From an uncultured virus (IMG/VR IMGVR_UViG_3300020165_000015) (Duplodnaviria > Heunggongvirae > Uroviricota > Caudoviricetes), in IMG/VR virus record IMGVR_UViG_3300020165_000015: 64,000 nucleotides of DNA, one strand, 5' to 3'. The position numbers and the translations under genes are program-made. Positions within the stretch are counted from its first letter, which is position 1. The number at the start of each line of letters is the position of its first letter. The notes beneath the pieces were generated by a model. It made no database searches and was not told the DNA's origin. It saw nothing but the letters and a program-made list of their open reading frames with translations. This document shows, in pieces, positions 1-64,000 of this stretch.

Positions 1-460
1 CCTTGTAGGAAGATGAAGTTTTGAAATCTATTATAGATAGCATGTCATCAAATACACCAATGCAATCTACTCGTCCAGCCATTTCTAATTTGCGGGACAA
101 TAATGGTGCCTCTAATGCAATCGGTACTATTTCATCTAGTACTGGTTGGACACCTTTAAATCTTTTTTCTTCTATAATGTCTGAGAAGGTGACTTCCTTC
201 TCTTGTCTTAAGTAGTCTTCTACTACTTGGTGGAATGATGTACCACGTTTGGCTGCACCAGTTGAGATACGATTGGCTTCTTCTTCACCAACTCGTTCTC
301 TCCACAATCTAATATGGTCTCGGTTAAGTAATCCGACAACCGTTGTTACACTTGGATAGTGAAAGTCTTCATCACCATTTGTGTAAAATCTCTTACCATC
401 CTTTTGAACGGTATGTAAATCTAGGTGTTCTAATTCCCATAACTCTAATAAATTACCCAT
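1..460 (-). CDS. PD-(D/E)XK exonuclease of T4-like phages (3' end outside window)
   Basis: Manual translation MGNLLELWE...YPSVTTVV...RGTSFH...AGRVDCIG...IIDFKTS; not in ORF track because it runs off the window edge. Confidence 0.85.
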   Translation of the reverse strand, partial: MGNLLELWELEHLDLHTVQKDGKRFYTNGDEDFHYPSVTTVVGLLNRDHIRLWRERVGEEEANRISTGAAKRGTSFHQVVEDYLRQEKEVTFSDIIEEKRFKGVQPVLDEIVPIALEAPLLSRKLEMAGRVDCIGVFDDMLSIIDFKTSSSYK

Positions 461-469
461 AAGTCTATT

Positions 470-778
470 CTACTTCTTTCTTGATTGAATGTCTAGATGC
501 TTTTTAACTATTTCTTTAGTCTTAACTTCTTTGACTCCACGTTGTCTATGTCTGTCCATAGGTGAGCCTGGGTTTGCAGAAGAAATTTTATTGAGGACTT
601 CTTTGAAGCCATTATCAAGTTTCACCCTGTCACCATGACCACCAACAATGCTTGGCGTTCCAAGTATAACTTGTTTGAGGTGTGGGTTGTCTTCTTTGAA
701 TTGGTCGAGTTTGGTATAAGACATATTATGCTCTTCAATCTCACCAGTTTCATTATTTAAAAAATCATATAGAGGCAT
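470..778 (-). CDS. FmdB-like small protein
   Basis: Start trimmed to MPLYDFLNNETGEIEEH, typical FmdB-type N-terminus, Cys ligands absent. Confidence 0.65.
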   Translation of the reverse strand: MPLYDFLNNETGEIEEHNMSYTKLDQFKEDNPHLKQVILGTPSIVGGHGDRVKLDNGFKEVLNKISSANPGSPMDRHRQRGVKEVKTKEIVKKHLDIQSRKK

Positions 779-1301
779 ACATAAACTCGGGTGTTGGTCT
801 TGCAGTCCATACTGCAAAATCTTTTTTGTATTTGTTGTAGTATTTATGGTAACCATCTATAGATGATTTCATTTTGACATCATCGGGCATACATTGAGGT
901 GGTTCTCTCCATGCACAAAGGTCAATATTGTTTGGTAACTGGTTTAGTAAATCCAGTAGTTTTTCCTGCGTTAAATGGGCCTTGGCATAACGATGGGTGT
1001 ACTCCTTACATAAAGCTGCAAATAGGTCATATACAAATTGGTAGTGAACTGCATTCTCTCGAACCCATATATTGGATGGGTGATTGACATGTGAAGCCTT
1101 GTATAAGTTATCCATTTCACCTTCAAGTCTCCATCTTTGAATTCTACGTCCACTCGAATCGTCAATATAGTGTTTACCATCTAGCATTCTATGTGCAGTT
1201 GACAAGAGTTGGGCATATTCGATAATCATCTTAACTACATGTTTGTCACAATGTAGTTTAGCTGCAATTTCGGGTTCTTCGTGTAAGTAAAATATGTTCA
1301 T
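765..1301 (-). CDS. Pyrimidine dimer DNA glycosylase-like protein
   Basis: MNIFYL...HCDKHVVKMIIEYAQLLSTAH and HVNHPSNIW motifs. Confidence 0.8.
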   Translation of the reverse strand: MNIFYLHEEPEIAAKLHCDKHVVKMIIEYAQLLSTAHRMLDGKHYIDDSSGRRIQRWRLEGEMDNLYKASHVNHPSNIWVRENAVHYQFVYDLFAALCKEYTHRYAKAHLTQEKLLDLLNQLPNNIDLCAWREPPQCMPDDVKMKSSIDGYHKYYNKYKKDFAVWTARPTPEFMYASI

Positions 1302-1801
1302 TTGTAAAATATGTGATTGTTAATGACTACAGTCTCATTTAATGAGTCTGCCCAATAAGGATATACTTGGTCATTATGGTAATGTGTGGCACCTTCAGTA
1401 ATATCTGCCCACTCACCAAATGCCAAAGACTGTGCAACCTGTAATGACACCATCCAAGTGTGACTATCTTCGGGTACATCTGCTTTGCCATCACAAAACC
1501 ACGAAAATTGGCACATATTTCTAACTGGCATTGGATTTCCCTTCCAATTAGTCTTCCACTTTGCTTGATAAACGACTCCACAAATAGTATCGGGATAATC
1601 TCGGTCTGCAACGCGATTCATCACGACTTGTGCAACCGCTATTTTACCAGCAATCGGCTGATTACCTGCTTCGAAGTAAATATTTTTTGCCATACAGACA
1701 ATTTCACCATTTTCATCGAATGCATAAGCTTTCTGAGAGAGGGTGCCAGTCAAAAAACCTAAAATTGCACCAGCAACCAAATAATAATATCTCATTTTCA
1801 T
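1298..1801 (-). CDS. SleB-like cell wall hydrolase (Hydrolase_2)
   Basis: Signal peptide, NIYFEAGNQ, AVAQVVMNRV, CQFSW, GATHYH, NHIFY. Confidence 0.9.
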   Translation of the reverse strand: MKMRYYYLVAGAILGFLTGTLSQKAYAFDENGEIVCMAKNIYFEAGNQPIAGKIAVAQVVMNRVADRDYPDTICGVVYQAKWKTNWKGNPMPVRNMCQFSWFCDGKADVPEDSHTWMVSLQVAQSLAFGEWADITEGATHYHNDQVYPYWADSLNETVVINNHIFYK

Positions 1802-2004
1802 GATTTATACTCCACCCAAGCCTTAAAAACGATTTCTGCCTGTTCTCTAGAAAAACCGAAGTTTTCCCTTAACCATCTTGGGGCTTCAAACATGTTAATT
1901 TTACCGCTTTCCTGTAATAGGTCTAATTCGGGAAACCATTCTGCTGGTTCGAACGGCAAATCTGCCGATGTTAGTTGATTTTGGTTCAAATGAAAATTAC
2001 TCAT
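1798..2004 (-). CDS. hypothetical protein
   Basis: ORF with 4-nt overlaps to both neighbours; LQESGKINMF motif seen in small phage proteins. Confidence 0.7.
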   Translation of the reverse strand: MSNFHLNQNQLTSADLPFEPAEWFPELDLLQESGKINMFEAPRWLRENFGFSREQAEIVFKAWVEYKS

Positions 2005-2246
2005 AAGTTTTCTATCTCCTTCAGATGGAACTCAACGTCCTCGTCTGATAAATGTCCTAAGACATCACTAGTTACACTAGTATTATAACACAACTCACCG
2101 TTTTTGAGAACCGCCATTTCCCATAAACCTTGTTTACCGCCATATGACATGTCATGCTTGACTACACTGGCACCGTAACCGTTAGGAAAGAGGTGTACAA
2201 TCTGTACACCATTCAATTCTAACATTGTGTTCTCTTCAACAATCAT
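2001..2246 (-). CDS. conserved phage hypothetical protein
   Basis: FPNGYGASVV...SYGGKQGLWEMAVL motif common in phages. Confidence 0.75.
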   Translation of the reverse strand: MIVEENTMLELNGVQIVHLFPNGYGASVVKHDMSYGGKQGLWEMAVLKNGELCYNTSVTSDVLGHLSDEDVEFHLKEIENL

Positions 2247-2410
2247 GTGTTGTCGCCATCTCTATATTTGACATCATTCTTGTCAAACTGTCTACGTGTT
2301 TCCCATGGAAACGGTTTGTTGATATGCAACCCTAAAAAGGTTAACACCATCATAAAGGTGCATAGAACGAAACCACCTATCCATGAAATTGTAACTACTT
2401 CAGCTTCCAT
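2243..2410 (-). CDS. small membrane protein
   Basis: One hydrophobic helix; start trimmed to MEAEVV. Confidence 0.6.
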   Translation of the reverse strand: MEAEVVTISWIGGFVLCTFMMVLTFLGLHINKPFPWETRRQFDKNDVKYRDGDNT

Positions 2411-2411
2411 A

Positions 2412-2618
2412 TTAAAACCCACTCGTTGTATGGGCATACTCATCGGGACAATTCAATACCCCACATGGACACCCTGTGAAATCCAATTCCGTTTGGAATG
2501 GATTCATGTCAGCAGCGTTGGTAGTACCATACGTTGCTAGATTCATGACATCGTCGGCTGTCAATTTACCTTCTGTACACGATGCAATTAGTTTTGCACT
2601 TTCGTAATCTAAACTCAT
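2412..2618 (-). CDS. hypothetical protein with CPCG..C..H tail
   Basis: ORF with GGAG Shine-Dalgarno. Confidence 0.65.
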   Translation of the reverse strand: MSLDYESAKLIASCTEGKLTADDVMNLATYGTTNAADMNPFQTELDFTGCPCGVLNCPDEYAHTTSGF

Positions 2619-2627
2619 ATCATTCTC

Positions 2628-2987
2628 CTAAGAATTTGCATTGTAGTCGGGTTTAATATTACCCTCTACAATCATTTGTGCGAGTTCCGTAGCATTGTAG
2701 GATTTACCACCCACGTGCCATGAATACTCATTAAGAGGGACGTGTCCATCCTTCCAGTTATAGATTGTAACCGCTTCACGGTCATAATCATACTCTTCCA
2801 TACCTTCTTCTTCAAAGTACTTCACAGTTAGACACCATTCACAATTAACTTTTGCATATGGGTCTGCATCCATGTAAGTCGGTTTTCCTAAAAGACTTAC
2901 AAGGGTATCATAGGTGGTTGTTAAGTATCCTTTGAGAGAGGTGCCACCAACACCTGTATCATCTACTTCATATTCTTTTATAATCAT
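2628..2987 (-). CDS. conserved phage hypothetical protein
   Basis: GTSLKGY...TIYNWK...WHVGG motif pattern. Confidence 0.75.
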   Translation of the reverse strand: MIIKEYEVDDTGVGGTSLKGYLTTTYDTLVSLLGKPTYMDADPYAKVNCEWCLTVKYFEEEGMEEYDYDREAVTIYNWKDGHVPLNEYSWHVGGKSYNATELAQMIVEGNIKPDYNANS

Positions 2988-3517
2988 TACGCTACCTCGT
3001 TCTTTAAATTATTTTCTAACCACTCACCGAGAGCTTTCTCACTCTCAAGAGTAGTACCATCTACCATGATGTATTCAACATGGTACGTAGCCACATCTGT
3101 TGTGCATGTAGCATCTGCATCATAAGTCCAAACTTGGACTCTTGATAAAATCTCTTTTTTCATGTAACCATAGTCACCGTTCTCAGTGACCTTCTTGCAA
3201 GTCCAATTACCTTCGGCATTCTTCTCAAGAATGTAAGGTGACTCCCACTTCTCAATGTGGTTGTACACATCCTTCTCATCAATGAGTTCCCAATTGAGGA
3301 CGTATGCCTCAGCCATCTCATTCTTCTGCGTGTGAAGGAATGCAGTCTCGTCTACAAGACCTTGTAAATATTCCGTGTTAAGGAAATCGATATCTGTAAT
3401 CAGATAGGACGAACCACCCTTAAACTTCCAGTACGGTTCAGAGACACCATGCACATAACCCTCGTCATGAGCTGCATAGTTTTCTTTGTACTGGGTTTGG
3501 ATGATTAGATTTAACAT
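2987..3517 (-). CDS. hypothetical protein
   Basis: TQYKENY...YWKFKGG motif; follows an early promoter. Confidence 0.7.
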   Translation of the reverse strand: MLNLIIQTQYKENYAAHDEGYVHGVSEPYWKFKGGSSYLITDIDFLNTEYLQGLVDETAFLHTQKNEMAEAYVLNWELIDEKDVYNHIEKWESPYILEKNAEGNWTCKKVTENGDYGYMKKEILSRVQVWTYDADATCTTDVATYHVEYIMVDGTTLESEKALGEWLENNLKNEVA

Positions 3518-3549
3518 ATTTACTTTCCTATTTAATTTCCTATACTGTT

Positions 3550-3579
3550 AGTATATCAAAAAGCCAGAGCCATTGTCAA
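3550..3579 (-). promoter_or_regulatory. sigma70-type early promoter
   Basis: TTGACA-N18-TATACT with TG extension. Confidence 0.75.
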
Positions 3580-3828
3580 GGCATTCTTGAATAGAAACAG
3601 CAGTCCTACTGCATTGAGTAATATCAATGCTCTATCGTTCCATAAGAATGACACCCATAACCAAAGTGCAATTCCAATCATGGAAAGACCTAAGTCATAA
3701 TGTGCCATACCATCGATACCTCGAAGGGACATCGCTGCTAGAACAAAAACAGATGCAACCCACTTAACATACCAATCCGTGGTATGCTTTGGAGTTACAC
3801 TGTCCTTAAGTTGTTTTGAATTTTTCAT
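3556..3828 (-). CDS. small three-helix membrane protein
   Basis: DWYVKWVAS...LWNDRALILLN hydrophobic pattern. Confidence 0.7.
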   Translation of the reverse strand: MKNSKQLKDSVTPKHTTDWYVKWVASVFVLAAMSLRGIDGMAHYDLGLSMIGIALWLWVSFLWNDRALILLNAVGLLFLFKNALTMALAF

Positions 3829-4235
3829 ATTAAGTAATGAGGCCCATGTTGGTTACTTCTAGATACTGGGTATCCACCTTCCATAAAGAGGTTACCTCTT
3901 GCTTTGTTCAATGCTGGAGTTTGCCATCCAGCAGCTGCAAGAACGTCACCCACTTTGAACGTGACTTCCTTTTCAACGATACCATTCACTCTTTCCATTT
4001 TTCTGACTTTAGTGAATTCTTTCTTGTTGACAAATCCCCAAACAGAATCTTGATTACCACTGTTGCAGATAATCTTGATATACTTCCTACCCGCTGAATT
4101 AACTCTCCAGTTGTAGTAGTCTAATGATGGGAATGCTTCAAGATGTACAGCATTTAATTGCTCACAAAGTGTCTCACACAACTCTAAGAGTTCTTGTTCT
4201 TGATTCACTTCGTTGACTAATTCTGATAATTTCAT
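3825..4235 (-). CDS. conserved phage hypothetical protein
   Basis: GRKYIKI...SVWGFV...GDVLAAAGWQTPALNKARGN motif. Confidence 0.75.
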   Translation of the reverse strand: MKLSELVNEVNQEQELLELCETLCEQLNAVHLEAFPSLDYYNWRVNSAGRKYIKIICNSGNQDSVWGFVNKKEFTKVRKMERVNGIVEKEVTFKVGDVLAAAGWQTPALNKARGNLFMEGGYPVSRSNQHGPHYLI

Positions 4236-4486
4236 TACGCTGCCTCCAACATTGATAAAGGAACTGAATATCTACCTTTTGGTAGTTCTACAGTTGCCCT
4301 TGAAATCTTGACTTTGATTAAAGTCCCCAAAGTCCTTTTAGTCTTTTGGACTACATAGACTTTTGCACCTTCGACCAAAGAGGTCTTGGCATTCAGTTTC
4401 TTCACTTCATTACAAAGTGCGATAACCTCATTCAACTCTGCCATAGAGGTCAATGAAGTGATTTTAGTTTTTAATGATTGGTTCAT
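4235..4486 (-). CDS. hypothetical protein (SH3-like C-terminus)
   Basis: AAGGAG before MNQSLK. Confidence 0.65.
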   Translation of the reverse strand: MNQSLKTKITSLTSMAELNEVIALCNEVKKLNAKTSLVEGAKVYVVQKTKRTLGTLIKVKISRATVELPKGRYSVPLSMLEAA

Positions 4487-4516
4487 AGTGTCTCCTTGAT
4501 TTTTCATTATATACAT

Positions 4517-4546
4517 AGTATACCAAAAAGCTTAGCCTGCTGTCAA
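4517..4546 (-). promoter_or_regulatory. sigma70-type early promoter
   Basis: TTGACA-N18-TATACT. Confidence 0.75.
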
Positions 4547-4819
4547 GGCCTCGGTAGCACGTTCTTTGACGTATGTAAGTACTGCTTTCTTTTCAAGGGG
4601 GGTTAGGTCGTCCACTGAATTAAACCTAGAATAGGTCAATCCTACAGTGGTCATTTTGTTGCCTGCAGTGACCGCTGCATTCCATAGTTTTAATGACTCT
4701 TCATCATTGCCTGCATGTAGTTCTCCTACTTCACACATGGTTATGATTTCTCGACCCATCTTAACAATGGCCATTTGGGATTCGGGGGACGTGTATATAC
4801 TATCACGATGCTTTCTCAT
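4532..4819 (-). CDS. hypothetical protein
   Basis: AAGGAG SD; upstream promoter TAGACA-N18-TATACT at 4856-4885. Confidence 0.7.
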   Translation of the reverse strand: MRKHRDSIYTSPESQMAIVKMGREIITMCEVGELHAGNDEESLKLWNAAVTAGNKMTTVGLTYSRFNSVDDLTPLEKKAVLTYVKERATEALTAG

Positions 4820-4891
4820 GTTGTAACTCCTTAAGTTATTTCTTTATTGGAGTACAGTATATCAAAAAGCGGGGGGTGCTGTCTAGGCCTT

Positions 4892-5137
4892 TTATAGACT
4901 CTTTTGTATTTCGTCCAGTTCTTTAAGTTTCTTGTTTATGATGTCTACTCTATTGGGCCAATAGATATAGTCCTTGTCTGAATCCTTTGCAAGATTCTCA
5001 AGTAGGGGTCTCACAAAATTATCAAGTTTGTTGATTACATCCGTTGCAGTTGTAGTCTTCTCGATAATCTTTGTATCAATGGCTGCAAGTTCATCTGCAT
5101 CCATCGCTGTAAATCCGAAGTCGTTGTATTCTGTCAT
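4892..5137 (-). CDS. conserved T4-like hypothetical protein
   Basis: DFGFTA...PLLENL...KDYIYWPNR motif. Confidence 0.75.
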   Translation of the reverse strand: MTEYNDFGFTAMDADELAAIDTKIIEKTTTATDVINKLDNFVRPLLENLAKDSDKDYIYWPNRVDIINKKLKELDEIQKSL

Positions 5138-5142
5138 AGTAT

Positions 5143-5150
5143 TATTTATA
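5143..5150 (-). promoter_or_regulatory. T4-type late promoter
   Basis: TATAAATA 5 nt before the ATG at 5137. Confidence 0.7.
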
Positions 5151-5151
5151 A

Positions 5152-5739
5152 CTAATCAGTGTGTAAATGATAGTAAACATCCTTTAAAGTTTCCTTGTCA
5201 CTCTGCACATCTTGGTAGTTTGCATGTGCTTGTAATGTCACGTCTGCAATCTCATAGTCGGGATAGGACGTAATTAGCTTGTAAATAAACCCAGCAACAT
5301 CTTGGTGTTTAACACTAGGTAGGTTCTCATCGTTGAGAAGTCCTAGGTTTAGATTAGTCATTTTGTATCTCTTCTTAGAGTTGTACTGATAATTGTTTGC
5401 AAGGTGATTGAGTTGTGCTTTCTCTGATGCGTACATGTAACCTTTAGATATGTTTGGTTGAGCTGCACGGCTAGAGATATTAATAATAGTCTTAGTCTTC
5501 TCTAACTCCCATGCCTCATGAGCAATATCTAGAATCTTAGCTTGGTCTTGGTGTGCAAGATTGATTAAAACATCCATAGGTTTATGACCTCTGAATCCCC
5601 AAAAGTTTACTCCATTCATTGTGATATCATCACATCTGACTGGTGTGACTTCGATGGTGTTTCCTCTATACGGTGTTGCTTCTAATGTTCTTTTAATTAC
5701 AGCTGCAAGACCACTACTTCCTGTTATTACTACTCTCAT
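5152..5739 (-). CDS. short-chain dehydrogenase/reductase-like protein
   Basis: VVITGSSGLA Rossmann start, INISS, YASEK (YxxxK). Confidence 0.75.
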   Translation of the reverse strand: MRVVITGSSGLAAVIKRTLEATPYRGNTIEVTPVRCDDITMNGVNFWGFRGHKPMDVLINLAHQDQAKILDIAHEAWELEKTKTIINISSRAAQPNISKGYMYASEKAQLNHLANNYQYNSKKRYKMTNLNLGLLNDENLPSVKHQDVAGFIYKLITSYPDYEIADVTLQAHANYQDVQSDKETLKDVYYHLHTD

Positions 5740-6646
5740 AATATTCACTCACTATGTCGAAAGATTGCTTACCGAACAAGCTACCATCGACACTGCACTT
5801 GTTACATGGGGACATACTTCTGTCACCCTTCATTAATTTCTTTCTAATTTTATTCATAGGTTTAGAGAACCATACATTATGTAGGGTTTCTGATAACAAG
5901 TTGCCTACAACATGCTCTCTACCCCAATCGTTGGAACAGAATAAAACATCACCATTCCAATCAACAAACATTTTATAAAAAGGATAATGACACGGTTTAC
6001 CTTGTAGCGCTTCAATTGTACTCTCCTCAATTCCTACCCAGTCCATAACTCCACTACGATTGTTTAATATCAATCCATGTGTTTCGAAATCACCCCAGTG
6101 CATTCTGTATTTGTATTTCTCTTCGGGGATGGTTTTCATTATCTCATCAAAGTGTTCTATCTGTTCGACTCCGTCATAGAGATTGATGTAGAGTAAATCT
6201 AATCCACTGAACTCAAATAACTCTTCTGCATATTCTCTAGTGAGTTTATCTCCGTTAGTGTTACACTCTAGTGTTGCATAAGGAACTGCTGTCCTAAAGG
6301 TGTGAACGATTTCTCTGAACCTTGGGTTAAGTAAATTCTCTCCGTATCCACTTAAGGATATCTTACCTTTAAATCCATTCTTATGTAATTCATCTCCAAT
6401 GGTCTTTGCAGCCTTGGGTGTCATATGTAAATTTCTATTTGGAAACACTTCGGGATTTGCACGTGGACAAAATGAACATGTCCTATTGCATAACTCTGTG
6501 GTGTTAACTTCGACTGTAAGAATAGAACTGAGTTCGTTTAATTGGTCTTGGTCTTGTCGACCCCAATGTTTCTTTTCCTGTTCTCTACGGTGTTCTAAAA
6601 AATCGTACTGGTCAACAGCCATTATTGGGATGTTACGTTTCGACAC
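5714..6646 (-). CDS. radical SAM protein with SPASM/twitch domain
   Basis: CNRTCSFC (CxxxCxxC), GENLL, TNG, C-terminal CHYP...GDVLFC...CNKC; start uncertain (6622-6724). Confidence 0.9.
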   Translation of the reverse strand: MSKRNIPIMAVDQYDFLEHRREQEKKHWGRQDQDQLNELSSILTVEVNTTELCNRTCSFCPRANPEVFPNRNLHMTPKAAKTIGDELHKNGFKGKISLSGYGENLLNPRFREIVHTFRTAVPYATLECNTNGDKLTREYAEELFEFSGLDLLYINLYDGVEQIEHFDEIMKTIPEEKYKYRMHWGDFETHGLILNNRSGVMDWVGIEESTIEALQGKPCHYPFYKMFVDWNGDVLFCSNDWGREHVVGNLLSETLHNVWFSKPMNKIRKKLMKGDRSMSPCNKCSVDGSLFGKQSFDIVSEYYESSNNRK

Positions 6647-7133
6647 GTCTACACCTAATATGTCTTTCTTCTCCATCCAAAACCTGTTCTTGGTAAGAAA
6701 ACTCGATTGTGTCGCCAACGTCAATTACTCCTTCAGTAAAATACTTGGGTATGATAAAAAACTGTGCTGACTTCTCTTTTGAAATCTTACAGCTCTTTGG
6801 GTCACCATGTCTGTTGTATAGATACGGTCTAATGTGTAATCCATCTTGGTCTCTGTCGTGTGCTGAGAAAATTAACTCATTACCATCAAGGTAAAGATTT
6901 ACATAGGGGGTGTCGTATTGGATTCCTAAACGGATTGTATATTCAAGGGGGAAGTTTAAACGTAGAACGTCATCTTCAATATCTTGAAAACGTTCTACGT
7001 ATCTGTGACTTACTTTGTCTAATTCAAGGGGTAGTACTTCTGATTCCTTAGAAGTATCCACCGTCTCGCACAGTATCATTGTCATTATCACTTCCTTCAT
7101 CACTGTCGACTGCTGATACGAATGACCCATCAT
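6633..7133 (-). CDS. hypothetical protein
   Basis: Fills the gap between neighbours; true start may be GTG at 7061. Confidence 0.6.
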   Translation of the reverse strand: MMGHSYQQSTVMKEVIMTMILCETVDTSKESEVLPLELDKVSHRYVERFQDIEDDVLRLNFPLEYTIRLGIQYDTPYVNLYLDGNELIFSAHDRDQDGLHIRPYLYNRHGDPKSCKISKEKSAQFFIIPKYFTEGVIDVGDTIEFSYQEQVLDGEERHIRCRRVET

Positions 7134-8571
7134 CCTGTAGTGATTGTATTAATTCATCTGTTTGGTCTTGGAAGGACTCAATCATTTGTGCTTTAGTTTG
7201 AGACTTATCAAGTGTAAAGTTCAACTCATCTGCAGCTGTAACAATACCTTTCTTAGTCATTGCTTCAAGTTCTGCACTTGATGGGATTGTAATCTCATCG
7301 TATGGCTCTTCTTCGAATGATTCGTTGAATTGTTTTTCATCGATATCATCTTGAACCTTTTGGTCAATCTTTGCTTGTGCAGCTGCAAGTAATTCCTCTT
7401 CACTATCATATGAAGGGATTGCTTTTTCAGCTGGTGCTTTTACTGAGTCACCAGTCTGTAGAGTTTCTGCTCTTGGTTTAAAGTTACCACCAGTGATTAC
7501 TGGTTTTGCAAATTCAGATTCAGTTCTTGTATCTTCTTCCTGTACTGAGAACTCTGAACCTAATGGTTCTACTTCGTCTGATACTTCAAACCCTTGGTCT
7601 TCTTCGTACTCATCGAATGCTTGTTTAGTTTCCGCTACCTTCTCATTGAAAGCTTCATCGGTTGAGATTGCTTCATCCCACTCTTCGGGTGTTGCATTAT
7701 CGATTGATTGATAGGACTCATCTGTAATCTCTTCTACGAATTCATCTGCCTGAGCAACTTCTTCTACTCTTGCAACTTCATCAAAGAAAGACTCGGTTGT
7801 ATTCCCACTTGGTTGATATCTTGTATCAGACTGTGGTGTATTTAAAGGAACGAAAGGTTCGACTTCTGTCGGGTCAACGAATGATGTTTCATTTACTTCT
7901 ACGTCTGTTCCAACAACAACTGTATCTTCTGTAGCAGGATTCATTGCACGTGCAAGACCCATGTTACCTGTTGCCTTACTAGGTTTTGCTAAAGGGGTTT
8001 GTTGTACAGCGGGTGGTTGTGGAATTTCGTATCCATGTTTCTTGGCAAGTACTGCTACTTCCTCAGCAGACATTTCAACAAAACCATCTTTGTTTAATGT
8101 ACCTTGTTTAACACCGATAACTCCATCACCGTTTAAGTCAACACCAATTCCATGTGATGCAAGAACAGCTTCAAGTTGTGCAATCTTATTGTTTGCTTCT
8201 TTCCTTGCAACTCTTTCGTCTGCAAGTCTTTGCTGTTGTTCTTGTTGTGATTTTTCGAATGCCTCTGCTTTTGCAAGTTGGTCTGCAGCGATAAGTTCTT
8301 GAGACCTACGTTGTGCATTCTCGACAATCTGATTGTACTCTGCTAATCCAGCAGCGTACTCTTCAGTCACAGTATGCAATGGTACGAGTTCACCTTGGGT
8401 GACCTTTCCACTTTGCAAATGCGATTGGATTAGTGCATTGATAACACTAGCACTATTAACGGTAAACCCTACTTTGTAGTCAGCAATCCTTTGTTGGATT
8501 CTTTCTAACTCTGTTGGTTCGGGTTTTTCTTGTGCAAACTGTGAGACAGTTTGGGGTTCATTTGTTGCCAT
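7048..8571 (-). CDS. large acidic protein with coiled coil and Rho-N/HeH-like C-terminal motif
   Basis: 507 aa, D/E-rich, DLNGDG loop, LEAMTKKGIVTAADEL...TKAQMI. Confidence 0.7.
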   Translation of the reverse strand: MATNEPQTVSQFAQEKPEPTELERIQQRIADYKVGFTVNSASVINALIQSHLQSGKVTQGELVPLHTVTEEYAAGLAEYNQIVENAQRRSQELIAADQLAKAEAFEKSQQEQQQRLADERVARKEANNKIAQLEAVLASHGIGVDLNGDGVIGVKQGTLNKDGFVEMSAEEVAVLAKKHGYEIPQPPAVQQTPLAKPSKATGNMGLARAMNPATEDTVVVGTDVEVNETSFVDPTEVEPFVPLNTPQSDTRYQPSGNTTESFFDEVARVEEVAQADEFVEEITDESYQSIDNATPEEWDEAISTDEAFNEKVAETKQAFDEYEEDQGFEVSDEVEPLGSEFSVQEEDTRTESEFAKPVITGGNFKPRAETLQTGDSVKAPAEKAIPSYDSEEELLAAAQAKIDQKVQDDIDEKQFNESFEEEPYDEITIPSSAELEAMTKKGIVTAADELNFTLDKSQTKAQMIESFQDQTDELIQSLQDDGSFVSAVDSDEGSDNDNDTVRDGGYF

Positions 8572-8583
8572 AATTTATTTATT

Positions 8584-8683
8584 CTCCATGGAGCAGAACT
8601 AGACTAGAAAGTTGTTTACTGAAGTTAAATTGTATCTAACTTCCCTTATAATATGTATAGTCTCGGTCTACTCTTATATTTAG
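8584..8683 (-). promoter_or_regulatory. structured 5' leader under a late promoter variant
   Basis: CTAAATA followed by three nested stems, G-U pairs only valid on minus strand. Confidence 0.5.
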
Positions 8684-9199
8684 TTAACAATTAATCTCGG
8701 GAAAGGCATCTTTCACGATTTTTGAAGTGATGTTAGGGAATGCCCAAACACCATCTTTGACTAGGTCAAGTAGTTCAGCTTCCTCTTTAGGAATACCTTC
8801 TAGAAGACCAATCCACATTGCTTCTCTCTTAGTTGCAGAGATTTGTTCCGTAACAAAATACTGGAACAACCTATGTTCAAATCTAAGTGATGTTTCTGTT
8901 AAATCAGAGCTAGGTGCTGAGTTCTCTCTGTAAGGTGTTTTACCTTCGGGTAAGACGGATGAAATATTCTCATCGAATTGCCACTGCAATACTTTCTTAA
9001 CTCCACCATTAGTTTCATTGAATACTTTCAATCCGTTAACTGCTTGCTCTGGATTACTCTCAGCAACAATATTTGCTTGACATAATATTTCATATACATC
9101 TGCATTTTTCTGAAGTGTTGCTCTTTCGGTAATCAACTTCATTTTAGGTTTATTGGGAGCTCCTTTAGGTCGCCCTCTTCCTCTTTTTTTCTCGGTCAT
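8684..9199 (-). CDS. conserved T4-like protein with AT-hook-like N-terminus
   Basis: RGRGRPKG; LPEGKTPY...KREAMWIGLLEGI...EAELL motif. Confidence 0.75.
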   Translation of the reverse strand: MTEKKRGRGRPKGAPNKPKMKLITERATLQKNADVYEILCQANIVAESNPEQAVNGLKVFNETNGGVKKVLQWQFDENISSVLPEGKTPYRENSAPSSDLTETSLRFEHRLFQYFVTEQISATKREAMWIGLLEGIPKEEAELLDLVKDGVWAFPNITSKIVKDAFPEINC

Positions 9200-10032
9200 A
9201 ATGTAAAATCCTCTACATGATTTAACAACTGGTCTAGTCTATGAGTTCTTAGATAGTCGAATACTTTACCCCTTACAGGTTCAGTCTCATCAAACTCTTC
9301 TAAGATATTCTGTTCTATCTCAGCTGGTATAAACTCTAAGTCAATTAAAGTTTGGTTTCTTAAATAGTTACGATAGTATTTATCGTCACTCTCAATTGTA
9401 ATTCTTAAGTACTTATCTTTGATAGGTTTCCTTAAGGGTGTCTGTCTAATACCTAGGTCTAAACAATCATCATTAGATAGAATGTTTGGAACTCCATCTG
9501 ACTTATCACCAGTAAGAATATGTTCTCTCAAAAATAAATCGGGGTCTTGACAATCAATCATCTTATTGAGATTGGGACTCCATTGAGTTACATATGGGTA
9601 TTTATGCAATTGCTGAAAGTCTTTATCTCCACTGACAATGAGTACATCTTCCTTTGCATGTTTAGTCAACACTGCAATGATGTCATCAGCTTCACACTTC
9701 TCAACATACATGTAACGGTATGGAAAGTTCTCTTTGATTTCCATCTTAACTTTGTGAAGGGTATCGAATATCATACCCCAATCTTTATCGTCAGCCTCTC
9801 TAGACTTTTTACGATTTGCTTTGTACTGTGGATAGAAGTCACGTCTCCACGGATTGGCTGCATCCGTGCAAAGAGTTATCTCACCATAGTCGCCTGAGTA
9901 TTTCTTTTGATAGTTTCTGACTGAGTTTAGAATCATGTGTCTCAACATGTCCTCACTCATTTCTCCACCATTCATTTTTAATTGTGCCATTAGACCAGCA
10001 ATGATGGTCTGAGTAAAGTCTATAAGTATCAT
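9196..10032 (-). CDS. rnh: RNase H / 5'-3' exonuclease (T4 rnh type)
   Basis: MILIDF, WRRDFYPQYKANRK, EADDII, SGDKDF, GDKSDGVPN. Confidence 0.95.
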   Translation of the reverse strand: MILIDFTQTIIAGLMAQLKMNGGEMSEDMLRHMILNSVRNYQKKYSGDYGEITLCTDAANPWRRDFYPQYKANRKKSREADDKDWGMIFDTLHKVKMEIKENFPYRYMYVEKCEADDIIAVLTKHAKEDVLIVSGDKDFQQLHKYPYVTQWSPNLNKMIDCQDPDLFLREHILTGDKSDGVPNILSNDDCLDLGIRQTPLRKPIKDKYLRITIESDDKYYRNYLRNQTLIDLEFIPAEIEQNILEEFDETEPVRGKVFDYLRTHRLDQLLNHVEDFTL

Positions 10033-10742
10033 TTAATCACTTTTAATAATAATGTATTTTTGGTAATCAAGTCGTTTCCGTTTTTCAACTTCGACCTAGG
10101 AATCTCATCCATAAATCCACGAGCAATAATATTACCACCTGTTACCAGTCTATCAAGCAACTTGTAATCTGTCAAGGTCTTTTCTTTACATAAGTCATAA
10201 CCTGTAATTCTAGAACCTTTAACTGCAAGGTGGCCACTGAAATGTGTAAACTTCTTAGATGCAGTATTGTATGTGAACAAGTCTAATGCTCTTGGTATCT
10301 CTTCCTTGTCTATAGACTTGTAACCTTCCCACTCCTCTAAGAACGGAAGCTTCCTTACCATCCTCTTAGGGGTCATAGGTTTAATTCTACGTACTGGTTT
10401 GTACTCGTCACAATACTTATCGATATCGGATTCGATACTCTCTAAGAATTTGATGTAGTCTTTCTTTTGTTTCTTGGTAAGGAAATTGAAAGCTTCTTCT
10501 AACTGTTCACAACCTTCTTCGTTCTTAACTTCTAATTGTGCTTGAAGTGTTTTACCTTTCATGAAGGTAATTACTTTAGAACTATAATCTAGTTGCTTAA
10601 GATATTTGTACATTGAGAAGGAGCTCTTCTTATCGTCCACAAAGGAATCGATTTGGAACTCAACTTCATCATAGGCATCGATTGCTTTCTCGCGCATTCG
10701 GTCTTGGATATTAATTTTTTTGGGTTCAGTTTTCATAATCAT
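10029..10742 (-). CDS. conserved T4-like hypothetical protein
   Basis: Located upstream of rnh; promoter TTGACA-N18-TATACT at 10749-10778. Confidence 0.7.
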   Translation of the reverse strand: MIMKTEPKKINIQDRMREKAIDAYDEVEFQIDSFVDDKKSSFSMYKYLKQLDYSSKVITFMKGKTLQAQLEVKNEEGCEQLEEAFNFLTKKQKKDYIKFLESIESDIDKYCDEYKPVRRIKPMTPKRMVRKLPFLEEWEGYKSIDKEEIPRALDLFTYNTASKKFTHFSGHLAVKGSRITGYDLCKEKTLTDYKLLDRLVTGGNIIARGFMDEIPRSKLKNGNDLITKNTLLLKVIK

Positions 10743-10791
10743 GTCAGCAGTATATAATAAAGCTTAGTGCATTGTCAAGTCTGTTTATAAA

Positions 10792-12174
10792 TTAACTATC
10801 ATCCCTTTCATCACGTTTGTTTGTAATCATGAACTTACGTGCTGGATTTATCATTAAGTTTGCACGTTGCATAAGGTCACGGTTCGCAAGAAACGGTATT
10901 GCACCTCTAGTATCTAAACTAACTTCTTGCTCATATATAGTGTTTAGAAAGTTTAACTCAAGTTCTACGACTGGTCTGTCTTCAGCTGGTTTTAATAAAG
11001 TAACCATTCTCTTTAGTGGTTTCTTATACTTAACACCTTCCGTTGTCCATGTAACTATCTTACCGTTAACCTTTAAATCTTCTGCATGAAGTGAACAAGC
11101 TGAAACTGAATTACCTGTATCTAACTTCACTGTCATCTCTTGACCTTCGACTTCAATGGTTTCTAATACACCACACTCTGTTGGTGACTTCTTCCATATG
11201 TCTCGGTCTTTATAAATCTTAAGAACCATCTTAACAATGTCCTCACCGATAACACTAGAGATTCCTTCAGTGCCTGGCGAATGATTTACTTCTAATAAGA
11301 ATGGTGGTTCAGTCTTTCTGTTTTTGCTAGGAATAAAGTCGACACCACACCATTGTCCGTTGACGGCTTTGCTAGCTCTTAGACAAACATCCTTTTCCAG
11401 TTCTGTCAATGTAACTGATTGTGCATCTGCACCTTGGGATACATTACTTCTGAAATCATCTGTAATTTTGTTTCGTCTCATTGCACCAACGATTTCTCTG
11501 TTGACAATGACAACACGTACATCGTAATCTGATTCGATATACTCTTGTAATAGAATATCACAGTAGGGGTCAATCTTATAAATCAAGCTGACCTGTGATT
11601 GTAATGAACGTTCTGTTTCGATTAATAGAACACCCACACCTTTAGAACCCTGTAATGTTTTAAGTATCATCGGGAAGTTATTATCTAATGCTTCGTGAGC
11701 TCTATCTACAGTCTCGGGTTCATCGTTTGGAATCAATACGGTACGTGGTTGGTTTAGACCTATCTCTTGCAGTCTCAGATACGTTCTAAACTTGTCTGAA
11801 CAAACTTCGATACATTCCCTAGGGTTACACGTTGCAATGCCGTAGCGTTCAATCTGAGAGATTAAATCAAGGTAGGAATCTTTAGTGTTTACTGCACCAC
11901 GAATCATAACTAATGTGTCTGCATCAATCTCGAATCCTTTCTCATCGTCTGCATTGTGAATAGTAATCTTACCACTATCCTCATCACGTTCTAAGTATGC
12001 ACCATTGATACGCACGTTGTAAACATCCATACCCATCTTCTCTGCAACCCCAACTATCTTACCACTGGTAGATTTCTTTGATTGTTTCTTGGGACGTTCT
12101 GCAAGAACGACAAGGCGATAGGGGTCGGACTTCTTGATGTCTTCTTCGACTATCAGCTCATTAAATGATTTCAT
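10792..12174 (-). CDS. RimK-type ATP-grasp ligase fused to retropepsin-like putative protease
   Basis: DKFRT, ILKTLQGSKGVGV, LQEYI, DVRV, FRSN, GVDF, EVNHSPG; C-terminal KLDTGN. Confidence 0.9.
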   Translation of the reverse strand: MKSFNELIVEEDIKKSDPYRLVVLAERPKKQSKKSTSGKIVGVAEKMGMDVYNVRINGAYLERDEDSGKITIHNADDEKGFEIDADTLVMIRGAVNTKDSYLDLISQIERYGIATCNPRECIEVCSDKFRTYLRLQEIGLNQPRTVLIPNDEPETVDRAHEALDNNFPMILKTLQGSKGVGVLLIETERSLQSQVSLIYKIDPYCDILLQEYIESDYDVRVVIVNREIVGAMRRNKITDDFRSNVSQGADAQSVTLTELEKDVCLRASKAVNGQWCGVDFIPSKNRKTEPPFLLEVNHSPGTEGISSVIGEDIVKMVLKIYKDRDIWKKSPTECGVLETIEVEGQEMTVKLDTGNSVSACSLHAEDLKVNGKIVTWTTEGVKYKKPLKRMVTLLKPAEDRPVVELELNFLNTIYEQEVSLDTRGAIPFLANRDLMQRANLMINPARKFMITNKRDERDDS

Positions 12175-12514
12175 CTTTGTTGCCATTCCTATGCAATTCC
12201 ACAAAGTGTTCAGCATCTACTAACACTAAGGGTTTATGTCTGTTTCTTTTTATGACCACAAGTGGTTCATACCCTTTACAATTCTCTGAAGCTTGCTCGT
12301 ATGCTTTCCATACGTTGACTGTTTCTTGGTTTTTACATTCAATGGAATAGGGGAACTTCTCTCGGGACTCACGTCCCATTATAATATCTTCCCCTTGTGA
12401 ACCCATGGGTCTAGACTCTAAGTCTTCTTCGTGAAGGTTAAGAGTGTCCACCATAAGTTGAGCAAACCATTGTTGTAGTTTACGACCTTTAGCTTTTGCT
12501 GACGATGTCTTCAT
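12161..12514 (-). CDS. Holliday junction resolvase-like endonuclease
   Basis: SAKAKGR...GEDI...SIECKNQE PD-(D/E)XK motif. Confidence 0.8.
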   Translation of the reverse strand: MKTSSAKAKGRKLQQWFAQLMVDTLNLHEEDLESRPMGSQGEDIIMGRESREKFPYSIECKNQETVNVWKAYEQASENCKGYEPLVVIKRNRHKPLVLVDAEHFVELHRNGNKDEII

Positions 12515-12815
12515 TAAATGTAATACTCACTCCACATCCACACGATGCTATTTCATTTGGATTCTGAAACGTAAATGTTTCATTCAATCCTTGTTTCTCA
12601 TAATCCAATGTCATTCCTTTTAGAAAGGGTTGACTCATTGTATCTATTAAAAATTTAAACTTACCGTAATCTATTTCTAGGTCACCGTCTTTATATTCGT
12701 CTCTGATAAAAACATATTCATAGCCACTGCAACCACCACCAGTAACACCCATTCTAACTGAGTCCACTTTCTTCTCTATAAGCTTTGCAATTGCAATGTC
12801 TGTGACTTCTATCAT
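12489..12815 (-). CDS. iscA: IscA/HesB Fe-S cluster carrier
   Basis: GGGCSGYEY and SCGCG motifs; TATAAATA at 12822-12829. Confidence 0.92.
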   Translation of the reverse strand: MIEVTDIAIAKLIEKKVDSVRMGVTGGGCSGYEYVFIRDEYKDGDLEIDYGKFKFLIDTMSQPFLKGMTLDYEKQGLNETFTFQNPNEIASCGCGVSITFNEDIVSKS

Positions 12816-12824
12816 AAGAAGTAT

Positions 12825-13469
12825 TTATACTTCTGACTCCCACACACCATCCTGTTCTGTGTCATTTTTTAAATCTTTTGATTTCTTAGGTCGAATCAAT
12901 TCGTATGGAATACCATCTGGCTGGTCTTCGGGTACGTAAAGGAATCCAATGTCGGAACGGTTACACGTATCGATTGCATCAAAGATTGTTTCTACTAAAG
13001 ATTCTCCACCTAAATTAAATGATGTATTAAATACAATGGGGGTGCCATTCTTTTCACCCAAGGCTTTAATTAAATTGTAATAATTTTTATTCTGCTCTTG
13101 AGTAACCGTTTGGATTCTACATGTACCATCTGCATGAACGATAGCAGGAATCTCTTCGTATGCTTTCTTCTTACATTGAATTGCAAATGACATATAAGGT
13201 GACTCTTCTAACTGCAACATCTCAAAATATTCATGTGCATGTTCTTTTAATACAGTACCAGCAAACGGTCTATAATATTCTCTCTTCTTAATTGTATTAA
13301 CAATTTGTTTTGCATCGGGATTAGTAGGGTCAAATAAAATACTACGGTTACCTAATGCACGTGGGCCCCATTCAGAACTACCTTGGAACATTGCAACAAC
13401 TTGTTTTTCTTCAACCAATAATCTGACTGCTTCGTCTTGGTCTCTAATGATTTCTAATATTCTACTCAC
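12825..13469 (-). CDS. carbamoyltransferase C-terminal domain (NodU/CmcH family)
   Basis: EWGPRALGNRS, KKREYYRPFA, HADGTCRIQTV, NTSFN. Confidence 0.92.
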   Translation of the reverse strand: MSRILEIIRDQDEAVRLLVEEKQVVAMFQGSSEWGPRALGNRSILFDPTNPDAKQIVNTIKKREYYRPFAGTVLKEHAHEYFEMLQLEESPYMSFAIQCKKKAYEEIPAIVHADGTCRIQTVTQEQNKNYYNLIKALGEKNGTPIVFNTSFNLGGESLVETIFDAIDTCNRSDIGFLYVPEDQPDGIPYELIRPKKSKDLKNDTEQDGVWESEV

Positions 13470-14685
13470 TGTCTGTTTCCTCTGTTGTTACTTCTTCTGT
13501 TACTGGTTCGAAGTATTCGTTTTCTAAATGATAATGCAACCAAAATGCAGCTCCAACTGCAGTACCACCATCGTGGGGTACAGGGTCAACGAATATATTT
13601 AATTCGGGAAACTCTTGTAGGTATCTGTAATTGTTTGTACAGTTTAATGAGAAGCCACCACTGAGAACTAAGTTCTTACAGTCGGGATTTAATTCTATTG
13701 CACGTCTGATAACACTACATGCATTATTAAATGATTCCTCTTCACACATCTGTGCAACGATATGTCTATCAAATCTATCGGGTCTGTCTTCGTACAGTCT
13801 TCCGTATGATGCCATACCCATGACCTTACCCGCTGCACGTCCATGAATGTCTGCACCGAAGGCATAACTCATGTTACTGAAGTTCATACCGCTAGAAGGG
13901 AAGCTAGTGAACGTGAGAGGTAGTCCATCTATCTCTGTCTCCAAGTCTGTCAGACAATGAGCTGAGTCATAGTACATGTTAGGAAAGTATTGAGATGCAA
14001 GGTCACCTAACATACGGTGATTAGACATCTTCTTCCACTGGGGAACAATAGTCTTAGTGTCAAAGTCACACTTCCAAATGGATTCAATCTCTTGATAGTT
14101 CGGATGTGTCTCATGATAGCACTTAGCACCACCACCGTCCCATGCAATTGCTATTGCATTCTCACCCTTTTCAAAGAAAGGACTGAGATAATAACCACTG
14201 TATGCATGATACATGTGATGTTCTGTGTCAAAGTGATACTGGTCTACGTCAAAGAACTGTTTACACATCTCATCATGAATGGTTTCATCCATTTCTTCGT
14301 GCCAGTCTTCTTTAAGTCCCACTTTGGGATAGGCTTTAATTAATTCTTGGATTCTTGCTTCGGTTAATTGTTCCTTTGCAAGTGCATCTGCAAACTCTAT
14401 TGCAATGAGACGATTATCCATGAGATAATCTTTATCCATTTCGAGTTTCATGTCACGTCTATCGAAAGATGCGAAGACTAACTCACCCTGTACGTTACCT
14501 TCCTCATCCACCAATGAATCTGCAAGACCTTTAGAGTCGATTACATGTAAGTGAGGTGCATCTAAAGTCGGTGAATAATACTTTTCACGTCTTTCTCTTT
14601 CTTCTTCGAAGAGTTCTACTACCTCTCCATCTTCCATGATACATAAACTGGTATCATGGCTGGAATTAATTCCAATTATTCTCAT
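13462..14685 (-). CDS. carbamoyltransferase N-terminal (Kae1-like) domain
   Basis: SHDTS, EHHMYHA, DGGG, GKVMGMASYG, LSGGFSLNC, HDGGTAVGAA. Confidence 0.92.
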   Translation of the reverse strand: MRIIGINSSHDTSLCIMEDGEVVELFEEERERREKYYSPTLDAPHLHVIDSKGLADSLVDEEGNVQGELVFASFDRRDMKLEMDKDYLMDNRLIAIEFADALAKEQLTEARIQELIKAYPKVGLKEDWHEEMDETIHDEMCKQFFDVDQYHFDTEHHMYHAYSGYYLSPFFEKGENAIAIAWDGGGAKCYHETHPNYQEIESIWKCDFDTKTIVPQWKKMSNHRMLGDLASQYFPNMYYDSAHCLTDLETEIDGLPLTFTSFPSSGMNFSNMSYAFGADIHGRAAGKVMGMASYGRLYEDRPDRFDRHIVAQMCEEESFNNACSVIRRAIELNPDCKNLVLSGGFSLNCTNNYRYLQEFPELNIFVDPVPHDGGTAVGAAFWLHYHLENEYFEPVTEEVTTEETDSE

Positions 14686-14701
14686 AATATATCCTTTGTT
14701 G

Positions 14702-14881
14702 TTACTCTACAGTGTCTTCATTGCCACGGTAGAAAGTTATTATAGCCTTTGGGTCGACAAATTTGTCGTGAATGAGTTGGCTCACCATCTCTTCACGTCC
14801 ACTTCTTTGTCCACTACGGAACACAAAGTAAACGAGTGCAGATATAAACCCGATATGTATTAATATTAATTCAGTACTCAT
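14702..14881 (-). CDS. small membrane protein (59 aa)
   Basis: Manual translation MSTELILIHIGFISALVYFVFRSG...; CTAAATA 5 nt upstream. Confidence 0.6.
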   Translation of the reverse strand: MSTELILIHIGFISALVYFVFRSGQRSGREEMVSQLIHDKFVDPKAIITFYRGNEDTVE

Positions 14882-14885
14882 GGTT

Positions 14886-15020
14886 TTATTTAGTTCTCCT
14901 GTAAGATAGGTATTTTTTCAGTTGATAATGGACGAATATAAAGAGTGTAAACCATAATCCTAGGGTTACACAGAATGCAAACACGTAAAAAGGTAGAAAA
15001 AGAATATCAAAGAAACTCAT
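14886..15020 (-). CDS. small membrane protein (44 aa)
   Basis: Manual translation MSFFDILFLPFYVFAFCVTLGLWFTLFIFVHYQLKKYLSYRRTK. Confidence 0.55.
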   Translation of the reverse strand: MSFFDILFLPFYVFAFCVTLGLWFTLFIFVHYQLKKYLSYRRTK

Positions 15021-15174
15021 TTTCAATAAATCCTTTTATTTGTGGTAGGTTATACCATGTGGAAGAGTACAATCGAACCGAATTCGGTGTCTCTACGATG
15101 AAACGTGGTACACCAGCGGGACTTCTGTCTTTAAATATTCTACATCCTAGGTACGACACTAAAAATAATCTCAT
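15007..15174 (-). CDS. hypothetical protein (55 aa)
   Basis: Manual translation MRLFLVSYLGCRIFKD...; GGAGA SD. Confidence 0.55.
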   Translation of the reverse strand: MRLFLVSYLGCRIFKDRSPAGVPRFIVETPNSVRLYSSTWYNLPQIKGFIENEFL

Positions 15175-15180
15175 AAGTTA

Positions 15181-15483
15181 CTATCTCCCTATGTGTTTGA
15201 CCTCATTCCGAGGTATTACTTGATACGCACCCTTATTATAAGACGGTGCAATGGTATACTCGGACGAGATACGTTGACGTTCTTCTTTACTTAGGGTATT
15301 TGATGTCTTAGGGGAATCACAAGGTGACGCCGACGGATAGTATACACTCTCACGCACGTAAGGAGCTACCGTTTTCACACTCACATTCCAATTATAATCC
15401 TTAGCGGTCTTAGTACGAGTCTTCCATGCATTGGTTTTACGTTTCTTACCACTAAAAGAGTGTGTCATTGAACCATGCCTCAT
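15181..15483 (-). CDS. conserved T4-like hypothetical protein
   Basis: C-terminal YTIAPSYNKGAYQVI motif; start trimmed to MRHGSM. Confidence 0.75.
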   Translation of the reverse strand: MRHGSMTHSFSGKKRKTNAWKTRTKTAKDYNWNVSVKTVAPYVRESVYYPSASPCDSPKTSNTLSKEERQRISSEYTIAPSYNKGAYQVIPRNEVKHIGR

Positions 15484-15695
15484 GATATATGACACGTAGG
15501 ACATATACACATCAAATATTGTTCGAATGTATCCAACTCTAATAACCACTCACAGGCTTCGTATCGTTCTAATCGTTCCTCTAAGGGTGTACGGTAGGGG
15601 TCATTGATGATTTCTTCTATTTCAATTGCTTTATCCAATGTACTGCAAGAGGTCATAGTGAATACTGATAGTATCGTAATTAAATATTTTTTCAT
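15480..15695 (-). CDS. small lipoprotein-like protein
   Basis: MKKYLITILSVFTMTSC lipobox-like N-terminus. Confidence 0.55.
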   Translation of the reverse strand: MKKYLITILSVFTMTSCSTLDKAIEIEEIINDPYRTPLEERLERYEACEWLLELDTFEQYLMCICPTCHIS

Positions 15696-15836
15696 AAGTC
15701 TATTATACCATAAAACTGGGGGGATGGGAATACGGTTTCACGCATGTCGTGTAAGTATTTGTGGACTTGGTGATGTTCGATTCCCTGTCCCTACCCCGAG
15801 TGAGTGCAATTAGATGCCTAAGCATGACTTAGGTCT

Positions 15837-16070
15837 CTAATTAGATGCAACACCCCTATTATAAAAATGTCTACGTATGATATACACACGTGTGTATGCA
15901 ACACCTGTCATCCATGCAGTAATGGTACTACCTATGGTGAGTGTGTCTGTCCATTCGAGTAGGTCAATACAGACATAGAGACCCAATAGATTCAATGGAT
16001 AGTTAATTAACAAGCCAGTGAAGACTGTGGTAAAGGTTTCTTTGTGTATTCTTCGTGATTTAGGACTCAT
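15837..16070 (-). CDS. two-helix membrane protein
   Basis: GLLINYPLN...AYTRVYIIRR pattern. Confidence 0.65.
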   Translation of the reverse strand: MSPKSRRIHKETFTTVFTGLLINYPLNLLGLYVCIDLLEWTDTLTIGSTITAWMTGVAYTRVYIIRRHFYNRGVASN

Positions 16071-16327
16071 ACCTTAACCACTCCCTTGTTCTTTTGTATT
16101 GCATACTTACTATCTGTAGGTACACGTCTTGTCTCTAAGACCTCTGTCATATAATCTATGAACATTTGACCACCTTTAAATCTAGGGGGTGGGTATAAGT
16201 TGTCTTCGTTTGCTATAAAGAAGATACACATCTTTGCAACATCTTCGAATGCTACTGCACGTCCATTATATAAGAGTATTCTATCCTTCTCGGATTTACT
16301 CCCTTGTATTATTTTGAATTTACTCAT
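16067..16327 (-). CDS. hypothetical protein
   Basis: ORF with 4-nt overlap to next gene. Confidence 0.65.
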   Translation of the reverse strand: MSKFKIIQGSKSEKDRILLYNGRAVAFEDVAKMCIFFIANEDNLYPPPRFKGGQMFIDYMTEVLETRRVPTDSKYAIQKNKGVVKV

Positions 16328-16439
16328 AAAAATTTACCAAAAAAAAAATTTACTGTGGTCATATAGAATGCTTCATAGAGCTATAGAGGTAGGGGGTTGA
16401 GTTGCTGCCCAGATACCCTAGGAGTCCCACAGCACTGTT

Positions 16440-16619
16440 CTAAGAGGCTTTCCGTAGTTCGACTACGTGTTGGGCCTCCTCTAACTCTGCACACACTCTG
16501 AGCGCCTCTCTGAGACTCACAGGTTTCTCTGTACGCTTAAGTAACTCATGTGACCCATCTATATTGGTCACCTTCGTATCTATACTGTATACATCTACAG
16601 TATTCCATTTCGTTGACAT
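16440..16619 (-). CDS. hypothetical protein (59 aa)
   Basis: Manual translation MSTKWNTVDVYS...ELRKAS; promoter TTGACA-N17-TATAAT at 16628-16656. Confidence 0.6.
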   Translation of the reverse strand: MSTKWNTVDVYSIDTKVTNIDGSHELLKRTEKPVSLREALRVCAELEEAQHVVELRKAS

Positions 16620-16659
16620 AACTCTCCATTATAACATATTAGCGTGCTCTTGTCAAGGC

Positions 16660-16801
16660 CCCTAGGAAACCCTGCTATAGCAGGGCCTAGAGGGGTGGCG
16701 CTTCTCATCACCACGCGTGCTTTCGGTAACAACCCACTGAGACTTAACTCTTAGCAATCCACGGTACAATCCTCAGTTCAACTCCCATGTTTCTATTTCA
16801 T
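16660..16801 (-). ncRNA. candidate structured non-coding RNA
   Basis: Promoter TTGCAA-N17-TATACT (16808-16836), no ORF over 14 aa from an ATG, several stems. Confidence 0.4.
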
Positions 16802-16816
16802 ACTACTAGTATACCA

Positions 16817-17041
16817 TCAATGAAAGGGTTTTGCAACCCCCTTTATGACGATTTCTTCTAGTTCTATGCAGTCTATAATCTCGATACCCAGACGCTCAAG
16901 CACCATCGCACACATAGTCTCCCAACTAGCGTTACAGCTAACAGGGTCACTATCACATGCATACGACATCTCTACGTCATTAAGCTCTATAGAGACAGGT
17001 ATATTGGATGCTAGATGCACACCATTCAGTCCGTTATACAT
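16817..17041 (-). CDS. hypothetical protein
   Basis: ORF coupled by TAATG to upstream mini-gene. Confidence 0.6.
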   Translation of the reverse strand: MYNGLNGVHLASNIPVSIELNDVEMSYACDSDPVSCNASWETMCAMVLERLGIEIIDCIELEEIVIKGVAKPFH

Positions 17042-17139
17042 TAGATGATTTCCCCTAGCGTAATAAGAACCAATAGTCCTATAATAGGTTGAATGAAGTC
17101 TGCATCAAGCAGTCCGTGTTGTTTAATAATCTTTATCAT
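17041..17139 (-). CDS. small hydrophobic protein (32 aa), leaderless
   Basis: MIKIIKQHGLLDADFIQPIIGLLVLITLGEII; TTGACA-N17-TATAAT (17146-17174) 6 nt upstream. Confidence 0.55.
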   Translation of the reverse strand: MIKIIKQHGLLDADFIQPIIGLLVLITLGEII

Positions 17140-17213
17140 ACGCATATTATACCAAGATAGCGGGTCATTGTCAAGGCTTCTCGCCGAAGTTCTGCGGATT
17201 TCTTTGAGTTCCC

Positions 17214-17480
17214 GCAAGAAAGTGTAGTTGCTCAGAAGAATTTACTGCAAGAAAGTGTAGTTTCCCTAGCGAAATCAATGCGCCAGCCTTGCTATTACGG
17301 GCTTTCTGTGATATACTCTGAGCCCCTCTGACCCCTCTGAGGTGCCTTGACCCCCAACTAAATATGTGATTAAGGTCTCCGAACACAAGCACCGAAACCC
17401 ACTTTATTCCACTTTCTCACACTCCAACTAAATACCATTATTATTACACACTTTGACACACTATACCACACATTATATTA
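17214..17480. repeat. cluster of short direct repeats in a divergent intergenic region
   Basis: GCAAGAAAGTGTAGTT x2, CCCCTCTGA x2, CCAACTAAATA x2, repeated CCACTTT/CACACT. Confidence 0.7.
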
Positions 17481-17489
17481 GAGTCCACC

Positions 17490-18131
17490 ATGATACCCTT
17501 TGAATTATATTCAATCACCCCCTCAGTCCCCCTCTATGGGGAAATCTTTCGTATTCCTAACTACTACTCTGAGAAGGAACTGACACATATAAGAGAGCGT
17601 ATAGCACATGATGTGAATAAGATAGGTGGGTATGTACCCGATACTTGTTATCCATCTATGAAAATAGAGTATACCACTGACCCACAATCTAAGTTTGTCT
17701 CTGAGAAGTCTCAATGGTTATTGGATAATTGGTCTCTTATACGTGAATTGACTGAGATAGATGACATTCAATACCATGGGGATAACACTAAGGTTCCTCA
17801 ATGGGTTGATGAGTCTGCACGTGGTTCTCCCCCCTATAATAAGCTTTATCCCCCTCATACGGATATGGGAAGCAGGAAGTTGCTGACGATACTTGTTCCT
17901 TTAAGTGATATGGGTGACCCTACGAAGTTTCATGGTATTACCTCTGATAAGTCTAAGCCCGTGTCTCGTGTATGGTGTCATGAGTGGGGTGTGAATGATG
18001 CTTATATGTTTAGACCGTCTCAAAGGTCGTGGCATTCCTATCAAAATACTATGGGGATTGATAGGTGGATTAGTAATGTGAATTTGATTGGTGAGTTGGT
18101 TGTTGGGGAACTAGCAAACGATAATAATTAA
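17490..18131 (+). CDS. 2OG-Fe(II) oxygenase-like protein
   Basis: PHTD...SWHS...RW motif; no competing long minus-strand ORF. Confidence 0.7.
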   Translation: MIPFELYSITPSVPLYGEIFRIPNYYSEKELTHIRERIAHDVNKIGGYVPDTCYPSMKIEYTTDPQSKFVSEKSQWLLDNWSLIRELTEIDDIQYHGDNTKVPQWVDESARGSPPYNKLYPPHTDMGSRKLLTILVPLSDMGDPTKFHGITSDKSKPVSRVWCHEWGVNDAYMFRPSQRSWHSYQNTMGIDRWISNVNLIGELVVGELANDNN

Positions 18132-18835
18132 TCTATCTCTATATGTAGAAAAGACTCTAAGGCTCGTTCCTCGTGGTATATACTGGGTGGGTTTAATGTT
18201 GTTGATGACATGTGACCGTCTATGTGAATGTCGAATGCTTGAGAACATCTAGCCTCCTGTCTCGTGTTGGAGTCTACGGAATGCACGATGAGTGGACTAA
18301 ACAAATGCAAGTCACCTCTTATGTTTTCTACCCATCCCTTACCTTGATACCATGTACCGTATTCTCTATGGTCGTTATGACTAAGGAATATATTACCGCT
18401 AATCATGTGTTGGTTTACGATAGGAATGATGTGTTGTTGTGACTTATCTATTTCCCAATCGTGTTCCCCTATTTGATTTAACTCTAGACCCGCGTGAATG
18501 TGGGGTCTTATGCCTTCGCCTTTGTCCCATCGATTACACCAACTCTTAATAAACACATCCTTGCAGTCTCGTGTGTCTACGAATGACATGATTCTTTCTA
18601 TGAGATTGATACCCAGTTCGTCTTCGATAAGAGGTATCCAGTTATAGGTGGAATGTAGTGCAGTGAGACCAGTGTATCCATCGGAGTCTGCCCATACGAT
18701 ATTCTCGGGTGAGAATTCTTCGATAAGTTGTGTGTGATGTGTAGAAATAAGTTCTACAATGGAGTCACATTCGACTTCACTGTAGAACTTTGGTATGACT
18801 ATGTGATAGTCTTCGGATTGTCTTATAGAACCCAC
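18128..18835 (-). CDS. 2OG-Fe(II) oxygenase-like protein
   Basis: SWCN...PHIH...ISGNIF...GDLHLFS...HSV...RCSQAFD. Confidence 0.8.
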   Translation of the reverse strand: MGSIRQSEDYHIVIPKFYSEVECDSIVELISTHHTQLIEEFSPENIVWADSDGYTGLTALHSTYNWIPLIEDELGINLIERIMSFVDTRDCKDVFIKSWCNRWDKGEGIRPHIHAGLELNQIGEHDWEIDKSQQHIIPIVNQHMISGNIFLSHNDHREYGTWYQGKGWVENIRGDLHLFSPLIVHSVDSNTRQEARCSQAFDIHIDGHMSSTTLNPPSIYHEERALESFLHIEID

Positions 18836-19701
18836 AGTTCAAGATACCTGTCGGATTTAGGGTCTTTCCCTTCTCCTTTTAAATGTAGAAAGCTACATTG
18901 TTGACTGATATCTCTGTACTCGTGTTCAAAGGTAATGAATTGTGCTTGTTGGTCTCCACCAAGTCCTCTCCATTCTCCTTCATTCTCGAATGATGGTCGT
19001 ACATTGGTTTCCCATTTCTGATTCATTTCCAAGTTTGCAAACTCATCACCAATAATGTATTGACCTACGATACCATGGTTAGTGTTTAACACCATACCTT
19101 TGTTCTCTGCAATTTGGTCTTCGATGTATTGCTGTACGTTTGTACCATACTTTTCTTGAATGCCTGCTTTGTCAGCGAGGAAATTGTCGATAATGTACTT
19201 ACCATCACCTTGTACCCAGCCACAGAAATGTGGGAAGTATTGAGTATCCCCATCTTCCATCCAGTTTCTTTCTTGAAAGAAGAATGATGTATTATTCTCT
19301 TTGATAGCTGCAGTTTCTTCATCTGTGAAGGTGAAGTTGCATTCGTCTGTAGTACCTTTAGAAGGTAGACCTTCGTATATGACGGATGTACACATTTGTC
19401 TTGCAACGACTCTTGCATTGACATAGGTACACTTAGATTCTTCTCTAAGTCCCTTCATATCTCCGTCCCATAGTAAGACTTGATACCATTCGTCATGAAT
19501 GATTTCGGGGTCTTTCATTAATGGGATAACACGGATGCCTTCATCAAGACCTGTAGGGTCATCGGTATAGCAAGATAACCTTGCGATGGACATACCGTCA
19601 TTTGTTAGACTTCTCTGTCTGTCTAACGATAACTTTAATCGATTTACATCTTCAGATGTAACTCCAAGACCATCGGTCTTAATTGTAACCACTTCAAACA
19701 T
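18823..19701 (-). CDS. glycosyltransferase-like protein, possibly inactive
   Basis: VNRL...CYTDDPTGLDEGIRVIPL...WY resembles phage GT-A family; DxD position reads NAR. Confidence 0.55.
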   Translation of the reverse strand: MFEVVTIKTDGLGVTSEDVNRLKLSLDRQRSLTNDGMSIARLSCYTDDPTGLDEGIRVIPLMKDPEIIHDEWYQVLLWDGDMKGLREESKCTYVNARVVARQMCTSVIYEGLPSKGTTDECNFTFTDEETAAIKENNTSFFFQERNWMEDGDTQYFPHFCGWVQGDGKYIIDNFLADKAGIQEKYGTNVQQYIEDQIAENKGMVLNTNHGIVGQYIIGDEFANLEMNQKWETNVRPSFENEGEWRGLGGDQQAQFITFEHEYRDISQQCSFLHLKGEGKDPKSDRYLELWVL

Positions 19702-19806
19702 TTAACACTCCTATAAAAATAATATATTTGATTTCTGATTTTATTTAGGGTATAAAAAACCCTTCATACTTCTATTATAAGATATATGAAGGGTCTCGTC
19801 AACTGG

Positions 19807-19920
19807 CTATTTAAACATTTCTTCTACAAGAACGTGTATGTCACCACTCTTCATCATATCGTTAAATTTGTCTGCTAGTGTCCTAAGATACGAGGCAGAC
19901 AATGATGCGTAATATTGCAT
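19807..19920 (-). CDS. small protein (37 aa)
   Basis: MQYYASLSASYLRTLADKFNDMMKSGDIHVLVEEMFK with AGGAG SD. Confidence 0.6.
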   Translation of the reverse strand: MQYYASLSASYLRTLADKFNDMMKSGDIHVLVEEMFK

Positions 19921-19995
19921 TTTTATCTCCTATATTTGTCGTAACAATCTGATACTCGGACTTCGAACTTAATCTACTTACTCTTGTATCGTACT

Positions 19996-20031
19996 TGTTA
20001 CATAAGTGTGACATTTATGTGTCACACTTAT
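19996..20031 (-). promoter_or_regulatory. Pho-box-like 11-bp periodic repeat overlapping a palindrome
   Basis: TGACACA-taaa-TGTCACA-ctta-TGTAACA; ATAAGTGTGACA-N6-TGTCACACTTAT. Confidence 0.5.
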
Positions 20032-20050
20032 ATATAGGTGAATCAACAAC

Positions 20051-20692
20051 TTAGAAGTTGTATAGTAATCCTACTGATATACTATCTGCAACTTGGTCTT
20101 CGAACACATCTTGACCAATCATACCTGTTAAGGTAAAACTCTCATTCAAGTCATAACTCACATTGAGTTGACCGAATGTATCTTCACTGTCATATAGACC
20201 ACCAACCAATGTTACGTCCAATACTGGAATGAACCATAGGTCATATCCAATCTCGGCATAGTTATCATTCGTATCAATATCTTGATAGTATGATAAGGAT
20301 AGGTTGCCAATATCTGCAGCTGCATATAACTCTTCAAAAGATTCCACTGACCCATCGTATGTATATCTGATATACCCAACGTTCAATGTTACCTTGTCGG
20401 TTATAGGTAGTAATAGACCACCATAGAAATCTGTCTCACTGGTTGCATCATCAAACTCAACGTCTGAGTTCCATGCACCAACATATAGTCCAGTTCCCTC
20501 GTGAAGAACCAAACCACCGACTGACAATGCTGGTTGGTTTCCTTGTGAGACACCTCTCCATACATAGTCTGATTTATAACCTATCTCACCAGTGAAAGAA
20601 AATGATGGTGTTGATTCCACCCCTGCTCTTTCATCTGCTAAGACTCCAAATGACATTACTGTAAACAATAATGTTGCTAATATATTTTTCAT
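20051..20692 (-). CDS. TorF/Gcw_chp-family putative porin
   Basis: Signal peptide, SDYVWRGVSQ, GLYVGAWNSDV, ETDFYGG, C-terminal YNF. Confidence 0.85.
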   Translation of the reverse strand: MKNILATLLFTVMSFGVLADERAGVESTPSFSFTGEIGYKSDYVWRGVSQGNQPALSVGGLVLHEGTGLYVGAWNSDVEFDDATSETDFYGGLLLPITDKVTLNVGYIRYTYDGSVESFEELYAAADIGNLSLSYYQDIDTNDNYAEIGYDLWFIPVLDVTLVGGLYDSEDTFGQLNVSYDLNESFTLTGMIGQDVFEDQVADSISVGLLYNF

Positions 20693-20739
20693 ATATTCTC
20701 CTTTTTTTATTATCATGATTTTATTATCATGATTAGTAC

Positions 20740-20815
20740 TGGTGGAGCTAGAGGGAATCGAACCCACGACCTACTGATTGCAAACCAGTCGCTCTCCCAA
20801 CTGAGCTATAGCCCC
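20740..20815 (-). tRNA. tRNA-Ala (TGC)
   Basis: GGGGCTA/TAGCTCC acceptor with G3:U70, loop TTTGCAA, TTCGATT, encoded CCA. Confidence 0.95.
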
Positions 20816-20821
20816 AGTAAA

Positions 20822-20983
20822 CTATTCTTTAATTTGTTTTGTCTTTCTTGACTTATAGACTTTCTTTTTAGACTCGTCTATGTTAGGTGTAGATTTATCG
20901 TCTGCAACAAAACGACCTTTCTCGTCTCTTGCTCTGACCCATTCAAATCCTAACCAGTCTGTGAATTTATCCCAAAATGCCAT
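20822..20983 (-). CDS. small basic protein (53 aa)
   Basis: MAFWDKFTDWLGFEWVRARDEKGRFVADD...; AAGGAG SD. Confidence 0.7.
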   Translation of the reverse strand: MAFWDKFTDWLGFEWVRARDEKGRFVADDKSTPNIDESKKKVYKSRKTKQIKE

Positions 20984-20997
20984 AAATTACTTCTCCT

Positions 20998-21627
20998 TTA
21001 CACCGTTTTATAGTGTACGTTACCTGCTACCGATATCCTTTCACCTTGTGGGTCATGGAATGGGTAGACAGAATGATTCAACCACGATGGGAAGATAAGT
21101 ATATCTCCCTTCTCGGGGTAATGTGACATGGATGTCCAATTCATAAAATTGTTCTCTCCATAATGTAAGTCTATATGACCAGCAAGTGGTCTAGACTCTT
21201 TCGTTGTGGCCCTATCAAATTGATTATTGATAGCGACATCTCGTTTGATGGTGTTCTTTGTGTAGAATACGAAACTAAACATACCATCATGTGCATGAAT
21301 AGGATTGTATTCAAATTCTTTCTGTAGATTAACCCAAAGGCCCTCTATTTGCAGCTGTTCACTGTAAACTTCCATACCTATCTGTTGGGCCCATGTCACT
21401 ACATGGTCTAGAATGTGACTCTTTGTATTCTCGGTTACTACATCTTCAATGGATACTTGTGTATCAACTCTACCAGCAAGTAAGTCTGCACCTATCTTGT
21501 GGTCTTTGTTGTATCTACGTGATTCTATATCTCGATTAACTTCATCGATGACATCCATATCCATCTTTCCAACCCAAACTGGTGGGCCGAATGGTGTGAT
21601 GAGTTCACCTTCAGGGCTATTCTTCAT
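20998..21627 (-). CDS. 2OG-Fe(II) oxygenase
   Basis: LWVN...YNPIHAH...FSFVFY...IFPSWLNHSV...RISVAGN. Confidence 0.88.
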   Translation of the reverse strand: MKNSPEGELITPFGPPVWVGKMDMDVIDEVNRDIESRRYNKDHKIGADLLAGRVDTQVSIEDVVTENTKSHILDHVVTWAQQIGMEVYSEQLQIEGLWVNLQKEFEYNPIHAHDGMFSFVFYTKNTIKRDVAINNQFDRATTKESRPLAGHIDLHYGENNFMNWTSMSHYPEKGDILIFPSWLNHSVYPFHDPQGERISVAGNVHYKTV

Positions 21628-21856
21628 CTGACCTCTTTTCAGTAAGGACTGCATGTGGCAATCCATTCTTTCTTCTTCTCACGAACTCGTTTGCAATCTT
21701 CTGACGCAATTTACCTTTCCCTCGTTGTGTAAGTATCTTATTGTATTCTTCAATAAGCTCTTTCAGTGGAGTAGATTTCATATAATAATGTGTTACTGAA
21801 ACTTTTCCTGTTCCACGTGCAACGGTTTTTTGGGTTGGTTTAAATTTTGTCGGCAT
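21617..21856 (-). CDS. basic hypothetical protein
   Basis: AAGGAG before MPTKFKP. Confidence 0.7.
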   Translation of the reverse strand: MPTKFKPTQKTVARGTGKVSVTHYYMKSTPLKELIEEYNKILTQRGKGKLRQKIANEFVRRRKNGLPHAVLTEKRSDEE

Positions 21857-22022
21857 TTTGCTCCTTGGTTCGGGGTTTATGTTTAACATGCCAGTCATGA
21901 CTACAATATGCATCACAAAAAACATGCACTGGTTTTTGGTTGATTGGTGTGTGGTATTTGACTTGTGTCATATCTAGTTCTTTTTTACACTCACTACATT
22001 TAATCTTGTTCATCGAAGTCAC
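21840..22022 (-). CDS. small zinc-finger protein
   Basis: CSEC...FCDAYC. Confidence 0.65.
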   Translation of the reverse strand: MTSMNKIKCSECKKELDMTQVKYHTPINQKPVHVFCDAYCSHDWHVKHKPRTKEQNADKI

Positions 22023-22644
22023 TTCCTTCTTCGTTATGTCGTTTAAACCATATTGCTAGAACGTATCTTTCACCTTGAAAGAGAGGTTCCACTCCATGCC
22101 ACCTTTCAGTGGAATTGTTGAATGCAACCATGGTTCCTGTTCGTGGTTGTAAGATATGTCCTTCGACATTCAAACGTCCACCTTGATAATTGTCATTCAA
22201 CATAAAGATTGTTGTACCTGTATCATCTTGGTCTGCTTCATCTTTATGCCATTGGAACATTGTATCCGTTGGATATTTCATTATCGTAGCATACGTTATT
22301 TCTCCAAACTCTGCAGTTTTAGGAAGATATGGCTCCACTAAGTCTAGAACTTCCTCGAATGGTGTAGTACCTTGTTCCAGTACAGTCACATCGTGTCCAG
22401 TACGTGGATGTTCGTATCTCCATGATTTATCCATAACAGACAGTTCTTTGGCACATATCTGTCCATTATCCTCTTGGAAAACTTCGGATATTACCATTCT
22501 ATCCATTACATTTATAATAACATCACATGACTCTTGTGTCAATACGCTATCTGCAATCATTAGTAGATTGGATGCAGTCTCCTCATACTCATGTGAAGCA
22601 TCTTTGACTACTTGTGTACTGACTACTAGTTTTCGTATCGGCAT
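22000..22644 (-). CDS. 2OG-Fe(II) oxygenase (prolyl-hydroxylase-like)
   Basis: WHKD...LNDNYQGG...WHGV...RYVLAIW. Confidence 0.9.
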   Translation of the reverse strand: MPIRKLVVSTQVVKDASHEYEETASNLLMIADSVLTQESCDVIINVMDRMVISEVFQEDNGQICAKELSVMDKSWRYEHPRTGHDVTVLEQGTTPFEEVLDLVEPYLPKTAEFGEITYATIMKYPTDTMFQWHKDEADQDDTGTTIFMLNDNYQGGRLNVEGHILQPRTGTMVAFNNSTERWHGVEPLFQGERYVLAIWFKRHNEEGSDFDEQD

Positions 22645-23342
22645 TATCTGTCTCTATGATTTGGTACAGGGTGGAAGAATCTCACGTATGAGTATCTCCA
22701 TTTGTCTTCACAATATTTGGTGTAATCATCTATCCATGCACCATGTAATTTGTTACCAGTGAAAATAACACATGTGTTGTATTTGGCTGGTATGATGTAA
22801 TCAATCTCAAACTCTTCTTCAACTGGATATAGAACACCCATATGTTCCATGTTGGTAATCCACTCACCTTTATATACTGCAGTTCCACCGCTCTCTTCTT
22901 TATCCATGTATACTAACATATTCAATGTGGACTTATCATCGGGTGTGATGAAATCACTGTCGATGTGTGGGTAGTGTTGCATTCTAGTATCAAACTCTGT
23001 TATTGTTTGAAAACAATTAAACTCATGAATCTGTTTGTAGTCATAGTCTCCTGTCCACCAGTATTTTCTACATAGTTCTAGGATTCTATCCATTTCATTA
23101 ATCCCGACTCTAGTAGGATGTCCTATCTTGTCTGTAATACGACAATCATTGTATACGGTACCATTGGGTGAATCTCTTTCTGTAGAGTATTTCCACATAG
23201 GGTACTGTCTACTTGAGATGTGGTCATATATGTCTTCGGGGTTCTCAAAGAAATCGTGTATTGTGAGAACACCATTCTCGAATTCATAATCTAGTTTGGG
23301 GTTGATTGCATACAGCTCATCAAGTGCGTAAGTCTTTTTCAT
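22644..23342 (-). CDS. 2OG-Fe(II) oxygenase-like protein
   Basis: IHDFFENPE, PHID, GGTAVY, KYN...LHGA...R. Confidence 0.85.
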   Translation of the reverse strand: MKKTYALDELYAINPKLDYEFENGVLTIHDFFENPEDIYDHISSRQYPMWKYSTERDSPNGTVYNDCRITDKIGHPTRVGINEMDRILELCRKYWWTGDYDYKQIHEFNCFQTITEFDTRMQHYPHIDSDFITPDDKSTLNMLVYMDKEESGGTAVYKGEWITNMEHMGVLYPVEEEFEIDYIIPAKYNTCVIFTGNKLHGAWIDDYTKYCEDKWRYSYVRFFHPVPNHRDR

Positions 23343-23350
23343 AATATTAT

Positions 23351-24106
23351 TTATTTGCCGTCAAAAAGGTGACGATATGACATATTGTCACCAGTAGTAT
23401 TGCTGTTGAATTGTTCTCTTAGTTTAAGGTTGAATGATAGTGAATATCTCAGTTCTTTGCTTTCTGATTCCATAGACGGTGGAACAGCATGCATCAAATA
23501 AGACGGCCAAAGTAGGAAATCACCAGCCGTTGGGTAGAACATCATATCAGACTGAAATCCAGTACATCCAGTAAACTCCATATGGGGTTTATCATTGAAC
23601 GTTCTCAAATCCTCAACTCCATTATGTACATGACATGCAGCCATGTTAGGATTCCAAAACTTGATTGGTCTGTCGGATGAATTGATATACCATGTACCAC
23701 TCATATGTGAATCTACGTGATTGTGTATTTCGTGTTGATGCTCTGCATCATATCTGTTGACCCATGCAAACAGATGTATATCGTCTCTGCAGTATTGTCT
23801 AACATCTCTATCGAATTGTGTTCTTACGAACTCGATATAGGTATCTTTGATTGTGTTTGAGAAATCCTTGAACCATGGTAAGATATGAGTTTGAGTTCTT
23901 ATGTCCTCATCAAAGTATGATGTGTAATTAGACAACTTGTCCTTGTTACTCTTTCCAGCAACATGGTCAATCAACTTGTCTATATCTCTCTTCACCAAGC
24001 CTGGTGAGTAATCTAATTGACCCCTCAAGAATGGTGTCGCAAACATAGGTATCACCCTATGTCGTGCTGGTTGAAACTTCTGTTGGTCTTGTTTCGCTGG
24101 TTTCAT
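23351..24106 (-). CDS. 2OG-Fe(II) oxygenase
   Basis: AWVN...HNH...SGTWY...WPSYLMHAV...RYSLSFN. Confidence 0.88.
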   Translation of the reverse strand: MKPAKQDQQKFQPARHRVIPMFATPFLRGQLDYSPGLVKRDIDKLIDHVAGKSNKDKLSNYTSYFDEDIRTQTHILPWFKDFSNTIKDTYIEFVRTQFDRDVRQYCRDDIHLFAWVNRYDAEHQHEIHNHVDSHMSGTWYINSSDRPIKFWNPNMAACHVHNGVEDLRTFNDKPHMEFTGCTGFQSDMMFYPTAGDFLLWPSYLMHAVPPSMESESKELRYSLSFNLKLREQFNSNTTGDNMSYRHLFDGK

Positions 24107-24348
24107 AGTTTAATCGCCAATAATAGTAAAATTGATATTAGTAATATGTTTGTCATGAAGATACCGATTGCAAGAATGGTATGATACCAAATCCATCTTG
24201 TCTTGTACGCATTCTCAATTGATATGTCGTTGGGGTCAACATCATCTTCCATCATGTCGATTTTTTTAGGTTCTATCGACACATCATACACGATTTCTTT
24301 ATCTTCTTGCCAAGCCCAATCTACAAATTTGTCAAACCACTTAGTCAT
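24103..24348 (-). CDS. small membrane protein
   Basis: C-terminal hydrophobic helix. Confidence 0.65.
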   Translation of the reverse strand: MTKWFDKFVDWAWQEDKEIVYDVSIEPKKIDMMEDDVDPNDISIENAYKTRWIWYHTILAIGIFMTNILLISILLLLAIKL

Positions 24349-24886
24349 CCGCCTTCTCTATTTTAACTGCAACCCCCTTCTCATTTCCTTTCGGGGTTTT
24401 GATAGTAACGTTTCTGTAGTATACAACTACTTCACCTAATTGCTTTATGTATCGTTTGAGTTCTTGCATGTTTGCACTCATGACCTCATAGTCTCCTATG
24501 GTAGTCGCAACGAATACAACCTCACCACCATTCTGTTCTTTCATTTCATCTAAGAAATAATCAAGGTGTGTGTAACCAACTGGCCACTCGGGATTGTCTC
24601 TGTCCTCAAGGTTACATGTCTTAGGACGTTTAAGTTGTTCTACACCCTCTTCATCGAACTTCTTAGGGTCAAATGATAGGGTCTTTCTGCATAGGTTATC
24701 TTTCTTTGCCTCTGATACAACAAACCATGTAGGTGCAGTCATTTCAATAGGTCTTGGTAATGTAGGTTGAATGATATCTATTTCAATAGGTGCAGATACA
24801 ACCTCAATCTGCTTGGTTCCTAATAAACTACAACCACTAATCGTCGCGATTAGACTCGTCAAGATTATAAATTTCTTGTGTATCAT
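24341..24886 (-). CDS. outer-membrane lipoprotein, probable o-spanin
   Basis: Lipobox ISGC, Pro-rich segment, ELKRYIKQ..VVYY; overlaps upstream coiled-coil gene. Confidence 0.65.
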   Translation of the reverse strand: MIHKKFIILTSLIATISGCSLLGTKQIEVVSAPIEIDIIQPTLPRPIEMTAPTWFVVSEAKKDNLCRKTLSFDPKKFDEEGVEQLKRPKTCNLEDRDNPEWPVGYTHLDYFLDEMKEQNGGEVVFVATTIGDYEVMSANMQELKRYIKQLGEVVVYYRNVTIKTPKGNEKGVAVKIEKADD

Positions 24887-25220
24887 CTTCTATTCCCTCA
24901 AATACTCTATCAGTTCCACGATTGAACTTACCTGTCATTATACCAGGCTTTGCAACTGCAAGAGCGTTTAAATTATGTCTTTGGAATATCTGTAGATACT
25001 CCGCCTTTTCTGCTTCAATCGATGCATTTTTACGACTCATGTTTTGTAATGCTTTACCCTGTTTCTCAAACTGTTCTTTCATTACTTCCATAGCACGTTG
25101 TTGTTCTTCTACTGCAGCTTCTAACTTAATGTTATTTTGGGTAAGTGTTTGATTCTCATTATACAAAAAGAAACAAAACAATCCCACTGCTACTAGAAGA
25201 CCCATAGTTAATTGATTCAT
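24837..25220 (-). CDS. probable i-spanin
   Basis: N-terminal TM helix followed by coiled coil. Confidence 0.65.
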   Translation of the reverse strand: MNQLTMGLLVAVGLFCFFLYNENQTLTQNNIKLEAAVEEQQRAMEVMKEQFEKQGKALQNMSRKNASIEAEKAEYLQIFQRHNLNALAVAKPGIMTGKFNRGTDRVFEGIEDDTQEIYNLDESNRDD

Positions 25221-25480
25221 TAATCTATCTCCTCTATTTTTACTTCAAGTCCTTTGACCGAACGTATCTCTACTACGTTCTTGGTTTCATAGTCTTTGAA
25301 TTTTAAATGTTTCGGTCTATTAATCATGACATTTCTTGATACATATTCCGACTTGTACATATTACCACCTTCCGATTGACGGTAGATTGTAATCTTGTAT
25401 TCTGCTTTGAATAGGGATTTCAGCCATTCCCAAATGACCCATACCCCTCTACGCATGAATACTCCTATCTTTTTAAGCAT
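25220..25480 (-). CDS. hypothetical protein
   Basis: ORF overlapping both neighbours. Confidence 0.65.
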   Translation of the reverse strand: MLKKIGVFMRRGVWVIWEWLKSLFKAEYKITIYRQSEGGNMYKSEYVSRNVMINRPKHLKFKDYETKNVVEIRSVKGLEVKIEEID

Positions 25481-26105
25481 AGTCTATCCATCCTGTTATT
25501 ATTTTCTTCTCTCCCTTCAATGGTGGGTTGCCTCTATGCATATGCGTAAAACCAGCAGGCCACAATACAATGTCACCTCTCTTTGGTTTGATACGTAATG
25601 ATTGATATAGGAATTCTAACTCACCCCCCTCTTCCACGTCATTTAGGAAGATTGCCCATGCCAGTAGGGATTTACTGCTTGATGGACAATTACAATGTTC
25701 ACAATGCCAGACATGATATCCTTGTTGTGGTAGTGTCTTTTGAATCTTTGCACCACTGACCATAAGACCCCTGTAGTTGTCTCGGACTGGGTACTTGTCA
25801 AACCAACTATCAATTACCCCACCTTCCTCTTCGAAGATGTCTAGTAATCGATTCATCTGACCACCGAAATATGATTCGGGTACTGAAGTGATGCTGATTG
25901 CATCGTCTGATTTGGATGTAATGATTTGTGTATCGTAGGACTTTCTTGGTAGTGTTAAACCACGGTCTTCACACTTCTGATATATGTCTAACACATAGTC
26001 AATAAACTCATCCGTGGCAAAACCTTGGTATAACAGAACATGCTCACCCAAGTCTTCTATAGTTCGTTCTTGTTCTTGTTGTTGTCGATGTATTTCTCGT
26101 CTCAT
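25473..26105 (-). CDS. 2OG-Fe(II) oxygenase
   Basis: YHVWHCE, FLNDVEEGGELEF, FTHMHRGNPP, KKIITGW. Confidence 0.92.
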   Translation of the reverse strand: MRREIHRQQQEQERTIEDLGEHVLLYQGFATDEFIDYVLDIYQKCEDRGLTLPRKSYDTQIITSKSDDAISITSVPESYFGGQMNRLLDIFEEEGGVIDSWFDKYPVRDNYRGLMVSGAKIQKTLPQQGYHVWHCEHCNCPSSSKSLLAWAIFLNDVEEGGELEFLYQSLRIKPKRGDIVLWPAGFTHMHRGNPPLKGEKKIITGWIDYA

Positions 26106-26169
26106 AATTTTTATATACCAAAAAGTATGGAATTAATCCATACTCTTATTTAGTGTCACTGTAAAACGG

Positions 26170-26246
26170 TGGCACCCCCGAGAGGACTTGAACCTCTAAC
26201 CTACAGCTTAGAAGGCTGTTGCTCTATCCAGTTGAGCTACAAGGGC
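26170..26246 (-). tRNA. tRNA-Arg (TCT)
   Basis: Cloverleaf, ACAGC-CTTCTAA-GCTGT anticodon arm, TTCAAGT, encoded CCA. Confidence 0.95.
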
Positions 26247-26247
26247 A

Positions 26248-26751
26248 TTATTCACCGTTTCTTAACTCTTTCAACTGTGCAATAGTATCTTCTGCACTCG
26301 TGTGAAGGATACCTATTCCACCATGTTCTACCCATGCATCAAGGTTCTTTTGTCTGTCATCAATAAGGACACTCCCTTTGATTGCAAACATACCTTTTTG
26401 ACTACCAGTCATAGTACAAGTGACTACCACTGTTGGACTGACATGTTCTCTAATCCACTCATTCTTGTCGTAAACGACCAATTCTCTGTTAATCACACCA
26501 GCTGCAGTTAGGATTTCCCAAGGCAATCCAGTGTGTCTTACATACCCAACCAAATCATACATATCAGGCATAGGTGGTAAGTTTCTGAACAATCTCTTGT
26601 TCGTTAACTCTTCCTTCCTTTCGTCATAATCGTTATGACCTTGGTCGGTGTTAGGGAACTCTCTCCCTGTCAATGTTTCAACTCCAGTGTTGAAATCGGC
26701 TAGTACTCCATCCATATCGATGAAGATTCTCTTTACTCTTTTATTTTCCAT
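26248..26751 (-). CDS. 5'(3')-deoxyribonucleotidase (HAD, NT5C-like)
   Basis: DMDGVLADF, ILT, K..W, LIDD; promoter at 26758-26787. Confidence 0.88.
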   Translation of the reverse strand: MENKRVKRIFIDMDGVLADFNTGVETLTGREFPNTDQGHNDYDERKEELTNKRLFRNLPPMPDMYDLVGYVRHTGLPWEILTAAGVINRELVVYDKNEWIREHVSPTVVVTCTMTGSQKGMFAIKGSVLIDDRQKNLDAWVEHGGIGILHTSAEDTIAQLKELRNGE

Positions 26752-26799
26752 ACGTATAGTATAACCTAAAACAGGGGCCATTGTCAAGGCATTTCGGGC

Positions 26800-27243
26800 C
26801 TATTCCCAAAATATTTTGTATAGTTTTTCTTCCTTTGCATATGCCTCACGCTCCCATGGTTGACGGCTATAAGGGGTTGTGGAATAGTCTTTTTTCTTCC
26901 AATTCTGTTTAATTGGACTCAATTGTCCTGTAATGAACTGTTTTGCATGGACTAATTCGTGTGCAAGGTTCAACATCTGCTCCTCTAAGGAGAACTTTAG
27001 ATGCCCTGAGCATCGTGCTAGGTCGATTTGAACCCCATTTCGGTCTCCATAACAGTGTGCATAAGCTGATTCTTCTAGGGTGGTTAGAACGTTTAGTTCT
27101 ATTCTTATATCTTTACGTAATCTGGGCGATAAATAGGCAATACATGACTTAATATAAGTTCTGATACGCCGTTTTTGTGCAATTTGACCATTAATTTGAA
27201 TGTCAATCAAAGGGTATATTTCCTTTCTCTGTAGTCGTGCCAT
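26800..27243 (-). CDS. zincin-like metallopeptidase domain protein
   Basis: LAHELVHAKQ...PWEREAY; promoter at 27245-27274 suggests a slightly later start. Confidence 0.8.
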   Translation of the reverse strand: MARLQRKEIYPLIDIQINGQIAQKRRIRTYIKSCIAYLSPRLRKDIRIELNVLTTLEESAYAHCYGDRNGVQIDLARCSGHLKFSLEEQMLNLAHELVHAKQFITGQLSPIKQNWKKKDYSTTPYSRQPWEREAYAKEEKLYKIFWE

Positions 27244-27278
27244 AATTATATCAAAATTGCTAGGTCATTGTCAAGGCC

Positions 27279-27428
27279 TTATTCGTCTTCTTCTAACTCC
27301 TCTTGCATATCCTCGTCAATCTCTGCACCACAGAAGGGACAATGGTCTATTCCATATGGGTGTGCATCCATCTCATGAATGACTAAACATTCAGATTTAC
27401 AATCCGAACAATGTATCCTAATCTTCAA
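27279..27428 (-). CDS. zinc-ribbon protein (49 aa)
   Basis: TTG start after AGGAG; CSDC...CPFCG, acidic tail. Confidence 0.7.
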   Translation of the reverse strand: MKIRIHCSDCKSECLVIHEMDAHPYGIDHCPFCGAEIDEDMQEELEEDE

Positions 27429-27663
27429 TTTTTTCTCCTACTATTTCATTAAAAAAGTTGTCATTTGACTTGGTTTTCCCATCAATAACACCATAAGGCA
27501 GTGTTCTACCCTCGGGTATGTCATTATTGAAGAAATCCTCTCCACATGTATATACTCTGACTTCGACTAAGTCCTTATCGACTGTACGTGCAATATGCTC
27601 TAATCTCATATCATCAGCCGTTTGTTGATGTGGTCTTCGTAAGTATACGTGAACAGAATTCAT
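27418..27663 (-). CDS. glutaredoxin-fold-like hypothetical protein without Cys pair
   Basis: GRTLPYGVIDG resembles the Grx cis-Pro motif. Confidence 0.5.
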   Translation of the reverse strand: MNSVHVYLRRPHQQTADDMRLEHIARTVDKDLVEVRVYTCGEDFFNNDIPEGRTLPYGVIDGKTKSNDNFFNEIVGEKIED

Positions 27664-27884
27664 TAGTCTTTTACAAACTCTGCAAGTTGGTCGTATCCAC
27701 CAATAGCATTTCCATCCACTCTGATTTGTGGAAATGTTCGTGCAGTTGGAAATTCCTCAAAGAGTTCTTCTCTAGTGAAATCAGTATCCAACTGTTTATA
27801 AGTGTATTCTAGTCCTTTCTGTTCACATAAAGCTTTTGCTTTATCACAGAATGGACATTGTGTTTTTCCAAATATTTCTATCAT
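27663..27884 (-). CDS. nrdC: glutaredoxin
   Basis: CPFC, RTFPQI, IGGY. Confidence 0.95.
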   Translation of the reverse strand: MIEIFGKTQCPFCDKAKALCEQKGLEYTYKQLDTDFTREELFEEFPTARTFPQIRVDGNAIGGYDQLAEFVKD

Positions 27885-27885
27885 A

Positions 27886-28497
27886 TTAAAATCCCGTTAT
27901 TCTTGTTAAATGTTTAAATTCCACACACTTAGAACATTCCCCACATTGATTTGGGTAACCCAAAGCGCATGAATTGACTAGTGTTCTGATTTCTGACGGT
28001 ATTGAATTCCACTGGTTTAACTTAGTCTGACCACCTAATGGTGGGTAAAGTCTGTAGTTGTGGTTCTTATTCATCAATCTCGCATAGAACTCAAACACCA
28101 TTTGAAATTCCCATGCACGTGGTACCCATGGCCAATCAGAATGATGCTTGTGGTCATCAGCATAATTTATCATTCCACTGTTGACACCCCAATAGTATTC
28201 CTCTATATGTGGGAACTGAGTCAACGCACTTAAACATGCGACTGACCAGTGTCGTGCAGAATGAAAGTATTCTTCTGACCTTTCTTCATGGTCATATTTA
28301 GGATGCTTATGAGTAATCAAATCAACATCCAGTATATCACATATTTGTGTAATATTACTATGTAGTTGATTTGCTGTCGTGATAGGATTGTCCCATAGTG
28401 AATGCAGGGCAATAGGTTTCTTACCTTTCTCTACACACCAGTTCAATAATGCAGTGGATTCAACTCCACCACTAAACATAACAACACAATCGTGCAT
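27886..28497 (-). CDS. QueC-like PP-loop ATPase
   Basis: VMFSGGVEST, SC...CGECSKC zinc motif. Confidence 0.75.
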   Translation of the reverse strand: MHDCVVMFSGGVESTALLNWCVEKGKKPIALHSLWDNPITTANQLHSNITQICDILDVDLITHKHPKYDHEERSEEYFHSARHWSVACLSALTQFPHIEEYYWGVNSGMINYADDHKHHSDWPWVPRAWEFQMVFEFYARLMNKNHNYRLYPPLGGQTKLNQWNSIPSEIRTLVNSCALGYPNQCGECSKCVEFKHLTRITGF

Positions 28498-28805
28498 TAC
28501 TCTTCCTTAATAAAAATCCCATCGACCATACGTCCCTTACGGTCTTTGATGTCATGATATGCAACATTTAGACAATGTTGTAGACTTAGTCCATTTCTAG
28601 CTGCAATGTTAATTAATACGACAATGATGTCACCAATATCATCGGCTACATCTTTTTCTTTACAGACATTGTCCGATAGTTCACCCACCTCTTGGATAAG
28701 TTTACATACTTGGTCTTTATCTGTTGCACCTTCAATAAGGTTTCTGTCGTAGTGCCATTTTTCAATGAGCTCAATTACTGATAGTAAATCTATGTTGGTA
28801 GTCAT
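28497..28805 (-). CDS. mazG: MazG-like NTP pyrophosphohydrolase
   Basis: KLIQEVGEL, DDIGD, IKDRKG. Confidence 0.85.
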   Translation of the reverse strand: MTTNIDLLSVIELIEKWHYDRNLIEGATDKDQVCKLIQEVGELSDNVCKEKDVADDIGDIIVVLINIAARNGLSLQHCLNVAYHDIKDRKGRMVDGIFIKEE

Positions 28806-29902
28806 TATAACTCAAAATCCTCAAATGTAGAATCATCTACGTCCTGTTTGATGCCACCAATAAGATAGGATTCAATCTCCGTCTCTTGTGGGGCGTTTTG
28901 CAATCCTCTACTATTGAACCAATGATTAGTCCATGGTAGTGGGTTGTTCGTTGATGAGATATCGAACAGTGGGTTGAGTCCCAATGCACGTAATCTCTTG
29001 TTTGCTGTGTATTCTACGTACTGACCAAGCAGTGCAGTAGATAGTCCAATCATAGAACCGTCCTTAAATAAGAAGTCTGCCCATTCTTTCTCTTGGTCTA
29101 CTGCATCACGGTACATTGCATATACCTCATCCTCAGTCTCTTCCATAATCTTCAACATATCTTTATCGTTCTCTTGGTTCTTATATGCTTTCAGAATGTG
29201 TTGTGTGATTGCTAGATGTTGTGCTTCATCCCTTGCAATAAGAGATATAATCTTTGCACTTCCTTCCATCTGTTTTAACTCTCCGAATGCAAATGAACAT
29301 GCAAAGGATACGAAGAATCTAATTCCCTCTAAGATGTTAACTGATACTAGTGCAAGGTATAATGCTTTCTTAAGCTCATATTCATCTACTTTAAGACCTA
29401 GTAATTTACGTCTTCCTAGTTCAATAAACTTGTCGTATTTTTCTGTTACCTGTTCTGCTCTAGCTACGATTGCTGGTTCATCTAGTATTGTGTCAAATAT
29501 CTGACTAGGGTCACTATATACATTTTTTATAATATGAGTGTAACTTCGTGAATGAATAGTCTCCATGAAGTCCCATGTAATAATACAAGACTCAAGTTCA
29601 GGCAAGCTCACAAACGGTAAAAATGCTATGGATGGAGCTCGTCCTTGAACTGAGTCGAGTAAAGTTTGATACCTCAAGTTAGAGGTAAAGATGTGTTTTT
29701 GTGCATCAGATAGATTCTGATAATCACTTCTATCTTTCTGTAAGGATACCTCTTCGGGTCTCCAAAAGAAGCTCAATTGTGTCTGTGTTAGTTTGTCAAA
29801 TATTGGATATTTGAATGTGTCAAATCTTTGGGTGTTTAACTCTTCCCCGAAAAACATAGATTCTTTTGTGAAGTCTACGTTCTTTTTATTAAATACTGTC
29901 AT
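28805..29902 (-). CDS. nrdB: ribonucleotide reductase class Ia beta subunit
   Basis: FWRPEE, ETIHSRSY, LEGIRF, RDEAQH, APQETE. Confidence 0.97.
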   Translation of the reverse strand: MTVFNKKNVDFTKESMFFGEELNTQRFDTFKYPIFDKLTQTQLSFFWRPEEVSLQKDRSDYQNLSDAQKHIFTSNLRYQTLLDSVQGRAPSIAFLPFVSLPELESCIITWDFMETIHSRSYTHIIKNVYSDPSQIFDTILDEPAIVARAEQVTEKYDKFIELGRRKLLGLKVDEYELKKALYLALVSVNILEGIRFFVSFACSFAFGELKQMEGSAKIISLIARDEAQHLAITQHILKAYKNQENDKDMLKIMEETEDEVYAMYRDAVDQEKEWADFLFKDGSMIGLSTALLGQYVEYTANKRLRALGLNPLFDISSTNNPLPWTNHWFNSRGLQNAPQETEIESYLIGGIKQDVDDSTFEDFEL

Positions 29903-30842
29903 TTCTTTTTCTTCCACGTGTGTCTAGTTCAAAATCATCATAATTGTTAGTAAATGCACTTTTTTCATCTATATGATTAAAGTATACATCTGAGAACTCA
30001 CTGAACCATTTCTTTGTTTCTTTGACATGCTCCTCATTGTTCTCATCTGCATATCTATTTGGTCTACCATCAAAGTCTAGTGCTAAATGTTCAGGGCAAC
30101 CTGTATGCATTGCATTTATTTGGTTTAACTTACTGTCCTCATTCCAAAAATGTAGGAACATGTGATAGGAGTAATCACCCACTAGGTAATCTCTCCAGTG
30201 TATAACATTAGGCCCTTGGTATAGTAAAACGTCTCCAGGCTCTAGTGTTATTGGAATTCCCTTCCTTGCTCTATGTGGTAATCCTTGAGACATTTCAAAC
30301 ACCTCATCCATACTTGGAGAATCAACATAGTTACCATCATTCTGTACCCAAATCTTCCATGGTGCATTGTCATCTGTTTGGTAATCTAAACAAATTGTTG
30401 CACTTATTTCACATGATGGTCTATCAGTATGAGCTCTTAGATATGCACCCCTCTCATACTTTCTAGAATATGAGTATGTTTCTCTTAGACCCATGTCAAT
30501 AACATTGTTCAGCTTTTCCTTTAGCCATCTATGTAGGGAAACTGCCATCGGAGTACAATAGTTTGCACGTGATTTACCTAGTGAATCTTTTGGTGAGTTT
30601 TGGGTAATCTCCGTTTCTCTTTTGAAGATTGCATCATCCCACTCTTTGTTATGCTCAATAGTTTTCCATGCATCTAGTGACATGTTGATGATATCTTTGG
30701 GAATGAAATCTCTTAGAACTACGAACCTGTCCTTCATTAAAGACCACGTCTCGGGTGTAGTTCTACCAGTTAGAAGTTTACCTTCTTGTTCTAAGTCCTT
30801 TATACAATATTCTACAGTCTTTTTCTCAAATGGCACAGGCAT
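29889..30842 (-). CDS. 2OG-Fe(II) oxygenase-like protein between nrdA and nrdB
   Basis: TYSYSRKY, HTDRPSCEISAT, PGDVLLYQG..HWR. Confidence 0.85.
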   Translation of the reverse strand: MPVPFEKKTVEYCIKDLEQEGKLLTGRTTPETWSLMKDRFVVLRDFIPKDIINMSLDAWKTIEHNKEWDDAIFKRETEITQNSPKDSLGKSRANYCTPMAVSLHRWLKEKLNNVIDMGLRETYSYSRKYERGAYLRAHTDRPSCEISATICLDYQTDDNAPWKIWVQNDGNYVDSPSMDEVFEMSQGLPHRARKGIPITLEPGDVLLYQGPNVIHWRDYLVGDYSYHMFLHFWNEDSKLNQINAMHTGCPEHLALDFDGRPNRYADENNEEHVKETKKWFSEFSDVYFNHIDEKSAFTNNYDDFELDTRGRKRNDSI

Positions 30843-33114
30843 CGCAATCATCCTCACTTTCTGTAAAGTCACTCTGTGCAAGAGGTTCCTCTACTACATC
30901 TTCTACTTTACCGTCCATAGTATTTTGGTAATAAGAAGTTTTCCATCCATACTTATATGTATTCAGTAAATCTCTAGCCATTACTGAAACTGGTACTTCA
31001 CCCTTGTCATAATTCTCGGGGTTGTAAGACCAATTGCCACTAATTGCTTGGTCAAAGAACTTTTGCATCACTGCAAGTACTTTGATATACCCTTCGTTAC
31101 TATCCATGTCCCATAATAATGTGTAATTATTCTTTAATAAACTATATTGTGGAACTACCTGTTTTAGGGTGCCTTTTTTACTTTTCTTGACACTAAGGTA
31201 ATCTCTTGGGGGTTCAACTCCATTCGTTGCATTAGAGACCACGCTAGAGGACTCTGAAGGCATCTGTGCAGTCAATGTGGAGTGTCTTAGACCATGCACT
31301 TTAATACATGTTCTTAGTTTATCCCAGTCACAGTTTAACACATTTGGTGTGATACTGTCAACATCCTTTTTGTAGGTGTCGATAGGTAGTATACCCTGTG
31401 AATACTTAGTTCTATCGAAGTAATCACACGCACCTTTCTCAGATGCAATTTGATTAGATGACTTCAGTAATTCGTACTGGAATCTCTCCGTTAGTTCATG
31501 TACTATTCTATGTGCTTCGGGGTCATCATACTTAACCTTGTTTTTCGCAAGGAAATGTGCGAGTCCAATGTATCCAATACCAAGACTTCTTCTTGCAAGT
31601 GTTGACCTTTCTGCAGCGACAACTGGATATTGTTGATAATCTATTAATTCTTCTAGCCCTCTAACTGCAAGGTCACATAGACTACCAAGCTCATCATAGT
31701 TCTTGATAATGCCTACGTTAATTGCAGATAGAATACATAACGCAATCTCACCTTCCCCATCGATATGACTGATAGGGTCGGTGGGTAGTGTTATCTCTTG
31801 ACATAGGTTACTCATGTTAACCTTGTCGACAAAACTACTATGCGTATTGCAATGGTCGATATTCATAATGTAAATACGGCCAGTCTCTGCTCGTTCTTTT
31901 AATAAACTTGTAAATAATTCTCTTGCACTAATTTTCTTCTTAGGAATACTAGTTGCACGTTCGTACTTTTCATAGAGTTCATTGAACTCGGGTGTACCAA
32001 ATGCTTCATACAATCCTTTAACATCATGTGGAGAGAACAATGTAATCTCCTCATTCTTTAGGAATCTTTGATAGAAAAGTTCTGACAGCTGTATAGAGTA
32101 GTCTAACTTTCTTACTCTGTTGTCTTCGGTGCCTTTGTTGTTTTTAAGTACCAAGATGTCTTCGATTTCTGCATGCCAGATTGGAAAGTGTACCGTTGCG
32201 CTTCCACCTCTGACTCCGTTTTGGGTACAGCTTCTAACGGTTGCTTCAAATTTTTTAAGAAATGGTATGACTCCAGTATGCTGGACTTCTCCACCTCTAA
32301 TTTTACTACCAAGTCCCCTAATTCTTCCTGCGTTGATTCCAATACCAGCTCTCTGAGCAACGTACTTACCGATTGCCATGTCACTGGAGAAGATTGAGTC
32401 GAGGGTGTCGTCTGAGTCAACGAGAACACAACTTGCAAATTGTCGAAGTGGTGTTCTAACCCCTGCCATAATGGGGGTTGGGATGTTAATTTTAAATTGT
32501 GATATTGCATCGTAATATCCTTTGACATATTGTAACCTACTTTCTCCATAGTTTCTGAATAATGTCATAGCAATCATCATATACATGAACTGTGGTGTCT
32601 CATATAATGTATTACTAGACCTGTCTTGTACCAAATACTTGTCTACTATCTGTTGTAGACCAGCATAAGTAAAATCTAAATCTCTGTTGTGTCTGATAAA
32701 TTTAGCACATTGTTCTATCTCTTCATCTGTGTAGTGGTTAAGGATGTCCTTATCATACACACCAATTTCAATGTTTCTTTTGATGATGTCTAATAGTGGT
32801 GGATAGATTTCTGAATCTTTCCATTTAGTATTGAACACCTGTTTCTGCACTCCAAACAATAGTAATCTGGCTGCAACGAACTGATAGTTCGGATTCTCTA
32901 GTGATATCAAATCACTTGCACTCTTCACTAGAATTTGTTGAATATCTTTTGTGGTGATTCCATCAAAGAACTGTAGACCACTGTTCATTTCTACAGATGA
33001 CTCTGACACACCTGTAATTCCTTTACAAGCTTTCTCCATCATCCTATGGATTTTATCTAAGTTGATATTAGTTTTACTACCATCGGACTTAATTACTTTA
33101 AACTCTGCATTCAT
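30826..33114 (-). CDS. nrdA: ribonucleotide reductase class Ia alpha subunit
   Basis: ATP cone, SCVL, SNLCQEI, MPSESSS, C-terminal CDACAI. Confidence 0.98.
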   Translation of the reverse strand: MNAEFKVIKSDGSKTNINLDKIHRMMEKACKGITGVSESSVEMNSGLQFFDGITTKDIQQILVKSASDLISLENPNYQFVAARLLLFGVQKQVFNTKWKDSEIYPPLLDIIKRNIEIGVYDKDILNHYTDEEIEQCAKFIRHNRDLDFTYAGLQQIVDKYLVQDRSSNTLYETPQFMYMMIAMTLFRNYGESRLQYVKGYYDAISQFKINIPTPIMAGVRTPLRQFASCVLVDSDDTLDSIFSSDMAIGKYVAQRAGIGINAGRIRGLGSKIRGGEVQHTGVIPFLKKFEATVRSCTQNGVRGGSATVHFPIWHAEIEDILVLKNNKGTEDNRVRKLDYSIQLSELFYQRFLKNEEITLFSPHDVKGLYEAFGTPEFNELYEKYERATSIPKKKISARELFTSLLKERAETGRIYIMNIDHCNTHSSFVDKVNMSNLCQEITLPTDPISHIDGEGEIALCILSAINVGIIKNYDELGSLCDLAVRGLEELIDYQQYPVVAAERSTLARRSLGIGYIGLAHFLAKNKVKYDDPEAHRIVHELTERFQYELLKSSNQIASEKGACDYFDRTKYSQGILPIDTYKKDVDSITPNVLNCDWDKLRTCIKVHGLRHSTLTAQMPSESSSVVSNATNGVEPPRDYLSVKKSKKGTLKQVVPQYSLLKNNYTLLWDMDSNEGYIKVLAVMQKFFDQAISGNWSYNPENYDKGEVPVSVMARDLLNTYKYGWKTSYYQNTMDGKVEDVVEEPLAQSDFTESEDDCDACAI

Positions 33115-34148
33115 ATTTTCTTGTACTCCATTAGTTTTAGTTTTGCCGAAAGACCTTCAAATGTACAAGTATTAATGATACCTACTATTTCACTTTGTTC
33201 CAATCCACTTACTATCATATCGTTTATATCTTTACAATCTGCAATACGTTTGTCGTCCCATATGCAAACTTTATAACCTAACTCAATTACCTCTTCTAGC
33301 TTTTTGAGTATCTCTTCATTACGTGGTTCATTATCATAAATGATAATTGAATTATCTTTGATACCATCGTCTATTTTTTTAAAGTCACTTCCCCCGACTG
33401 CGATACTGTTGGGAAGGAATAAACTATCTATAGGGCCTTCGGTGACATAGATAGTTTTTGTTTTGTCCACATTTTGTATGTTATAGATGAGTGGAACGTC
33501 ATCTAGGAGTCTCATAGTAAGATATCGTAATGGTGAGTCATTGATTGCTCTGCCCGATACTCCTACAAGTTCCCCATCCTCTCTAAAGAATGGTATTACT
33601 ATCCGTGGGTCGTTTCCAAGGACTCTATCCTTATACTTATCTGATAACAAACTTAGAGTTTGTGCAGAGTCGACATACCACAGCTCATCAATCTTATCAT
33701 TAGGGACTAGTCTCTTTTCGAGGTAGTCACGTGCAACATGTTTCTCTTTTGCTGGAAACATAATTGCCGACAAGTCAACTTTCTTCATATTTAGTAATTC
33801 TGTTTTTGGAGTGAACTTGAAAACGTTTGCACTTGGCATCTTATGATTAGATGCGTGTTTTTTAGGTTTCTTACCACTCTCTGTTAACCATTCCTTGATG
33901 TACTCTTTATGTAGTACAGGGAAATGGTCTTTGATAAAGGTCACACTTGAAGTAGATTTACCACAATTATGACACTTAAATATAAAACTTTGTTCTACGA
34001 CAAAGTGATATCCACGAGCCTTATGCTTATTCTTCTGTGAATCACCACAGTATAAACACCTGTGATTCAACGTTGTGTCTCCTTTCCATTTTGCAAGTTC
34101 TAACGAACCTACGCACATGGAGAGGTATTTTCTCTCTAACCATAGCAT
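33111..34148 (-). CDS. 61: DNA primase (gp61)
   Basis: RCLYCGDS...CHNCG zinc finger, EGPIDS, DNEPRN, KDIND. Confidence 0.95.
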   Translation of the reverse strand: MLWLERKYLSMCVGSLELAKWKGDTTLNHRCLYCGDSQKNKHKARGYHFVVEQSFIFKCHNCGKSTSSVTFIKDHFPVLHKEYIKEWLTESGKKPKKHASNHKMPSANVFKFTPKTELLNMKKVDLSAIMFPAKEKHVARDYLEKRLVPNDKIDELWYVDSAQTLSLLSDKYKDRVLGNDPRIVIPFFREDGELVGVSGRAINDSPLRYLTMRLLDDVPLIYNIQNVDKTKTIYVTEGPIDSLFLPNSIAVGGSDFKKIDDGIKDNSIIIYDNEPRNEEILKKLEEVIELGYKVCIWDDKRIADCKDINDMIVSGLEQSEIVGIINTCTFEGLSAKLKLMEYKKI

Positions 34149-34200
34149 ACATTCATTATACATGAATCCATGCTAAATTACAAGGTGTTTTTTAGGATTA

Positions 34201-34386
34201 TTATCCGTCTATAAGTGCTTGAACACGTGCTACTTCGGTGTCCCAAGCTGCTTTAGATGTGTCATAAGATGTCTGAGCAAGAGCTCTACCATCTGTTCCT
34301 TCAGCAGGAGCTCCGTCCATAGAAGGTTCAGTTGCTACCAATTCTGCCATAAACTCTACTAAAGTCATACTATCTGAAATTGCCAT
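34201..34386 (-). CDS. hypothetical protein
   Basis: ORF with GGAG SD. Confidence 0.65.
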   Translation of the reverse strand: MAISDSMTLVEFMAELVATEPSMDGAPAEGTDGRALAQTSYDTSKAAWDTEVARVQALIDG

Positions 34387-34835
34387 TATTCTTGTTCTCC
34401 AGTTGTTGATTCCATTTCTGCTTCCATTTCTTCGAGTTCCATGATGAAGTTAGTCCAGTCATTTGACCAATCATCTTCTTCAGTTCTAATCCATTCACCT
34501 GCTACAGGGTCGTAACATGCATCCGTGTCAATGTTAGTAGACAAGTTATACTCATCTTCTTCCATATCGTTTGGTTGCATCCAACACTGATAAATACAAT
34601 CCCAATAAGCATCTTCTCCAAATCCTTCAGGGCATGGGTGAGTAGGTGTCTCGGGGTGGATGTAATCACCTTCAGTAGATTCTACAAATACTACAGAATA
34701 GTCTTCAACATTCTCTTCTTTATGTGGTATTTGTCCAAGTGTATGTTCGATGTCTAGCAACATTCCACGAATGTCGTATATCATCTGTTCTATTTTTAAA
34801 CGAGGGTCTAAATTGGGTTTGTTTGTGTCGGCCAT
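34386..34835 (-). CDS. acidic hypothetical protein
   Basis: TATAAATA (34852-34859) and GGAG SD upstream. Confidence 0.65.
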   Translation of the reverse strand: MADTNKPNLDPRLKIEQMIYDIRGMLLDIEHTLGQIPHKEENVEDYSVVFVESTEGDYIHPETPTHPCPEGFGEDAYWDCIYQCWMQPNDMEEDEYNLSTNIDTDACYDPVAGEWIRTEEDDWSNDWTNFIMELEEMEAEMESTTGEQE

Positions 34836-34866
34836 TGATTTCTCCAAGAAATATTTATACTTTTAT

Positions 34867-36042
34867 TTAGTTTTTTTGAAGGTTCTCGACCTTCTTTTTC
34901 GGTACCTGTAGAACAATTCTTTGGGTTTCTCTCAACTTTTTAGTGTGACCCTTACCCTGTAACAGTCCTAGTGATGTGACTAGTAACAGGATTGCTAGCG
35001 GGTCAAACACAAAGATTAGCATGTAAATTACCCACCTTACGGCATTGTCAAGGTACTTGACACTGTCCTCTTGTCCATACATTACCTCTGCAATATACTT
35101 AATTGGGCCTACTTCACGTTCTAATGAGAGTATAATCTGTTTACTCTCGAACATATCGTCTTTGTATCCATCTATGATATCATAAGACTCATCAATCAAC
35201 AAGTTGAATTCGTCTGTTTTTTGTATAATCTCATCTGCATCACCAGTAGATGATTGTTGCAGTCTTTTAATCTCTGCATTTGCATCATCGATTGTCTTCT
35301 GCGCTTGAGCTCTATACTTATCAATGTTACTCTGTTGTTCTGATATGTCATCCCTTATCTGTTCTCTCTGAGATGATTGTTGGTCAAATAGAGTGTTTGC
35401 CTGTTCAACATAGTCTATGGTTTCTGATTCACTTTGTCTAAAAACACCCCCTTCATCGGTAGTGATGACTTCAACACCTTTGTTCCTAAGAGTGGATACA
35501 GCCGTGTCTAGCGAGGTCACAGTACCCCTTAGAGATGTTATCTGACCTTGTGCATAGTCTATATCCCCTTGAACTCTGGCCCATGCACCATCTCTGATAG
35601 TTTCCTGTTGTTTAATAGACTCTGATACATCTATCTTTCCACCACCAAGATTGTCTATTCTATCTTGATATGTTTGTATCTTGTTCTGTTCCCTTGCAAT
35701 CTGATTCTCGATACGAGTAACAACGGACTGTGCTTGTGCAGTATCACCTGTTTGTTCTGAGTGTGCTTTTGATAGGTATCCAAATATACCTAGTGATGTG
35801 ATTAACATGAGAACAAATACTGCAAACACTAGATAGTATTTCATGTAGTTGAGTTTTTCCCATGCAAGATGCAGATAGGCTGCGGTGACAACTTTACCGA
35901 ATTCTAAAGCACCTGCCATAATTACGATACCCATGAAAGCACCAGCAAATATTGTTGCAAGTCCTAACACTGAGAAATATGCAGCTATAGATGCAATTCC
36001 TAAAGACGTAATTACCGCGAGGTAATTCAAAAATCTGTTCAT
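34867..36042 (-). CDS. membrane protein with long coiled coil
   Basis: Three N-terminal TM helices, TSLGIFGYLSKAH, EVGPIKYIAE, IFVFDPLA. Confidence 0.8.
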   Translation of the reverse strand: MNRFLNYLAVITSLGIASIAAYFSVLGLATIFAGAFMGIVIMAGALEFGKVVTAAYLHLAWEKLNYMKYYLVFAVFVLMLITSLGIFGYLSKAHSEQTGDTAQAQSVVTRIENQIAREQNKIQTYQDRIDNLGGGKIDVSESIKQQETIRDGAWARVQGDIDYAQGQITSLRGTVTSLDTAVSTLRNKGVEVITTDEGGVFRQSESETIDYVEQANTLFDQQSSQREQIRDDISEQQSNIDKYRAQAQKTIDDANAEIKRLQQSSTGDADEIIQKTDEFNLLIDESYDIIDGYKDDMFESKQIILSLEREVGPIKYIAEVMYGQEDSVKYLDNAVRWVIYMLIFVFDPLAILLLVTSLGLLQGKGHTKKLRETQRIVLQVPKKKVENLQKN

Positions 36043-36045
36043 AAT

Positions 36046-36240
36046 CTATCTCTTAATGTTTCTTCTCAAGAGACCGAATAGAGCATTCGGTTCATACTTC
36101 TTATTCCTCTTCTTGAAACCGATACTACTTGCATCAGTTGAAACAGCTGCACCTGTGGCATTCATAGGTGCATCTTCGGTCTGAAGGTTGTCTTCAACCT
36201 TCTTCTTGTTCATATCAAATAGTGTACTAATATACGTCAT
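36046..36240 (-). CDS. small protein, possible processed head protein
   Basis: TE-DAPMNATG motif. Confidence 0.6.
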   Translation of the reverse strand: MTYISTLFDMNKKKVEDNLQTEDAPMNATGAAVSTDASSIGFKKRNKKYEPNALFGLLRRNIKR

Positions 36241-36811
36241 TTTCTGTTACCAATACCCTGTCTTCGTTTGCGTAGCCGATATAAACATCAATGCCGAAGA
36301 CTTTTGAATGATGTTCTGTTATTTCGACTGCAGTTTTATGTGGATGTACCACATCTAATTGTTCGAGTGTTCGTCTTAAGTGATACTGACCACCAACATG
36401 GAGTTTTCCGACTGACATGGATTCTTCTAGAACCTCTGAATCAACCTTACCTAATTCTTTTAGGTGTCTGTAAAACTTTTCACACAGTTCTTCCATTTGG
36501 TCTTCATCTAACTCATTTGTTTCTTTTAACATGAGTAATGCAACAGCATATGATGCAAATTGTGATTTACCAAATGGTACCTTGTTTATAATTTTCTTTA
36601 GATTCCATACTAAACGATGGAGAGGTGTCAAGGAAGCTTTCTCTGCAGCTGATTCGGGGTTGTTGTCGACATTCTTACCATCGACTTTTATCTGTTTTAT
36701 CCTCGTTCCATTCTTGTCGATAAACCCAAATTTATATGCCTGCATTTTCTCCCAAGGTGTAGTCAACATCTTGAGTATTCTAAAGACTATTAAAGTATCT
36801 ATGATTCTCAT
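36227..36811 (-). CDS. conserved T4-like protein upstream of primase
   Basis: RILKMLTTPWEK..AYKFGFID..G and FASYAVAL motifs. Confidence 0.75.
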   Translation of the reverse strand: MRIIDTLIVFRILKMLTTPWEKMQAYKFGFIDKNGTRIKQIKVDGKNVDNNPESAAEKASLTPLHRLVWNLKKIINKVPFGKSQFASYAVALLMLKETNELDEDQMEELCEKFYRHLKELGKVDSEVLEESMSVGKLHVGGQYHLRRTLEQLDVVHPHKTAVEITEHHSKVFGIDVYIGYANEDRVLVTENDVY

Positions 36812-36836
36812 ATATCTATTTAGGTGATTTGAGCAG

Positions 36837-36912
36837 TGGAGCTCCCAAACCGATTCGAACGGTTGACCTACTGATTACAAATCAGTTGCTCTACCAGCTG
36901 AGCTATGGGAGC
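36837..36912 (-). tRNA. tRNA-Thr (TGT)
   Basis: GCTCCCA/TGGGAGC acceptor, ACTGA-TTTGTAA-TCAGT, TTCGAAT, encoded CCA. Confidence 0.95.
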
Positions 36913-37284
36913 TTACAATTCTCTCAATCTTTGTGCAATCACATCATCAATTGGTAGTTCAGGCCTGAAATCCTGTGTGATGTAATCTAAGTATAGTAAT
37001 AGAGTTTTGATTGAAGACCAGTATCTATCTTCTTTGATTTTAAAATTCAACATTCTCATACATGCATCGTATCCAAATACGTTGAATAGACATATGAGAT
37101 GATTGAGTAACAGGCGTTCTCTTAGTTCCCCACTTTCATGGTATCTAAAGAGTAATCTTTTAAAGTATCTAAATCTACGTAAGTCCTCTTGGAAGTCTTC
37201 CATGTCCTCACATTGAGGGTCATCATAGTGCTTCAGAGCAAATGCAGAAAAGTTTTTAGCAGTTAGTTTGTCAAATAGACTCAT
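36913..37284 (-). CDS. conserved T4-like hypothetical protein
   Basis: FALKHYDDPQC...LRERLLLNH...NVFG motif. Confidence 0.8.
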   Translation of the reverse strand: MSLFDKLTAKNFSAFALKHYDDPQCEDMEDFQEDLRRFRYFKRLLFRYHESGELRERLLLNHLICLFNVFGYDACMRMLNFKIKEDRYWSSIKTLLLYLDYITQDFRPELPIDDVIAQRLREL

Positions 37285-37339
37285 AATGTATTATAAAGTT
37301 AGTTGGTCTACCAGTATTTAGTAGACGCAACTAAAGGAG

Positions 37340-37738
37340 TTAGACCAATGAACCGTATACTTTATAGCTGTTGTTCATCAATCTCTCATATTTCACTTTG
37401 AGTGAAATTATTTTTTCTTCTTTTTCAAACTCATCGATAGGGGTATCGACTGTCTTCCCGAAAGTCTCACCATATTGAGAGAATGAAAGGTCAAACTCAC
37501 CACTTTCATTGAACTCCACGTCATCATATTGCTTACATGATAGTCCTACGTGAGAAAGTTTTGCCTTCATTTGTTCTACTGCAGCTTGTGGGTTCATGTA
37601 TTCTGAACTAGCACAATGTCCTAGTACTGCATTAATTTTTGCTTTCACAGATGAATCATCAATGTCGTATGGGGCATGCTCATCTCCAGGCCAAGCATTG
37701 AATTGCTGTTCTGCCATGAATTGATTGAATTTTTTCAT
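37340..37738 (-). CDS. putative head-packaged protein
   Basis: N-terminus MKKFNQFMAE resembles T4 capsid-targeting sequence. Confidence 0.65.
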   Translation of the reverse strand: MKKFNQFMAEQQFNAWPGDEHAPYDIDDSSVKAKINAVLGHCASSEYMNPQAAVEQMKAKLSHVGLSCKQYDDVEFNESGEFDLSFSQYGETFGKTVDTPIDEFEKEEKIISLKVKYERLMNNSYKVYGSLV

Positions 37739-37750
37739 AATTTTTTCCTA

Positions 37751-37978
37751 TTATTGATTGTCGTAGTAGTTTTTATTTAACTCACCACGAACTATTGTTT
37801 CACCGACTTTTCTACACTTAATGTAGACTCTCTCTGTATTACCGCCAATCGATGTAAACGTTCTAATACCATTTGCTACAGTTCCATTGGATTCGGAGTA
37901 TGTATCTGCAGTTGATTTATCTGCAGAGTTTTCATACTCCCAAATTCCGTTAGAGCCCGATACTGCCACCCAAGCCAT
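37751..37978 (-). CDS. hypothetical protein
   Basis: ORF in late gene block. Confidence 0.65.
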   Translation of the reverse strand: MAWVAVSGSNGIWEYENSADKSTADTYSESNGTVANGIRTFTSIGGNTERVYIKCRKVGETIVRGELNKNYYDNQ

Positions 37979-37987
37979 TTAAGACTC

Positions 37988-38560
37988 TTATGCTACTGCA
38001 GTAATCGTTCCAGCTGCGGTACCGATACCTGCGACTGAAGTGATTGTAGAAACTGTTGAAGTTCCTTTATCTTTAATTGTACCACCGTTCAATGCAACTG
38101 CGTTAGCACCAATACTTAATACGTCATCCGCTGCAATCGCTGCATTCGCTGCACCGTATGTAATTGAGAATGTAAGTTCGTTAGAACCTGTTCCACTTGC
38201 ATATGATAGTACGTGTGGGCCTCTTCCACTTCCACTACCTTGGTTACCGTTAGTAACTGATAGTTGAGGTGTTCCAGTAACGTCTACTGCTTCGTTAAAT
38301 ATAACTTTGGCAGATAGTGTTCCACCAGCAGATACGTCCCATGCAGTTGATACCCAATCGATATCAGTGATATCAGCAGCACCCAAAGCAGTTGTTAGAC
38401 CAGAGCTTGACCATGCCACTAGGACTTCAGTCAATGTTCTACTTCCCACAACCTTCTTCAGTTCCCAACCGTGTGGTTTTGCTGATGTGTTTGTTTTATC
38501 CGCGTCACTCAACCAGTTAGGTTTTGATTCAGTTCCACTTGTATGTCCCCATAGTGCCAT
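37988..38560 (-). CDS. virion structural protein with Ig-like domain
   Basis: MALWG start; FNEAVDVTGTP...YASGTGSNELTF; G/T/A-rich. Confidence 0.7.
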   Translation of the reverse strand: MALWGHTSGTESKPNWLSDADKTNTSAKPHGWELKKVVGSRTLTEVLVAWSSSGLTTALGAADITDIDWVSTAWDVSAGGTLSAKVIFNEAVDVTGTPQLSVTNGNQGSGSGRGPHVLSYASGTGSNELTFSITYGAANAAIAADDVLSIGANAVALNGGTIKDKGTSTVSTITSVAGIGTAAGTITAVA

Positions 38561-38573
38561 TTTAATTTCCTCT

Positions 38574-39119
38574 TTATTTTGCGACTCTTAATATAGTATC
38601 AAAAGTCTTTTTAAATGTTTTTACATCTTTTTGTAATAGACGAGAGTATTTATCACGCAAGGCAGGCTTAACAGACATTAAAGCGTCATAAACTTTCTCT
38701 GCATCCGCTGCTTTTACCTTTAACTTTTTCATGTCATCGGTTCTAATCTCGGTATCACGTTTAGTATCAACCATTTTCGATAGTTGTACTAAGATGTTTG
38801 CATCGGGTCTTAATTGCATTCCCGCTGCCTTTGAGTTAAAAGCATCGATAGCTCTATCGATAACTTCATCCTCTTGTGCTTCCGAATACTTTCCACCAGC
38901 CATAGTGCTGATTTTCTGTATCATGGCACGCAATTCTTTTTCTGATTTTGCCTTTGATACTGCACGTGCAATCTTCTTATTGCCACCGTCACTCATCATT
39001 GCAAAATCTGAAGCCTTCTCCATTACGGCATTGGTCTTCTTTGCAGCGTCTTTGATGTACCCTAATTTTTTAAGTTTTTCCTTAAAAATTTTGTATCTTG
39101 CATCACCTTTGACGCTCAT
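38574..39119 (-). CDS. lysine-rich putative internal head protein
   Basis: K/E-rich, in late block. Confidence 0.65.
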   Translation of the reverse strand: MSVKGDARYKIFKEKLKKLGYIKDAAKKTNAVMEKASDFAMMSDGGNKKIARAVSKAKSEKELRAMIQKISTMAGGKYSEAQEDEVIDRAIDAFNSKAAGMQLRPDANILVQLSKMVDTKRDTEIRTDDMKKLKVKAADAEKVYDALMSVKPALRDKYSRLLQKDVKTFKKTFDTILRVAK

Positions 39120-39120
39120 T

Positions 39121-40182
39121 TTACTTCATTCCTTTGGTTAACATCTTATCTATTTGTGGTGTGGTGTAATCACCATTTGTAGGGTCTCCATATGAAGATT
39201 TACCTATGACCACTCTTAGAAAGTCGTTTACCTGCTTTTTATTTCCTTTGATTCTTACGTGTTTACCTAAAACTGCAGCTTTAAGTTTAAATCTTCTCGC
39301 TGCTTTTGCAATTTCCATTCCATGATAGTTTTGGTCAGATGGACTACTGAACTTTTTGTTCTTTGGGTCTACAGTAATGTCCTGTACTTCTTCTGCAAAC
39401 ATGTTTAGGTATGATTCACCTATGTTATCACCTTGCTTAAGATATTTCTTTGCCTTAACTCTGTCATGGTAAAAGAACTGGTAATTCTTCTTAGTCTTGT
39501 CATCTCTTACGATGTAACTCTTAGGGCCCATCTTGACGACTTTACCCATGTACTTTGCACCGTCTGCTTGATAGTAATCTACTTCTGTACCAACTTTGAT
39601 TGAGTTCTTAGTCTCTGCACCCATACCATGTTTTGCAAGAACTCTATAGTTCTCTGATATAGTACTTTCATCAAGGATTGACATTATGAAGTCTTCTGCA
39701 TCATGTTTACCACTGACTTCACCAGTTTGTGATGCCCAACCTAGTAATTCATCTTCTACCTTTTTAGGTAAATCTTTATTGTTGTTTCTGAATTTGTCAA
39801 TATCACGTTTATATTTTGTGATAAGTTTTTTCCAGTCGTTATCTCTTGGGAACATTTTGATTACTTTTTTGTAATCTTCTGATACCATTTCACCTTCTGA
39901 TATAGTTCCTTCGTTTGCATACTTAAGTGCAGACTGTACTTCTTTTGATTTAAGAATCTTATCACCAAAGAACTTCTTAATTTCTTTAGCTGCAATATCC
40001 ATTGCACCACTCATGTCAAGTGCAACTTCTACTGCTTTCTTGACTTCGGGGTCACTGACTTTGTTTCTTCTGAAATAGGTAGAAACTTCTCTACCAGTAA
40101 GTTTCATCTTACCATAAGGGCCTAAAGGATTAACTTTCCCATCCTTGTCTAGTACCTTCTTTGCTTCGTGAAATAAATTCAT
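39121..40182 (-). CDS. multi-segment putative internal head protein
   Basis: Start MNLFHE after GGAG; repeated ISE/VSE/LDE/IGE/FAE linkers. Confidence 0.7.
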   Translation of the reverse strand: MNLFHEAKKVLDKDGKVNPLGPYGKMKLTGREVSTYFRRNKVSDPEVKKAVEVALDMSGAMDIAAKEIKKFFGDKILKSKEVQSALKYANEGTISEGEMVSEDYKKVIKMFPRDNDWKKLITKYKRDIDKFRNNNKDLPKKVEDELLGWASQTGEVSGKHDAEDFIMSILDESTISENYRVLAKHGMGAETKNSIKVGTEVDYYQADGAKYMGKVVKMGPKSYIVRDDKTKKNYQFFYHDRVKAKKYLKQGDNIGESYLNMFAEEVQDITVDPKNKKFSSPSDQNYHGMEIAKAARRFKLKAAVLGKHVRIKGNKKQVNDFLRVVIGKSSYGDPTNGDYTTPQIDKMLTKGMK

Positions 40183-40183
40183 T

Positions 40184-41416
40184 CTACTCTCCAAATATTG
40201 CGTATGACAAGATAGCATCTTGCATAATGATTTCTGCCATCTCTTCTCTAAACATTGTATCACCTTGGAAATCTTTCGAAAACTTATCGTGCATTCTGTT
40301 TGTTAATACAATATTCTCTTCGTAACCCATAACTTCACACTTCTTTAAGTGTCCTTGTATAAGTTTACCGTATTTTTGTGAATCGGGAAATTCTTTCTCC
40401 GTCTTCATTAATTTATCTAGGTCTTTTAAAATTTTATTTAACTTAGGTGCCTTATAGATGAATGGTTTTTCATTACCGTGTTTTGCTATAAGAGCATCTA
40501 CTTGTTTGTAGTAATCTCTACTTGCCTCAGTAACAGGCTGCTTTAGATTTTTTTTTTCATCTCCAAGTTTAATGAATTTTTTACTTGGTTTTGCTTCGTC
40601 TAAACCTTCACTGAATGCAGCCATAAGAATCTTTTCAAATCCTTTGTCTTCTTTAATACCTAGTTTTTTAATTTCAGATGCAATCTTCTTGTTGATGTCA
40701 CCAACTTCTTTAGTTGCAACTGGGCCTTGTGCAACTAGTCGTGCTTTTTGCATAAGAAGGTCTGAGTATTTTGCATACTTTCCAGCCTTCTCGTTAAATG
40801 TTTCTGATTCTGCGACACCGTCAATTGGTGTTGGTAGGACTTCTTCAATTTTAACTGATTCGTTTTTCGTTGGCCCGTTGACCTTACCCCTATACTTTTT
40901 AACAATCTTTTGTACATTTCTATCAGAAATAAATTTGTCTAAAGACTTTTCATCACCATAAAATTCTAAAGAATTTGGTTCATCAGATGCACCATCAAAA
41001 CTAGTTACATGCATTTTCTTAATTTTACTAATTAGTTTATCTATAACTGTTAATTCATCTTTGGAAATTTTACCCTTTGTTTCGATATATAAACTAGCTT
41101 CATGACCTCTACGGTCTTTATTTTTGAAGTTTTTCATATCTCGAACATCTTCGTCTATCTTTGACTCGTGTGCATGAGGTTTGTCACCTTTCTTTTGATG
41201 GTGTTCATTTTTCTCATCTTTTCCATCCCAATTCTTATCGATGTAATCATAGAATTCTTTCTCTTTGTCACCTTTAAGTTCTGCTGGTGATGTAACACCA
41301 AACTTCTTAAGTGCAGCTTGGAAAAACTTCTTGTAGTCTCCACTCTCTAATACAATTGCATTGGCAGCTGCAAGTAAGTCTGCAGATAAACCATGTCCTA
41401 GTCCTTCAAATTTCAT
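40184..41416 (-). CDS. multi-segment putative internal head protein
   Basis: VLE, IDE, IEE, FNE, IKE, LDE, VTE linkers between K-rich modules. Confidence 0.7.
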   Translation of the reverse strand: MKFEGLGHGLSADLLAAANAIVLESGDYKKFFQAALKKFGVTSPAELKGDKEKEFYDYIDKNWDGKDEKNEHHQKKGDKPHAHESKIDEDVRDMKNFKNKDRRGHEASLYIETKGKISKDELTVIDKLISKIKKMHVTSFDGASDEPNSLEFYGDEKSLDKFISDRNVQKIVKKYRGKVNGPTKNESVKIEEVLPTPIDGVAESETFNEKAGKYAKYSDLLMQKARLVAQGPVATKEVGDINKKIASEIKKLGIKEDKGFEKILMAAFSEGLDEAKPSKKFIKLGDEKKNLKQPVTEASRDYYKQVDALIAKHGNEKPFIYKAPKLNKILKDLDKLMKTEKEFPDSQKYGKLIQGHLKKCEVMGYEENIVLTNRMHDKFSKDFQGDTMFREEMAEIIMQDAILSYAIFGE

Positions 41417-42009
41417 TGTTCTAATTCCCCTTTTTCGAAGTAGTCAAACATTTTTTCTTTACCTTGTTCATCAAGACGTAAAGACTTTGCAAGTCTACCT
41501 AACATGTTTTTTTCTGTTAATTTTTCAACTGTCTTTTCGAGAGATGTGTTCTCTTCTTTAACTTCAACTTCATCTTTGAGAGGTTTAACGCCTGCATCTC
41601 TGAACATTGCCAATAGTTTATTGTTGGTAGGTAGTGTAATCTTTTTCTCTTTACCTAACTGAACAATTAACTTTTCGAATCCTTTTGGGTTTTGTTTCTG
41701 CATTGATTGGACTACTTTGACACCAGTCATAGATAGCATCTTTGCAACACCGTATTGTGAATCTTTATCACCTTTAAGATTGAATAACTTATCAATCATT
41801 GCACCAGCAGATGCTTCTAATAGAATATCTTCTTCTATCTCTTCTACTTCGGGAAGCGTATCTTCCGAAAAGAATGTTGACAATTCTTGGTCTATTTCAT
41901 CGGAAATAATTTGCTCAGCAGTCTTTTCTACTGTACCTTCTTTACGTGGTTCAATATAGTTACGAACCTCGTCTAGTTTTTCTTTCCAATTTTCTGATTT
42001 ATAACTCAT
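41413..42009 (-). CDS. putative internal head protein
   Basis: Acidic linkers; ATAAATA 5 nt upstream of ATG. Confidence 0.65.
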   Translation of the reverse strand: MSYKSENWKEKLDEVRNYIEPRKEGTVEKTAEQIISDEIDQELSTFFSEDTLPEVEEIEEDILLEASAGAMIDKLFNLKGDKDSQYGVAKMLSMTGVKVVQSMQKQNPKGFEKLIVQLGKEKKITLPTNNKLLAMFRDAGVKPLKDEVEVKEENTSLEKTVEKLTEKNMLGRLAKSLRLDEQGKEKMFDYFEKGELEQ

Positions 42010-42017
42010 AGTCTTAT

Positions 42018-42317
42018 TTATGTAATTCGTATCCTAACAACAAGATTTCCTTGTCCTTTTATCAACCTGTGGTAGGTCATTCTTGGGATATAATACTCTT
42101 CTCCTTGGTTTAATTGTATAGGTAACTCATCATCATGTTGTAACGACCAGCCTTTTCCACTTAGAACACTGACCACCCTTGATTCTTTATCACGGTGCCA
42201 TACTAGTTCTTCATCTTCAACACTTTCTGTAAACTCTCTGATAACATATGGTACACCTGTACCATGTTGTTCTTCTATTTTTTCTGTGTATGGTTTAGTC
42301 GTCAAGTTCGTGGACAT
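42018..42317 (-). CDS. cupin-like small protein
   Basis: LVWHRD...GWSLQ...YHRLIKG. Confidence 0.7.
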   Translation of the reverse strand: MSTNLTTKPYTEKIEEQHGTGVPYVIREFTESVEDEELVWHRDKESRVVSVLSGKGWSLQHDDELPIQLNQGEEYYIPRMTYHRLIKGQGNLVVRIRIT

Positions 42318-42555
42318 AGTTGTCTGTCTTTTCCTTATATCCATAGTATCCAAAGTCATTTGGTTCTAAATCAAATATCTTATCAACATAGTTCTCTGCG
42401 AGATTCTCAGCATATGTTTCTGAGTGGTCGTGAACCTTCCTTGTTGCATATTCGTTGTTTGTTAAACTGCTAAGGTCAACTTCCCAGCCCTTGTCTGTCT
42501 TATAGACTTCTGCTTTTCTATCATCCCTTAAATAACTGTGATATAATTCTCTCAT
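42295..42555 (-). CDS. hypothetical protein
   Basis: HSETYAENLAENYV motif; start trimmed. Confidence 0.65.
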   Translation of the reverse strand: MRELYHSYLRDDRKAEVYKTDKGWEVDLSSLTNNEYATRKVHDHSETYAENLAENYVDKIFDLEPNDFGYYGYKEKTDNYVHELDD

Positions 42556-42580
42556 AATATAACCTACACCTATATTTAGA

Positions 42581-43117
42581 CTACCAAAAAAAATCTCCCC
42601 CACCACTCAAACCTAATTGTTTTGCGTAGTACGGTAGTCGACATGCCCAATAGCCTGCCGTAGTCTTATCGTTCTTTGTGTCACATTGGTGTCTTGCAAC
42701 AAAAGATGCTCTTGCCTTCTTGTTATTCAGTTTTACTTTCAACCCTGTGGTATCACCCCATGATATCTTCTTAATCTTATCACCGTCTTTTACATAGACA
42801 TAGTATTTTTTGGAGCCACCAACCTTTGGTGAGTTCAGTTTAACGTCTTTCTTGTCTTCTTCTTCCATAATCATAGGACAATCTAAAGGAACAATGTTCC
42901 CTTCGTATACTTCGAATTGACCTAGGTCTGTTTCTATGATTTGTTTGTCGACTTCTGTGAGTGTGTACCTGTCTTCAGTAACAAGCTTTCGTGCTTCTTT
43001 GATGATTTCAAAATACATCATTGAACCTAATCTGAATGGGTTATCTGTAAGGTTGATACCTTCTGACTGCAAAGACTCTAATGTTTCGTCTATTGCGACT
43101 TCTCTCAACGTTTTCAT
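42581..43117 (-). CDS. conserved T4-like head-associated protein
   Basis: KKYYVYVK...ARASFVARHQC...AGYWAC. Confidence 0.75.
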   Translation of the reverse strand: MKTLREVAIDETLESLQSEGINLTDNPFRLGSMMYFEIIKEARKLVTEDRYTLTEVDKQIIETDLGQFEVYEGNIVPLDCPMIMEEEDKKDVKLNSPKVGGSKKYYVYVKDGDKIKKISWGDTTGLKVKLNNKKARASFVARHQCDTKNDKTTAGYWACRLPYYAKQLGLSGGGDFFW

Positions 43118-43548
43118 TAGTCGTCTAGTTCACCATTAGCTGCTATATCTGAATATGTAATTAATGCTCTTCTTGCCTTTACAATACCGTCATTAACATC
43201 CATCATGTATGTTGACTTACCATATTGTAATTTATTCATACCTTTATATGCTTGTTCTAATAACTTATCAATTCTTTTAACATCAGCTACTTCTTTTTTT
43301 GAATTAAATTTCTCTGTTAAGTCTTCGGTAACTTCTTCTTTTAGTTTCTCTTCCTTCTGATAAGGATATCCCTTTAATGGATTAGGGTACTTAGTAGAGA
43401 AGTGTTTCTTTTGTATTGCTTCATTAACATCTTTGATTTGTGATAGGTATTTTTCTACCTGTTGGCCTGGTGTATCGTCTTGATACGCCTTTCTAATTTC
43501 ATCGGTACCCACTTCGTGTACTCCGTTATCTGTTTTGTTTCCGCTCAT
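43117..43548 (-). CDS. hypothetical protein
   Basis: EVGTDE..KAY..DTPGQ motif. Confidence 0.7.
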   Translation of the reverse strand: MSGNKTDNGVHEVGTDEIRKAYQDDTPGQQVEKYLSQIKDVNEAIQKKHFSTKYPNPLKGYPYQKEEKLKEEVTEDLTEKFNSKKEVADVKRIDKLLEQAYKGMNKLQYGKSTYMMDVNDGIVKARRALITYSDIAANGELDD

Positions 43549-44498
43549 TTGATACCTCTTAATTTCAGTAATGTCTTAAAACTTTCTGATTGTGCTTCAG
43601 ACTTCTTTCTGTCTGCATCACGTTTTGCTTGAATTTGTTTGTCTGCAGTCTCTTTCTCTTTCTGACCATCAACTCTTTCTTGTTCTCTTTCGTGTCTTTT
43701 AGTCAATGCTTCAAGTTCATCCTCTTGTCTCTGTTTGAGTCTTTCGAGTTCACCTGCCTGTTTTGCTTTTAACTCCGCTGCATCTACAGCTGCATCTTCG
43801 AATAGTTCATCACCTTCTAGATTGTCACCGAACTTAAGAAATAGTTTACCTTTCTCTTGTTTCTTATCAGTAACCTTATGTTTAATCATTGCACCGATTG
43901 TGTTGATGAGACCAATACCTTTTTCGGGATTCTTTTTGAGTTCATCTTCCATTTTTTGACCAACCTTTTTCATGATTAAATCAATAATTTCATGAGCACT
44001 GGTAACTAGTTTTCCTTCTTGGACTGACTCAGATGCACCAGCTTTCTTTGCAAGGTCTTTATCTGCACCACCCCATGTTCCTTTACCTTTAGTAATGAAA
44101 GAGTTTACTCTTGCATGTCCCCATTGCTCTGGAGTAGTGCCTGGCCTGTGACCAGTCTTCCATGCAGCGACACCTCTGTTATAAACCTGTTGTAGAATAC
44201 CTTTAGAGATACCCGATTTATCCGCTTTCTTTGCAAGTGACTTACCAGCATCTTCGTACATATCTTTATACTTCTTAGTGTGTTTGGAAGGTTTAGTTTC
44301 TGCATCATGGTCGCCAGGTGCAGGGCCGTCTTTCTTCTGTGCAAAATGAGCTGCACGTTTTTGTTTGGTGGATTTAGACATTTCATCACCATCAGCATCC
44401 TTTGCATAATACTTAGATGGTTGAGTACCTTTACGGTCTTCAATATCTTTATCTTGTTTAACTTTTCTTTCGTTAAGTATTGATTCTAATATGTCCAT
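43545..44498 (-). CDS. multi-segment putative head protein
   Basis: MDILESILNE; QPSKYY; VYNRGVAAWKTGHRPG...WGHARVNSF. Confidence 0.75.
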   Translation of the reverse strand: MDILESILNERKVKQDKDIEDRKGTQPSKYYAKDADGDEMSKSTKQKRAAHFAQKKDGPAPGDHDAETKPSKHTKKYKDMYEDAGKSLAKKADKSGISKGILQQVYNRGVAAWKTGHRPGTTPEQWGHARVNSFITKGKGTWGGADKDLAKKAGASESVQEGKLVTSAHEIIDLIMKKVGQKMEDELKKNPEKGIGLINTIGAMIKHKVTDKKQEKGKLFLKFGDNLEGDELFEDAAVDAAELKAKQAGELERLKQRQEDELEALTKRHEREQERVDGQKEKETADKQIQAKRDADRKKSEAQSESFKTLLKLRGIK

Positions 44499-44506
44499 AG
44501 TACTAT

Positions 44507-45793
44507 TTATCGTTTTTTAGCATCTAGTTCTGCTTGTTTCCATGCAAGTGCTGTCTTATTACTCGGGAATGAACCAGTCCAACCGAGTAGTTTTGAATAT
44601 AGTTTAGTAGTTTTAGCTTCTAATGATTTAACATCATCATCGTTTGAAATCTCTACAAAGTCTCTACCGAATACCTTTTGTAGTTCTTTTGAATTCTTTT
44701 GTGCATTATCCCAATCTTGTTTTACAATTGCAGATGGTAGTTTTCTAGCTCTTTTTGCATTTCTTTTTTGTGCATTGTCCAATGATGCACTAACAAACAA
44801 CATCTTAGAATCATACCCAAGTTTATCTAACTGGGTTTTATATGCTTTAACTTTGGATATGTTTGCACTTGTAGTGTCGAATATCATTCCAAGTCTACCA
44901 CCGATATAGGCATTCATATTCTTTGTAGTGATATCCTTTGCCCTTGCACGAATTGGGTCAACCTTGTCGAAGTCTGCACCTCTAAGGTCAAGAGACATTC
45001 CTGCTTTCTTTAATCCGTTCTCGAATGCCTTATCTGTATTGACCAGTTTAAGACCAAGAGCTCTTAATGATAACTTATTTACAACTGTCGACTTACCACT
45101 TCCAGGCCCACCACTAAAGAAAACTGCTTTAAACGTTCCTTGGTCATAGACCCCTTCGTTGATTAAATCTTCAATCATATAGTCGGGTAGTGTGGACTCT
45201 ACGATACCCATTCCTTTACGGATATCTTTGTATAGTTGTTCTATATCTTTCTTGTTCTTGGTTGGAACACCTTGTGCAAATGCTTTGAAATCACCCTGTT
45301 CTGCAAGAGCTCTCAACTTAGATGCACTCATTCCACTTAAGTCATCTGCATCGGGGTCTCTCTCCCCTGCTGATACGATTTCAATCTCATCGAATTTGTA
45401 ATAACCGTGTCTTGCTTTAACTCCGTTGTACTTCTTAAGTAACATTTCGAATTCTTTGATTCTATCAGAACCAACTACCATCTTGACACGTGTGAACTTT
45501 TGTCTTTGTAACTCGTTTGCAATTTCAAATACAGTACGTGCTTGTACGTCTGCAACTATCCTACCAAAGAACTTCTTAAGATATCTTACTTTAACCTTGT
45601 GGTCTAATGGATTTTTCTTTTTGTCGTTTGAGTGAGAAGAGAAAAGCATAGGTTGATATCCACCACCAGCTTCTTTCTTAAGTTTGTCTACTAACTTTGC
45701 ATGACCAGTTGTGGGTGGATTGAATCTACCGAATGTGAATACCACACCTTTGTCTTTTGCTTCTGTTAGAAATTTTCCGAATGTCTTTTTCAT
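44507..45793 (-). CDS. HxGH nucleotidyltransferase (cytidyltransferase-like) fused to P-loop kinase
   Basis: FGRFNPPTTGH, VVGSDR, MSASKLR; then GGPGSGKS, DTT, RNAKRAR. Confidence 0.9.
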   Translation of the reverse strand: MKKTFGKFLTEAKDKGVVFTFGRFNPPTTGHAKLVDKLKKEAGGGYQPMLFSSHSNDKKKNPLDHKVKVRYLKKFFGRIVADVQARTVFEIANELQRQKFTRVKMVVGSDRIKEFEMLLKKYNGVKARHGYYKFDEIEIVSAGERDPDADDLSGMSASKLRALAEQGDFKAFAQGVPTKNKKDIEQLYKDIRKGMGIVESTLPDYMIEDLINEGVYDQGTFKAVFFSGGPGSGKSTVVNKLSLRALGLKLVNTDKAFENGLKKAGMSLDLRGADFDKVDPIRARAKDITTKNMNAYIGGRLGMIFDTTSANISKVKAYKTQLDKLGYDSKMLFVSASLDNAQKRNAKRARKLPSAIVKQDWDNAQKNSKELQKVFGRDFVEISNDDDVKSLEAKTTKLYSKLLGWTGSFPSNKTALAWKQAELDAKKR

Positions 45794-45990
45794 TTCATTT
45801 TCTCTCGGTCTTGGTCTACCATGTCATCCATTTTATCGATGTTTTCATAACCATCTTTTGAAGTGTCGTATTCGAATGCTTTTTCGGGGTCACCCACTAC
45901 CCAGTCATCATCTTTAAACTTGATATCTGTTTGAGCAGGATACTTTGGTAATGCAAACTCTTCTTCTAAAAATTGTTTAAATGATTTCAT
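45790..45990 (-). CDS. small putative internal head protein
   Basis: MKSFKQFLEE capsid-targeting-like N-terminus. Confidence 0.7.
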   Translation of the reverse strand: MKSFKQFLEEEFALPKYPAQTDIKFKDDDWVVGDPEKAFEYDTSKDGYENIDKMDDMVDQDREKMK

Positions 45991-47192
45991 TACTTGTCCC
46001 AGTTCTTAATTGCTGTAAAGTTATTAAATGCAAATTCCATTCTGTCGACAAGCTTTACAGCCTTACCACTTCTATCGATTGCAACATAACCTTCGGGGTT
46101 AACTGCTTCGAATCCTTTGTCCGTTTTCTTGAATGTTCCGATGCTCTTTACTCTATTTAGAGCAACGATTATGATTTGTTTTGCAGACACCAAGTGACCC
46201 ATGAAACTAGTAAGATTTGTGATAAACTTTTTAAGACTTTTCAACTCTCTTAAAAGGTCTTGACCAATTTCTGTTTTGATTAGTTTATGTTTCTCTGTCT
46301 TAACACCACCGACAACTTTATCTTTCCAGTAACCGTCAAAGTGTTTAATGTATCCGTCAAATGTTGGATTGAATTTACCTTGTCTGATTAATGAGTTGCA
46401 GTATGTCTTATAAGATGCACCAGCACCCTTCTTTGTGATTGTTGATTGTATTTCTTGAAACTTCTGTAGGTCTTTCCTAGTGATACCATGAAATGCTTTA
46501 CCTGTTGCAGTCAATTCTTGAGTCAATCCAAGCGTTTCCTTTGCAGTCATTGTACTGTTACCACTGACATCTTTATACGTTGCATCATCTAACCACACAT
46601 CTGTGCTACTTCCCAACTTAGATATGTTTGCACCAAATGATGCACTCAATCCTTCAATAGTTGAACCTTCGTATGTGGTGTGAAATACAATACCCATCTT
46701 AGAGTTTGCGATTACTTTACCAAGTTGTGATTCTTCATCAACTGCATAGAGGATTGTGTTGGGTTGGAAAGTGATGTACGACTTACCATCTATCGTCTGT
46801 GTTTTCTTGTCGTTAGTGTACATCAAGTCACCTTGCATGACTGTATTCCAAGATAGTTTAGATAAGTATTTGAATGAGGTTAGGAATTTTTCTTTAAGTT
46901 GGCCACCTAGGTCGGGACTATTCTTTATTTCATCTTCTGAGGTATAAAATAAAGGAGTCTTATTGAATAGGGATTTCTTTGCAACAAAGAATTGATTTGT
47001 CTCGGGATGTCTTCCACAAAAGATAGCAGGAGCTCCATCCCACTTAACAGTCATATTAACTTTAGAGTTAGAATGACCTTTCATCATGTCTCTTAGACCT
47101 TGAAGAAAGTTAATTGCACCACGACCACCATCAATACCTTGATTGATGATTTCGTCTTCTAGATGTTCTAAATGTAAGTTTTTTGCACTCAT
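45990..47192 (-). CDS. conserved T4-like protein with ligase-like nucleotidyltransferase motifs
   Basis: HLEHLED, TVKWDGAP, QGDL, EGYV, KLVDR. Confidence 0.75.
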   Translation of the reverse strand: MSAKNLHLEHLEDEIINQGIDGGRGAINFLQGLRDMMKGHSNSKVNMTVKWDGAPAIFCGRHPETNQFFVAKKSLFNKTPLFYTSEDEIKNSPDLGGQLKEKFLTSFKYLSKLSWNTVMQGDLMYTNDKKTQTIDGKSYITFQPNTILYAVDEESQLGKVIANSKMGIVFHTTYEGSTIEGLSASFGANISKLGSSTDVWLDDATYKDVSGNSTMTAKETLGLTQELTATGKAFHGITRKDLQKFQEIQSTITKKGAGASYKTYCNSLIRQGKFNPTFDGYIKHFDGYWKDKVVGGVKTEKHKLIKTEIGQDLLRELKSLKKFITNLTSFMGHLVSAKQIIIVALNRVKSIGTFKKTDKGFEAVNPEGYVAIDRSGKAVKLVDRMEFAFNNFTAIKNWDK

Positions 47193-47243
47193 AGTAGGTA
47201 TTATACACCAATTTGGTGTCCTTGTCTACTATTTATGTATTTT

Positions 47244-47630
47244 TTAGCTGTCTGCTAGAGTTGTATCACCAGCATCGACTCTTGATTGAAGGTGTGCAAT
47301 GTCGGCTGCATAAGAAGTGATTGATGCTTGCATTGTTGTAACTAAATCTGCATTAACTTCAAGGGCGTTAGCACCTCCAATTTCAGTATCAATATATTCA
47401 GCATACATATCTACGAATAGTTGGTCTAAATCGTCTTCGTTAACACCTTGTGCATTATGCCATTGTAGGAATCCTGCTCTACCAGCTCCTGTCCACTCTG
47501 CTGGAGAAGTTTCTGATTTGGATTGGCCCACAAAATAAGTTTTGTTTACACCGTTATGCCAATCTAGTTTATCCTCTAGTTTTGCTTTTGTAGCTTGTTG
47601 AACAGCAATTAGGTCTGTGAGTTCTGACAT
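47244..47630 (-). CDS. hypothetical protein
   Basis: GGAG SD and ATAAATA upstream. Confidence 0.7.
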   Translation of the reverse strand: MSELTDLIAVQQATKAKLEDKLDWHNGVNKTYFVGQSKSETSPAEWTGAGRAGFLQWHNAQGVNEDDLDQLFVDMYAEYIDTEIGGANALEVNADLVTTMQASITSYAADIAHLQSRVDAGDTTLADS

Positions 47631-47660
47631 TTATATCTCCGTATGTATTTACAGAATTAT

Positions 47661-47837
47661 TTATGTTTTAGAGAGCGGTGTGGAGTGTAGTTTATCCTCG
47701 ATTTTATCGATTTTCTTTGATATTTTCTTAGTTGCAGAATCGTCTGAAGCTTTCTTAGCTTCACGAAGTTTCTTTTTTAACGCAATCTTTTCTTCAATTG
47801 CACTAATCACATCTGAGGATTTCAAGTTAGTAGTCAT
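47661..47837 (-). CDS. small basic protein
   Basis: TATAAATA at 47849-47856; K-rich helix. Confidence 0.6.
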   Translation of the reverse strand: MTTNLKSSDVISAIEEKIALKKKLREAKKASDDSATKKISKKIDKIEDKLHSTPLSKT

Positions 47838-47851
47838 AATATCATATGTAT

Positions 47852-49366
47852 TTATAGCATTGACGAACACCTATTGTACGCTTCCGTCCCACTAGTAAAT
47901 TCTAGTTCTTCTCTTGTATCCCAATCCCAAGATTTACATTCTTCTATAAGGGAACCACCTCTCATCTGTTGTCTAAACTGCCACAGATTGATTTGTGAGT
48001 TACCACCTTCGTAAATATGGAAATCGTTATCGTACAGTAAGTATAGGTTACTTTGTGACCCACTCATGGTCATATCAATCTCAGTGATATCTGTATATAA
48101 CTGAACCAATTCTGTTGGATTTCTGTTTGCCATAAGATTGACTATATTTTCATCAAAGTATGGATTGGCATCAACGGAATGTATTCTAAATTCAAAGTCA
48201 CTTGTTGAACCACTCCCACCACTATGAACAACACTTCTCCATCCGTCTCTGACAGCAAGTTCAAGTGAACTATCACCTACAAATCTTACAAAGGTTTTCT
48301 CATAGTTGTAACCATCCACCTCTTTTTGTTGTTCTATAGATATGTGTATCCTATGTCCACTGACAATAGTTTCACTCTCTTTGTTTTCATGATAGTTTTC
48401 TGATATGATTACTGAAGCATTGGCTTCAAGATTTGCAACTGTGATTGTAATTGGATTGCCGTCGACATCTAAAATTTGTCCTTGGGAATTGCCTCTTACT
48501 TCATTGAAGTTGTGCATTCTCCTATAGGAGAACCATTCGTCTTGTTGTTCTCCTACGGTTTCATTCTGCAAGTCGAATGTTACGTCTGTAAAAGTCTCGT
48601 TGTTTAAAATCTTTGTGATGATATCTTCATTTAAGATACCTCTGAATCCCATATTGTATTGTTCTTTGAGAACGGTCTCAACCGTGTGTAGTGTAGTAAG
48701 AAAGTCTACAACCTTTTCACCTATGGCTTGTTGTGTGGTGTCTCCCGAAGCTATGAAATCATCATAGAAATAGTATCTACTGATATTGAAATTTGATTCT
48801 AGATTATAGAGGAATGTGTCTACTGACCCTTGAAGTGAATATGCAACATCGTTTGCAGTAGAACCACAACCATCTGCAACTGATATATCAGTATTCAATT
48901 GTGAATTGATTGCAGTAAGTAACATGGTAGTGAATGGTGTCACATTTGCTTTGTATGTACTATCTCCATGTGGGAAATACAACATGGTGTATGCACTTTC
49001 TACATATCCTCTTGTTGAGTCATATGCACCTATTGGAACTTGTGCAACCCTCGGGCGGGATAATCCACATGCAGTGGTGAAGTTGCTTATTGCACTAAAG
49101 TCTGATACTTGGAACTCGTACTCATTGGTATCAGCATTCCATACGCCCGAGGGTTCACCATCATCCTGTGTTAAGTTGAAATTGAAATCAACAAACACGT
49201 TGGCTCCCTCTACATATCCATCGATTACTTTGGTTCCGTAAATCGGGGATGATGAAACTGGTGGGGTTGATAAAGACTGCAATTGTTGGAGTTCGGGGGA
49301 TGATGTTCCACCACCACCACAACCAACTAAACATGCTAGTACTGGTATAGTAATTAATTTTTTCAT
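47852..49366 (-). CDS. bacterial-type lipoprotein
   Basis: MKKLITIPVLACLVGCGGGG lipobox; VIDGYVEGANVFVDFN..D..EP; NVTPFTT; promoter at 49392-49421. Confidence 0.8.
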   Translation of the reverse strand: MKKLITIPVLACLVGCGGGGTSSPELQQLQSLSTPPVSSSPIYGTKVIDGYVEGANVFVDFNFNLTQDDGEPSGVWNADTNEYEFQVSDFSAISNFTTACGLSRPRVAQVPIGAYDSTRGYVESAYTMLYFPHGDSTYKANVTPFTTMLLTAINSQLNTDISVADGCGSTANDVAYSLQGSVDTFLYNLESNFNISRYYFYDDFIASGDTTQQAIGEKVVDFLTTLHTVETVLKEQYNMGFRGILNEDIITKILNNETFTDVTFDLQNETVGEQQDEWFSYRRMHNFNEVRGNSQGQILDVDGNPITITVANLEANASVIISENYHENKESETIVSGHRIHISIEQQKEVDGYNYEKTFVRFVGDSSLELAVRDGWRSVVHSGGSGSTSDFEFRIHSVDANPYFDENIVNLMANRNPTELVQLYTDITEIDMTMSGSQSNLYLLYDNDFHIYEGGNSQINLWQFRQQMRGGSLIEECKSWDWDTREELEFTSGTEAYNRCSSML

Positions 49367-49397
49367 AAGACCTCTCATAATCTATAGTCTTATTATA

Positions 49398-50153
49398 CTA
49401 CAATATCCTAGGTTTTGTCAACGGGCTTTTCCTTGGGGTCATATCTAACCTTGGTCTTGATTTGAGATTGTTACGAGATATGTCCTTAAGTGAATCCTCT
49501 TCGATAAGTTCAGTCCTTACTAATCCTTCTGAAGTCACATCGGGTGTAAGTTTAATGTTACCCGACAATGTGATTCTAGGTTCAGCACACTTGTTGGGTG
49601 ATACTGCATGAAAAATTGTTGAAGGGAAGATATACAATGTCCCTTTATCTTTAATTTGTGGTACATAGACTTGATGGGCTTCATAAGCTGCAAGTAAATT
49701 CTTTAGACATGCATCACTATTGGTTGCATATCTATTTTTAAATACAATATGAGAGTTCCCAGTTTCATGTACATAACACCATGAGAAGTCACTATACCTA
49801 TCACCTTGATGGTCATGGGAATCTTGAAATCCACCCTCTTCATATACATTAATCCAAGGTACTTCGAAGTTACTGGTAATGACACACTTGGGCCCAAGCA
49901 AATCTAAGAACTGTTGGAACTCGTCATATACTAAATCCAATACTGGTGCATAGTCAATTTCAAGATTTGCATCTATATTATTTGAAGTTTTACAATTACT
50001 GAATGTAAACTCCTCTGCACATAGTTTATCTAAATCTTTATCTTTAAACCACTCATCAATTGGTGTTGGGTCAAGTTCTATTGCAGTTACAGGACTACCC
50101 CATAACAAATCATCAGACCTTGAATTCTGAAAAGTCTCGTTTCTGTCCATCAT
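49398..50153 (-). CDS. 2OG-Fe(II) oxygenase
   Basis: WINVY...QDSHDH...FS..Y...IFPS..FHAV...RITLSGN. Confidence 0.85.
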   Translation of the reverse strand: MMDRNETFQNSRSDDLLWGSPVTAIELDPTPIDEWFKDKDLDKLCAEEFTFSNCKTSNNIDANLEIDYAPVLDLVYDEFQQFLDLLGPKCVITSNFEVPWINVYEEGGFQDSHDHQGDRYSDFSWCYVHETGNSHIVFKNRYATNSDACLKNLLAAYEAHQVYVPQIKDKGTLYIFPSTIFHAVSPNKCAEPRITLSGNIKLTPDVTSEGLVRTELIEEDSLKDISRNNLKSRPRLDMTPRKSPLTKPRIL

Positions 50154-51510
50154 TTCTTCCTCTATCAAACACTGGTACTGAATCATCGACGGCTGAGTCT
50201 ATCAGTTCTTCTTGTGCTTCTTGTTCACAGTCGTAGAGTTTCATTCTACTTCTGTCGACACCAATAACAAACCTTTTGAATACGGTTGGGTCATTGTATC
50301 TGTTCTTTAATTGTTTGACCACCATTTGGTCTAACTCTTCTAATTCATCACTGGTAATCAATGCAAACATAAAGTCTGCAGTCGCTGGTAAACCAAATGA
50401 TTCTGAAGTATCAGTAAGTTCTACATCTGTAGAACCATATCCACTTCTTGTTGTTTGTGTTGCACTCATGATTGGTACATCAAACTCTACTGCAAGTCCT
50501 CTAAGTTCCTCTGCAATACTCTTTACTAGTGTATATGAGTTTGCACCACTACCTGGCTTGACTCTTGCACTTGAACATATATTTAGATAGTCGATATAAA
50601 TCATATCGGGTTTGAAATCTTTCTTAATGTTCAGTTCTTGTAATAGATGTCGGAAGTGACCAACATGTGCTGATGCAGTAGGATATTCTTTGACAATAAG
50701 TTTACCTTTGGTCTTCTCTTTGATTTTGTCAATCTTCTTATCAAATTGATTCTTAGATAAGTCGGGTAAGTCTTTCATAGGGATATTCAATGTGTTCGAA
50801 TCTATCCTCTCTGCAATCCTTTCTTCTGACATTTCAAGTGTAATATAAAGTACGTTCTTGTTCATCATCAAGTTGGCTGATGCCATGTGACACATAAACA
50901 ATGACTTACCAACACCAGTACCAGCAAGACATATGTTTAGAGTTTTGTTTGGAAGACCACCTTTGGTAACCTTGTTGAAGTATTCCAAGTCAAATGGAAG
51001 TTTTTCTTCTTCAGTGTGGTAGAATTCGAATCTATCATCTGAGTTTTCAATGAAATCGTGACCAATGTTAGTGTCAAACGATACAGATAAAGCTTCTTTT
51101 AAAAGGTCGGGTATTTCTCCAGTCGAACGTTGGGACTTTTTGTCGATGACTTCGATACTGTCCATGACTGCAATATAGATTGCTCTATCTTGACACCATT
51201 TCTCAGTTTCTTCTACCAACCATTCGGTTGGAGTCTCTTCACTGTCCTTACTAATACTATCTACAATAGTTTTTGCGTTCGATAACTGTCCGTCATTAAG
51301 AGACGTATTGTTATCAAGATTTATGAGAAGTGCTTCCACTGTAGGTGGTTTAGTGTACTTATCGAAGTATGAAACTACTTCGTTGAACACAGTCTTCTCG
51401 TCCGACTCGGAGAAATACTCTTCCTTAAGGAATGGTATTACCTTCCTTGTAAAAGATTCACTCTGAACTAAGTTCTTCAGTATCGTCTGTTCTAGTCTCA
51501 CTTGTTCCAT
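50113..51510 (-). CDS. 41: replicative helicase (gp41)
   Basis: [46 protein letters not shown]. Confidence 0.97.
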
Positions 51511-52513
51511 ACTTAAAATATTCCTGTGCTTTCTGTTCGAGTTGTGCCATTACATCATCTGTAAAGTACTTCTCGGGATTGTTATTAATCGTCTTTCCGA
51601 ATTCGGTTTTACCTGTAGGTAGTTTAACACGAGTTCCTTCTTTTGTAAAGACGCCAAATGCAAGTGCCATGTCTAATAGACCATAGTACCTGTCCAATCC
51701 TTTTTCATAAGAAAGCCTAACATCCACTATTCTATTTTCTACAGTCAATCTTGACTTTGCATTCTTACAGTGAATGATATTTCCGATTATCTCTGTCCCA
51801 TCCTTCTCTTTCTTTTTAGATAGATAGATGATAGACGATGCAGCGTACTTGAGTCCACTACCACCACCCATTTCTTTCTGAGGGAACATAGAACCAATCA
51901 CATCATATGTGTGGTTTGTGACAATCATAGGAACACCAACTCGACCAAGTTTCAAAGTTAGGACTCTAAATGCACCTTTTACAATTTGTGCTCGAGTCAT
52001 ATCCTTTGTCTCTTTACCTTCTGCAGTATCTTCGATTTCTTTGGTTGTTGATAACATACCAAGTGAATCTAAACACATCATCAAAGGTGGACGTTTGGAT
52101 TTTGGGGTTTCAGCATACTTATCCAGTATACTAATCGATTGAGTTCTGAATTCTTGTACAGTAACCACTGGGACAATAATCATCCTAGAGGAATCAATTC
52201 CCCTAGATTCAATCATATCCTTTGATATTGCTGACTCAGACTCAAAGTATATAACTGCAGAATCGGGATTATCAGATAGGAATTGTTTTACTATGCCTAA
52301 TGCAAAGTATGTTTTACCTGTTGCTGATTCTCCTGCGATTGCAGTAATTTTGTTGTCGGGAAGTCCACCGTATAGTGAACCACTTAATAGTGCATTGAAA
52401 ATGTGACTACCTGTGTCTACAAAGGTATCGACATCTCCAGCTGCAACACCGTCCGAAACGACATTTGCATATTCGTTTCCCGATGCTTTTACTAAATCTT
52501 TAATAAATGACAT
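51458..52513 (-). CDS. uvsX: RecA-like recombinase
   Basis: [21 protein letters not shown]; promoter at 52538-52566. Confidence 0.95.
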
Positions 52514-52573
52514 AACACTTCTCCATAATGTGTATCCATTATAGACTATATTCGGGGTTTGTGCAAGGGGGTT

Positions 52574-52753
52574 TTAGAGTTTTTTTTCTATTTCAGATAA
52601 TTTCTTACCAACTTCAGACATTTTTTTGTCGAACCTAGTATGTTCCTTCATCATAGCCTTTAACTCTGACATTCCTAATTCCAAGTGGATTATGAATCCG
52701 AATATTGCACATATCATTGCAATATAGAAACAATCCATTGGAGAAATAATCAT
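52574..52753 (-). CDS. small membrane protein (59 aa)
   Basis: Manual translation MIISPMDCFYIAMICAIFGFIIHLELG... Confidence 0.6.
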   Translation of the reverse strand: MIISPMDCFYIAMICAIFGFIIHLELGMSELKAMMKEHTRFDKKMSEVGKKLSEIEKKL

Positions 52754-53217
52754 GACATCACCTTGTCAATCTGTTCTTGAGTGACGACTCCTTTCTCCAT
52801 TAGAAGCTTTCTATGCTCCATGTGACGTTCTGTTGTGGTGTCTTTATTCTCACCAGTATATTCCACTGCATGGTGGTCAAGAATCATTTGTCTGTTGACA
52901 TTGATGATTGATTCATCTTCGCTATGAACAAATAACTCTCCAAGTATGCGTCCGAATTTTCCTTTGTCGTGACTAACGAGGGTAATATCACCTTCTGATA
53001 GAAGATGTGTAAGATGTTTTTTAGATGCTTTACCAAACAATTTCTCCACGAGGTCTCTTGTTCTTGATTCGGGTGTATCTATACCCATTAGTCGCACTCT
53101 TTGTTTCTTTAAAACTGTTGAGAACCCTAAGTCTATGTCGACATCAACTGTATCGCCGTCAACAATTTTACTGACCTTTACGTGAAATTCACATTGTTTA
53201 AAGTTTTTAGTTCCCAT
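52750..53217 (-). CDS. thermonuclease (SNase-like)
   Basis: IVDGDTVDV, RVRLMGIDTPE, GKFGRILG. Confidence 0.9.
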   Translation of the reverse strand: MGTKNFKQCEFHVKVSKIVDGDTVDVDIDLGFSTVLKKQRVRLMGIDTPESRTRDLVEKLFGKASKKHLTHLLSEGDITLVSHDKGKFGRILGELFVHSEDESIINVNRQMILDHHAVEYTGENKDTTTERHMEHRKLLMEKGVVTQEQIDKVMS

Positions 53218-53221
53218 GGTT

Positions 53222-53644
53222 CTATTTAGGATAGTTGTGTCTGCGATGTTCCAACTTGGTGTCGTAATCAATCATTGCCTTTTTGATTGCGTCTTCAGCA
53301 AGAACAGAACAATGAAGTTTAATCGGCGGAAGGTCTAACGCATCAGCGATGTCCTTATCCTTAATTAGTTTAGCTTCTTCGATAGTCTTACCCATCATCA
53401 TATCAACAAACATGGACGAACTTGCAATTGCACTTCCACATCCATAGGTTTTAAACTTTACGTCAATGATTCTTTCATCATCGTCCAGTAATAGTTGTAA
53501 TTGCATTACATCACCACAGGCGGGTGCGCCTGCAAGACCTGTTGCAACATGTGGGTCGTCTTTGTCTAATCGACCTACGGAATGTTTTTCGGGGTTTGCA
53601 AGTACTGCTTCAAATCTTTGAACTACTTCTTTTGAGTATGCCAT
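53222..53644 (-). CDS. iscU: IscU/NifU Fe-S scaffold
   Basis: GAPACGDVM, KTYGCGSAIASSS, LPPIKLHCSVLAEDAI. Confidence 0.95.
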   Translation of the reverse strand: MAYSKEVVQRFEAVLANPEKHSVGRLDKDDPHVATGLAGAPACGDVMQLQLLLDDDERIIDVKFKTYGCGSAIASSSMFVDMMMGKTIEEAKLIKDKDIADALDLPPIKLHCSVLAEDAIKKAMIDYDTKLEHRRHNYPK

Positions 53645-53652
53645 AACGTTAT

Positions 53653-56145
53653 TTATCCGAAAAAGGAATCTAGCGAGGCAACTGGTTCAACATTCCAGCC
53701 AATCTTTTCTATAACCACCTTCAATGGTTCTATGAATGACTTGTCAAATTGCATATCATAATCGATATACTTATGCAAGTCGAACTCCTTTGGTAAAACG
53801 TTCATAAATGATATGACGTTCTCGTTGATTGGATTTGGTGTAGTGAGATATGTAAAGTGTAGTTTTTCTCCACTCTTAATCAACTCATAACGTTTGTGAA
53901 TGTTCTTCTGTTTTAAATGATGGTTGTAAAGTAATGCACCGCGTACGTGTATAGGTGTACCCTTTCCATAGATTTGTGTTGGGTCTGCATACTGTCCTAG
54001 GTTATTACAACCTCTAGGTGAAGACATATCTTCGGGTGCAAGTCTACGGAAATCCATCCGTGCATTCTCAACAAAGTCCCATAGTTCTTCTTCAGTCCCT
54101 TGCATCACAATCTTGAATGCATCTGTAAGTTTACCCCTAACCCATTGTGGTGTACTGGACTTTGCAGTCTCAATACCCATCATCTTGAGTTTAGGTTCGG
54201 CTAGTCGGACTCCTTCGTTGTCGATGACGTTGAGGATGTATCTTTTCTTTGCAGTCCAAATCCCACGGTCTGCGATGACCTCTCTCCCCATCTCCATCTT
54301 CTGTTCGAAGGCATTGGTGTATTTTGCAAGTTCTTGGAAACCTTTGTCAAGAACGTCTTCCATGTGTGACTTTGCGATTGAGTCGATGAAGTTTGTAATT
54401 TTTTGTTTATCAGTCTCATTAGGCATTACCTGCTGTATCAGTTTGTCTAGTGTAATATACACAGAATCGGTATCCATTGCAACAACATAGTCTTCATCTG
54501 TCTTGAGTGTGGTATTTAACCAATCATTGATTGTCTTCTCTGCATGTTTAATAATCAGCTGACCCGACAATGTGATTGCCTCTGCAAGTTGTGGGTCAAA
54601 GAATGCAAAGTATTGGTTTGCCAAAGCACCATATGCTGAGTTCAAAGCAATCTTCCTAACCTGTTGGTTATTGTAAGAACGTTTGATTAATGTGTTGAGT
54701 TCGTTCTTACGTTTCCTATCTGTACAAGTTTGTAGTTCCTTCTGATACCCAATCATTTTACCCTTCCACATCTTACGTTCGTCATAGAACTTCTGCATAA
54801 GTTCGGGAAGGAACCCTTGTTTATCGTTTGAGAACCTAGCCCCGTTTGGTGTGATACCGAGTGCGCCATCAACAATCGTTTCCTTGTTGAATAATTTTTC
54901 TACGGATGTATCGGTCAACCCTCTCTGCATTTTCTCGGGTGAGATATTGTACTGCATGATGATGTGTGGATACAGTGAGTTCAAATCGAATGAGACAACC
55001 CATTCATGTTTACCCACGATAGGTTCTTTGACATATGCACCTTGGATTCTATCACCTTTTGTTTGTGACAGCTTCTGTGGTGGTGTTGCAATTTTCTGTT
55101 CCTTCAGAAAGTTATAGATGATTGTTTCCCAATACTTAACCATACCAAAAGTGTCGTTGTAATTACACTTAGCATTGTAAGACATTGCAAGAATCAATTC
55201 CATCAAACCTAGTTTCTCCTCTAGGTCTTCTACCAAGGTAACATCCTTTACGTTGTAAGCAAGGAACTTGGAATAATTGTTTCTGTATAGATGGTGAAGA
55301 GAACCTTCCTCTTCATATGATATCTTTGATTTACCTAGTTCCACATTTGCAATGTGGTCTAGTCTGTATGACTCTTGGTTTACAAAAGTATGTTTTTTGT
55401 AAAGCTCTAGGTAATCAATTACATTGATTCCATACAGATTAAAGACCTGTTGGGTAGAACCCCAGTTGGTCTTGAACTCTCTGACATCACACATGTTCCA
55501 TGGTGAAAACTTTCTATGTGATTCCGAACCGAATACTCTGTCCACACGATTACAAAGGTAAGTGATGTCAAAAGTATTAACATTCCAACCAGTAATGATG
55601 TCGAACTTTTCTTTTCTCCAGTACTTGATGAATTGTTCAAGTAGGTCTTTCTCATCCTGTGCTTCATGATAATGTACGTTGGCTGGTGCCTCGTCCCACG
55701 GCCCAATCCCGAATGTGTGAGCCATAAATCTAAAAGGTTTGATGGTGATTGCGTTTACTTTTTCCAAAGCTTGCATGGGTTCGGGGAACCCATCTTCACA
55801 TTCACACTCAATATCTAGTGTTGCAATTTTGATAACTTTTGGGTCATACTTGATGTCCCCTTGAAACTTATCAGCAATGTATGTATAGATGTATCTATCA
55901 TACCCATGGATTTCCATCCCTGCTGTTCCAGCAAACTTCTCTCGGAACTTTCTTGCACCACCCATCGAACTGAGATTAACAGCCTCAAGGTTCTTCCCAT
56001 CCAGTGATTTGAATGCAGAAGGTTTTTTGGTTGGGACGTAATGATTAGGACGGTAGTCCACAGACATTTGAACCTGTTTCTTTCCTTGGTAACCTTTTAC
56101 GAGTATTTTGTCGCGAGTTCGACACACATTAGTATAAAAATCCAT
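53653..56145 (-). CDS. 43: family B DNA polymerase (gp43)
   Basis: DIEC exonuclease, FDLNSLYP, KIALNSAYG, DTDS, KKRY; promoter at 56152-56180. Confidence 0.98.
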   Translation of the reverse strand: MDFYTNVCRTRDKILVKGYQGKKQVQMSVDYRPNHYVPTKKPSAFKSLDGKNLEAVNLSSMGGARKFREKFAGTAGMEIHGYDRYIYTYIADKFQGDIKYDPKVIKIATLDIECECEDGFPEPMQALEKVNAITIKPFRFMAHTFGIGPWDEAPANVHYHEAQDEKDLLEQFIKYWRKEKFDIITGWNVNTFDITYLCNRVDRVFGSESHRKFSPWNMCDVREFKTNWGSTQQVFNLYGINVIDYLELYKKHTFVNQESYRLDHIANVELGKSKISYEEEGSLHHLYRNNYSKFLAYNVKDVTLVEDLEEKLGLMELILAMSYNAKCNYNDTFGMVKYWETIIYNFLKEQKIATPPQKLSQTKGDRIQGAYVKEPIVGKHEWVVSFDLNSLYPHIIMQYNISPEKMQRGLTDTSVEKLFNKETIVDGALGITPNGARFSNDKQGFLPELMQKFYDERKMWKGKMIGYQKELQTCTDRKRKNELNTLIKRSYNNQQVRKIALNSAYGALANQYFAFFDPQLAEAITLSGQLIIKHAEKTINDWLNTTLKTDEDYVVAMDTDSVYITLDKLIQQVMPNETDKQKITNFIDSIAKSHMEDVLDKGFQELAKYTNAFEQKMEMGREVIADRGIWTAKKRYILNVIDNEGVRLAEPKLKMMGIETAKSSTPQWVRGKLTDAFKIVMQGTEEELWDFVENARMDFRRLAPEDMSSPRGCNNLGQYADPTQIYGKGTPIHVRGALLYNHHLKQKNIHKRYELIKSGEKLHFTYLTTPNPINENVISFMNVLPKEFDLHKYIDYDMQFDKSFIEPLKVVIEKIGWNVEPVASLDSFFG

Positions 56146-56169
56146 ACTGTTATTATAACAGAAAGAGGT

Positions 56170-56391
56170 CTATTCTACAAGTGTTTTTTTGGTTGGATGT
56201 AGTAATTCTTTTACTGATTTTAGCTTATCTTGAGCATCTGCAAGTTTCTCAACTTCTGCATCTACTGCCTGAACGATATCAGAATGGTCTCCGATACCTG
56301 CTGGGTTTTCTTGGTAGACTTGAATGTTTGCAGTGTGTACTGCAATATCACCTTCGTACTTCTTTTCTAATGCTCTTAATATATCTGCCAC
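56170..56391 (-). CDS. conserved hypothetical protein
   Basis: ANIQVY.ENPAGIGDHSDI motif. Confidence 0.75.
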   Translation of the reverse strand: MADILRALEKKYEGDIAVHTANIQVYQENPAGIGDHSDIVQAVDAEVEKLADAQDKLKSVKELLHPTKKTLVE

Positions 56392-56392
56392 T

Positions 56393-56659
56393 TTATTTAT
56401 TTCCAGTTAACACCTTGTAGTTTTGTGCAAGGTTTGGTCTAGGTTCAAAACAAGACACTACTCTGACTTTAGAAATATCAAAAGTATAGTCTTTTGCATA
56501 AGGTATCCATGGAGCTAGACCTACTTCCATTTGGCCACCTTGAATCTCAACAATACAAGCATGTGCTTCTTCTACCACGTACTTGAATAATTTTTCTGTT
56601 ACTTTACCAATAACGACATCTCCGTTTTCTAAACGAAGACATTTGATAGGGTTAGACAT
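56393..56659 (-). CDS. Sm-like small protein
   Basis: IKCLRLENGDVVIG...LAPWIPY. Confidence 0.7.
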   Translation of the reverse strand: MSNPIKCLRLENGDVVIGKVTEKLFKYVVEEAHACIVEIQGGQMEVGLAPWIPYAKDYTFDISKVRVVSCFEPRPNLAQNYKVLTGNK

Positions 56660-57107
56660 TTAGTACTGACTCCTGTAATTCAACTGAACGTCTTCCGACT
56701 TGTCTGAACCAACGGCTGTCTTCCATTTCAACTGCCATTCTTTTCCAGTCTTCTGATACAACTGCTTTCCACATGTTGTTGAACTTACCAAAACGACTTC
56801 CACCTAAGTTGAATGTCATATTGACTAGTACGTGTTGAATATCTTCGGGTAAAGAATAAAAATCCTTCCCACCTTTTGATTCAAACAAATGAATAGTTTC
56901 ATCCACGTGTTTGTCAAAATCTGCTTCGTAGTATGCATCTACTACTGATTGTGATACTGGAGTTCCTGCTGGTTGTCCATGTTCTGCATCACCCTCTTTG
57001 ATTAGATGTCCAACACCAAGTGTTAGATATCCTAATGAGTCTGCGTATACTTCAAGTACCTCGCCCTCATGACGCTTAATTTGTGCTTTCAATACTTCTT
57101 TATTCAT
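56652..57107 (-). CDS. GH24 (T4-type) lysozyme
   Basis: HEG..LEVYADSLGYLTLGVGH, NMTFNLG, DSRWFRQVGRR. Confidence 0.92.
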   Translation of the reverse strand: MNKEVLKAQIKRHEGEVLEVYADSLGYLTLGVGHLIKEGDAEHGQPAGTPVSQSVVDAYYEADFDKHVDETIHLFESKGGKDFYSLPEDIQHVLVNMTFNLGGSRFGKFNNMWKAVVSEDWKRMAVEMEDSRWFRQVGRRSVELQESVLNV

Positions 57108-57123
57108 TGATTAATCCTTATTG

Positions 57124-57288
57124 TTATTCGGGGGTAGGTGGTTCAGTAGTCTTCTCTACCCATGTGTATTCGGCGTAAGCACCTTTGAGTGCGTCAAGCA
57201 TTCCTTCTTCACAGGATAAAACATACATCTCCTGTCCTTCCTCTACCTCGTCGGCTGTTAGCCTAAATTTATGATACTCTAGTGCCAT
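57124..57288 (-). CDS. hypothetical protein (54 aa)
   Basis: Manual translation MALEYHKFRL...EPPTPE; GGAG SD. Confidence 0.6.
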   Translation of the reverse strand: MALEYHKFRLTADEVEEGQEMYVLSCEEGMLDALKGAYAEYTWVEKTTEPPTPE

Positions 57289-57592
57289 CTTCTTTCTCCC
57301 TCTTCATTTGTTCCTCGACAAGTTCCATTAATATGTCACCCATGAGGTCGTTTAATTCACTATTATTTAGGAGTTCCTCAAGTCCAATCTCTGTCTTCCA
57401 GCCATCATGGCCATGTGGAAACCTTCTTATAGTTCTTGTGAAGTTGATATTTGGTTTACCTTCTTCGAATTGTATCTTGCCATACTGGTATACAAGTCCG
57501 TCCCATTTTCCACCTGTTAGTTCGATGGCTGCATCATCCTCATTGGGATTCTCTACAACCATGTAGACTTTTTTATGAAATAATTCTGTCAT
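57269..57592 (-). CDS. conserved T4-like hypothetical protein
   Basis: AIELTGGKWDGLVYQYGKI...GDIL motif. Confidence 0.75.
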   Translation of the reverse strand: MTELFHKKVYMVVENPNEDDAAIELTGGKWDGLVYQYGKIQFEEGKPNINFTRTIRRFPHGHDGWKTEIGLEELLNNSELNDLMGDILMELVEEQMKREKEDGTRVS

Positions 57593-58109
57593 ATATTTCT
57601 TCCTCAATTTTCATAGAAGTCTCTATAGAATTGTTATCACGAATCTGCAATTGTCCTAGTAGATTCATGTTTGTTAATATGTTGTTTATCTGACTCCGTC
57701 TCCCTTTCAACCACACTTCGGACTGTGTGTCTCCACGTTCTGCGTGACGATTGTGTTCTTCCGATAACTCTACTGTTAGTACGTAAACGCGTGCTTCGTG
57801 ATTGTCTATTAACCATTCTATATCCTTACCTCGAAAGTATCTATCACCTTCGATTAATACATGTTTATATGCAATGTTTGCCCACTCAATGAATTCTCTA
57901 AATTGTGGTATAGAACCGTGAGAGAGCTTATCAGTTCCACCGAATGTCTCTCCCTCGGGATATTGACCGACTACTAATACGTCACCATGTTCTTGGCACT
58001 TAAATAGTTTCATCGGTTCAATTAGGTTGGGTTCATCTAACCTAGAGATAAGTCTTCTCATGAGAGTTGACTTTCCCGAACATGGAACTCCACCAACCAT
58101 GATAATCAT
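57573..58109 (-). CDS. P-loop nucleotide kinase of the type linked to DNA base modification
   Basis: GGVPCSGKST, GGTDKLS, IEGDR, RHAERG..QSE.WLKGR. Confidence 0.8.
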   Translation of the reverse strand: MIIMVGGVPCSGKSTLMRRLISRLDEPNLIEPMKLFKCQEHGDVLVVGQYPEGETFGGTDKLSHGSIPQFREFIEWANIAYKHVLIEGDRYFRGKDIEWLIDNHEARVYVLTVELSEEHNRHAERGDTQSEVWLKGRRSQINNILTNMNLLGQLQIRDNNSIETSMKIEEEIYDRIIS

Positions 58110-59242
58110 AGTTGTATTATCCTTCCAGTTTCATCACAATGTGGTGTTTTATCTTGAGGTATGAATCCACCCCACTGAAAGATTTCTCTGAACTTCCATT
58201 CAAGTTCCATGAAGTTAAGTCCCATCTTATGATAGTCAAGAGAATCCGTAAATCTTCTTACACATTCTTCTATGAACCACTCGTATCTTGCAAATGTTTC
58301 TGCTCTATCAGACTTTAAAGTCATTGATGATGGGTTCTCAACATATCCATATAACATGATTGGTGATTGATACTTACCATAAAGTTTTAAACCATCCCAC
58401 AATATTCTGTGTAGACTATTCCCTTTCTCAAAACAATAACCTAACTCAGTTACATCTTTGTTTCTTGCTCCAGCCCATCCCTTTCCAAGTTTGTTAAGAA
58501 TTTCGTTTGCATATTTACCATCTAACGGTAGAATGTTTCTGTTCTTTCCTCTCTGTCTGTAGACCTTATATAGTAAACATGAAGTTGATAGTTCTTGAGT
58601 AGTACTCTCTGAACCATCGTCATTTACTTCTGTTACATCGACATAATTGACAATCTCTTCATCTGTCTTTAAACGCATACCATCATCTGTTGATGTGATT
58701 TGTTTTAAGAATGAGATTATCTCTTCTTCGACTTCTTGATTGATTGCATTTGCATCAATCGCTTCTACTACACCTCTAATGAAGTCAATATCTTTATTAG
58801 GTTTAGATGGTAGGTTAGTATTGTTACAAACATACTTAAATGCAATGTTGTCCTTTTGGACTGGTGCATCTTCATACACATCTACTAATAGATATTCCCA
58901 ACCACTTTCCGTTGCAGCTTTGAATCTGTTGAATCCACTTCTTAGAATGAAGTTTCCATCAGCAGCGACTTGTACAAATAATGGTTCTTCTGAATGTAAC
59001 CAACCTCTGTACTTGAATGAAGTTTTAATCTCAATAACATTTTGAGTGAGATTGATTTCTTCTCTCGGTTGCAATGGGTCGCCTGTAATAGGGTCAATGA
59101 TGTAAATCTTATCCTTGTGTACTACAAGTCTTTTCTTGAATTTACAAGTTTGATAAGTTTCTTTGGGTGGACATAGTTCTCGGGTGAGTTCTATATCGTA
59201 GCTCTTTTTTAAACCTGCGGACAGGTGTTGTTGTGTTGTCAT
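58106..59242 (-). CDS. protein with ParB/Srx-like N-terminal domain
   Basis: P.FV...FILRSGFNRFKAA (GxxR); AAGGAG SD. Confidence 0.6.
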   Translation of the reverse strand: MTTQQHLSAGLKKSYDIELTRELCPPKETYQTCKFKKRLVVHKDKIYIIDPITGDPLQPREEINLTQNVIEIKTSFKYRGWLHSEEPLFVQVAADGNFILRSGFNRFKAATESGWEYLLVDVYEDAPVQKDNIAFKYVCNNTNLPSKPNKDIDFIRGVVEAIDANAINQEVEEEIISFLKQITSTDDGMRLKTDEEIVNYVDVTEVNDDGSESTTQELSTSCLLYKVYRQRGKNRNILPLDGKYANEILNKLGKGWAGARNKDVTELGYCFEKGNSLHRILWDGLKLYGKYQSPIMLYGYVENPSSMTLKSDRAETFARYEWFIEECVRRFTDSLDYHKMGLNFMELEWKFREIFQWGGFIPQDKTPHCDETGRIIQL

Positions 59243-59325
59243 TTTTACTCCTTATCCCACGGGGATATGATTTGACGTTTGATGTCCAAAAGGAAACGTT
59301 CCAGTTGATACATTATTATTTAGGT

Positions 59326-60327
59326 CTAGAAAAAGCTGTCAAGTGAACCTTTCTCCTCATACTTTCCAGCATGAGGGCCGATAGGATTCTCAGTCTTTCC
59401 AGCTCTCCCTTTAGTTGCAACATGTTCATCACAATATGCAACACATGATAACCTTACTCCTTCACCAGTGATAGGTGATACACCGTGCAATTCATTTGAA
59501 TCTGCAATCAGTACGTCTCCATCATCTGCTTCAATAGCAATACCATATCTAGGGAAACATAAGTATGCACCCCCAAATTCTCCAATACGGAAGACACACA
59601 TAGTTGTCATTCCGAACTCTAAATCTTTACCATCCAAATGTGCAGACATCTTTGCAGTCCCACCAGTTGAATATTTGTTTGCAGATAACGCTGTCATAGG
59701 AGCTCCACCAATATGGTATTTCTCTTCTATACATTCATCTGCAAATGTTCTTTGCATCTTCCATATCTCGGGAACTGCAGTCTTTAATGCTTGTTCATTT
59801 ACTTGTGCAATCTGTTGAAGGGTTTCAAACTTTTCTTTGTTTGCTTTCTTATCCATCCAACCACTTGCCTTAATCATTCCTGTGAATCTGCCACGTTTAT
59901 ACCCGATTAGAACTGAATGAATCTCATTTGCTTCTGCAATACGATTGAACTCACCGTTCTTCTTTAATGGATAATAACTGTTTGGAGTTCTTAGGACATA
60001 GTCTTTACCTTCGATTAATCCTTTTGCTTTCATTTCTTCGTGGTCGATAGGCCCGGCTGCATTTGCTCTCATTGTAGATGTATCATCTATAGAGAACAAA
60101 GTGTCTTTAACTGTTCTATAAGTTTTACCTTTGTATGCTTTCTTTACTATACATGCAAGTAAAGTTTCCCCCATGAGTGTACCATGAGGTTTGTATATTT
60201 TAATAGTATCATCTTCTACACCAATGGATGAGATAACAGTGTCATAAGAATCTTCAGTAAGATACTTACCGTTCCATTTCTTAAATGTTTCTTTAAATCC
60301 TAAGTCTTTTGTTGCAGTGAATTCCAT
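59326..60327 (-). CDS. TET/JBP-family 2OG-Fe(II) dioxygenase
   Basis: SANK...AHLDGKD (HxD), GGAYLCFP, GDVLIAD..ELHGV, RLSCVAY (RxS); overlaps MTase gene. Confidence 0.85.
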   Translation of the reverse strand: MEFTATKDLGFKETFKKWNGKYLTEDSYDTVISSIGVEDDTIKIYKPHGTLMGETLLACIVKKAYKGKTYRTVKDTLFSIDDTSTMRANAAGPIDHEEMKAKGLIEGKDYVLRTPNSYYPLKKNGEFNRIAEANEIHSVLIGYKRGRFTGMIKASGWMDKKANKEKFETLQQIAQVNEQALKTAVPEIWKMQRTFADECIEEKYHIGGAPMTALSANKYSTGGTAKMSAHLDGKDLEFGMTTMCVFRIGEFGGAYLCFPRYGIAIEADDGDVLIADSNELHGVSPITGEGVRLSCVAYCDEHVATKGRAGKTENPIGPHAGKYEEKGSLDSFF

Positions 60328-61577
60328 GGTTCTAATATTTGTCCTTTGATGTTTTCAACTAAGTAGTACATACATAATGGTGCTACCATCAATCCAATTC
60401 TTGCACCCTTGTCGTTGTAATCACCAGTCATTTTATAATCATTTGGTAGAGTCATTAATCTCACCATTTCTTTTGGTGTGTAGATTCTCTTACCACCATG
60501 GTGGAAATGATTACCACCCATAAATTTTGGTTGACAACCCTGTTCAGTCAATGAGTGAGCTGGTAGATGTTTAGGAACAATTCTTGACATGTAGTAAGAA
60601 TGTTTTTCATCTTCGGGTTGTACGTGTCCGTTCTTAATCTGTTCTTGAAACCAAGGTTTAACAATATGGTCTCCAATAGAAACATATGCTTGATTGTCTC
60701 TCTCATGTAGTACAGGAGTAACTCCACCACATGGGCCACAATCCTTGAACTTCTCATCGGGATGTTGTTCGAAACCATTTACCCAATGTCCCTTTGAAGA
60801 TTCGTTCATTGCAGTTTCTAGATAAGCTGCATCCTTGATGTTCTCTTCATCGGTTTCTAAATCTTGAATTGCATCTTCAATGGATGCAAATTCTTTAACT
60901 GGGTCGGGGAAGACTGAAGACATACACATCCAAGGCATTCCAATACCTTCAAGTACATCATCACGTACACCAACCATGAATACTCTTTCTCTTTTTTGTG
61001 GAACACCATGTTCATGTCCCTTCATGATTTTCCAAGTCACTGAGTATCCTAGTGCTTCAAAATCATTTACCATCTTGTTTAGATGGTCTCTTGCATAGTC
61101 CATCGAGAGACCCTTCACGTTCTCACATACTATAACTTTAGGCATCAACCCTTCGGCAATCCTAATCATTTCCCATGTAAGGTCTTCGATGTTCTGTTGT
61201 TTCATACCATATGCCATCTTCTCTTGGTTCCATCCTTCTTTCTTGGAACCTGCCATAGAAAATGGTGGACAAGGTGGTGACCCATCCATGATATCTAATT
61301 CGTATTTTTTAAGTCCAGTCAGCTCCATGATTCCTTCTGCAGTGACTTCTTTGATGTCTCTACATTCATGAACTGTATTAGGGAAATTTTCTAGGTAGGT
61401 GTCGACATGAATCTGTTGAAATTCATTCATGTATTTTACATCACCACCAGCTAGTTTGTAACCACATGAAGAACCCCCACCACCAGCAAAGAAAGTAATG
61501 TAGTTAAACTGTTTACTTTCACTGTTTCGGTGAAGGTCTTCTAGGTTGTATTGAAAATATTTATTATCACTCATCAT
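60300..61577 (-). CDS. DNA (cytosine-5)-methyltransferase
   Basis: FAGGGG, GSPPC, ENV, QKRER, R..T..E..RL..LP; promoter at 61584-61613. Confidence 0.95.
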   Translation of the reverse strand: MMSDNKYFQYNLEDLHRNSESKQFNYITFFAGGGGSSCGYKLAGGDVKYMNEFQQIHVDTYLENFPNTVHECRDIKEVTAEGIMELTGLKKYELDIMDGSPPCPPFSMAGSKKEGWNQEKMAYGMKQQNIEDLTWEMIRIAEGLMPKVIVCENVKGLSMDYARDHLNKMVNDFEALGYSVTWKIMKGHEHGVPQKRERVFMVGVRDDVLEGIGMPWMCMSSVFPDPVKEFASIEDAIQDLETDEENIKDAAYLETAMNESSKGHWVNGFEQHPDEKFKDCGPCGGVTPVLHERDNQAYVSIGDHIVKPWFQEQIKNGHVQPEDEKHSYYMSRIVPKHLPAHSLTEQGCQPKFMGGNHFHHGGKRIYTPKEMVRLMTLPNDYKMTGDYNDKGARIGLMVAPLCMYYLVENIKGQILEPWNSLQQKT

Positions 61578-61621
61578 GACTCCATTATACTATATTTAGC
61601 ACAACGCTGTCAAGGTGTTTC

Positions 61622-62149
61622 TTAAAGATTTTCTAATACATTTTCGGGTGTTGAAACCTCGTAAGGGTCGGACTCAGCATTATCAGTGTAACCGTCTTCG
61701 ATAAAGATTTTTTCAATTACTCCATCGTTAACTACAGCTGCATATCTCCAAGACCTGTATCCGAAACCAAGATTTGATTTAGAACATTCTGCACCAATTA
61801 AGTGAGTGAACTCACCGTTACCATCGGGAAGAGGGTAAACATTTTTGATACCTAATGATTCGAACCATGAGTTCATTACGAATGTATCGTTAACTGATAC
61901 ACAGTAAATCTCATCAATACCTTTCTCTTGGAACTTCTCAAAGTTCTCATCAAAGCCAGGCAGTTGTTGAGTTGAACATGTTGGTGTAAATGCGCCAGGC
62001 AATCCAAATACAATCACTCTTTTACCAGCAAACTGTTGTTGGGTGTCTAGTGTTACAAATTCACCACCGACTCTCTGTGGTAGGATTACTTCGGGTACTC
62101 TAGTTTCCCCTTCAATAATTTCTAACCCCATTGTTACTTCTTCTGTCAT
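61622..62149 (-). CDS. peroxiredoxin (Prx5-like)
   Basis: LPGAFTPTCS, SVND.FVM, DGNGEF, RSWRY. Confidence 0.95.
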   Translation of the reverse strand: MTEEVTMGLEIIEGETRVPEVILPQRVGGEFVTLDTQQQFAGKRVIVFGLPGAFTPTCSTQQLPGFDENFEKFQEKGIDEIYCVSVNDTFVMNSWFESLGIKNVYPLPDGNGEFTHLIGAECSKSNLGFGYRSWRYAAVVNDGVIEKIFIEDGYTDNAESDPYEVSTPENVLENL

Positions 62150-62220
62150 AATAATCTATACTCCATTTTAATAGATACACCTATTATATTACAAACAGGT
62201 GTATCTGTATATAGGCTTTC

Positions 62221-62649
62221 TTATGAAATTTTGATTTCTTGAGGTTTATCTTCTTCGGGTATTACTCTCTCAAGTGATACGCTTAGAATACCATCCTTCA
62301 TGTCTGCACCTTTAACGACAATGTCGTCTGCTAGTGTAAACTTTCTAGTGAAATTTCTAGAAGAAAGTCCTTGATGGACGAACTCCCTTGCATTTCCTTG
62401 GTCTTTCTGATTACCCATAACGATAAGAACTTCTTTCTCTTTTGAGATTGAAATTTCTTTCTTATTGAATCCAGCAACTGCAAGTTCAATTTGGAAGTTT
62501 TCCTCATCTACTTTTACAATATTGTAAGGTGGATAGTTAGAATTAGATTGTACATCTGCACGTTCTAATAGTTGAAGAGTTCTGTCGAACCCGATTGCGA
62601 ATGGAAATTCTGTTGTGAATTTTCCGAAGACATCATTGAAATGTGTCAT
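62221..62649 (-). CDS. hsp20: small heat shock protein
   Basis: NYPPYNI, ELAVAGF, R.FTL, DGIL. Confidence 0.95.
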   Translation of the reverse strand: MTHFNDVFGKFTTEFPFAIGFDRTLQLLERADVQSNSNYPPYNIVKVDEENFQIELAVAGFNKKEISISKEKEVLIVMGNQKDQGNAREFVHQGLSSRNFTRKFTLADDIVVKGADMKDGILSVSLERVIPEEDKPQEIKIS

Positions 62650-62716
62650 AGTTTTCTCCTTATATTAAGCAAGTTATAATGTGTAACCTCTAATGAGCAT
62701 TACAATGGTATTTATA
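62650..62716 (-). promoter_or_regulatory. ROSE-like RNA thermometer leader of hsp20 with late promoter
   Basis: CTTGCTT-aatat-AAGGAG hairpin with bulged G over SD; upstream hairpin; TATAAATA at 62709-62716. Confidence 0.6.
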
Positions 62717-62764
62717 ACACCATACTACTATTATATGGGTTTTTTCTAAAATTTCAAGGGGTTT

Positions 62765-63358
62765 TTAGAATTTTCTGCATCTTTCTTTTGCATCTTTCAA
62801 TATATCAAGATTACTTGCAATCACCATAGACATTAAGAAGTTCATCTGATTCATAACGTATGGTGTTACCCTCTCATTTTTAATATCTGAGTTTATAGCA
62901 GGAATGAGAACTGCAATCTTAAATGCAAACATTTGTGGAACTGAAGGTGATTCACCAAGAAAAGGATTTAGTTCTTTGACACAACTGTATTTGAGACCAC
63001 GATATGTGGTATAGATATCTGCAAATTGAAGTGATATGAATGCAGCCCACTGAAGATTACTAGGTTGTTCAGATAGTGTAAACCACGACTGGTTCTGATT
63101 TTCCTTTAACTGTAATTGAATCAACTTTTGTGAATGTTCTGTTTGGACATTGGAGATAAGTTTCTTGTCCCAACAACACGTCCACCCCATCATAATTTCT
63201 TGTTTGTCCCTCAAGTCTAGCACCGAGGTTGACTGCATCTCCAATGACGGAATAGTCAAATCTAAGTTCTGACCCCATATTTCCAACGATGCACTCACCA
63301 GTATTAATCCCAATACCCACGTTAATGGGTGGAAGACCGAGTGGTTTGAGTTCTTCAT
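62765..63358 (-). CDS. membrane-associated hypothetical protein overlapping the cyclase gene
   Basis: LQFADIYTTYRG...ELNPFL motif; AAGGA SD before 63358. Confidence 0.6.
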   Translation of the reverse strand: MKNSNHSVFHPLTWVLGLILVSASLEIWGQNLDLTIPSLEMQSTSVLDLRDKQEIMMGWTCCWDKKLISNVQTEHSQKLIQLQLKENQNQSWFTLSEQPSNLQWAAFISLQFADIYTTYRGLKYSCVKELNPFLGESPSVPQMFAFKIAVLIPAINSDIKNERVTPYVMNQMNFLMSMVIASNLDILKDAKERCRKF

Positions 63359-64000
63359 TGAGTTCCTTGGTTGCTATTAGTATTTCTTCTGCAGACTTGA
63401 CTGCCATCTCGGCGTGGTCGGGACAATCTAAAGGTGCATTCCAAAAACTCATAATACAGTCGCCCATATACTTGTCGATAGTTCCATTATTATTTAGGAT
63501 TATCTTAGTCTGCATATCTAAGAACTTGTTAATTAGTTCTACCAATCCTTCGGGGTCGTCCTGTTTCATGTAGTGTTCGCTTATGGGTGTGAACCCACAG
63601 ATGTCCATAAACATGAAGGTAAGTTCCTTTCTATCTCCACCAAGCTTCAATTTTGATGGGTCTTTTTGGAGCTCTTCAATCATGTCGGGTGATAAATACT
63701 TTTGGAACTGCTTCTTAATTTGTTGTTTTTCTTGATATGTGATGTAGTATTTGTTGAAAGAAGCATGACCAAATACCACTAAGGAGGCAATCGATGAGAA
63801 AAAGGTATCGAAAAGAACGAGCTCTGAAGTCCAAATATAATAACTCCCGCCAATCTGGCATCCTACAAGCAATAGACTCCCTACCCCCGAGAGAAGTGTG
63901 GGAGCTTTGTAGACCAAACCCAATATCGTTATTAGGACTAACAGAAGAAGAACGGATTCTAAGGATTCAAGATAGTAGGATTGTTGTATTTGAACTCCTG
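63069..64000 (-). CDS. membrane-anchored class III adenylate cyclase (5' end outside window)
   Basis: Frame open to the window edge; TM helices, FMDICGFT, DKYMGDCIM, GIGINTG, DYSVIGDAVNLGARLE. Confidence 0.92.
   Translation of the reverse strand, partial: GVQIQQSYYLESLESVLLLLVLITILGLVYKAPTLLSGVGSLLLVGCQIGGSYYIWTSELVLFDTFFSSIASLVVFGHASFNKYYITYQEKQQIKKQFQKYLSPDMIEELQKDPSKLKLGGDRKELTFMFMDICGFTPISEHYMKQDDPEGLVELINKFLDMQTKIILNNNGTIDKYMGDCIMSFWNAPLDCPDHAEMAVKSAEEILIATKELNEELKPLGLPPINVGIGINTGECIVGNMGSELRFDYSVIGDAVNLGARLEGQTRNYDGVDVLLGQETYLQCPNRTFTKVDSITVKGKSEPVVVYTI

Follow-up and report, generated by a model that had tools for sequence, protein, structure and literature searches.

Short DNA words avoided except at GpC in the genome of a putative marine T4-like phage with a methyltransferase–TET cassette

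The genome of an uncultured virus, to judge from its nearest relatives a marine T4-like myophage of the family Kyanoviridae, is nearly free of a set of short words, and the copies that remain almost all carry a GpC dinucleotide overlapping or directly abutting the word. The reading that we favour, and hold to be probable, is that two anti-nuclease strategies act together, the avoidance of nuclease sites and the shielding of the remainder by modified GpC cytosines.

Avoided words and their GpC context

The window is the 64,000-nt stretch analysed here, part of an 80%-complete genome of 145,922 bp (~146 kb). It can be seen from the list below that a GpC overlaps or abuts all 13 CCWGG of the window, its sole CCGG (at 60053, within GGCCCGGC) and 23 of the 24 CCWGA/TCWGG, whereas this was so for only 26/243 CCWGT. 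The 13 CCWGG all read GCCWGG and/or CCWGGC, with GpC at both sides in four, and the CCWGA/TCWGG comprise 14 GCCWGA, six GC-CCWGA, three CCWGA-GC and the lone exception, CCAGACGC at 16888. For CCWGR against CCWGT the proportions are 36/37 and 26/243 in the window (Fisher p = 2e-27) and 120/121 and 76/622 in the whole genome (p = 2e-84), in agreement with codon-preserving shuffles. The original prediction had proposed this association, which proved real and stronger than described, and all of its coordinates were correct; it listed 13 of the 24 CCWGA/TCWGG, and the other 11 follow the same rule.

567..571, unstranded: CCTGG, left-shielded (GCCTGG)
11273..11277, unstranded: CCTGG, shielded both sides (GCCTGGC)
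24000..24004, unstranded: CCTGG, left-shielded
24943..24947, unstranded: CCAGG, right-shielded (CCAGGC)
30235..30239, unstranded: CCAGG, right-shielded
37686..37690, unstranded: CCAGG, right-shielded
43466..43470, unstranded: CCTGG, left-shielded
44140..44144, unstranded: CCTGG, shielded both sides
44314..44318, unstranded: CCAGG, left-shielded
45102..45106, unstranded: CCAGG, right-shielded
50552..50556, unstranded: CCTGG, right-shielded
61956..61960, unstranded: CCAGG, shielded both sides
61995..61999, unstranded: CCAGG, shielded both sides
60053..60056, unstranded: CCGG, only copy in window, right-shielded (CCGGC)
9048..9052, minus: CCAGA, abutting 3' GpC (CCAGA-GC), non-overlapping class
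16409..16413, plus: CCAGA, abutting 5' GpC (GC-CCAGA)
21611..21615, minus: CCTGA, abutting 5' GpC
27005..27009, plus: CCTGA, abutting 5' GpC plus a 3' GpC
27121..27125, minus: CCAGA, abutting 5' GpC
30091..30095, minus: CCTGA, abutting 5' GpC
34627..34631, minus: CCTGA, abutting 5' GpC
38400..38404, plus: CCAGA, abutting 3' GpC
44128..44132, minus: CCAGA, abutting 3' GpC
16888..16892, plus: CCAGA, sole exception in window and genome, nearest GpC 1 bp off (CCAGAcGC)
3564..63858, unstranded: GCCWGA, 14 overlapping-class sites starting at 3564, 7749, 9893, 12916, 25707, 26564, 29598, 32176, 32866, 35575, 36959, 36964, 56268 and 63854

As a null we used 300 codon-preserving shuffles of the whole genome, which keep codon usage, not codon pairs. 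Against these, unshielded CCWGG (HCCWGGD) was seen 0 times with 66.4 +/- 6.4 expected, unshielded CCWGA (HCCWGA) 20 times with 362 +/- 14 expected and HCCGGD 0 times with 58.8 expected, while the controls CCWGT and TCWGA stood at 622 vs 509 and 428 vs 369. Words that no GpC can overlap were absent in the same comparison (GATC 0/423, GGWCC 0/74.5, GACGTC 0/16.8), and GGSCC, which always has a GpC inside, was enriched (73 vs 30.7). When motif counts were split by shielding (200 shuffles, palindromes tallied on both strands), the observed/expected values, unshielded and shielded respectively, were 13/182 and 24/22.6 for CCAGA, 7/181 and 26/22.1 for CCTGA, 0/65.7 and 51/23.5 for CCAGG, 1/134 and 7/15.6 for CCTCC, and 7/57.9 and 9/9.2 for ACGGG. 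An unbiased scan of every 4- to 6-mer that GpC can overlap and that occurs at <= 15% of expectation gave 37/854 unshielded and 136/173 shielded.

The protecting GpC had been described as adjacent to the site and non-overlapping. This stood only in part, as the GpC mostly overlaps: in GCCWGG, GCCWGA and CCWGGC the outer cytosine of the site is supplied by the C of the GpC or by the C opposite the terminal G. A non-overlapping abutting class does exist, limited to CCWGA (19 genome-wide) and CGACG (7 vs 4.9 expected). For CCWGA the observed/expected counts were 50/43.9 with an overlapping GpC, 19/18.2 with an abutting one, 1/36.1 at a 1-bp gap and 0/310 farther away, giving a survival of ~1.0 when GpC overlaps or abuts and of ~0.03 at a 1-bp gap, and the abutting GpC works on either side (GC-CCWGA 12 vs 9.2, CCWGA-GC 8 vs 9.4). 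The GpC rule has a reach of 0 to 1 bp. From the supposed adjacency an adduct bulkier than methyl had been suggested; most of these GpCs overlap the site and are therefore uninformative on adduct size, but the abutting CCWGA and their loss at a 1-bp gap bear on it indirectly, and a bulky adduct is plausible.

Not all GpC-containing words are spared. GTGCAC (0 vs 21.5) and GCAGCA (7 vs 94) are still strongly avoided, so GpC modification does not shield everything, and shielding is incomplete at GpC-overlapped CCGG (4 vs 19.1 expected) and CGACG (2 vs 26.3 expected), the latter partly because CGACGC includes the separately avoided GACGC. The footprint demonstrates shielding in GCC and GCT contexts, not for every GpC.

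Codon choice and dipeptide content are affected as well. Pro-Gly codon pairs, which can be written only as CCW-GG or with CCGG, account for 48 of the 51 CCWGG in the genome, and where no G precedes Pro-Gly the Gly codon was GGC in 29/29 cases, although GGC makes up 7.2% of all Gly codons. The use of CCC-GA at Pro-Glu and Pro-Asp junctions, remarked on earlier as odd, was borne out: Pro before GA was CCC in 156/162 cases when the preceding base was not G, against 119/1290 Pro codons elsewhere, and CCA or CCT in 16/18 when it was G. Pro-Gly dipeptides stood at 0.45 of expectation in the source phage and 0.63 in Methylophilales phage Melnitz, and at 1.13, 1.03 and 1.02 in HTVC008M, S-B43 and S-ShM2.

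The modification cassette

Adjoining the DNA polymerase gene is a cassette in the order C5-methyltransferase, TET-type dioxygenase, ParB/sulfiredoxin-fold protein and P-loop kinase, listed here with an ORF at its end and with nuclease-fold ORFs of the window.

60300..61577, minus: DNA cytosine-5 methyltransferase, predicted GpC-specific (PF00145 E 2e-49; TIGR00675 E 9e-43)
59326..60327, minus: TET/JBP-type 5-methylpyrimidine dioxygenase (PF12851 E 2.5e-13, over family cut-off)
58106..59242, minus: 378-aa protein, N-terminal ParB/sulfiredoxin-fold domain (residues ~28-138; structure model)
57573..58109, minus: P-loop nucleotide kinase, of a type associated with hypermodification of 5-hydroxymethylpyrimidines (PF18751 Ploopntkinase3 E 1.2e-7)
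57269..57607, minus: 112-aa ORF at cassette end, membership uncertain (only phrog_3998, unknown function, E 8e-7)
2-460 and 12161-12514: PD-(D/E)XK nuclease-fold ORFs
52750-53271: SNase nuclease-fold ORF

The methyltransferase gene shares its last 28 nt with the beginning of the TET gene and encodes a protein 54% identical to the methylase of Melnitz. Its closest solved structure is 8yf3 (372 aa, E 4e-68), which from the matching length and 35% identity would be the S-B43 enzyme; in the alignment with that enzyme (35% identity) the SPPC motif is present and a Leu is aligned to S-B43 Arg350. The available text of PMC12783734 has the S-B43 enzyme shown to be GC-specific and S-B43 modified at GC, and that of PMC8256090 has TET-linked phage C5-methyltransferases favouring GpC, mostly GpC[C/T]; the GpC specificity predicted for the methyltransferase agrees with these published relatives. 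We infer that the enzyme acting at GpC is the cassette methyltransferase.

For the 378-aa protein no Pfam or PHROG match was found at E <= 0.001, and ParB_N was weak (E 0.04; best 0.0008; matched in 4/18 aligned homologues). Its model (pLDDT 70) gave Foldseek matches to Noc, ParB and KorB at E 4e-5 to 5e-4, and VIA-align returned Z 8.9 for sulfiredoxin and PadC, 7.5 for free serine kinase and 7.1 for SbnI. On this modelled fold it could be a dioxygenase activator or a second kinase. P-loop kinases have been proposed to phosphorylate 5hmC (PMC8256090, available text), and here TET and kinase may build 5-methylcytosine up into a cytosine with a larger 5-substituent; such a product would account for the protection given by a GpC that only abuts the site. 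A comparable suggestion appears in the available text on phage phi W-14, where hypermodified T flanking a T-free site may aid resistance (PMC6449724).

Relatives with and without the cassette

Across relatives, the rule goes with the cassette. In cassette-bearing relatives (80 related viral contigs totalling 917 kb, plus 67 kb of Melnitz) 158/163 CCWGG had an overlapping GpC, as did 68/68 in the whole Melnitz genome, in which gene order matches (the methylase follows the polymerase and precedes ORFs of comparable length, with a Tet_JBP match in the one next to the methylase). HTVC008M and S-ShM2, in whose whole records no PF12851 or PF00145 match was found, do not follow the rule: their CCWGG were GpC-overlapped in 6/28 (50 kb) and 9/54 (42 kb), and in 24/136 and 27/197 across whole genomes, near expectation, although with only these two control genomes, both from other hosts, cassette and host are confounded.

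All cassette-bearing relatives, including Melnitz and those with TET identity as low as 52%, avoid unshielded CCWGG and GGWCC, whereas avoidance of GATC and CCWGA varied between sublineages. CCWGA avoidance was restricted to contigs with a TET at least 87% identical, the overlapping and abutting classes accounting for 63/98 there vs 175/1364 in the 72-83% tier. Melnitz showed a weaker echo of the abutting class (CCTGA 3/6.0, falling to 1/27 when the gap is 1 bp; CCTCC 3/7.0, falling to 0/20). Eight CCGG remain in S-B43, 8/8 GpC-overlapped, and none in S-ShM2.

Possible origins of the footprint

On the reading that we favour, the genome would have been purged of short words resembling targets of sequence-specific double-strand DNA nucleases (GATC, GGWCC, CCWGG, CCGG, CCWGA, CCTCC, CGACG, ACGGG, GACGTC and GTGCAC), and the cassette would modify the GpC cytosine after replication. 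Targets would be tolerated when an end base lies within GpC or, for CCWGA and CGACG, also when a GpC directly abuts; where the protein forces a site, as at Pro-Gly, the phage would put a GpC on it by ending the codon before it in G or by choosing the otherwise rare GGC for Gly. The selective agents are presumably restriction-type host nucleases. The earlier claim of a purge by a host nuclease survives in altered form: depletion was as strong in the sense as in the antisense orientation (HCCWGA 9/156 and 9/205; CCTCC 0/25 and 1/107) and removed only copies untouched by GpC, but several putative nucleases with differing lineage distributions are indicated. Against this reading, the hosts of the phage group, so far as they are known (OM43 in the case of Melnitz), have small streamlined genomes (PMC9004378, available text), so that ten or more restriction specificities would need to be spread over the host population.

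It is possible, though unlikely, that the same avoidance and shielding need nothing more than 5-methylcytosine, the product of the methyltransferase by itself, with the TET, ParB-like and kinase proteins acting on thymine or having an unrelated role and no bulky cytosine adduct. The GpC cytosine lies inside most shielded sites (CCWGG, GCCWGA, CCGGC, GCCTCC, ACGGGC), and a methyl there can block many restriction enzymes, MspI being blocked by outer-C methylation. Such a shield accommodates poorly the full protection of CCWGA and CGACG by an abutting GpC, its sharp loss at a 1-bp gap and its echo in Melnitz; a methyl outside the recognised bases would rarely give such shielding. No hypermodification-completing transferase was found in the 80%-complete genome, and the ParB-associated phage dioxygenases characterised in the available text of PMC13229309 oxidise thymine, so that the TET/kinase part might not act at GpC; two ParB-linked enzymes from C5-methyltransferase contigs, expressed alone, were inactive on 5mC. 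However, the thymine-dioxygenase clusters described in that text are without an adjacent C5-methyltransferase, whereas here the methyltransferase and TET genes overlap, and in Melnitz they are adjacent in the same order.

We regard it as improbable that the conserved words (CCWGG, GGWCC) are targets of phage-encoded nucleases that degrade host DNA and are inherited with the cassette, the phage itself escaping them through avoidance and GpC modification, rather as T4 DNA is spared through its hydroxymethylation. The constancy of these two words beside the variable GATC and CCWGA, the lack of avoidance in the two family members without the cassette, the streamlined bacterium that is the one known host of the group (PMC9004378, available text) and the nuclease-fold ORFs (PD-(D/E)XK, SNase and, outside the window, TnsA-like) would fit this. 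However, the 80%-complete genome yielded no match to a family of restriction endonucleases, such folds are widespread in T4-like phages, and a shared host clade accounts equally well for the conservation. CCWGG and GGWCC are, moreover, common bacterial restriction specificities, which also counts against it. Still harder to credit is that there was no nuclease, the pattern arising from codon-pair or translational preferences or context-dependent mutation bias. Codon-pair effects, which the shuffles do not preserve, can give the look of a GpC skew. HTVC008M, a genome that lacks the cassette, has such a skew in part at CCGG (overlapped 41 vs 26, other 10 vs 31), which looks like codon pairs of GCC-GGT and CCG-GCA type, and the shielded words of this genome also survive at 0.45 vs 0.05 in the unbiased scan. 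Yet the depletion is all-or-none (0/66 and 1/~346), affects the two strands alike with respect to transcription and depends on a dinucleotide that can stand before or after the word. It also alters the frequency of amino-acid pairs (Pro-Gly 0.45), forces a 7% codon to 29/29 and, for GATC and CCWGA, differs among close sublineages.

The type of cassette is already known; its genomic footprint appears to be new, and suggests how the marking of one dinucleotide can protect an entire genome.

Survival of avoided words beside GpC

The coordinates given in the original prediction all proved correct on rechecking. All 13 CCWGG sites in the window read GCCWGG and/or CCWGGC, the sole CCGG reads CCGGC, and the 24 CCWGA/TCWGG sites comprise 14 GCCWGA, six GC-CCWGA and three CCWGA-GC, with one exception, the case near 16888 that had been singled out as the loosest and that reads CCAGAcGC. 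A GpC overlaps or abuts 36 of the 37 CCWGR sites of the window as against 26/243 for CCWGT (Fisher p = 2e-27), as had been expected, and over the whole genome the figures are 120/121 and 76/622 (p = 2e-84), with 51/51 CCWGG and 4/4 CCGG sites obeying the GpC rule. The protecting GpC had also been described as adjacent and non-overlapping; this holds for the abutting class only and not for GCCWGG, where the GpC cytosine is the site's own outer C.

A total of 192 ORF-based genes were called, covering 93% of the genome, and in the shuffle null synonymous codons were permuted inside each gene, every protein and the per-gene codon usage being kept. Against 300 such shuffles the anticipated depletion of HCCWGGD and HCCWGA was evident, as listed here with other avoided words and three controls.

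Word counts in the whole genome, observed and expected (300 shuffles)
HCCWGGD: observed 0; expected 66.4 +/- 6.4
HCCWGA: observed 20; expected 362 +/- 14
HCCGGD: observed 0; expected 58.8
GATC: observed 0; expected 423
GGWCC: observed 0; expected 74.5
CCTCC: observed 8; expected 150
CGACG: observed 9; expected 116
ACGGG: observed 16; expected 68
GTGCAC: observed 0; expected 21.5
GACGTC: observed 0; expected 16.8
CCWGT (control): observed 622; expected 509
TCWGA (control): observed 428; expected 369
ACWGT (control): observed 309; expected 308

The depletion of short words exceeds codon and amino-acid constraints and affects both strands alike, as in restriction-site avoidance. It is equal in either orientation relative to transcription, which places its action at the level of the DNA duplex rather than the mRNA. 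Shine-Dalgarno avoidance was rejected as the sole cause of the CCTCC/GGAGG depletion, since both orientations are depleted (0/25 and 1/107).

When all 4- to 6-mers were scanned, each word being divided by GpC contact or none, the GpC rule was found to be general: unshielded words, which no GpC overlaps or abuts, are lost, and shielded words are at expectation.

Avoided words without and with GpC contact (observed/expected)
CCAGA: unshielded 13/182; shielded 24/22.6
CCTGA: unshielded 7/181; shielded 26/22.1
CCTCC: unshielded 1/134; shielded 7/15.6
ACGGG: unshielded 7/57.9; shielded 9/9.2
CCAGG: unshielded 0/65.7; shielded 51/23.5

Occurrences were also classed by their distance to the nearest GpC.

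Occurrences by GpC distance (observed vs expected)
CCWGA: overlapping 50 vs 43.9; abutting 19 vs 18.2; 1-bp gap 1 vs 36.1; farther 0 vs ~310
CGACG: overlapping 2 vs 26.3; abutting 7 vs 4.9; farther 0 vs 85
CCWGG: overlapping 51 vs 23.6; all other 0 vs 66

Either flank shields CCWGA (GC-CCWGA 12 vs 9.2; CCWGA-GC 8 vs 9.4), and an abutting GpC is of no help to GATC (0 vs 15.1). The low number of GpC-overlapped CGACG is due in part to CGACGC containing GACGC, which is separately avoided (36 vs 106, both-strand counts). At the avoided motifs the shielding GpC always lies in a GCC or GCT context.

The rule is written into codon choice. A Pro-Gly pair cannot be encoded without CCWGG or CCGG, and 48 of the 51 CCWGG sites are Pro-Gly codon pairs. 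Where no G precedes, Gly is GGC in 29/29 cases, giving CCWGGC, with GGC making up 7.2% of Gly codons overall; after a G (n=19), any Gly codon is used. The excess of CCCGA, noted earlier as an oddity, is real and arises because Pro before GA is written CCC unless a G precedes: CCC is used in 156/162 cases with no preceding G, and CCA or CCT in 16/18 cases with one. GGSCC, a Gly-Pro alternative that contains GpC, is enriched (73 vs 30.7).

The predicted modification cassette and its characterised relatives

The window corresponds to bases 14078-78077 of the 145,922-bp virus record, which is rated ~80% complete; GC content is 38%. Nearly every gene of the window is on the minus strand, and the gene content marks the phage as a T4-like marine myophage, with Pfam matches to DNA polymerase B, UvsX, gp41-type helicase, ribonucleotide reductase, Hsp20, NifU, carbamoyltransferase and many 2OG-Fe(II) oxygenases, and with gp23, portal, sheath, terminase and curli genes outside the window. 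The polymerase is 47% identical to cyanomyophage polymerases, and the methyltransferase shares 54% identity with its counterpart in the Methylophilales (OM43) phage Melnitz. We also observed a carbamoyltransferase in two ORFs (12825-13469, C-terminal, and 13462-14685, N-terminal), a radical-SAM/SPASM protein (5714-6724), a RimK-type ATP-grasp protein (10792-12216) and, within the window, eight or more paralogous 2OG-Fe(II) oxygenases. A plus-strand island among baseplate genes outside the window (genome 3554-7360) holds a TnsA-like endonuclease, a HAD hydrolase, a CMP-sugar-type cytidylyltransferase (PF02348) and three ORFs without family; it might produce an activated sugar, and a link to DNA modification would be conjectural.

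Genes of the cassette, with the ORF that follows
60300-61577, minus strand: C5-methyltransferase (PF00145, E 2e-49)
59326-60327, minus strand: TET/JBP dioxygenase (PF12851, E 2.5e-13), overlapping the methylase gene by 28 nt
58106-59242, minus strand: 378-aa protein with a predicted ParB/sulfiredoxin fold (structure model)
57573-58109, minus strand: P-loop kinase (PF18751, E ~1e-7)
57269-57607, minus strand: 112-aa ORF with no assigned function

A redoxin (AhpC/Prx-like, 61622-62149) and Hsp20 (62221-62649) lie directly upstream of the methyltransferase, and a lysozyme gene is nearby (56652-57107). The 378-aa protein had no match in PHROGs, NCBIfam or Pfam at E <= 0.001, Pfam ParB_N (PF02195) giving a weak signal short of the Pfam cut-off (E 0.04). 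Its structure model, built from 18 homologues with a pLDDT of only 70, has an N-terminal ParB/sulfiredoxin fold; Foldseek returned Noc/ParB (E 4e-5), and in VIA-align sulfiredoxin and PadC matched at Z 8.9 (83-88 residues, rmsd 3.1-3.6) and two serine kinases, SerK and SbnI, at Z 7.1-7.5. We conclude that the N-terminal domain is, as modelled, of the ParB fold; the protein might activate the neighbouring dioxygenase or act as a kinase. A sequence search of solved structures gave no relative for the TET protein. The Pfam matches of the ORFs scanned, 74 in the window (100 aa or longer) and 77 outside it (240 nt or longer), included no further DNA methyltransferase and no glycosyltransferase or amino-acid:DNA transferase (aGPT-Pplase).

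This type of cassette is already known. Like the C5-MT/TET clusters of Burke et al. (2021), ours has methyltransferase and TET genes in parallel and within five genes of one another, here on the same strand and overlapping, with a tailoring enzyme linked, here the P-loop kinase after TET; unlike them, the genome has no glycosyltransferase or recognised amino-acid:DNA transferase. By its Pfam domain and its gene's position the TET protein is a candidate for the oxidation of 5mC to 5hmC that characterises those clusters. Marine metavirome contigs with C5-methyltransferase, TET, P-loop kinase, redoxin, Hsp, lysozyme and ParB have been described, the redoxin/Hsp association has been remarked upon and phosphorylation of 5hmC by the kinase has been proposed (PMC8256090); redoxin, Hsp20, lysozyme and a ParB-type protein likewise lie near our cassette. 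The methyltransferases of those clusters are reported to target GpC, mostly GpC[C/T] (PMC8256090), which by analogy would fit the GCC/GCT shielding seen here. Neither site avoidance nor a GpC footprint is described in the accessible parts of that paper or of its 2023 follow-up preprint (10.1101/2023.12.21.572611).

The closest solved relative of the methyltransferase is 8yf3 (E 4e-68), taken from its length and 35% identity to be the enzyme of Synechococcus phage S-B43. That enzyme, SpCmoX, is a GC-specific DNA cytosine C5-carboxymethyltransferase of a family in which ParB-domain neighbours are common (PMC12783734); it is also the closest characterised relative, with 35% identity over its full length, and shares the SPPC catalytic motif (DGSPPCPPFS in the window enzyme, S95-C98 in SpCmoX). 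Unlike SpCmoX, the window enzyme has Leu in place of the carboxymethyl-binding Arg350 (IGLMVAP vs VGRMVPP), and its gene is followed by TET where the CmoX system has an amide ligase. CmoA (TIGR00740) had no match in the ~80% complete genome or in Melnitz and was found in S-B43 at E 2.5e-34; an ORF outside the window with a methyltransferase domain (genome 102430-103227) was rejected as CmoA, being unlike S-B43 CmoA and having no NCBIfam match. A host CmoA could substitute for the missing phage one. With both Arg350 and CmoA missing, we reject the identification of the window enzyme as a carboxymethyltransferase and judge from sequence that methyl transfer is more likely than carboxymethyl transfer.

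The cassette also resembles ParB-dependent thymine dioxygenase clusters (PMC13229309) in having a TET-type dioxygenase beside a ParB-fold protein and a P-loop kinase. Those clusters, as reported, have no adjacent C5-methyltransferase and act on T. In our genome the methyltransferase and dioxygenase genes overlap, and it is GpC cytosines that the footprint implicates.

Cassette-bearing relatives and controls

A search with the TET protein gave 80 viral-contig loci (52-100% identity, 917 kb in total). Melnitz, which is cultured on Methylophilales sp. H5P1, has the same gene order, with polymerase, methylase and ORFs of like length and a Tet_JBP match in the ORF after the methylase; the accessible text of the Melnitz paper speaks of a "type II DNA methylase" only and does not contain the whole word "TET" (PMC9004378). 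Across the 80 loci and 67 kb of Melnitz, 158 of 163 CCWGG sites have an overlapping GpC, a single viral contig, L009 (TET 95% identical), accounting for three of the five exceptions. This contig has 3 unshielded CCWGG, 2 GGWCC and 13 unshielded CCWGA, differing from its identity-tier neighbours, and may be recombinant or a chimeric assembly. In the full Melnitz genome 68/68 CCWGG are GpC-overlapped and GGWCC is absent (0 vs 60). We conclude that the GpC footprint first seen in the window is borne out and holds as a rule across the family.

Two family members served as controls, HTVC008M and S-ShM2, whose whole records have no match to Tet_JBP or C5-methylase. As the original prediction implied for relatives without the MTase/TET genes, only 24/136 and 27/197 of their CCWGG sites, respectively, are overlapped, which is near expectation, although the controls infect other hosts and cassette and host are therefore confounded. 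S-B43, which reportedly carries GC-modified DNA (PMC12783734), was the positive control: like our genome it keeps CCGG only where GpC overlaps (8/8), and S-ShM2 has none. At CCGG, HTVC008M is itself partly skewed towards GpC (overlapped 41 vs 26, other 10 vs 31), which is attributable to contexts such as TGCCGGT and CCGGCA, so that the shuffle null misses codon-pair preference. In the unbiased scan the pooled survival index is 0.78 for GpC-overlapped words and 0.04 for the rest in our genome, but HTVC008M also gives 0.45 vs 0.05, in part because k-mers overlap motifs that it truly avoids (TCNNGA, GANTC), in part through codon pairs; the index is thus not a clean control, and we rely on the motif-specific tables. 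Pro-Gly dipeptides stand at 0.45 of expectation in our genome and 0.63 in Melnitz, and at 1.13 in HTVC008M, 1.03 in S-B43 and 1.02 in S-ShM2, a depletion taken to reflect nuclease pressure that extends into protein sequence.

Avoided motifs differ between sublineages. CCWGA is avoided only in contigs with TET at least 87% identical, where 63/98 sites are overlapped or abutted as against 175/1364 in the 72-83% tier; Melnitz avoids CCTGA and not CCAGA, and GATC avoidance is patchy. A turnover of this kind would be expected if nuclease pressure shifts. GGCC is avoided in both controls (HTVC008M 22 vs 79, S-ShM2 20 vs 88). Melnitz also avoids AACGTT (0/96), ATCGAT (2/71), TACGTA (0/47), TCATGA (2/73), TTCGAA (2/73), GGTACC (0/31), CACGTG and CTTAAG (both-strand counts). 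HTVC008M has its own avoided set (TCGA 4/388, TCNNGA- and GANTC-type words, AGTACT, GAATTC, TGATCA), as does S-ShM2 (TTAA 0/1014, AGTACT, GGTACC, GTCGAC, TTCGAA, CCGG).

Several GpC-containing words behave in other ways. GpC as a whole is mildly depleted in our genome (3945 vs 4311 per strand), CGCA/TGCG stands at 0.40 of expectation, and TGCA is strongly enriched (1341 vs 873, z = +24), making up a third of all GpC. GCAGCA/TGCTGC is avoided in both orientations despite its two GpC (7 vs 94); this is common to relatives with TET at least 72% identical (25 copies in 838 kb) and is not seen in Melnitz (70 vs 95). A BisI-type GCNGC enzyme was rejected as the cause, GCWGC not being depleted (192 vs 184), and GCAGCA could be the target of a nuclease either not blocked by the modification or needing it. 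GTGCAC is absent from our genome, from 936 kb of relatives (the 80 viral contigs with the initial 17 kb of Melnitz) and from the genomes of Melnitz, HTVC008M and S-ShM2, and is present in S-B43 (36/54, both-strand counts); GACGTC is absent or nearly so where counted (our genome, the same 936 kb, S-ShM2, and S-B43 at 2 vs 46). Both look like cassette-independent, family-wide avoidance. A methyltransferase sparing GCA, as a source of the GTGCAC avoidance and TGCA enrichment, seems less likely given that cassette phages relax TGCA and GGCC relative to controls, although the usable motifs do not separate GCY from GCN. Among the five Kyanoviridae genomes, RGCY, which is GCY on both strands, is heavily avoided where GpC modification is lacking (0.15 of expectation in S-ShM2, 0.32 in HTVC008M), intermediate in Melnitz (0.47) and S-B43 (0.53) and almost relaxed in our genome (0.80), a tentative sign of selection by RGCY-cutting activity to which GCY modification might be a response.

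Interpretation of the footprint

Phage genomes avoid restriction sites, particularly palindromes, and are thereby poor in short nuclease targets; modified bases also keep nucleases off DNA, as with the glucosyl-hydroxymethylcytosine of T4, where the base is replaced throughout the genome. Unlike T4-style replacement, only about 1 in 7 cytosines here lies in GpC (3945 GpC per strand), and the pattern goes beyond plain avoidance in that sites are deleted unless a GpC can be placed on them, codon choice and dipeptide content included. The best explanation, which we consider probable, is nuclease-site avoidance interlocked with modification of the GpC cytosine by the cassette: the cassette would modify this cytosine, and nuclease targets would be removed or laid on GpC. 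We favour nucleases encoded by the host rather than by the phage.

On the nature of the modification we incline, with some reserve, towards an adduct bulkier than methyl. A shield of plain 5mC would agree with a 2026 report that ParB-linked dioxygenases oxidise thymine and that two such enzymes from methyltransferase contigs are inactive alone (PMC13229309); we regard a methyl-only shield as unlikely, and words such as CCWGA are spared by a GpC that merely abuts them. Shielding from outside a site has a precedent in phi W-14, where hypermodified T flanking a T-free site was suggested to contribute to resistance (Flodman et al., 2019, PMC6449724).

More tentatively, GpC-limited hypermodification may act as a genome-wide defence through co-evolution of the genome, whose sequence would then report the enzyme's specificity, the reach of the adduct and a bulky 5-substituted cytosine. 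Every nuclease target would have been deleted or positioned on GpC, with GGC forced after Pro and Pro-Gly in the proteome halved. If this co-evolution is real, sequence alone would reveal an enzyme specificity of at least GCC and GCT and a steric reach of one base pair past the modified pair. Such a reach would imply a bulky, possibly phosphorylated, non-glycan 5-substituted cytosine, which would come from TET, the ParB/sulfiredoxin-fold protein and the P-loop kinase. This reading would also predict uncharacterised nuclease specificities in the marine hosts, namely CCWGA, CGACG and CCTCC.

In the open-access literature searched, we found no earlier description of the footprint, of its reach of 0-1 bp, of GGC as a forced codon or of the Pro-Gly depletion. 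The introduction of the 2023 preprint argues that GpC-limited modification may be insufficient against restriction, as restriction systems recognise many other sequences, and that it may serve another purpose (10.1101/2023.12.21.572611). The footprint offers an answer to this doubt that GpC-only marking is too narrow: modification is combined with avoidance, and unavoidable sites are placed on GpC. Melnitz with its OM43 host provides a cultured pair in which this answer is testable, and for uncultured phages the footprint would allow GpC modifiers, the motifs cut by host nucleases and the shielding distance of the adduct to be read from genomes.
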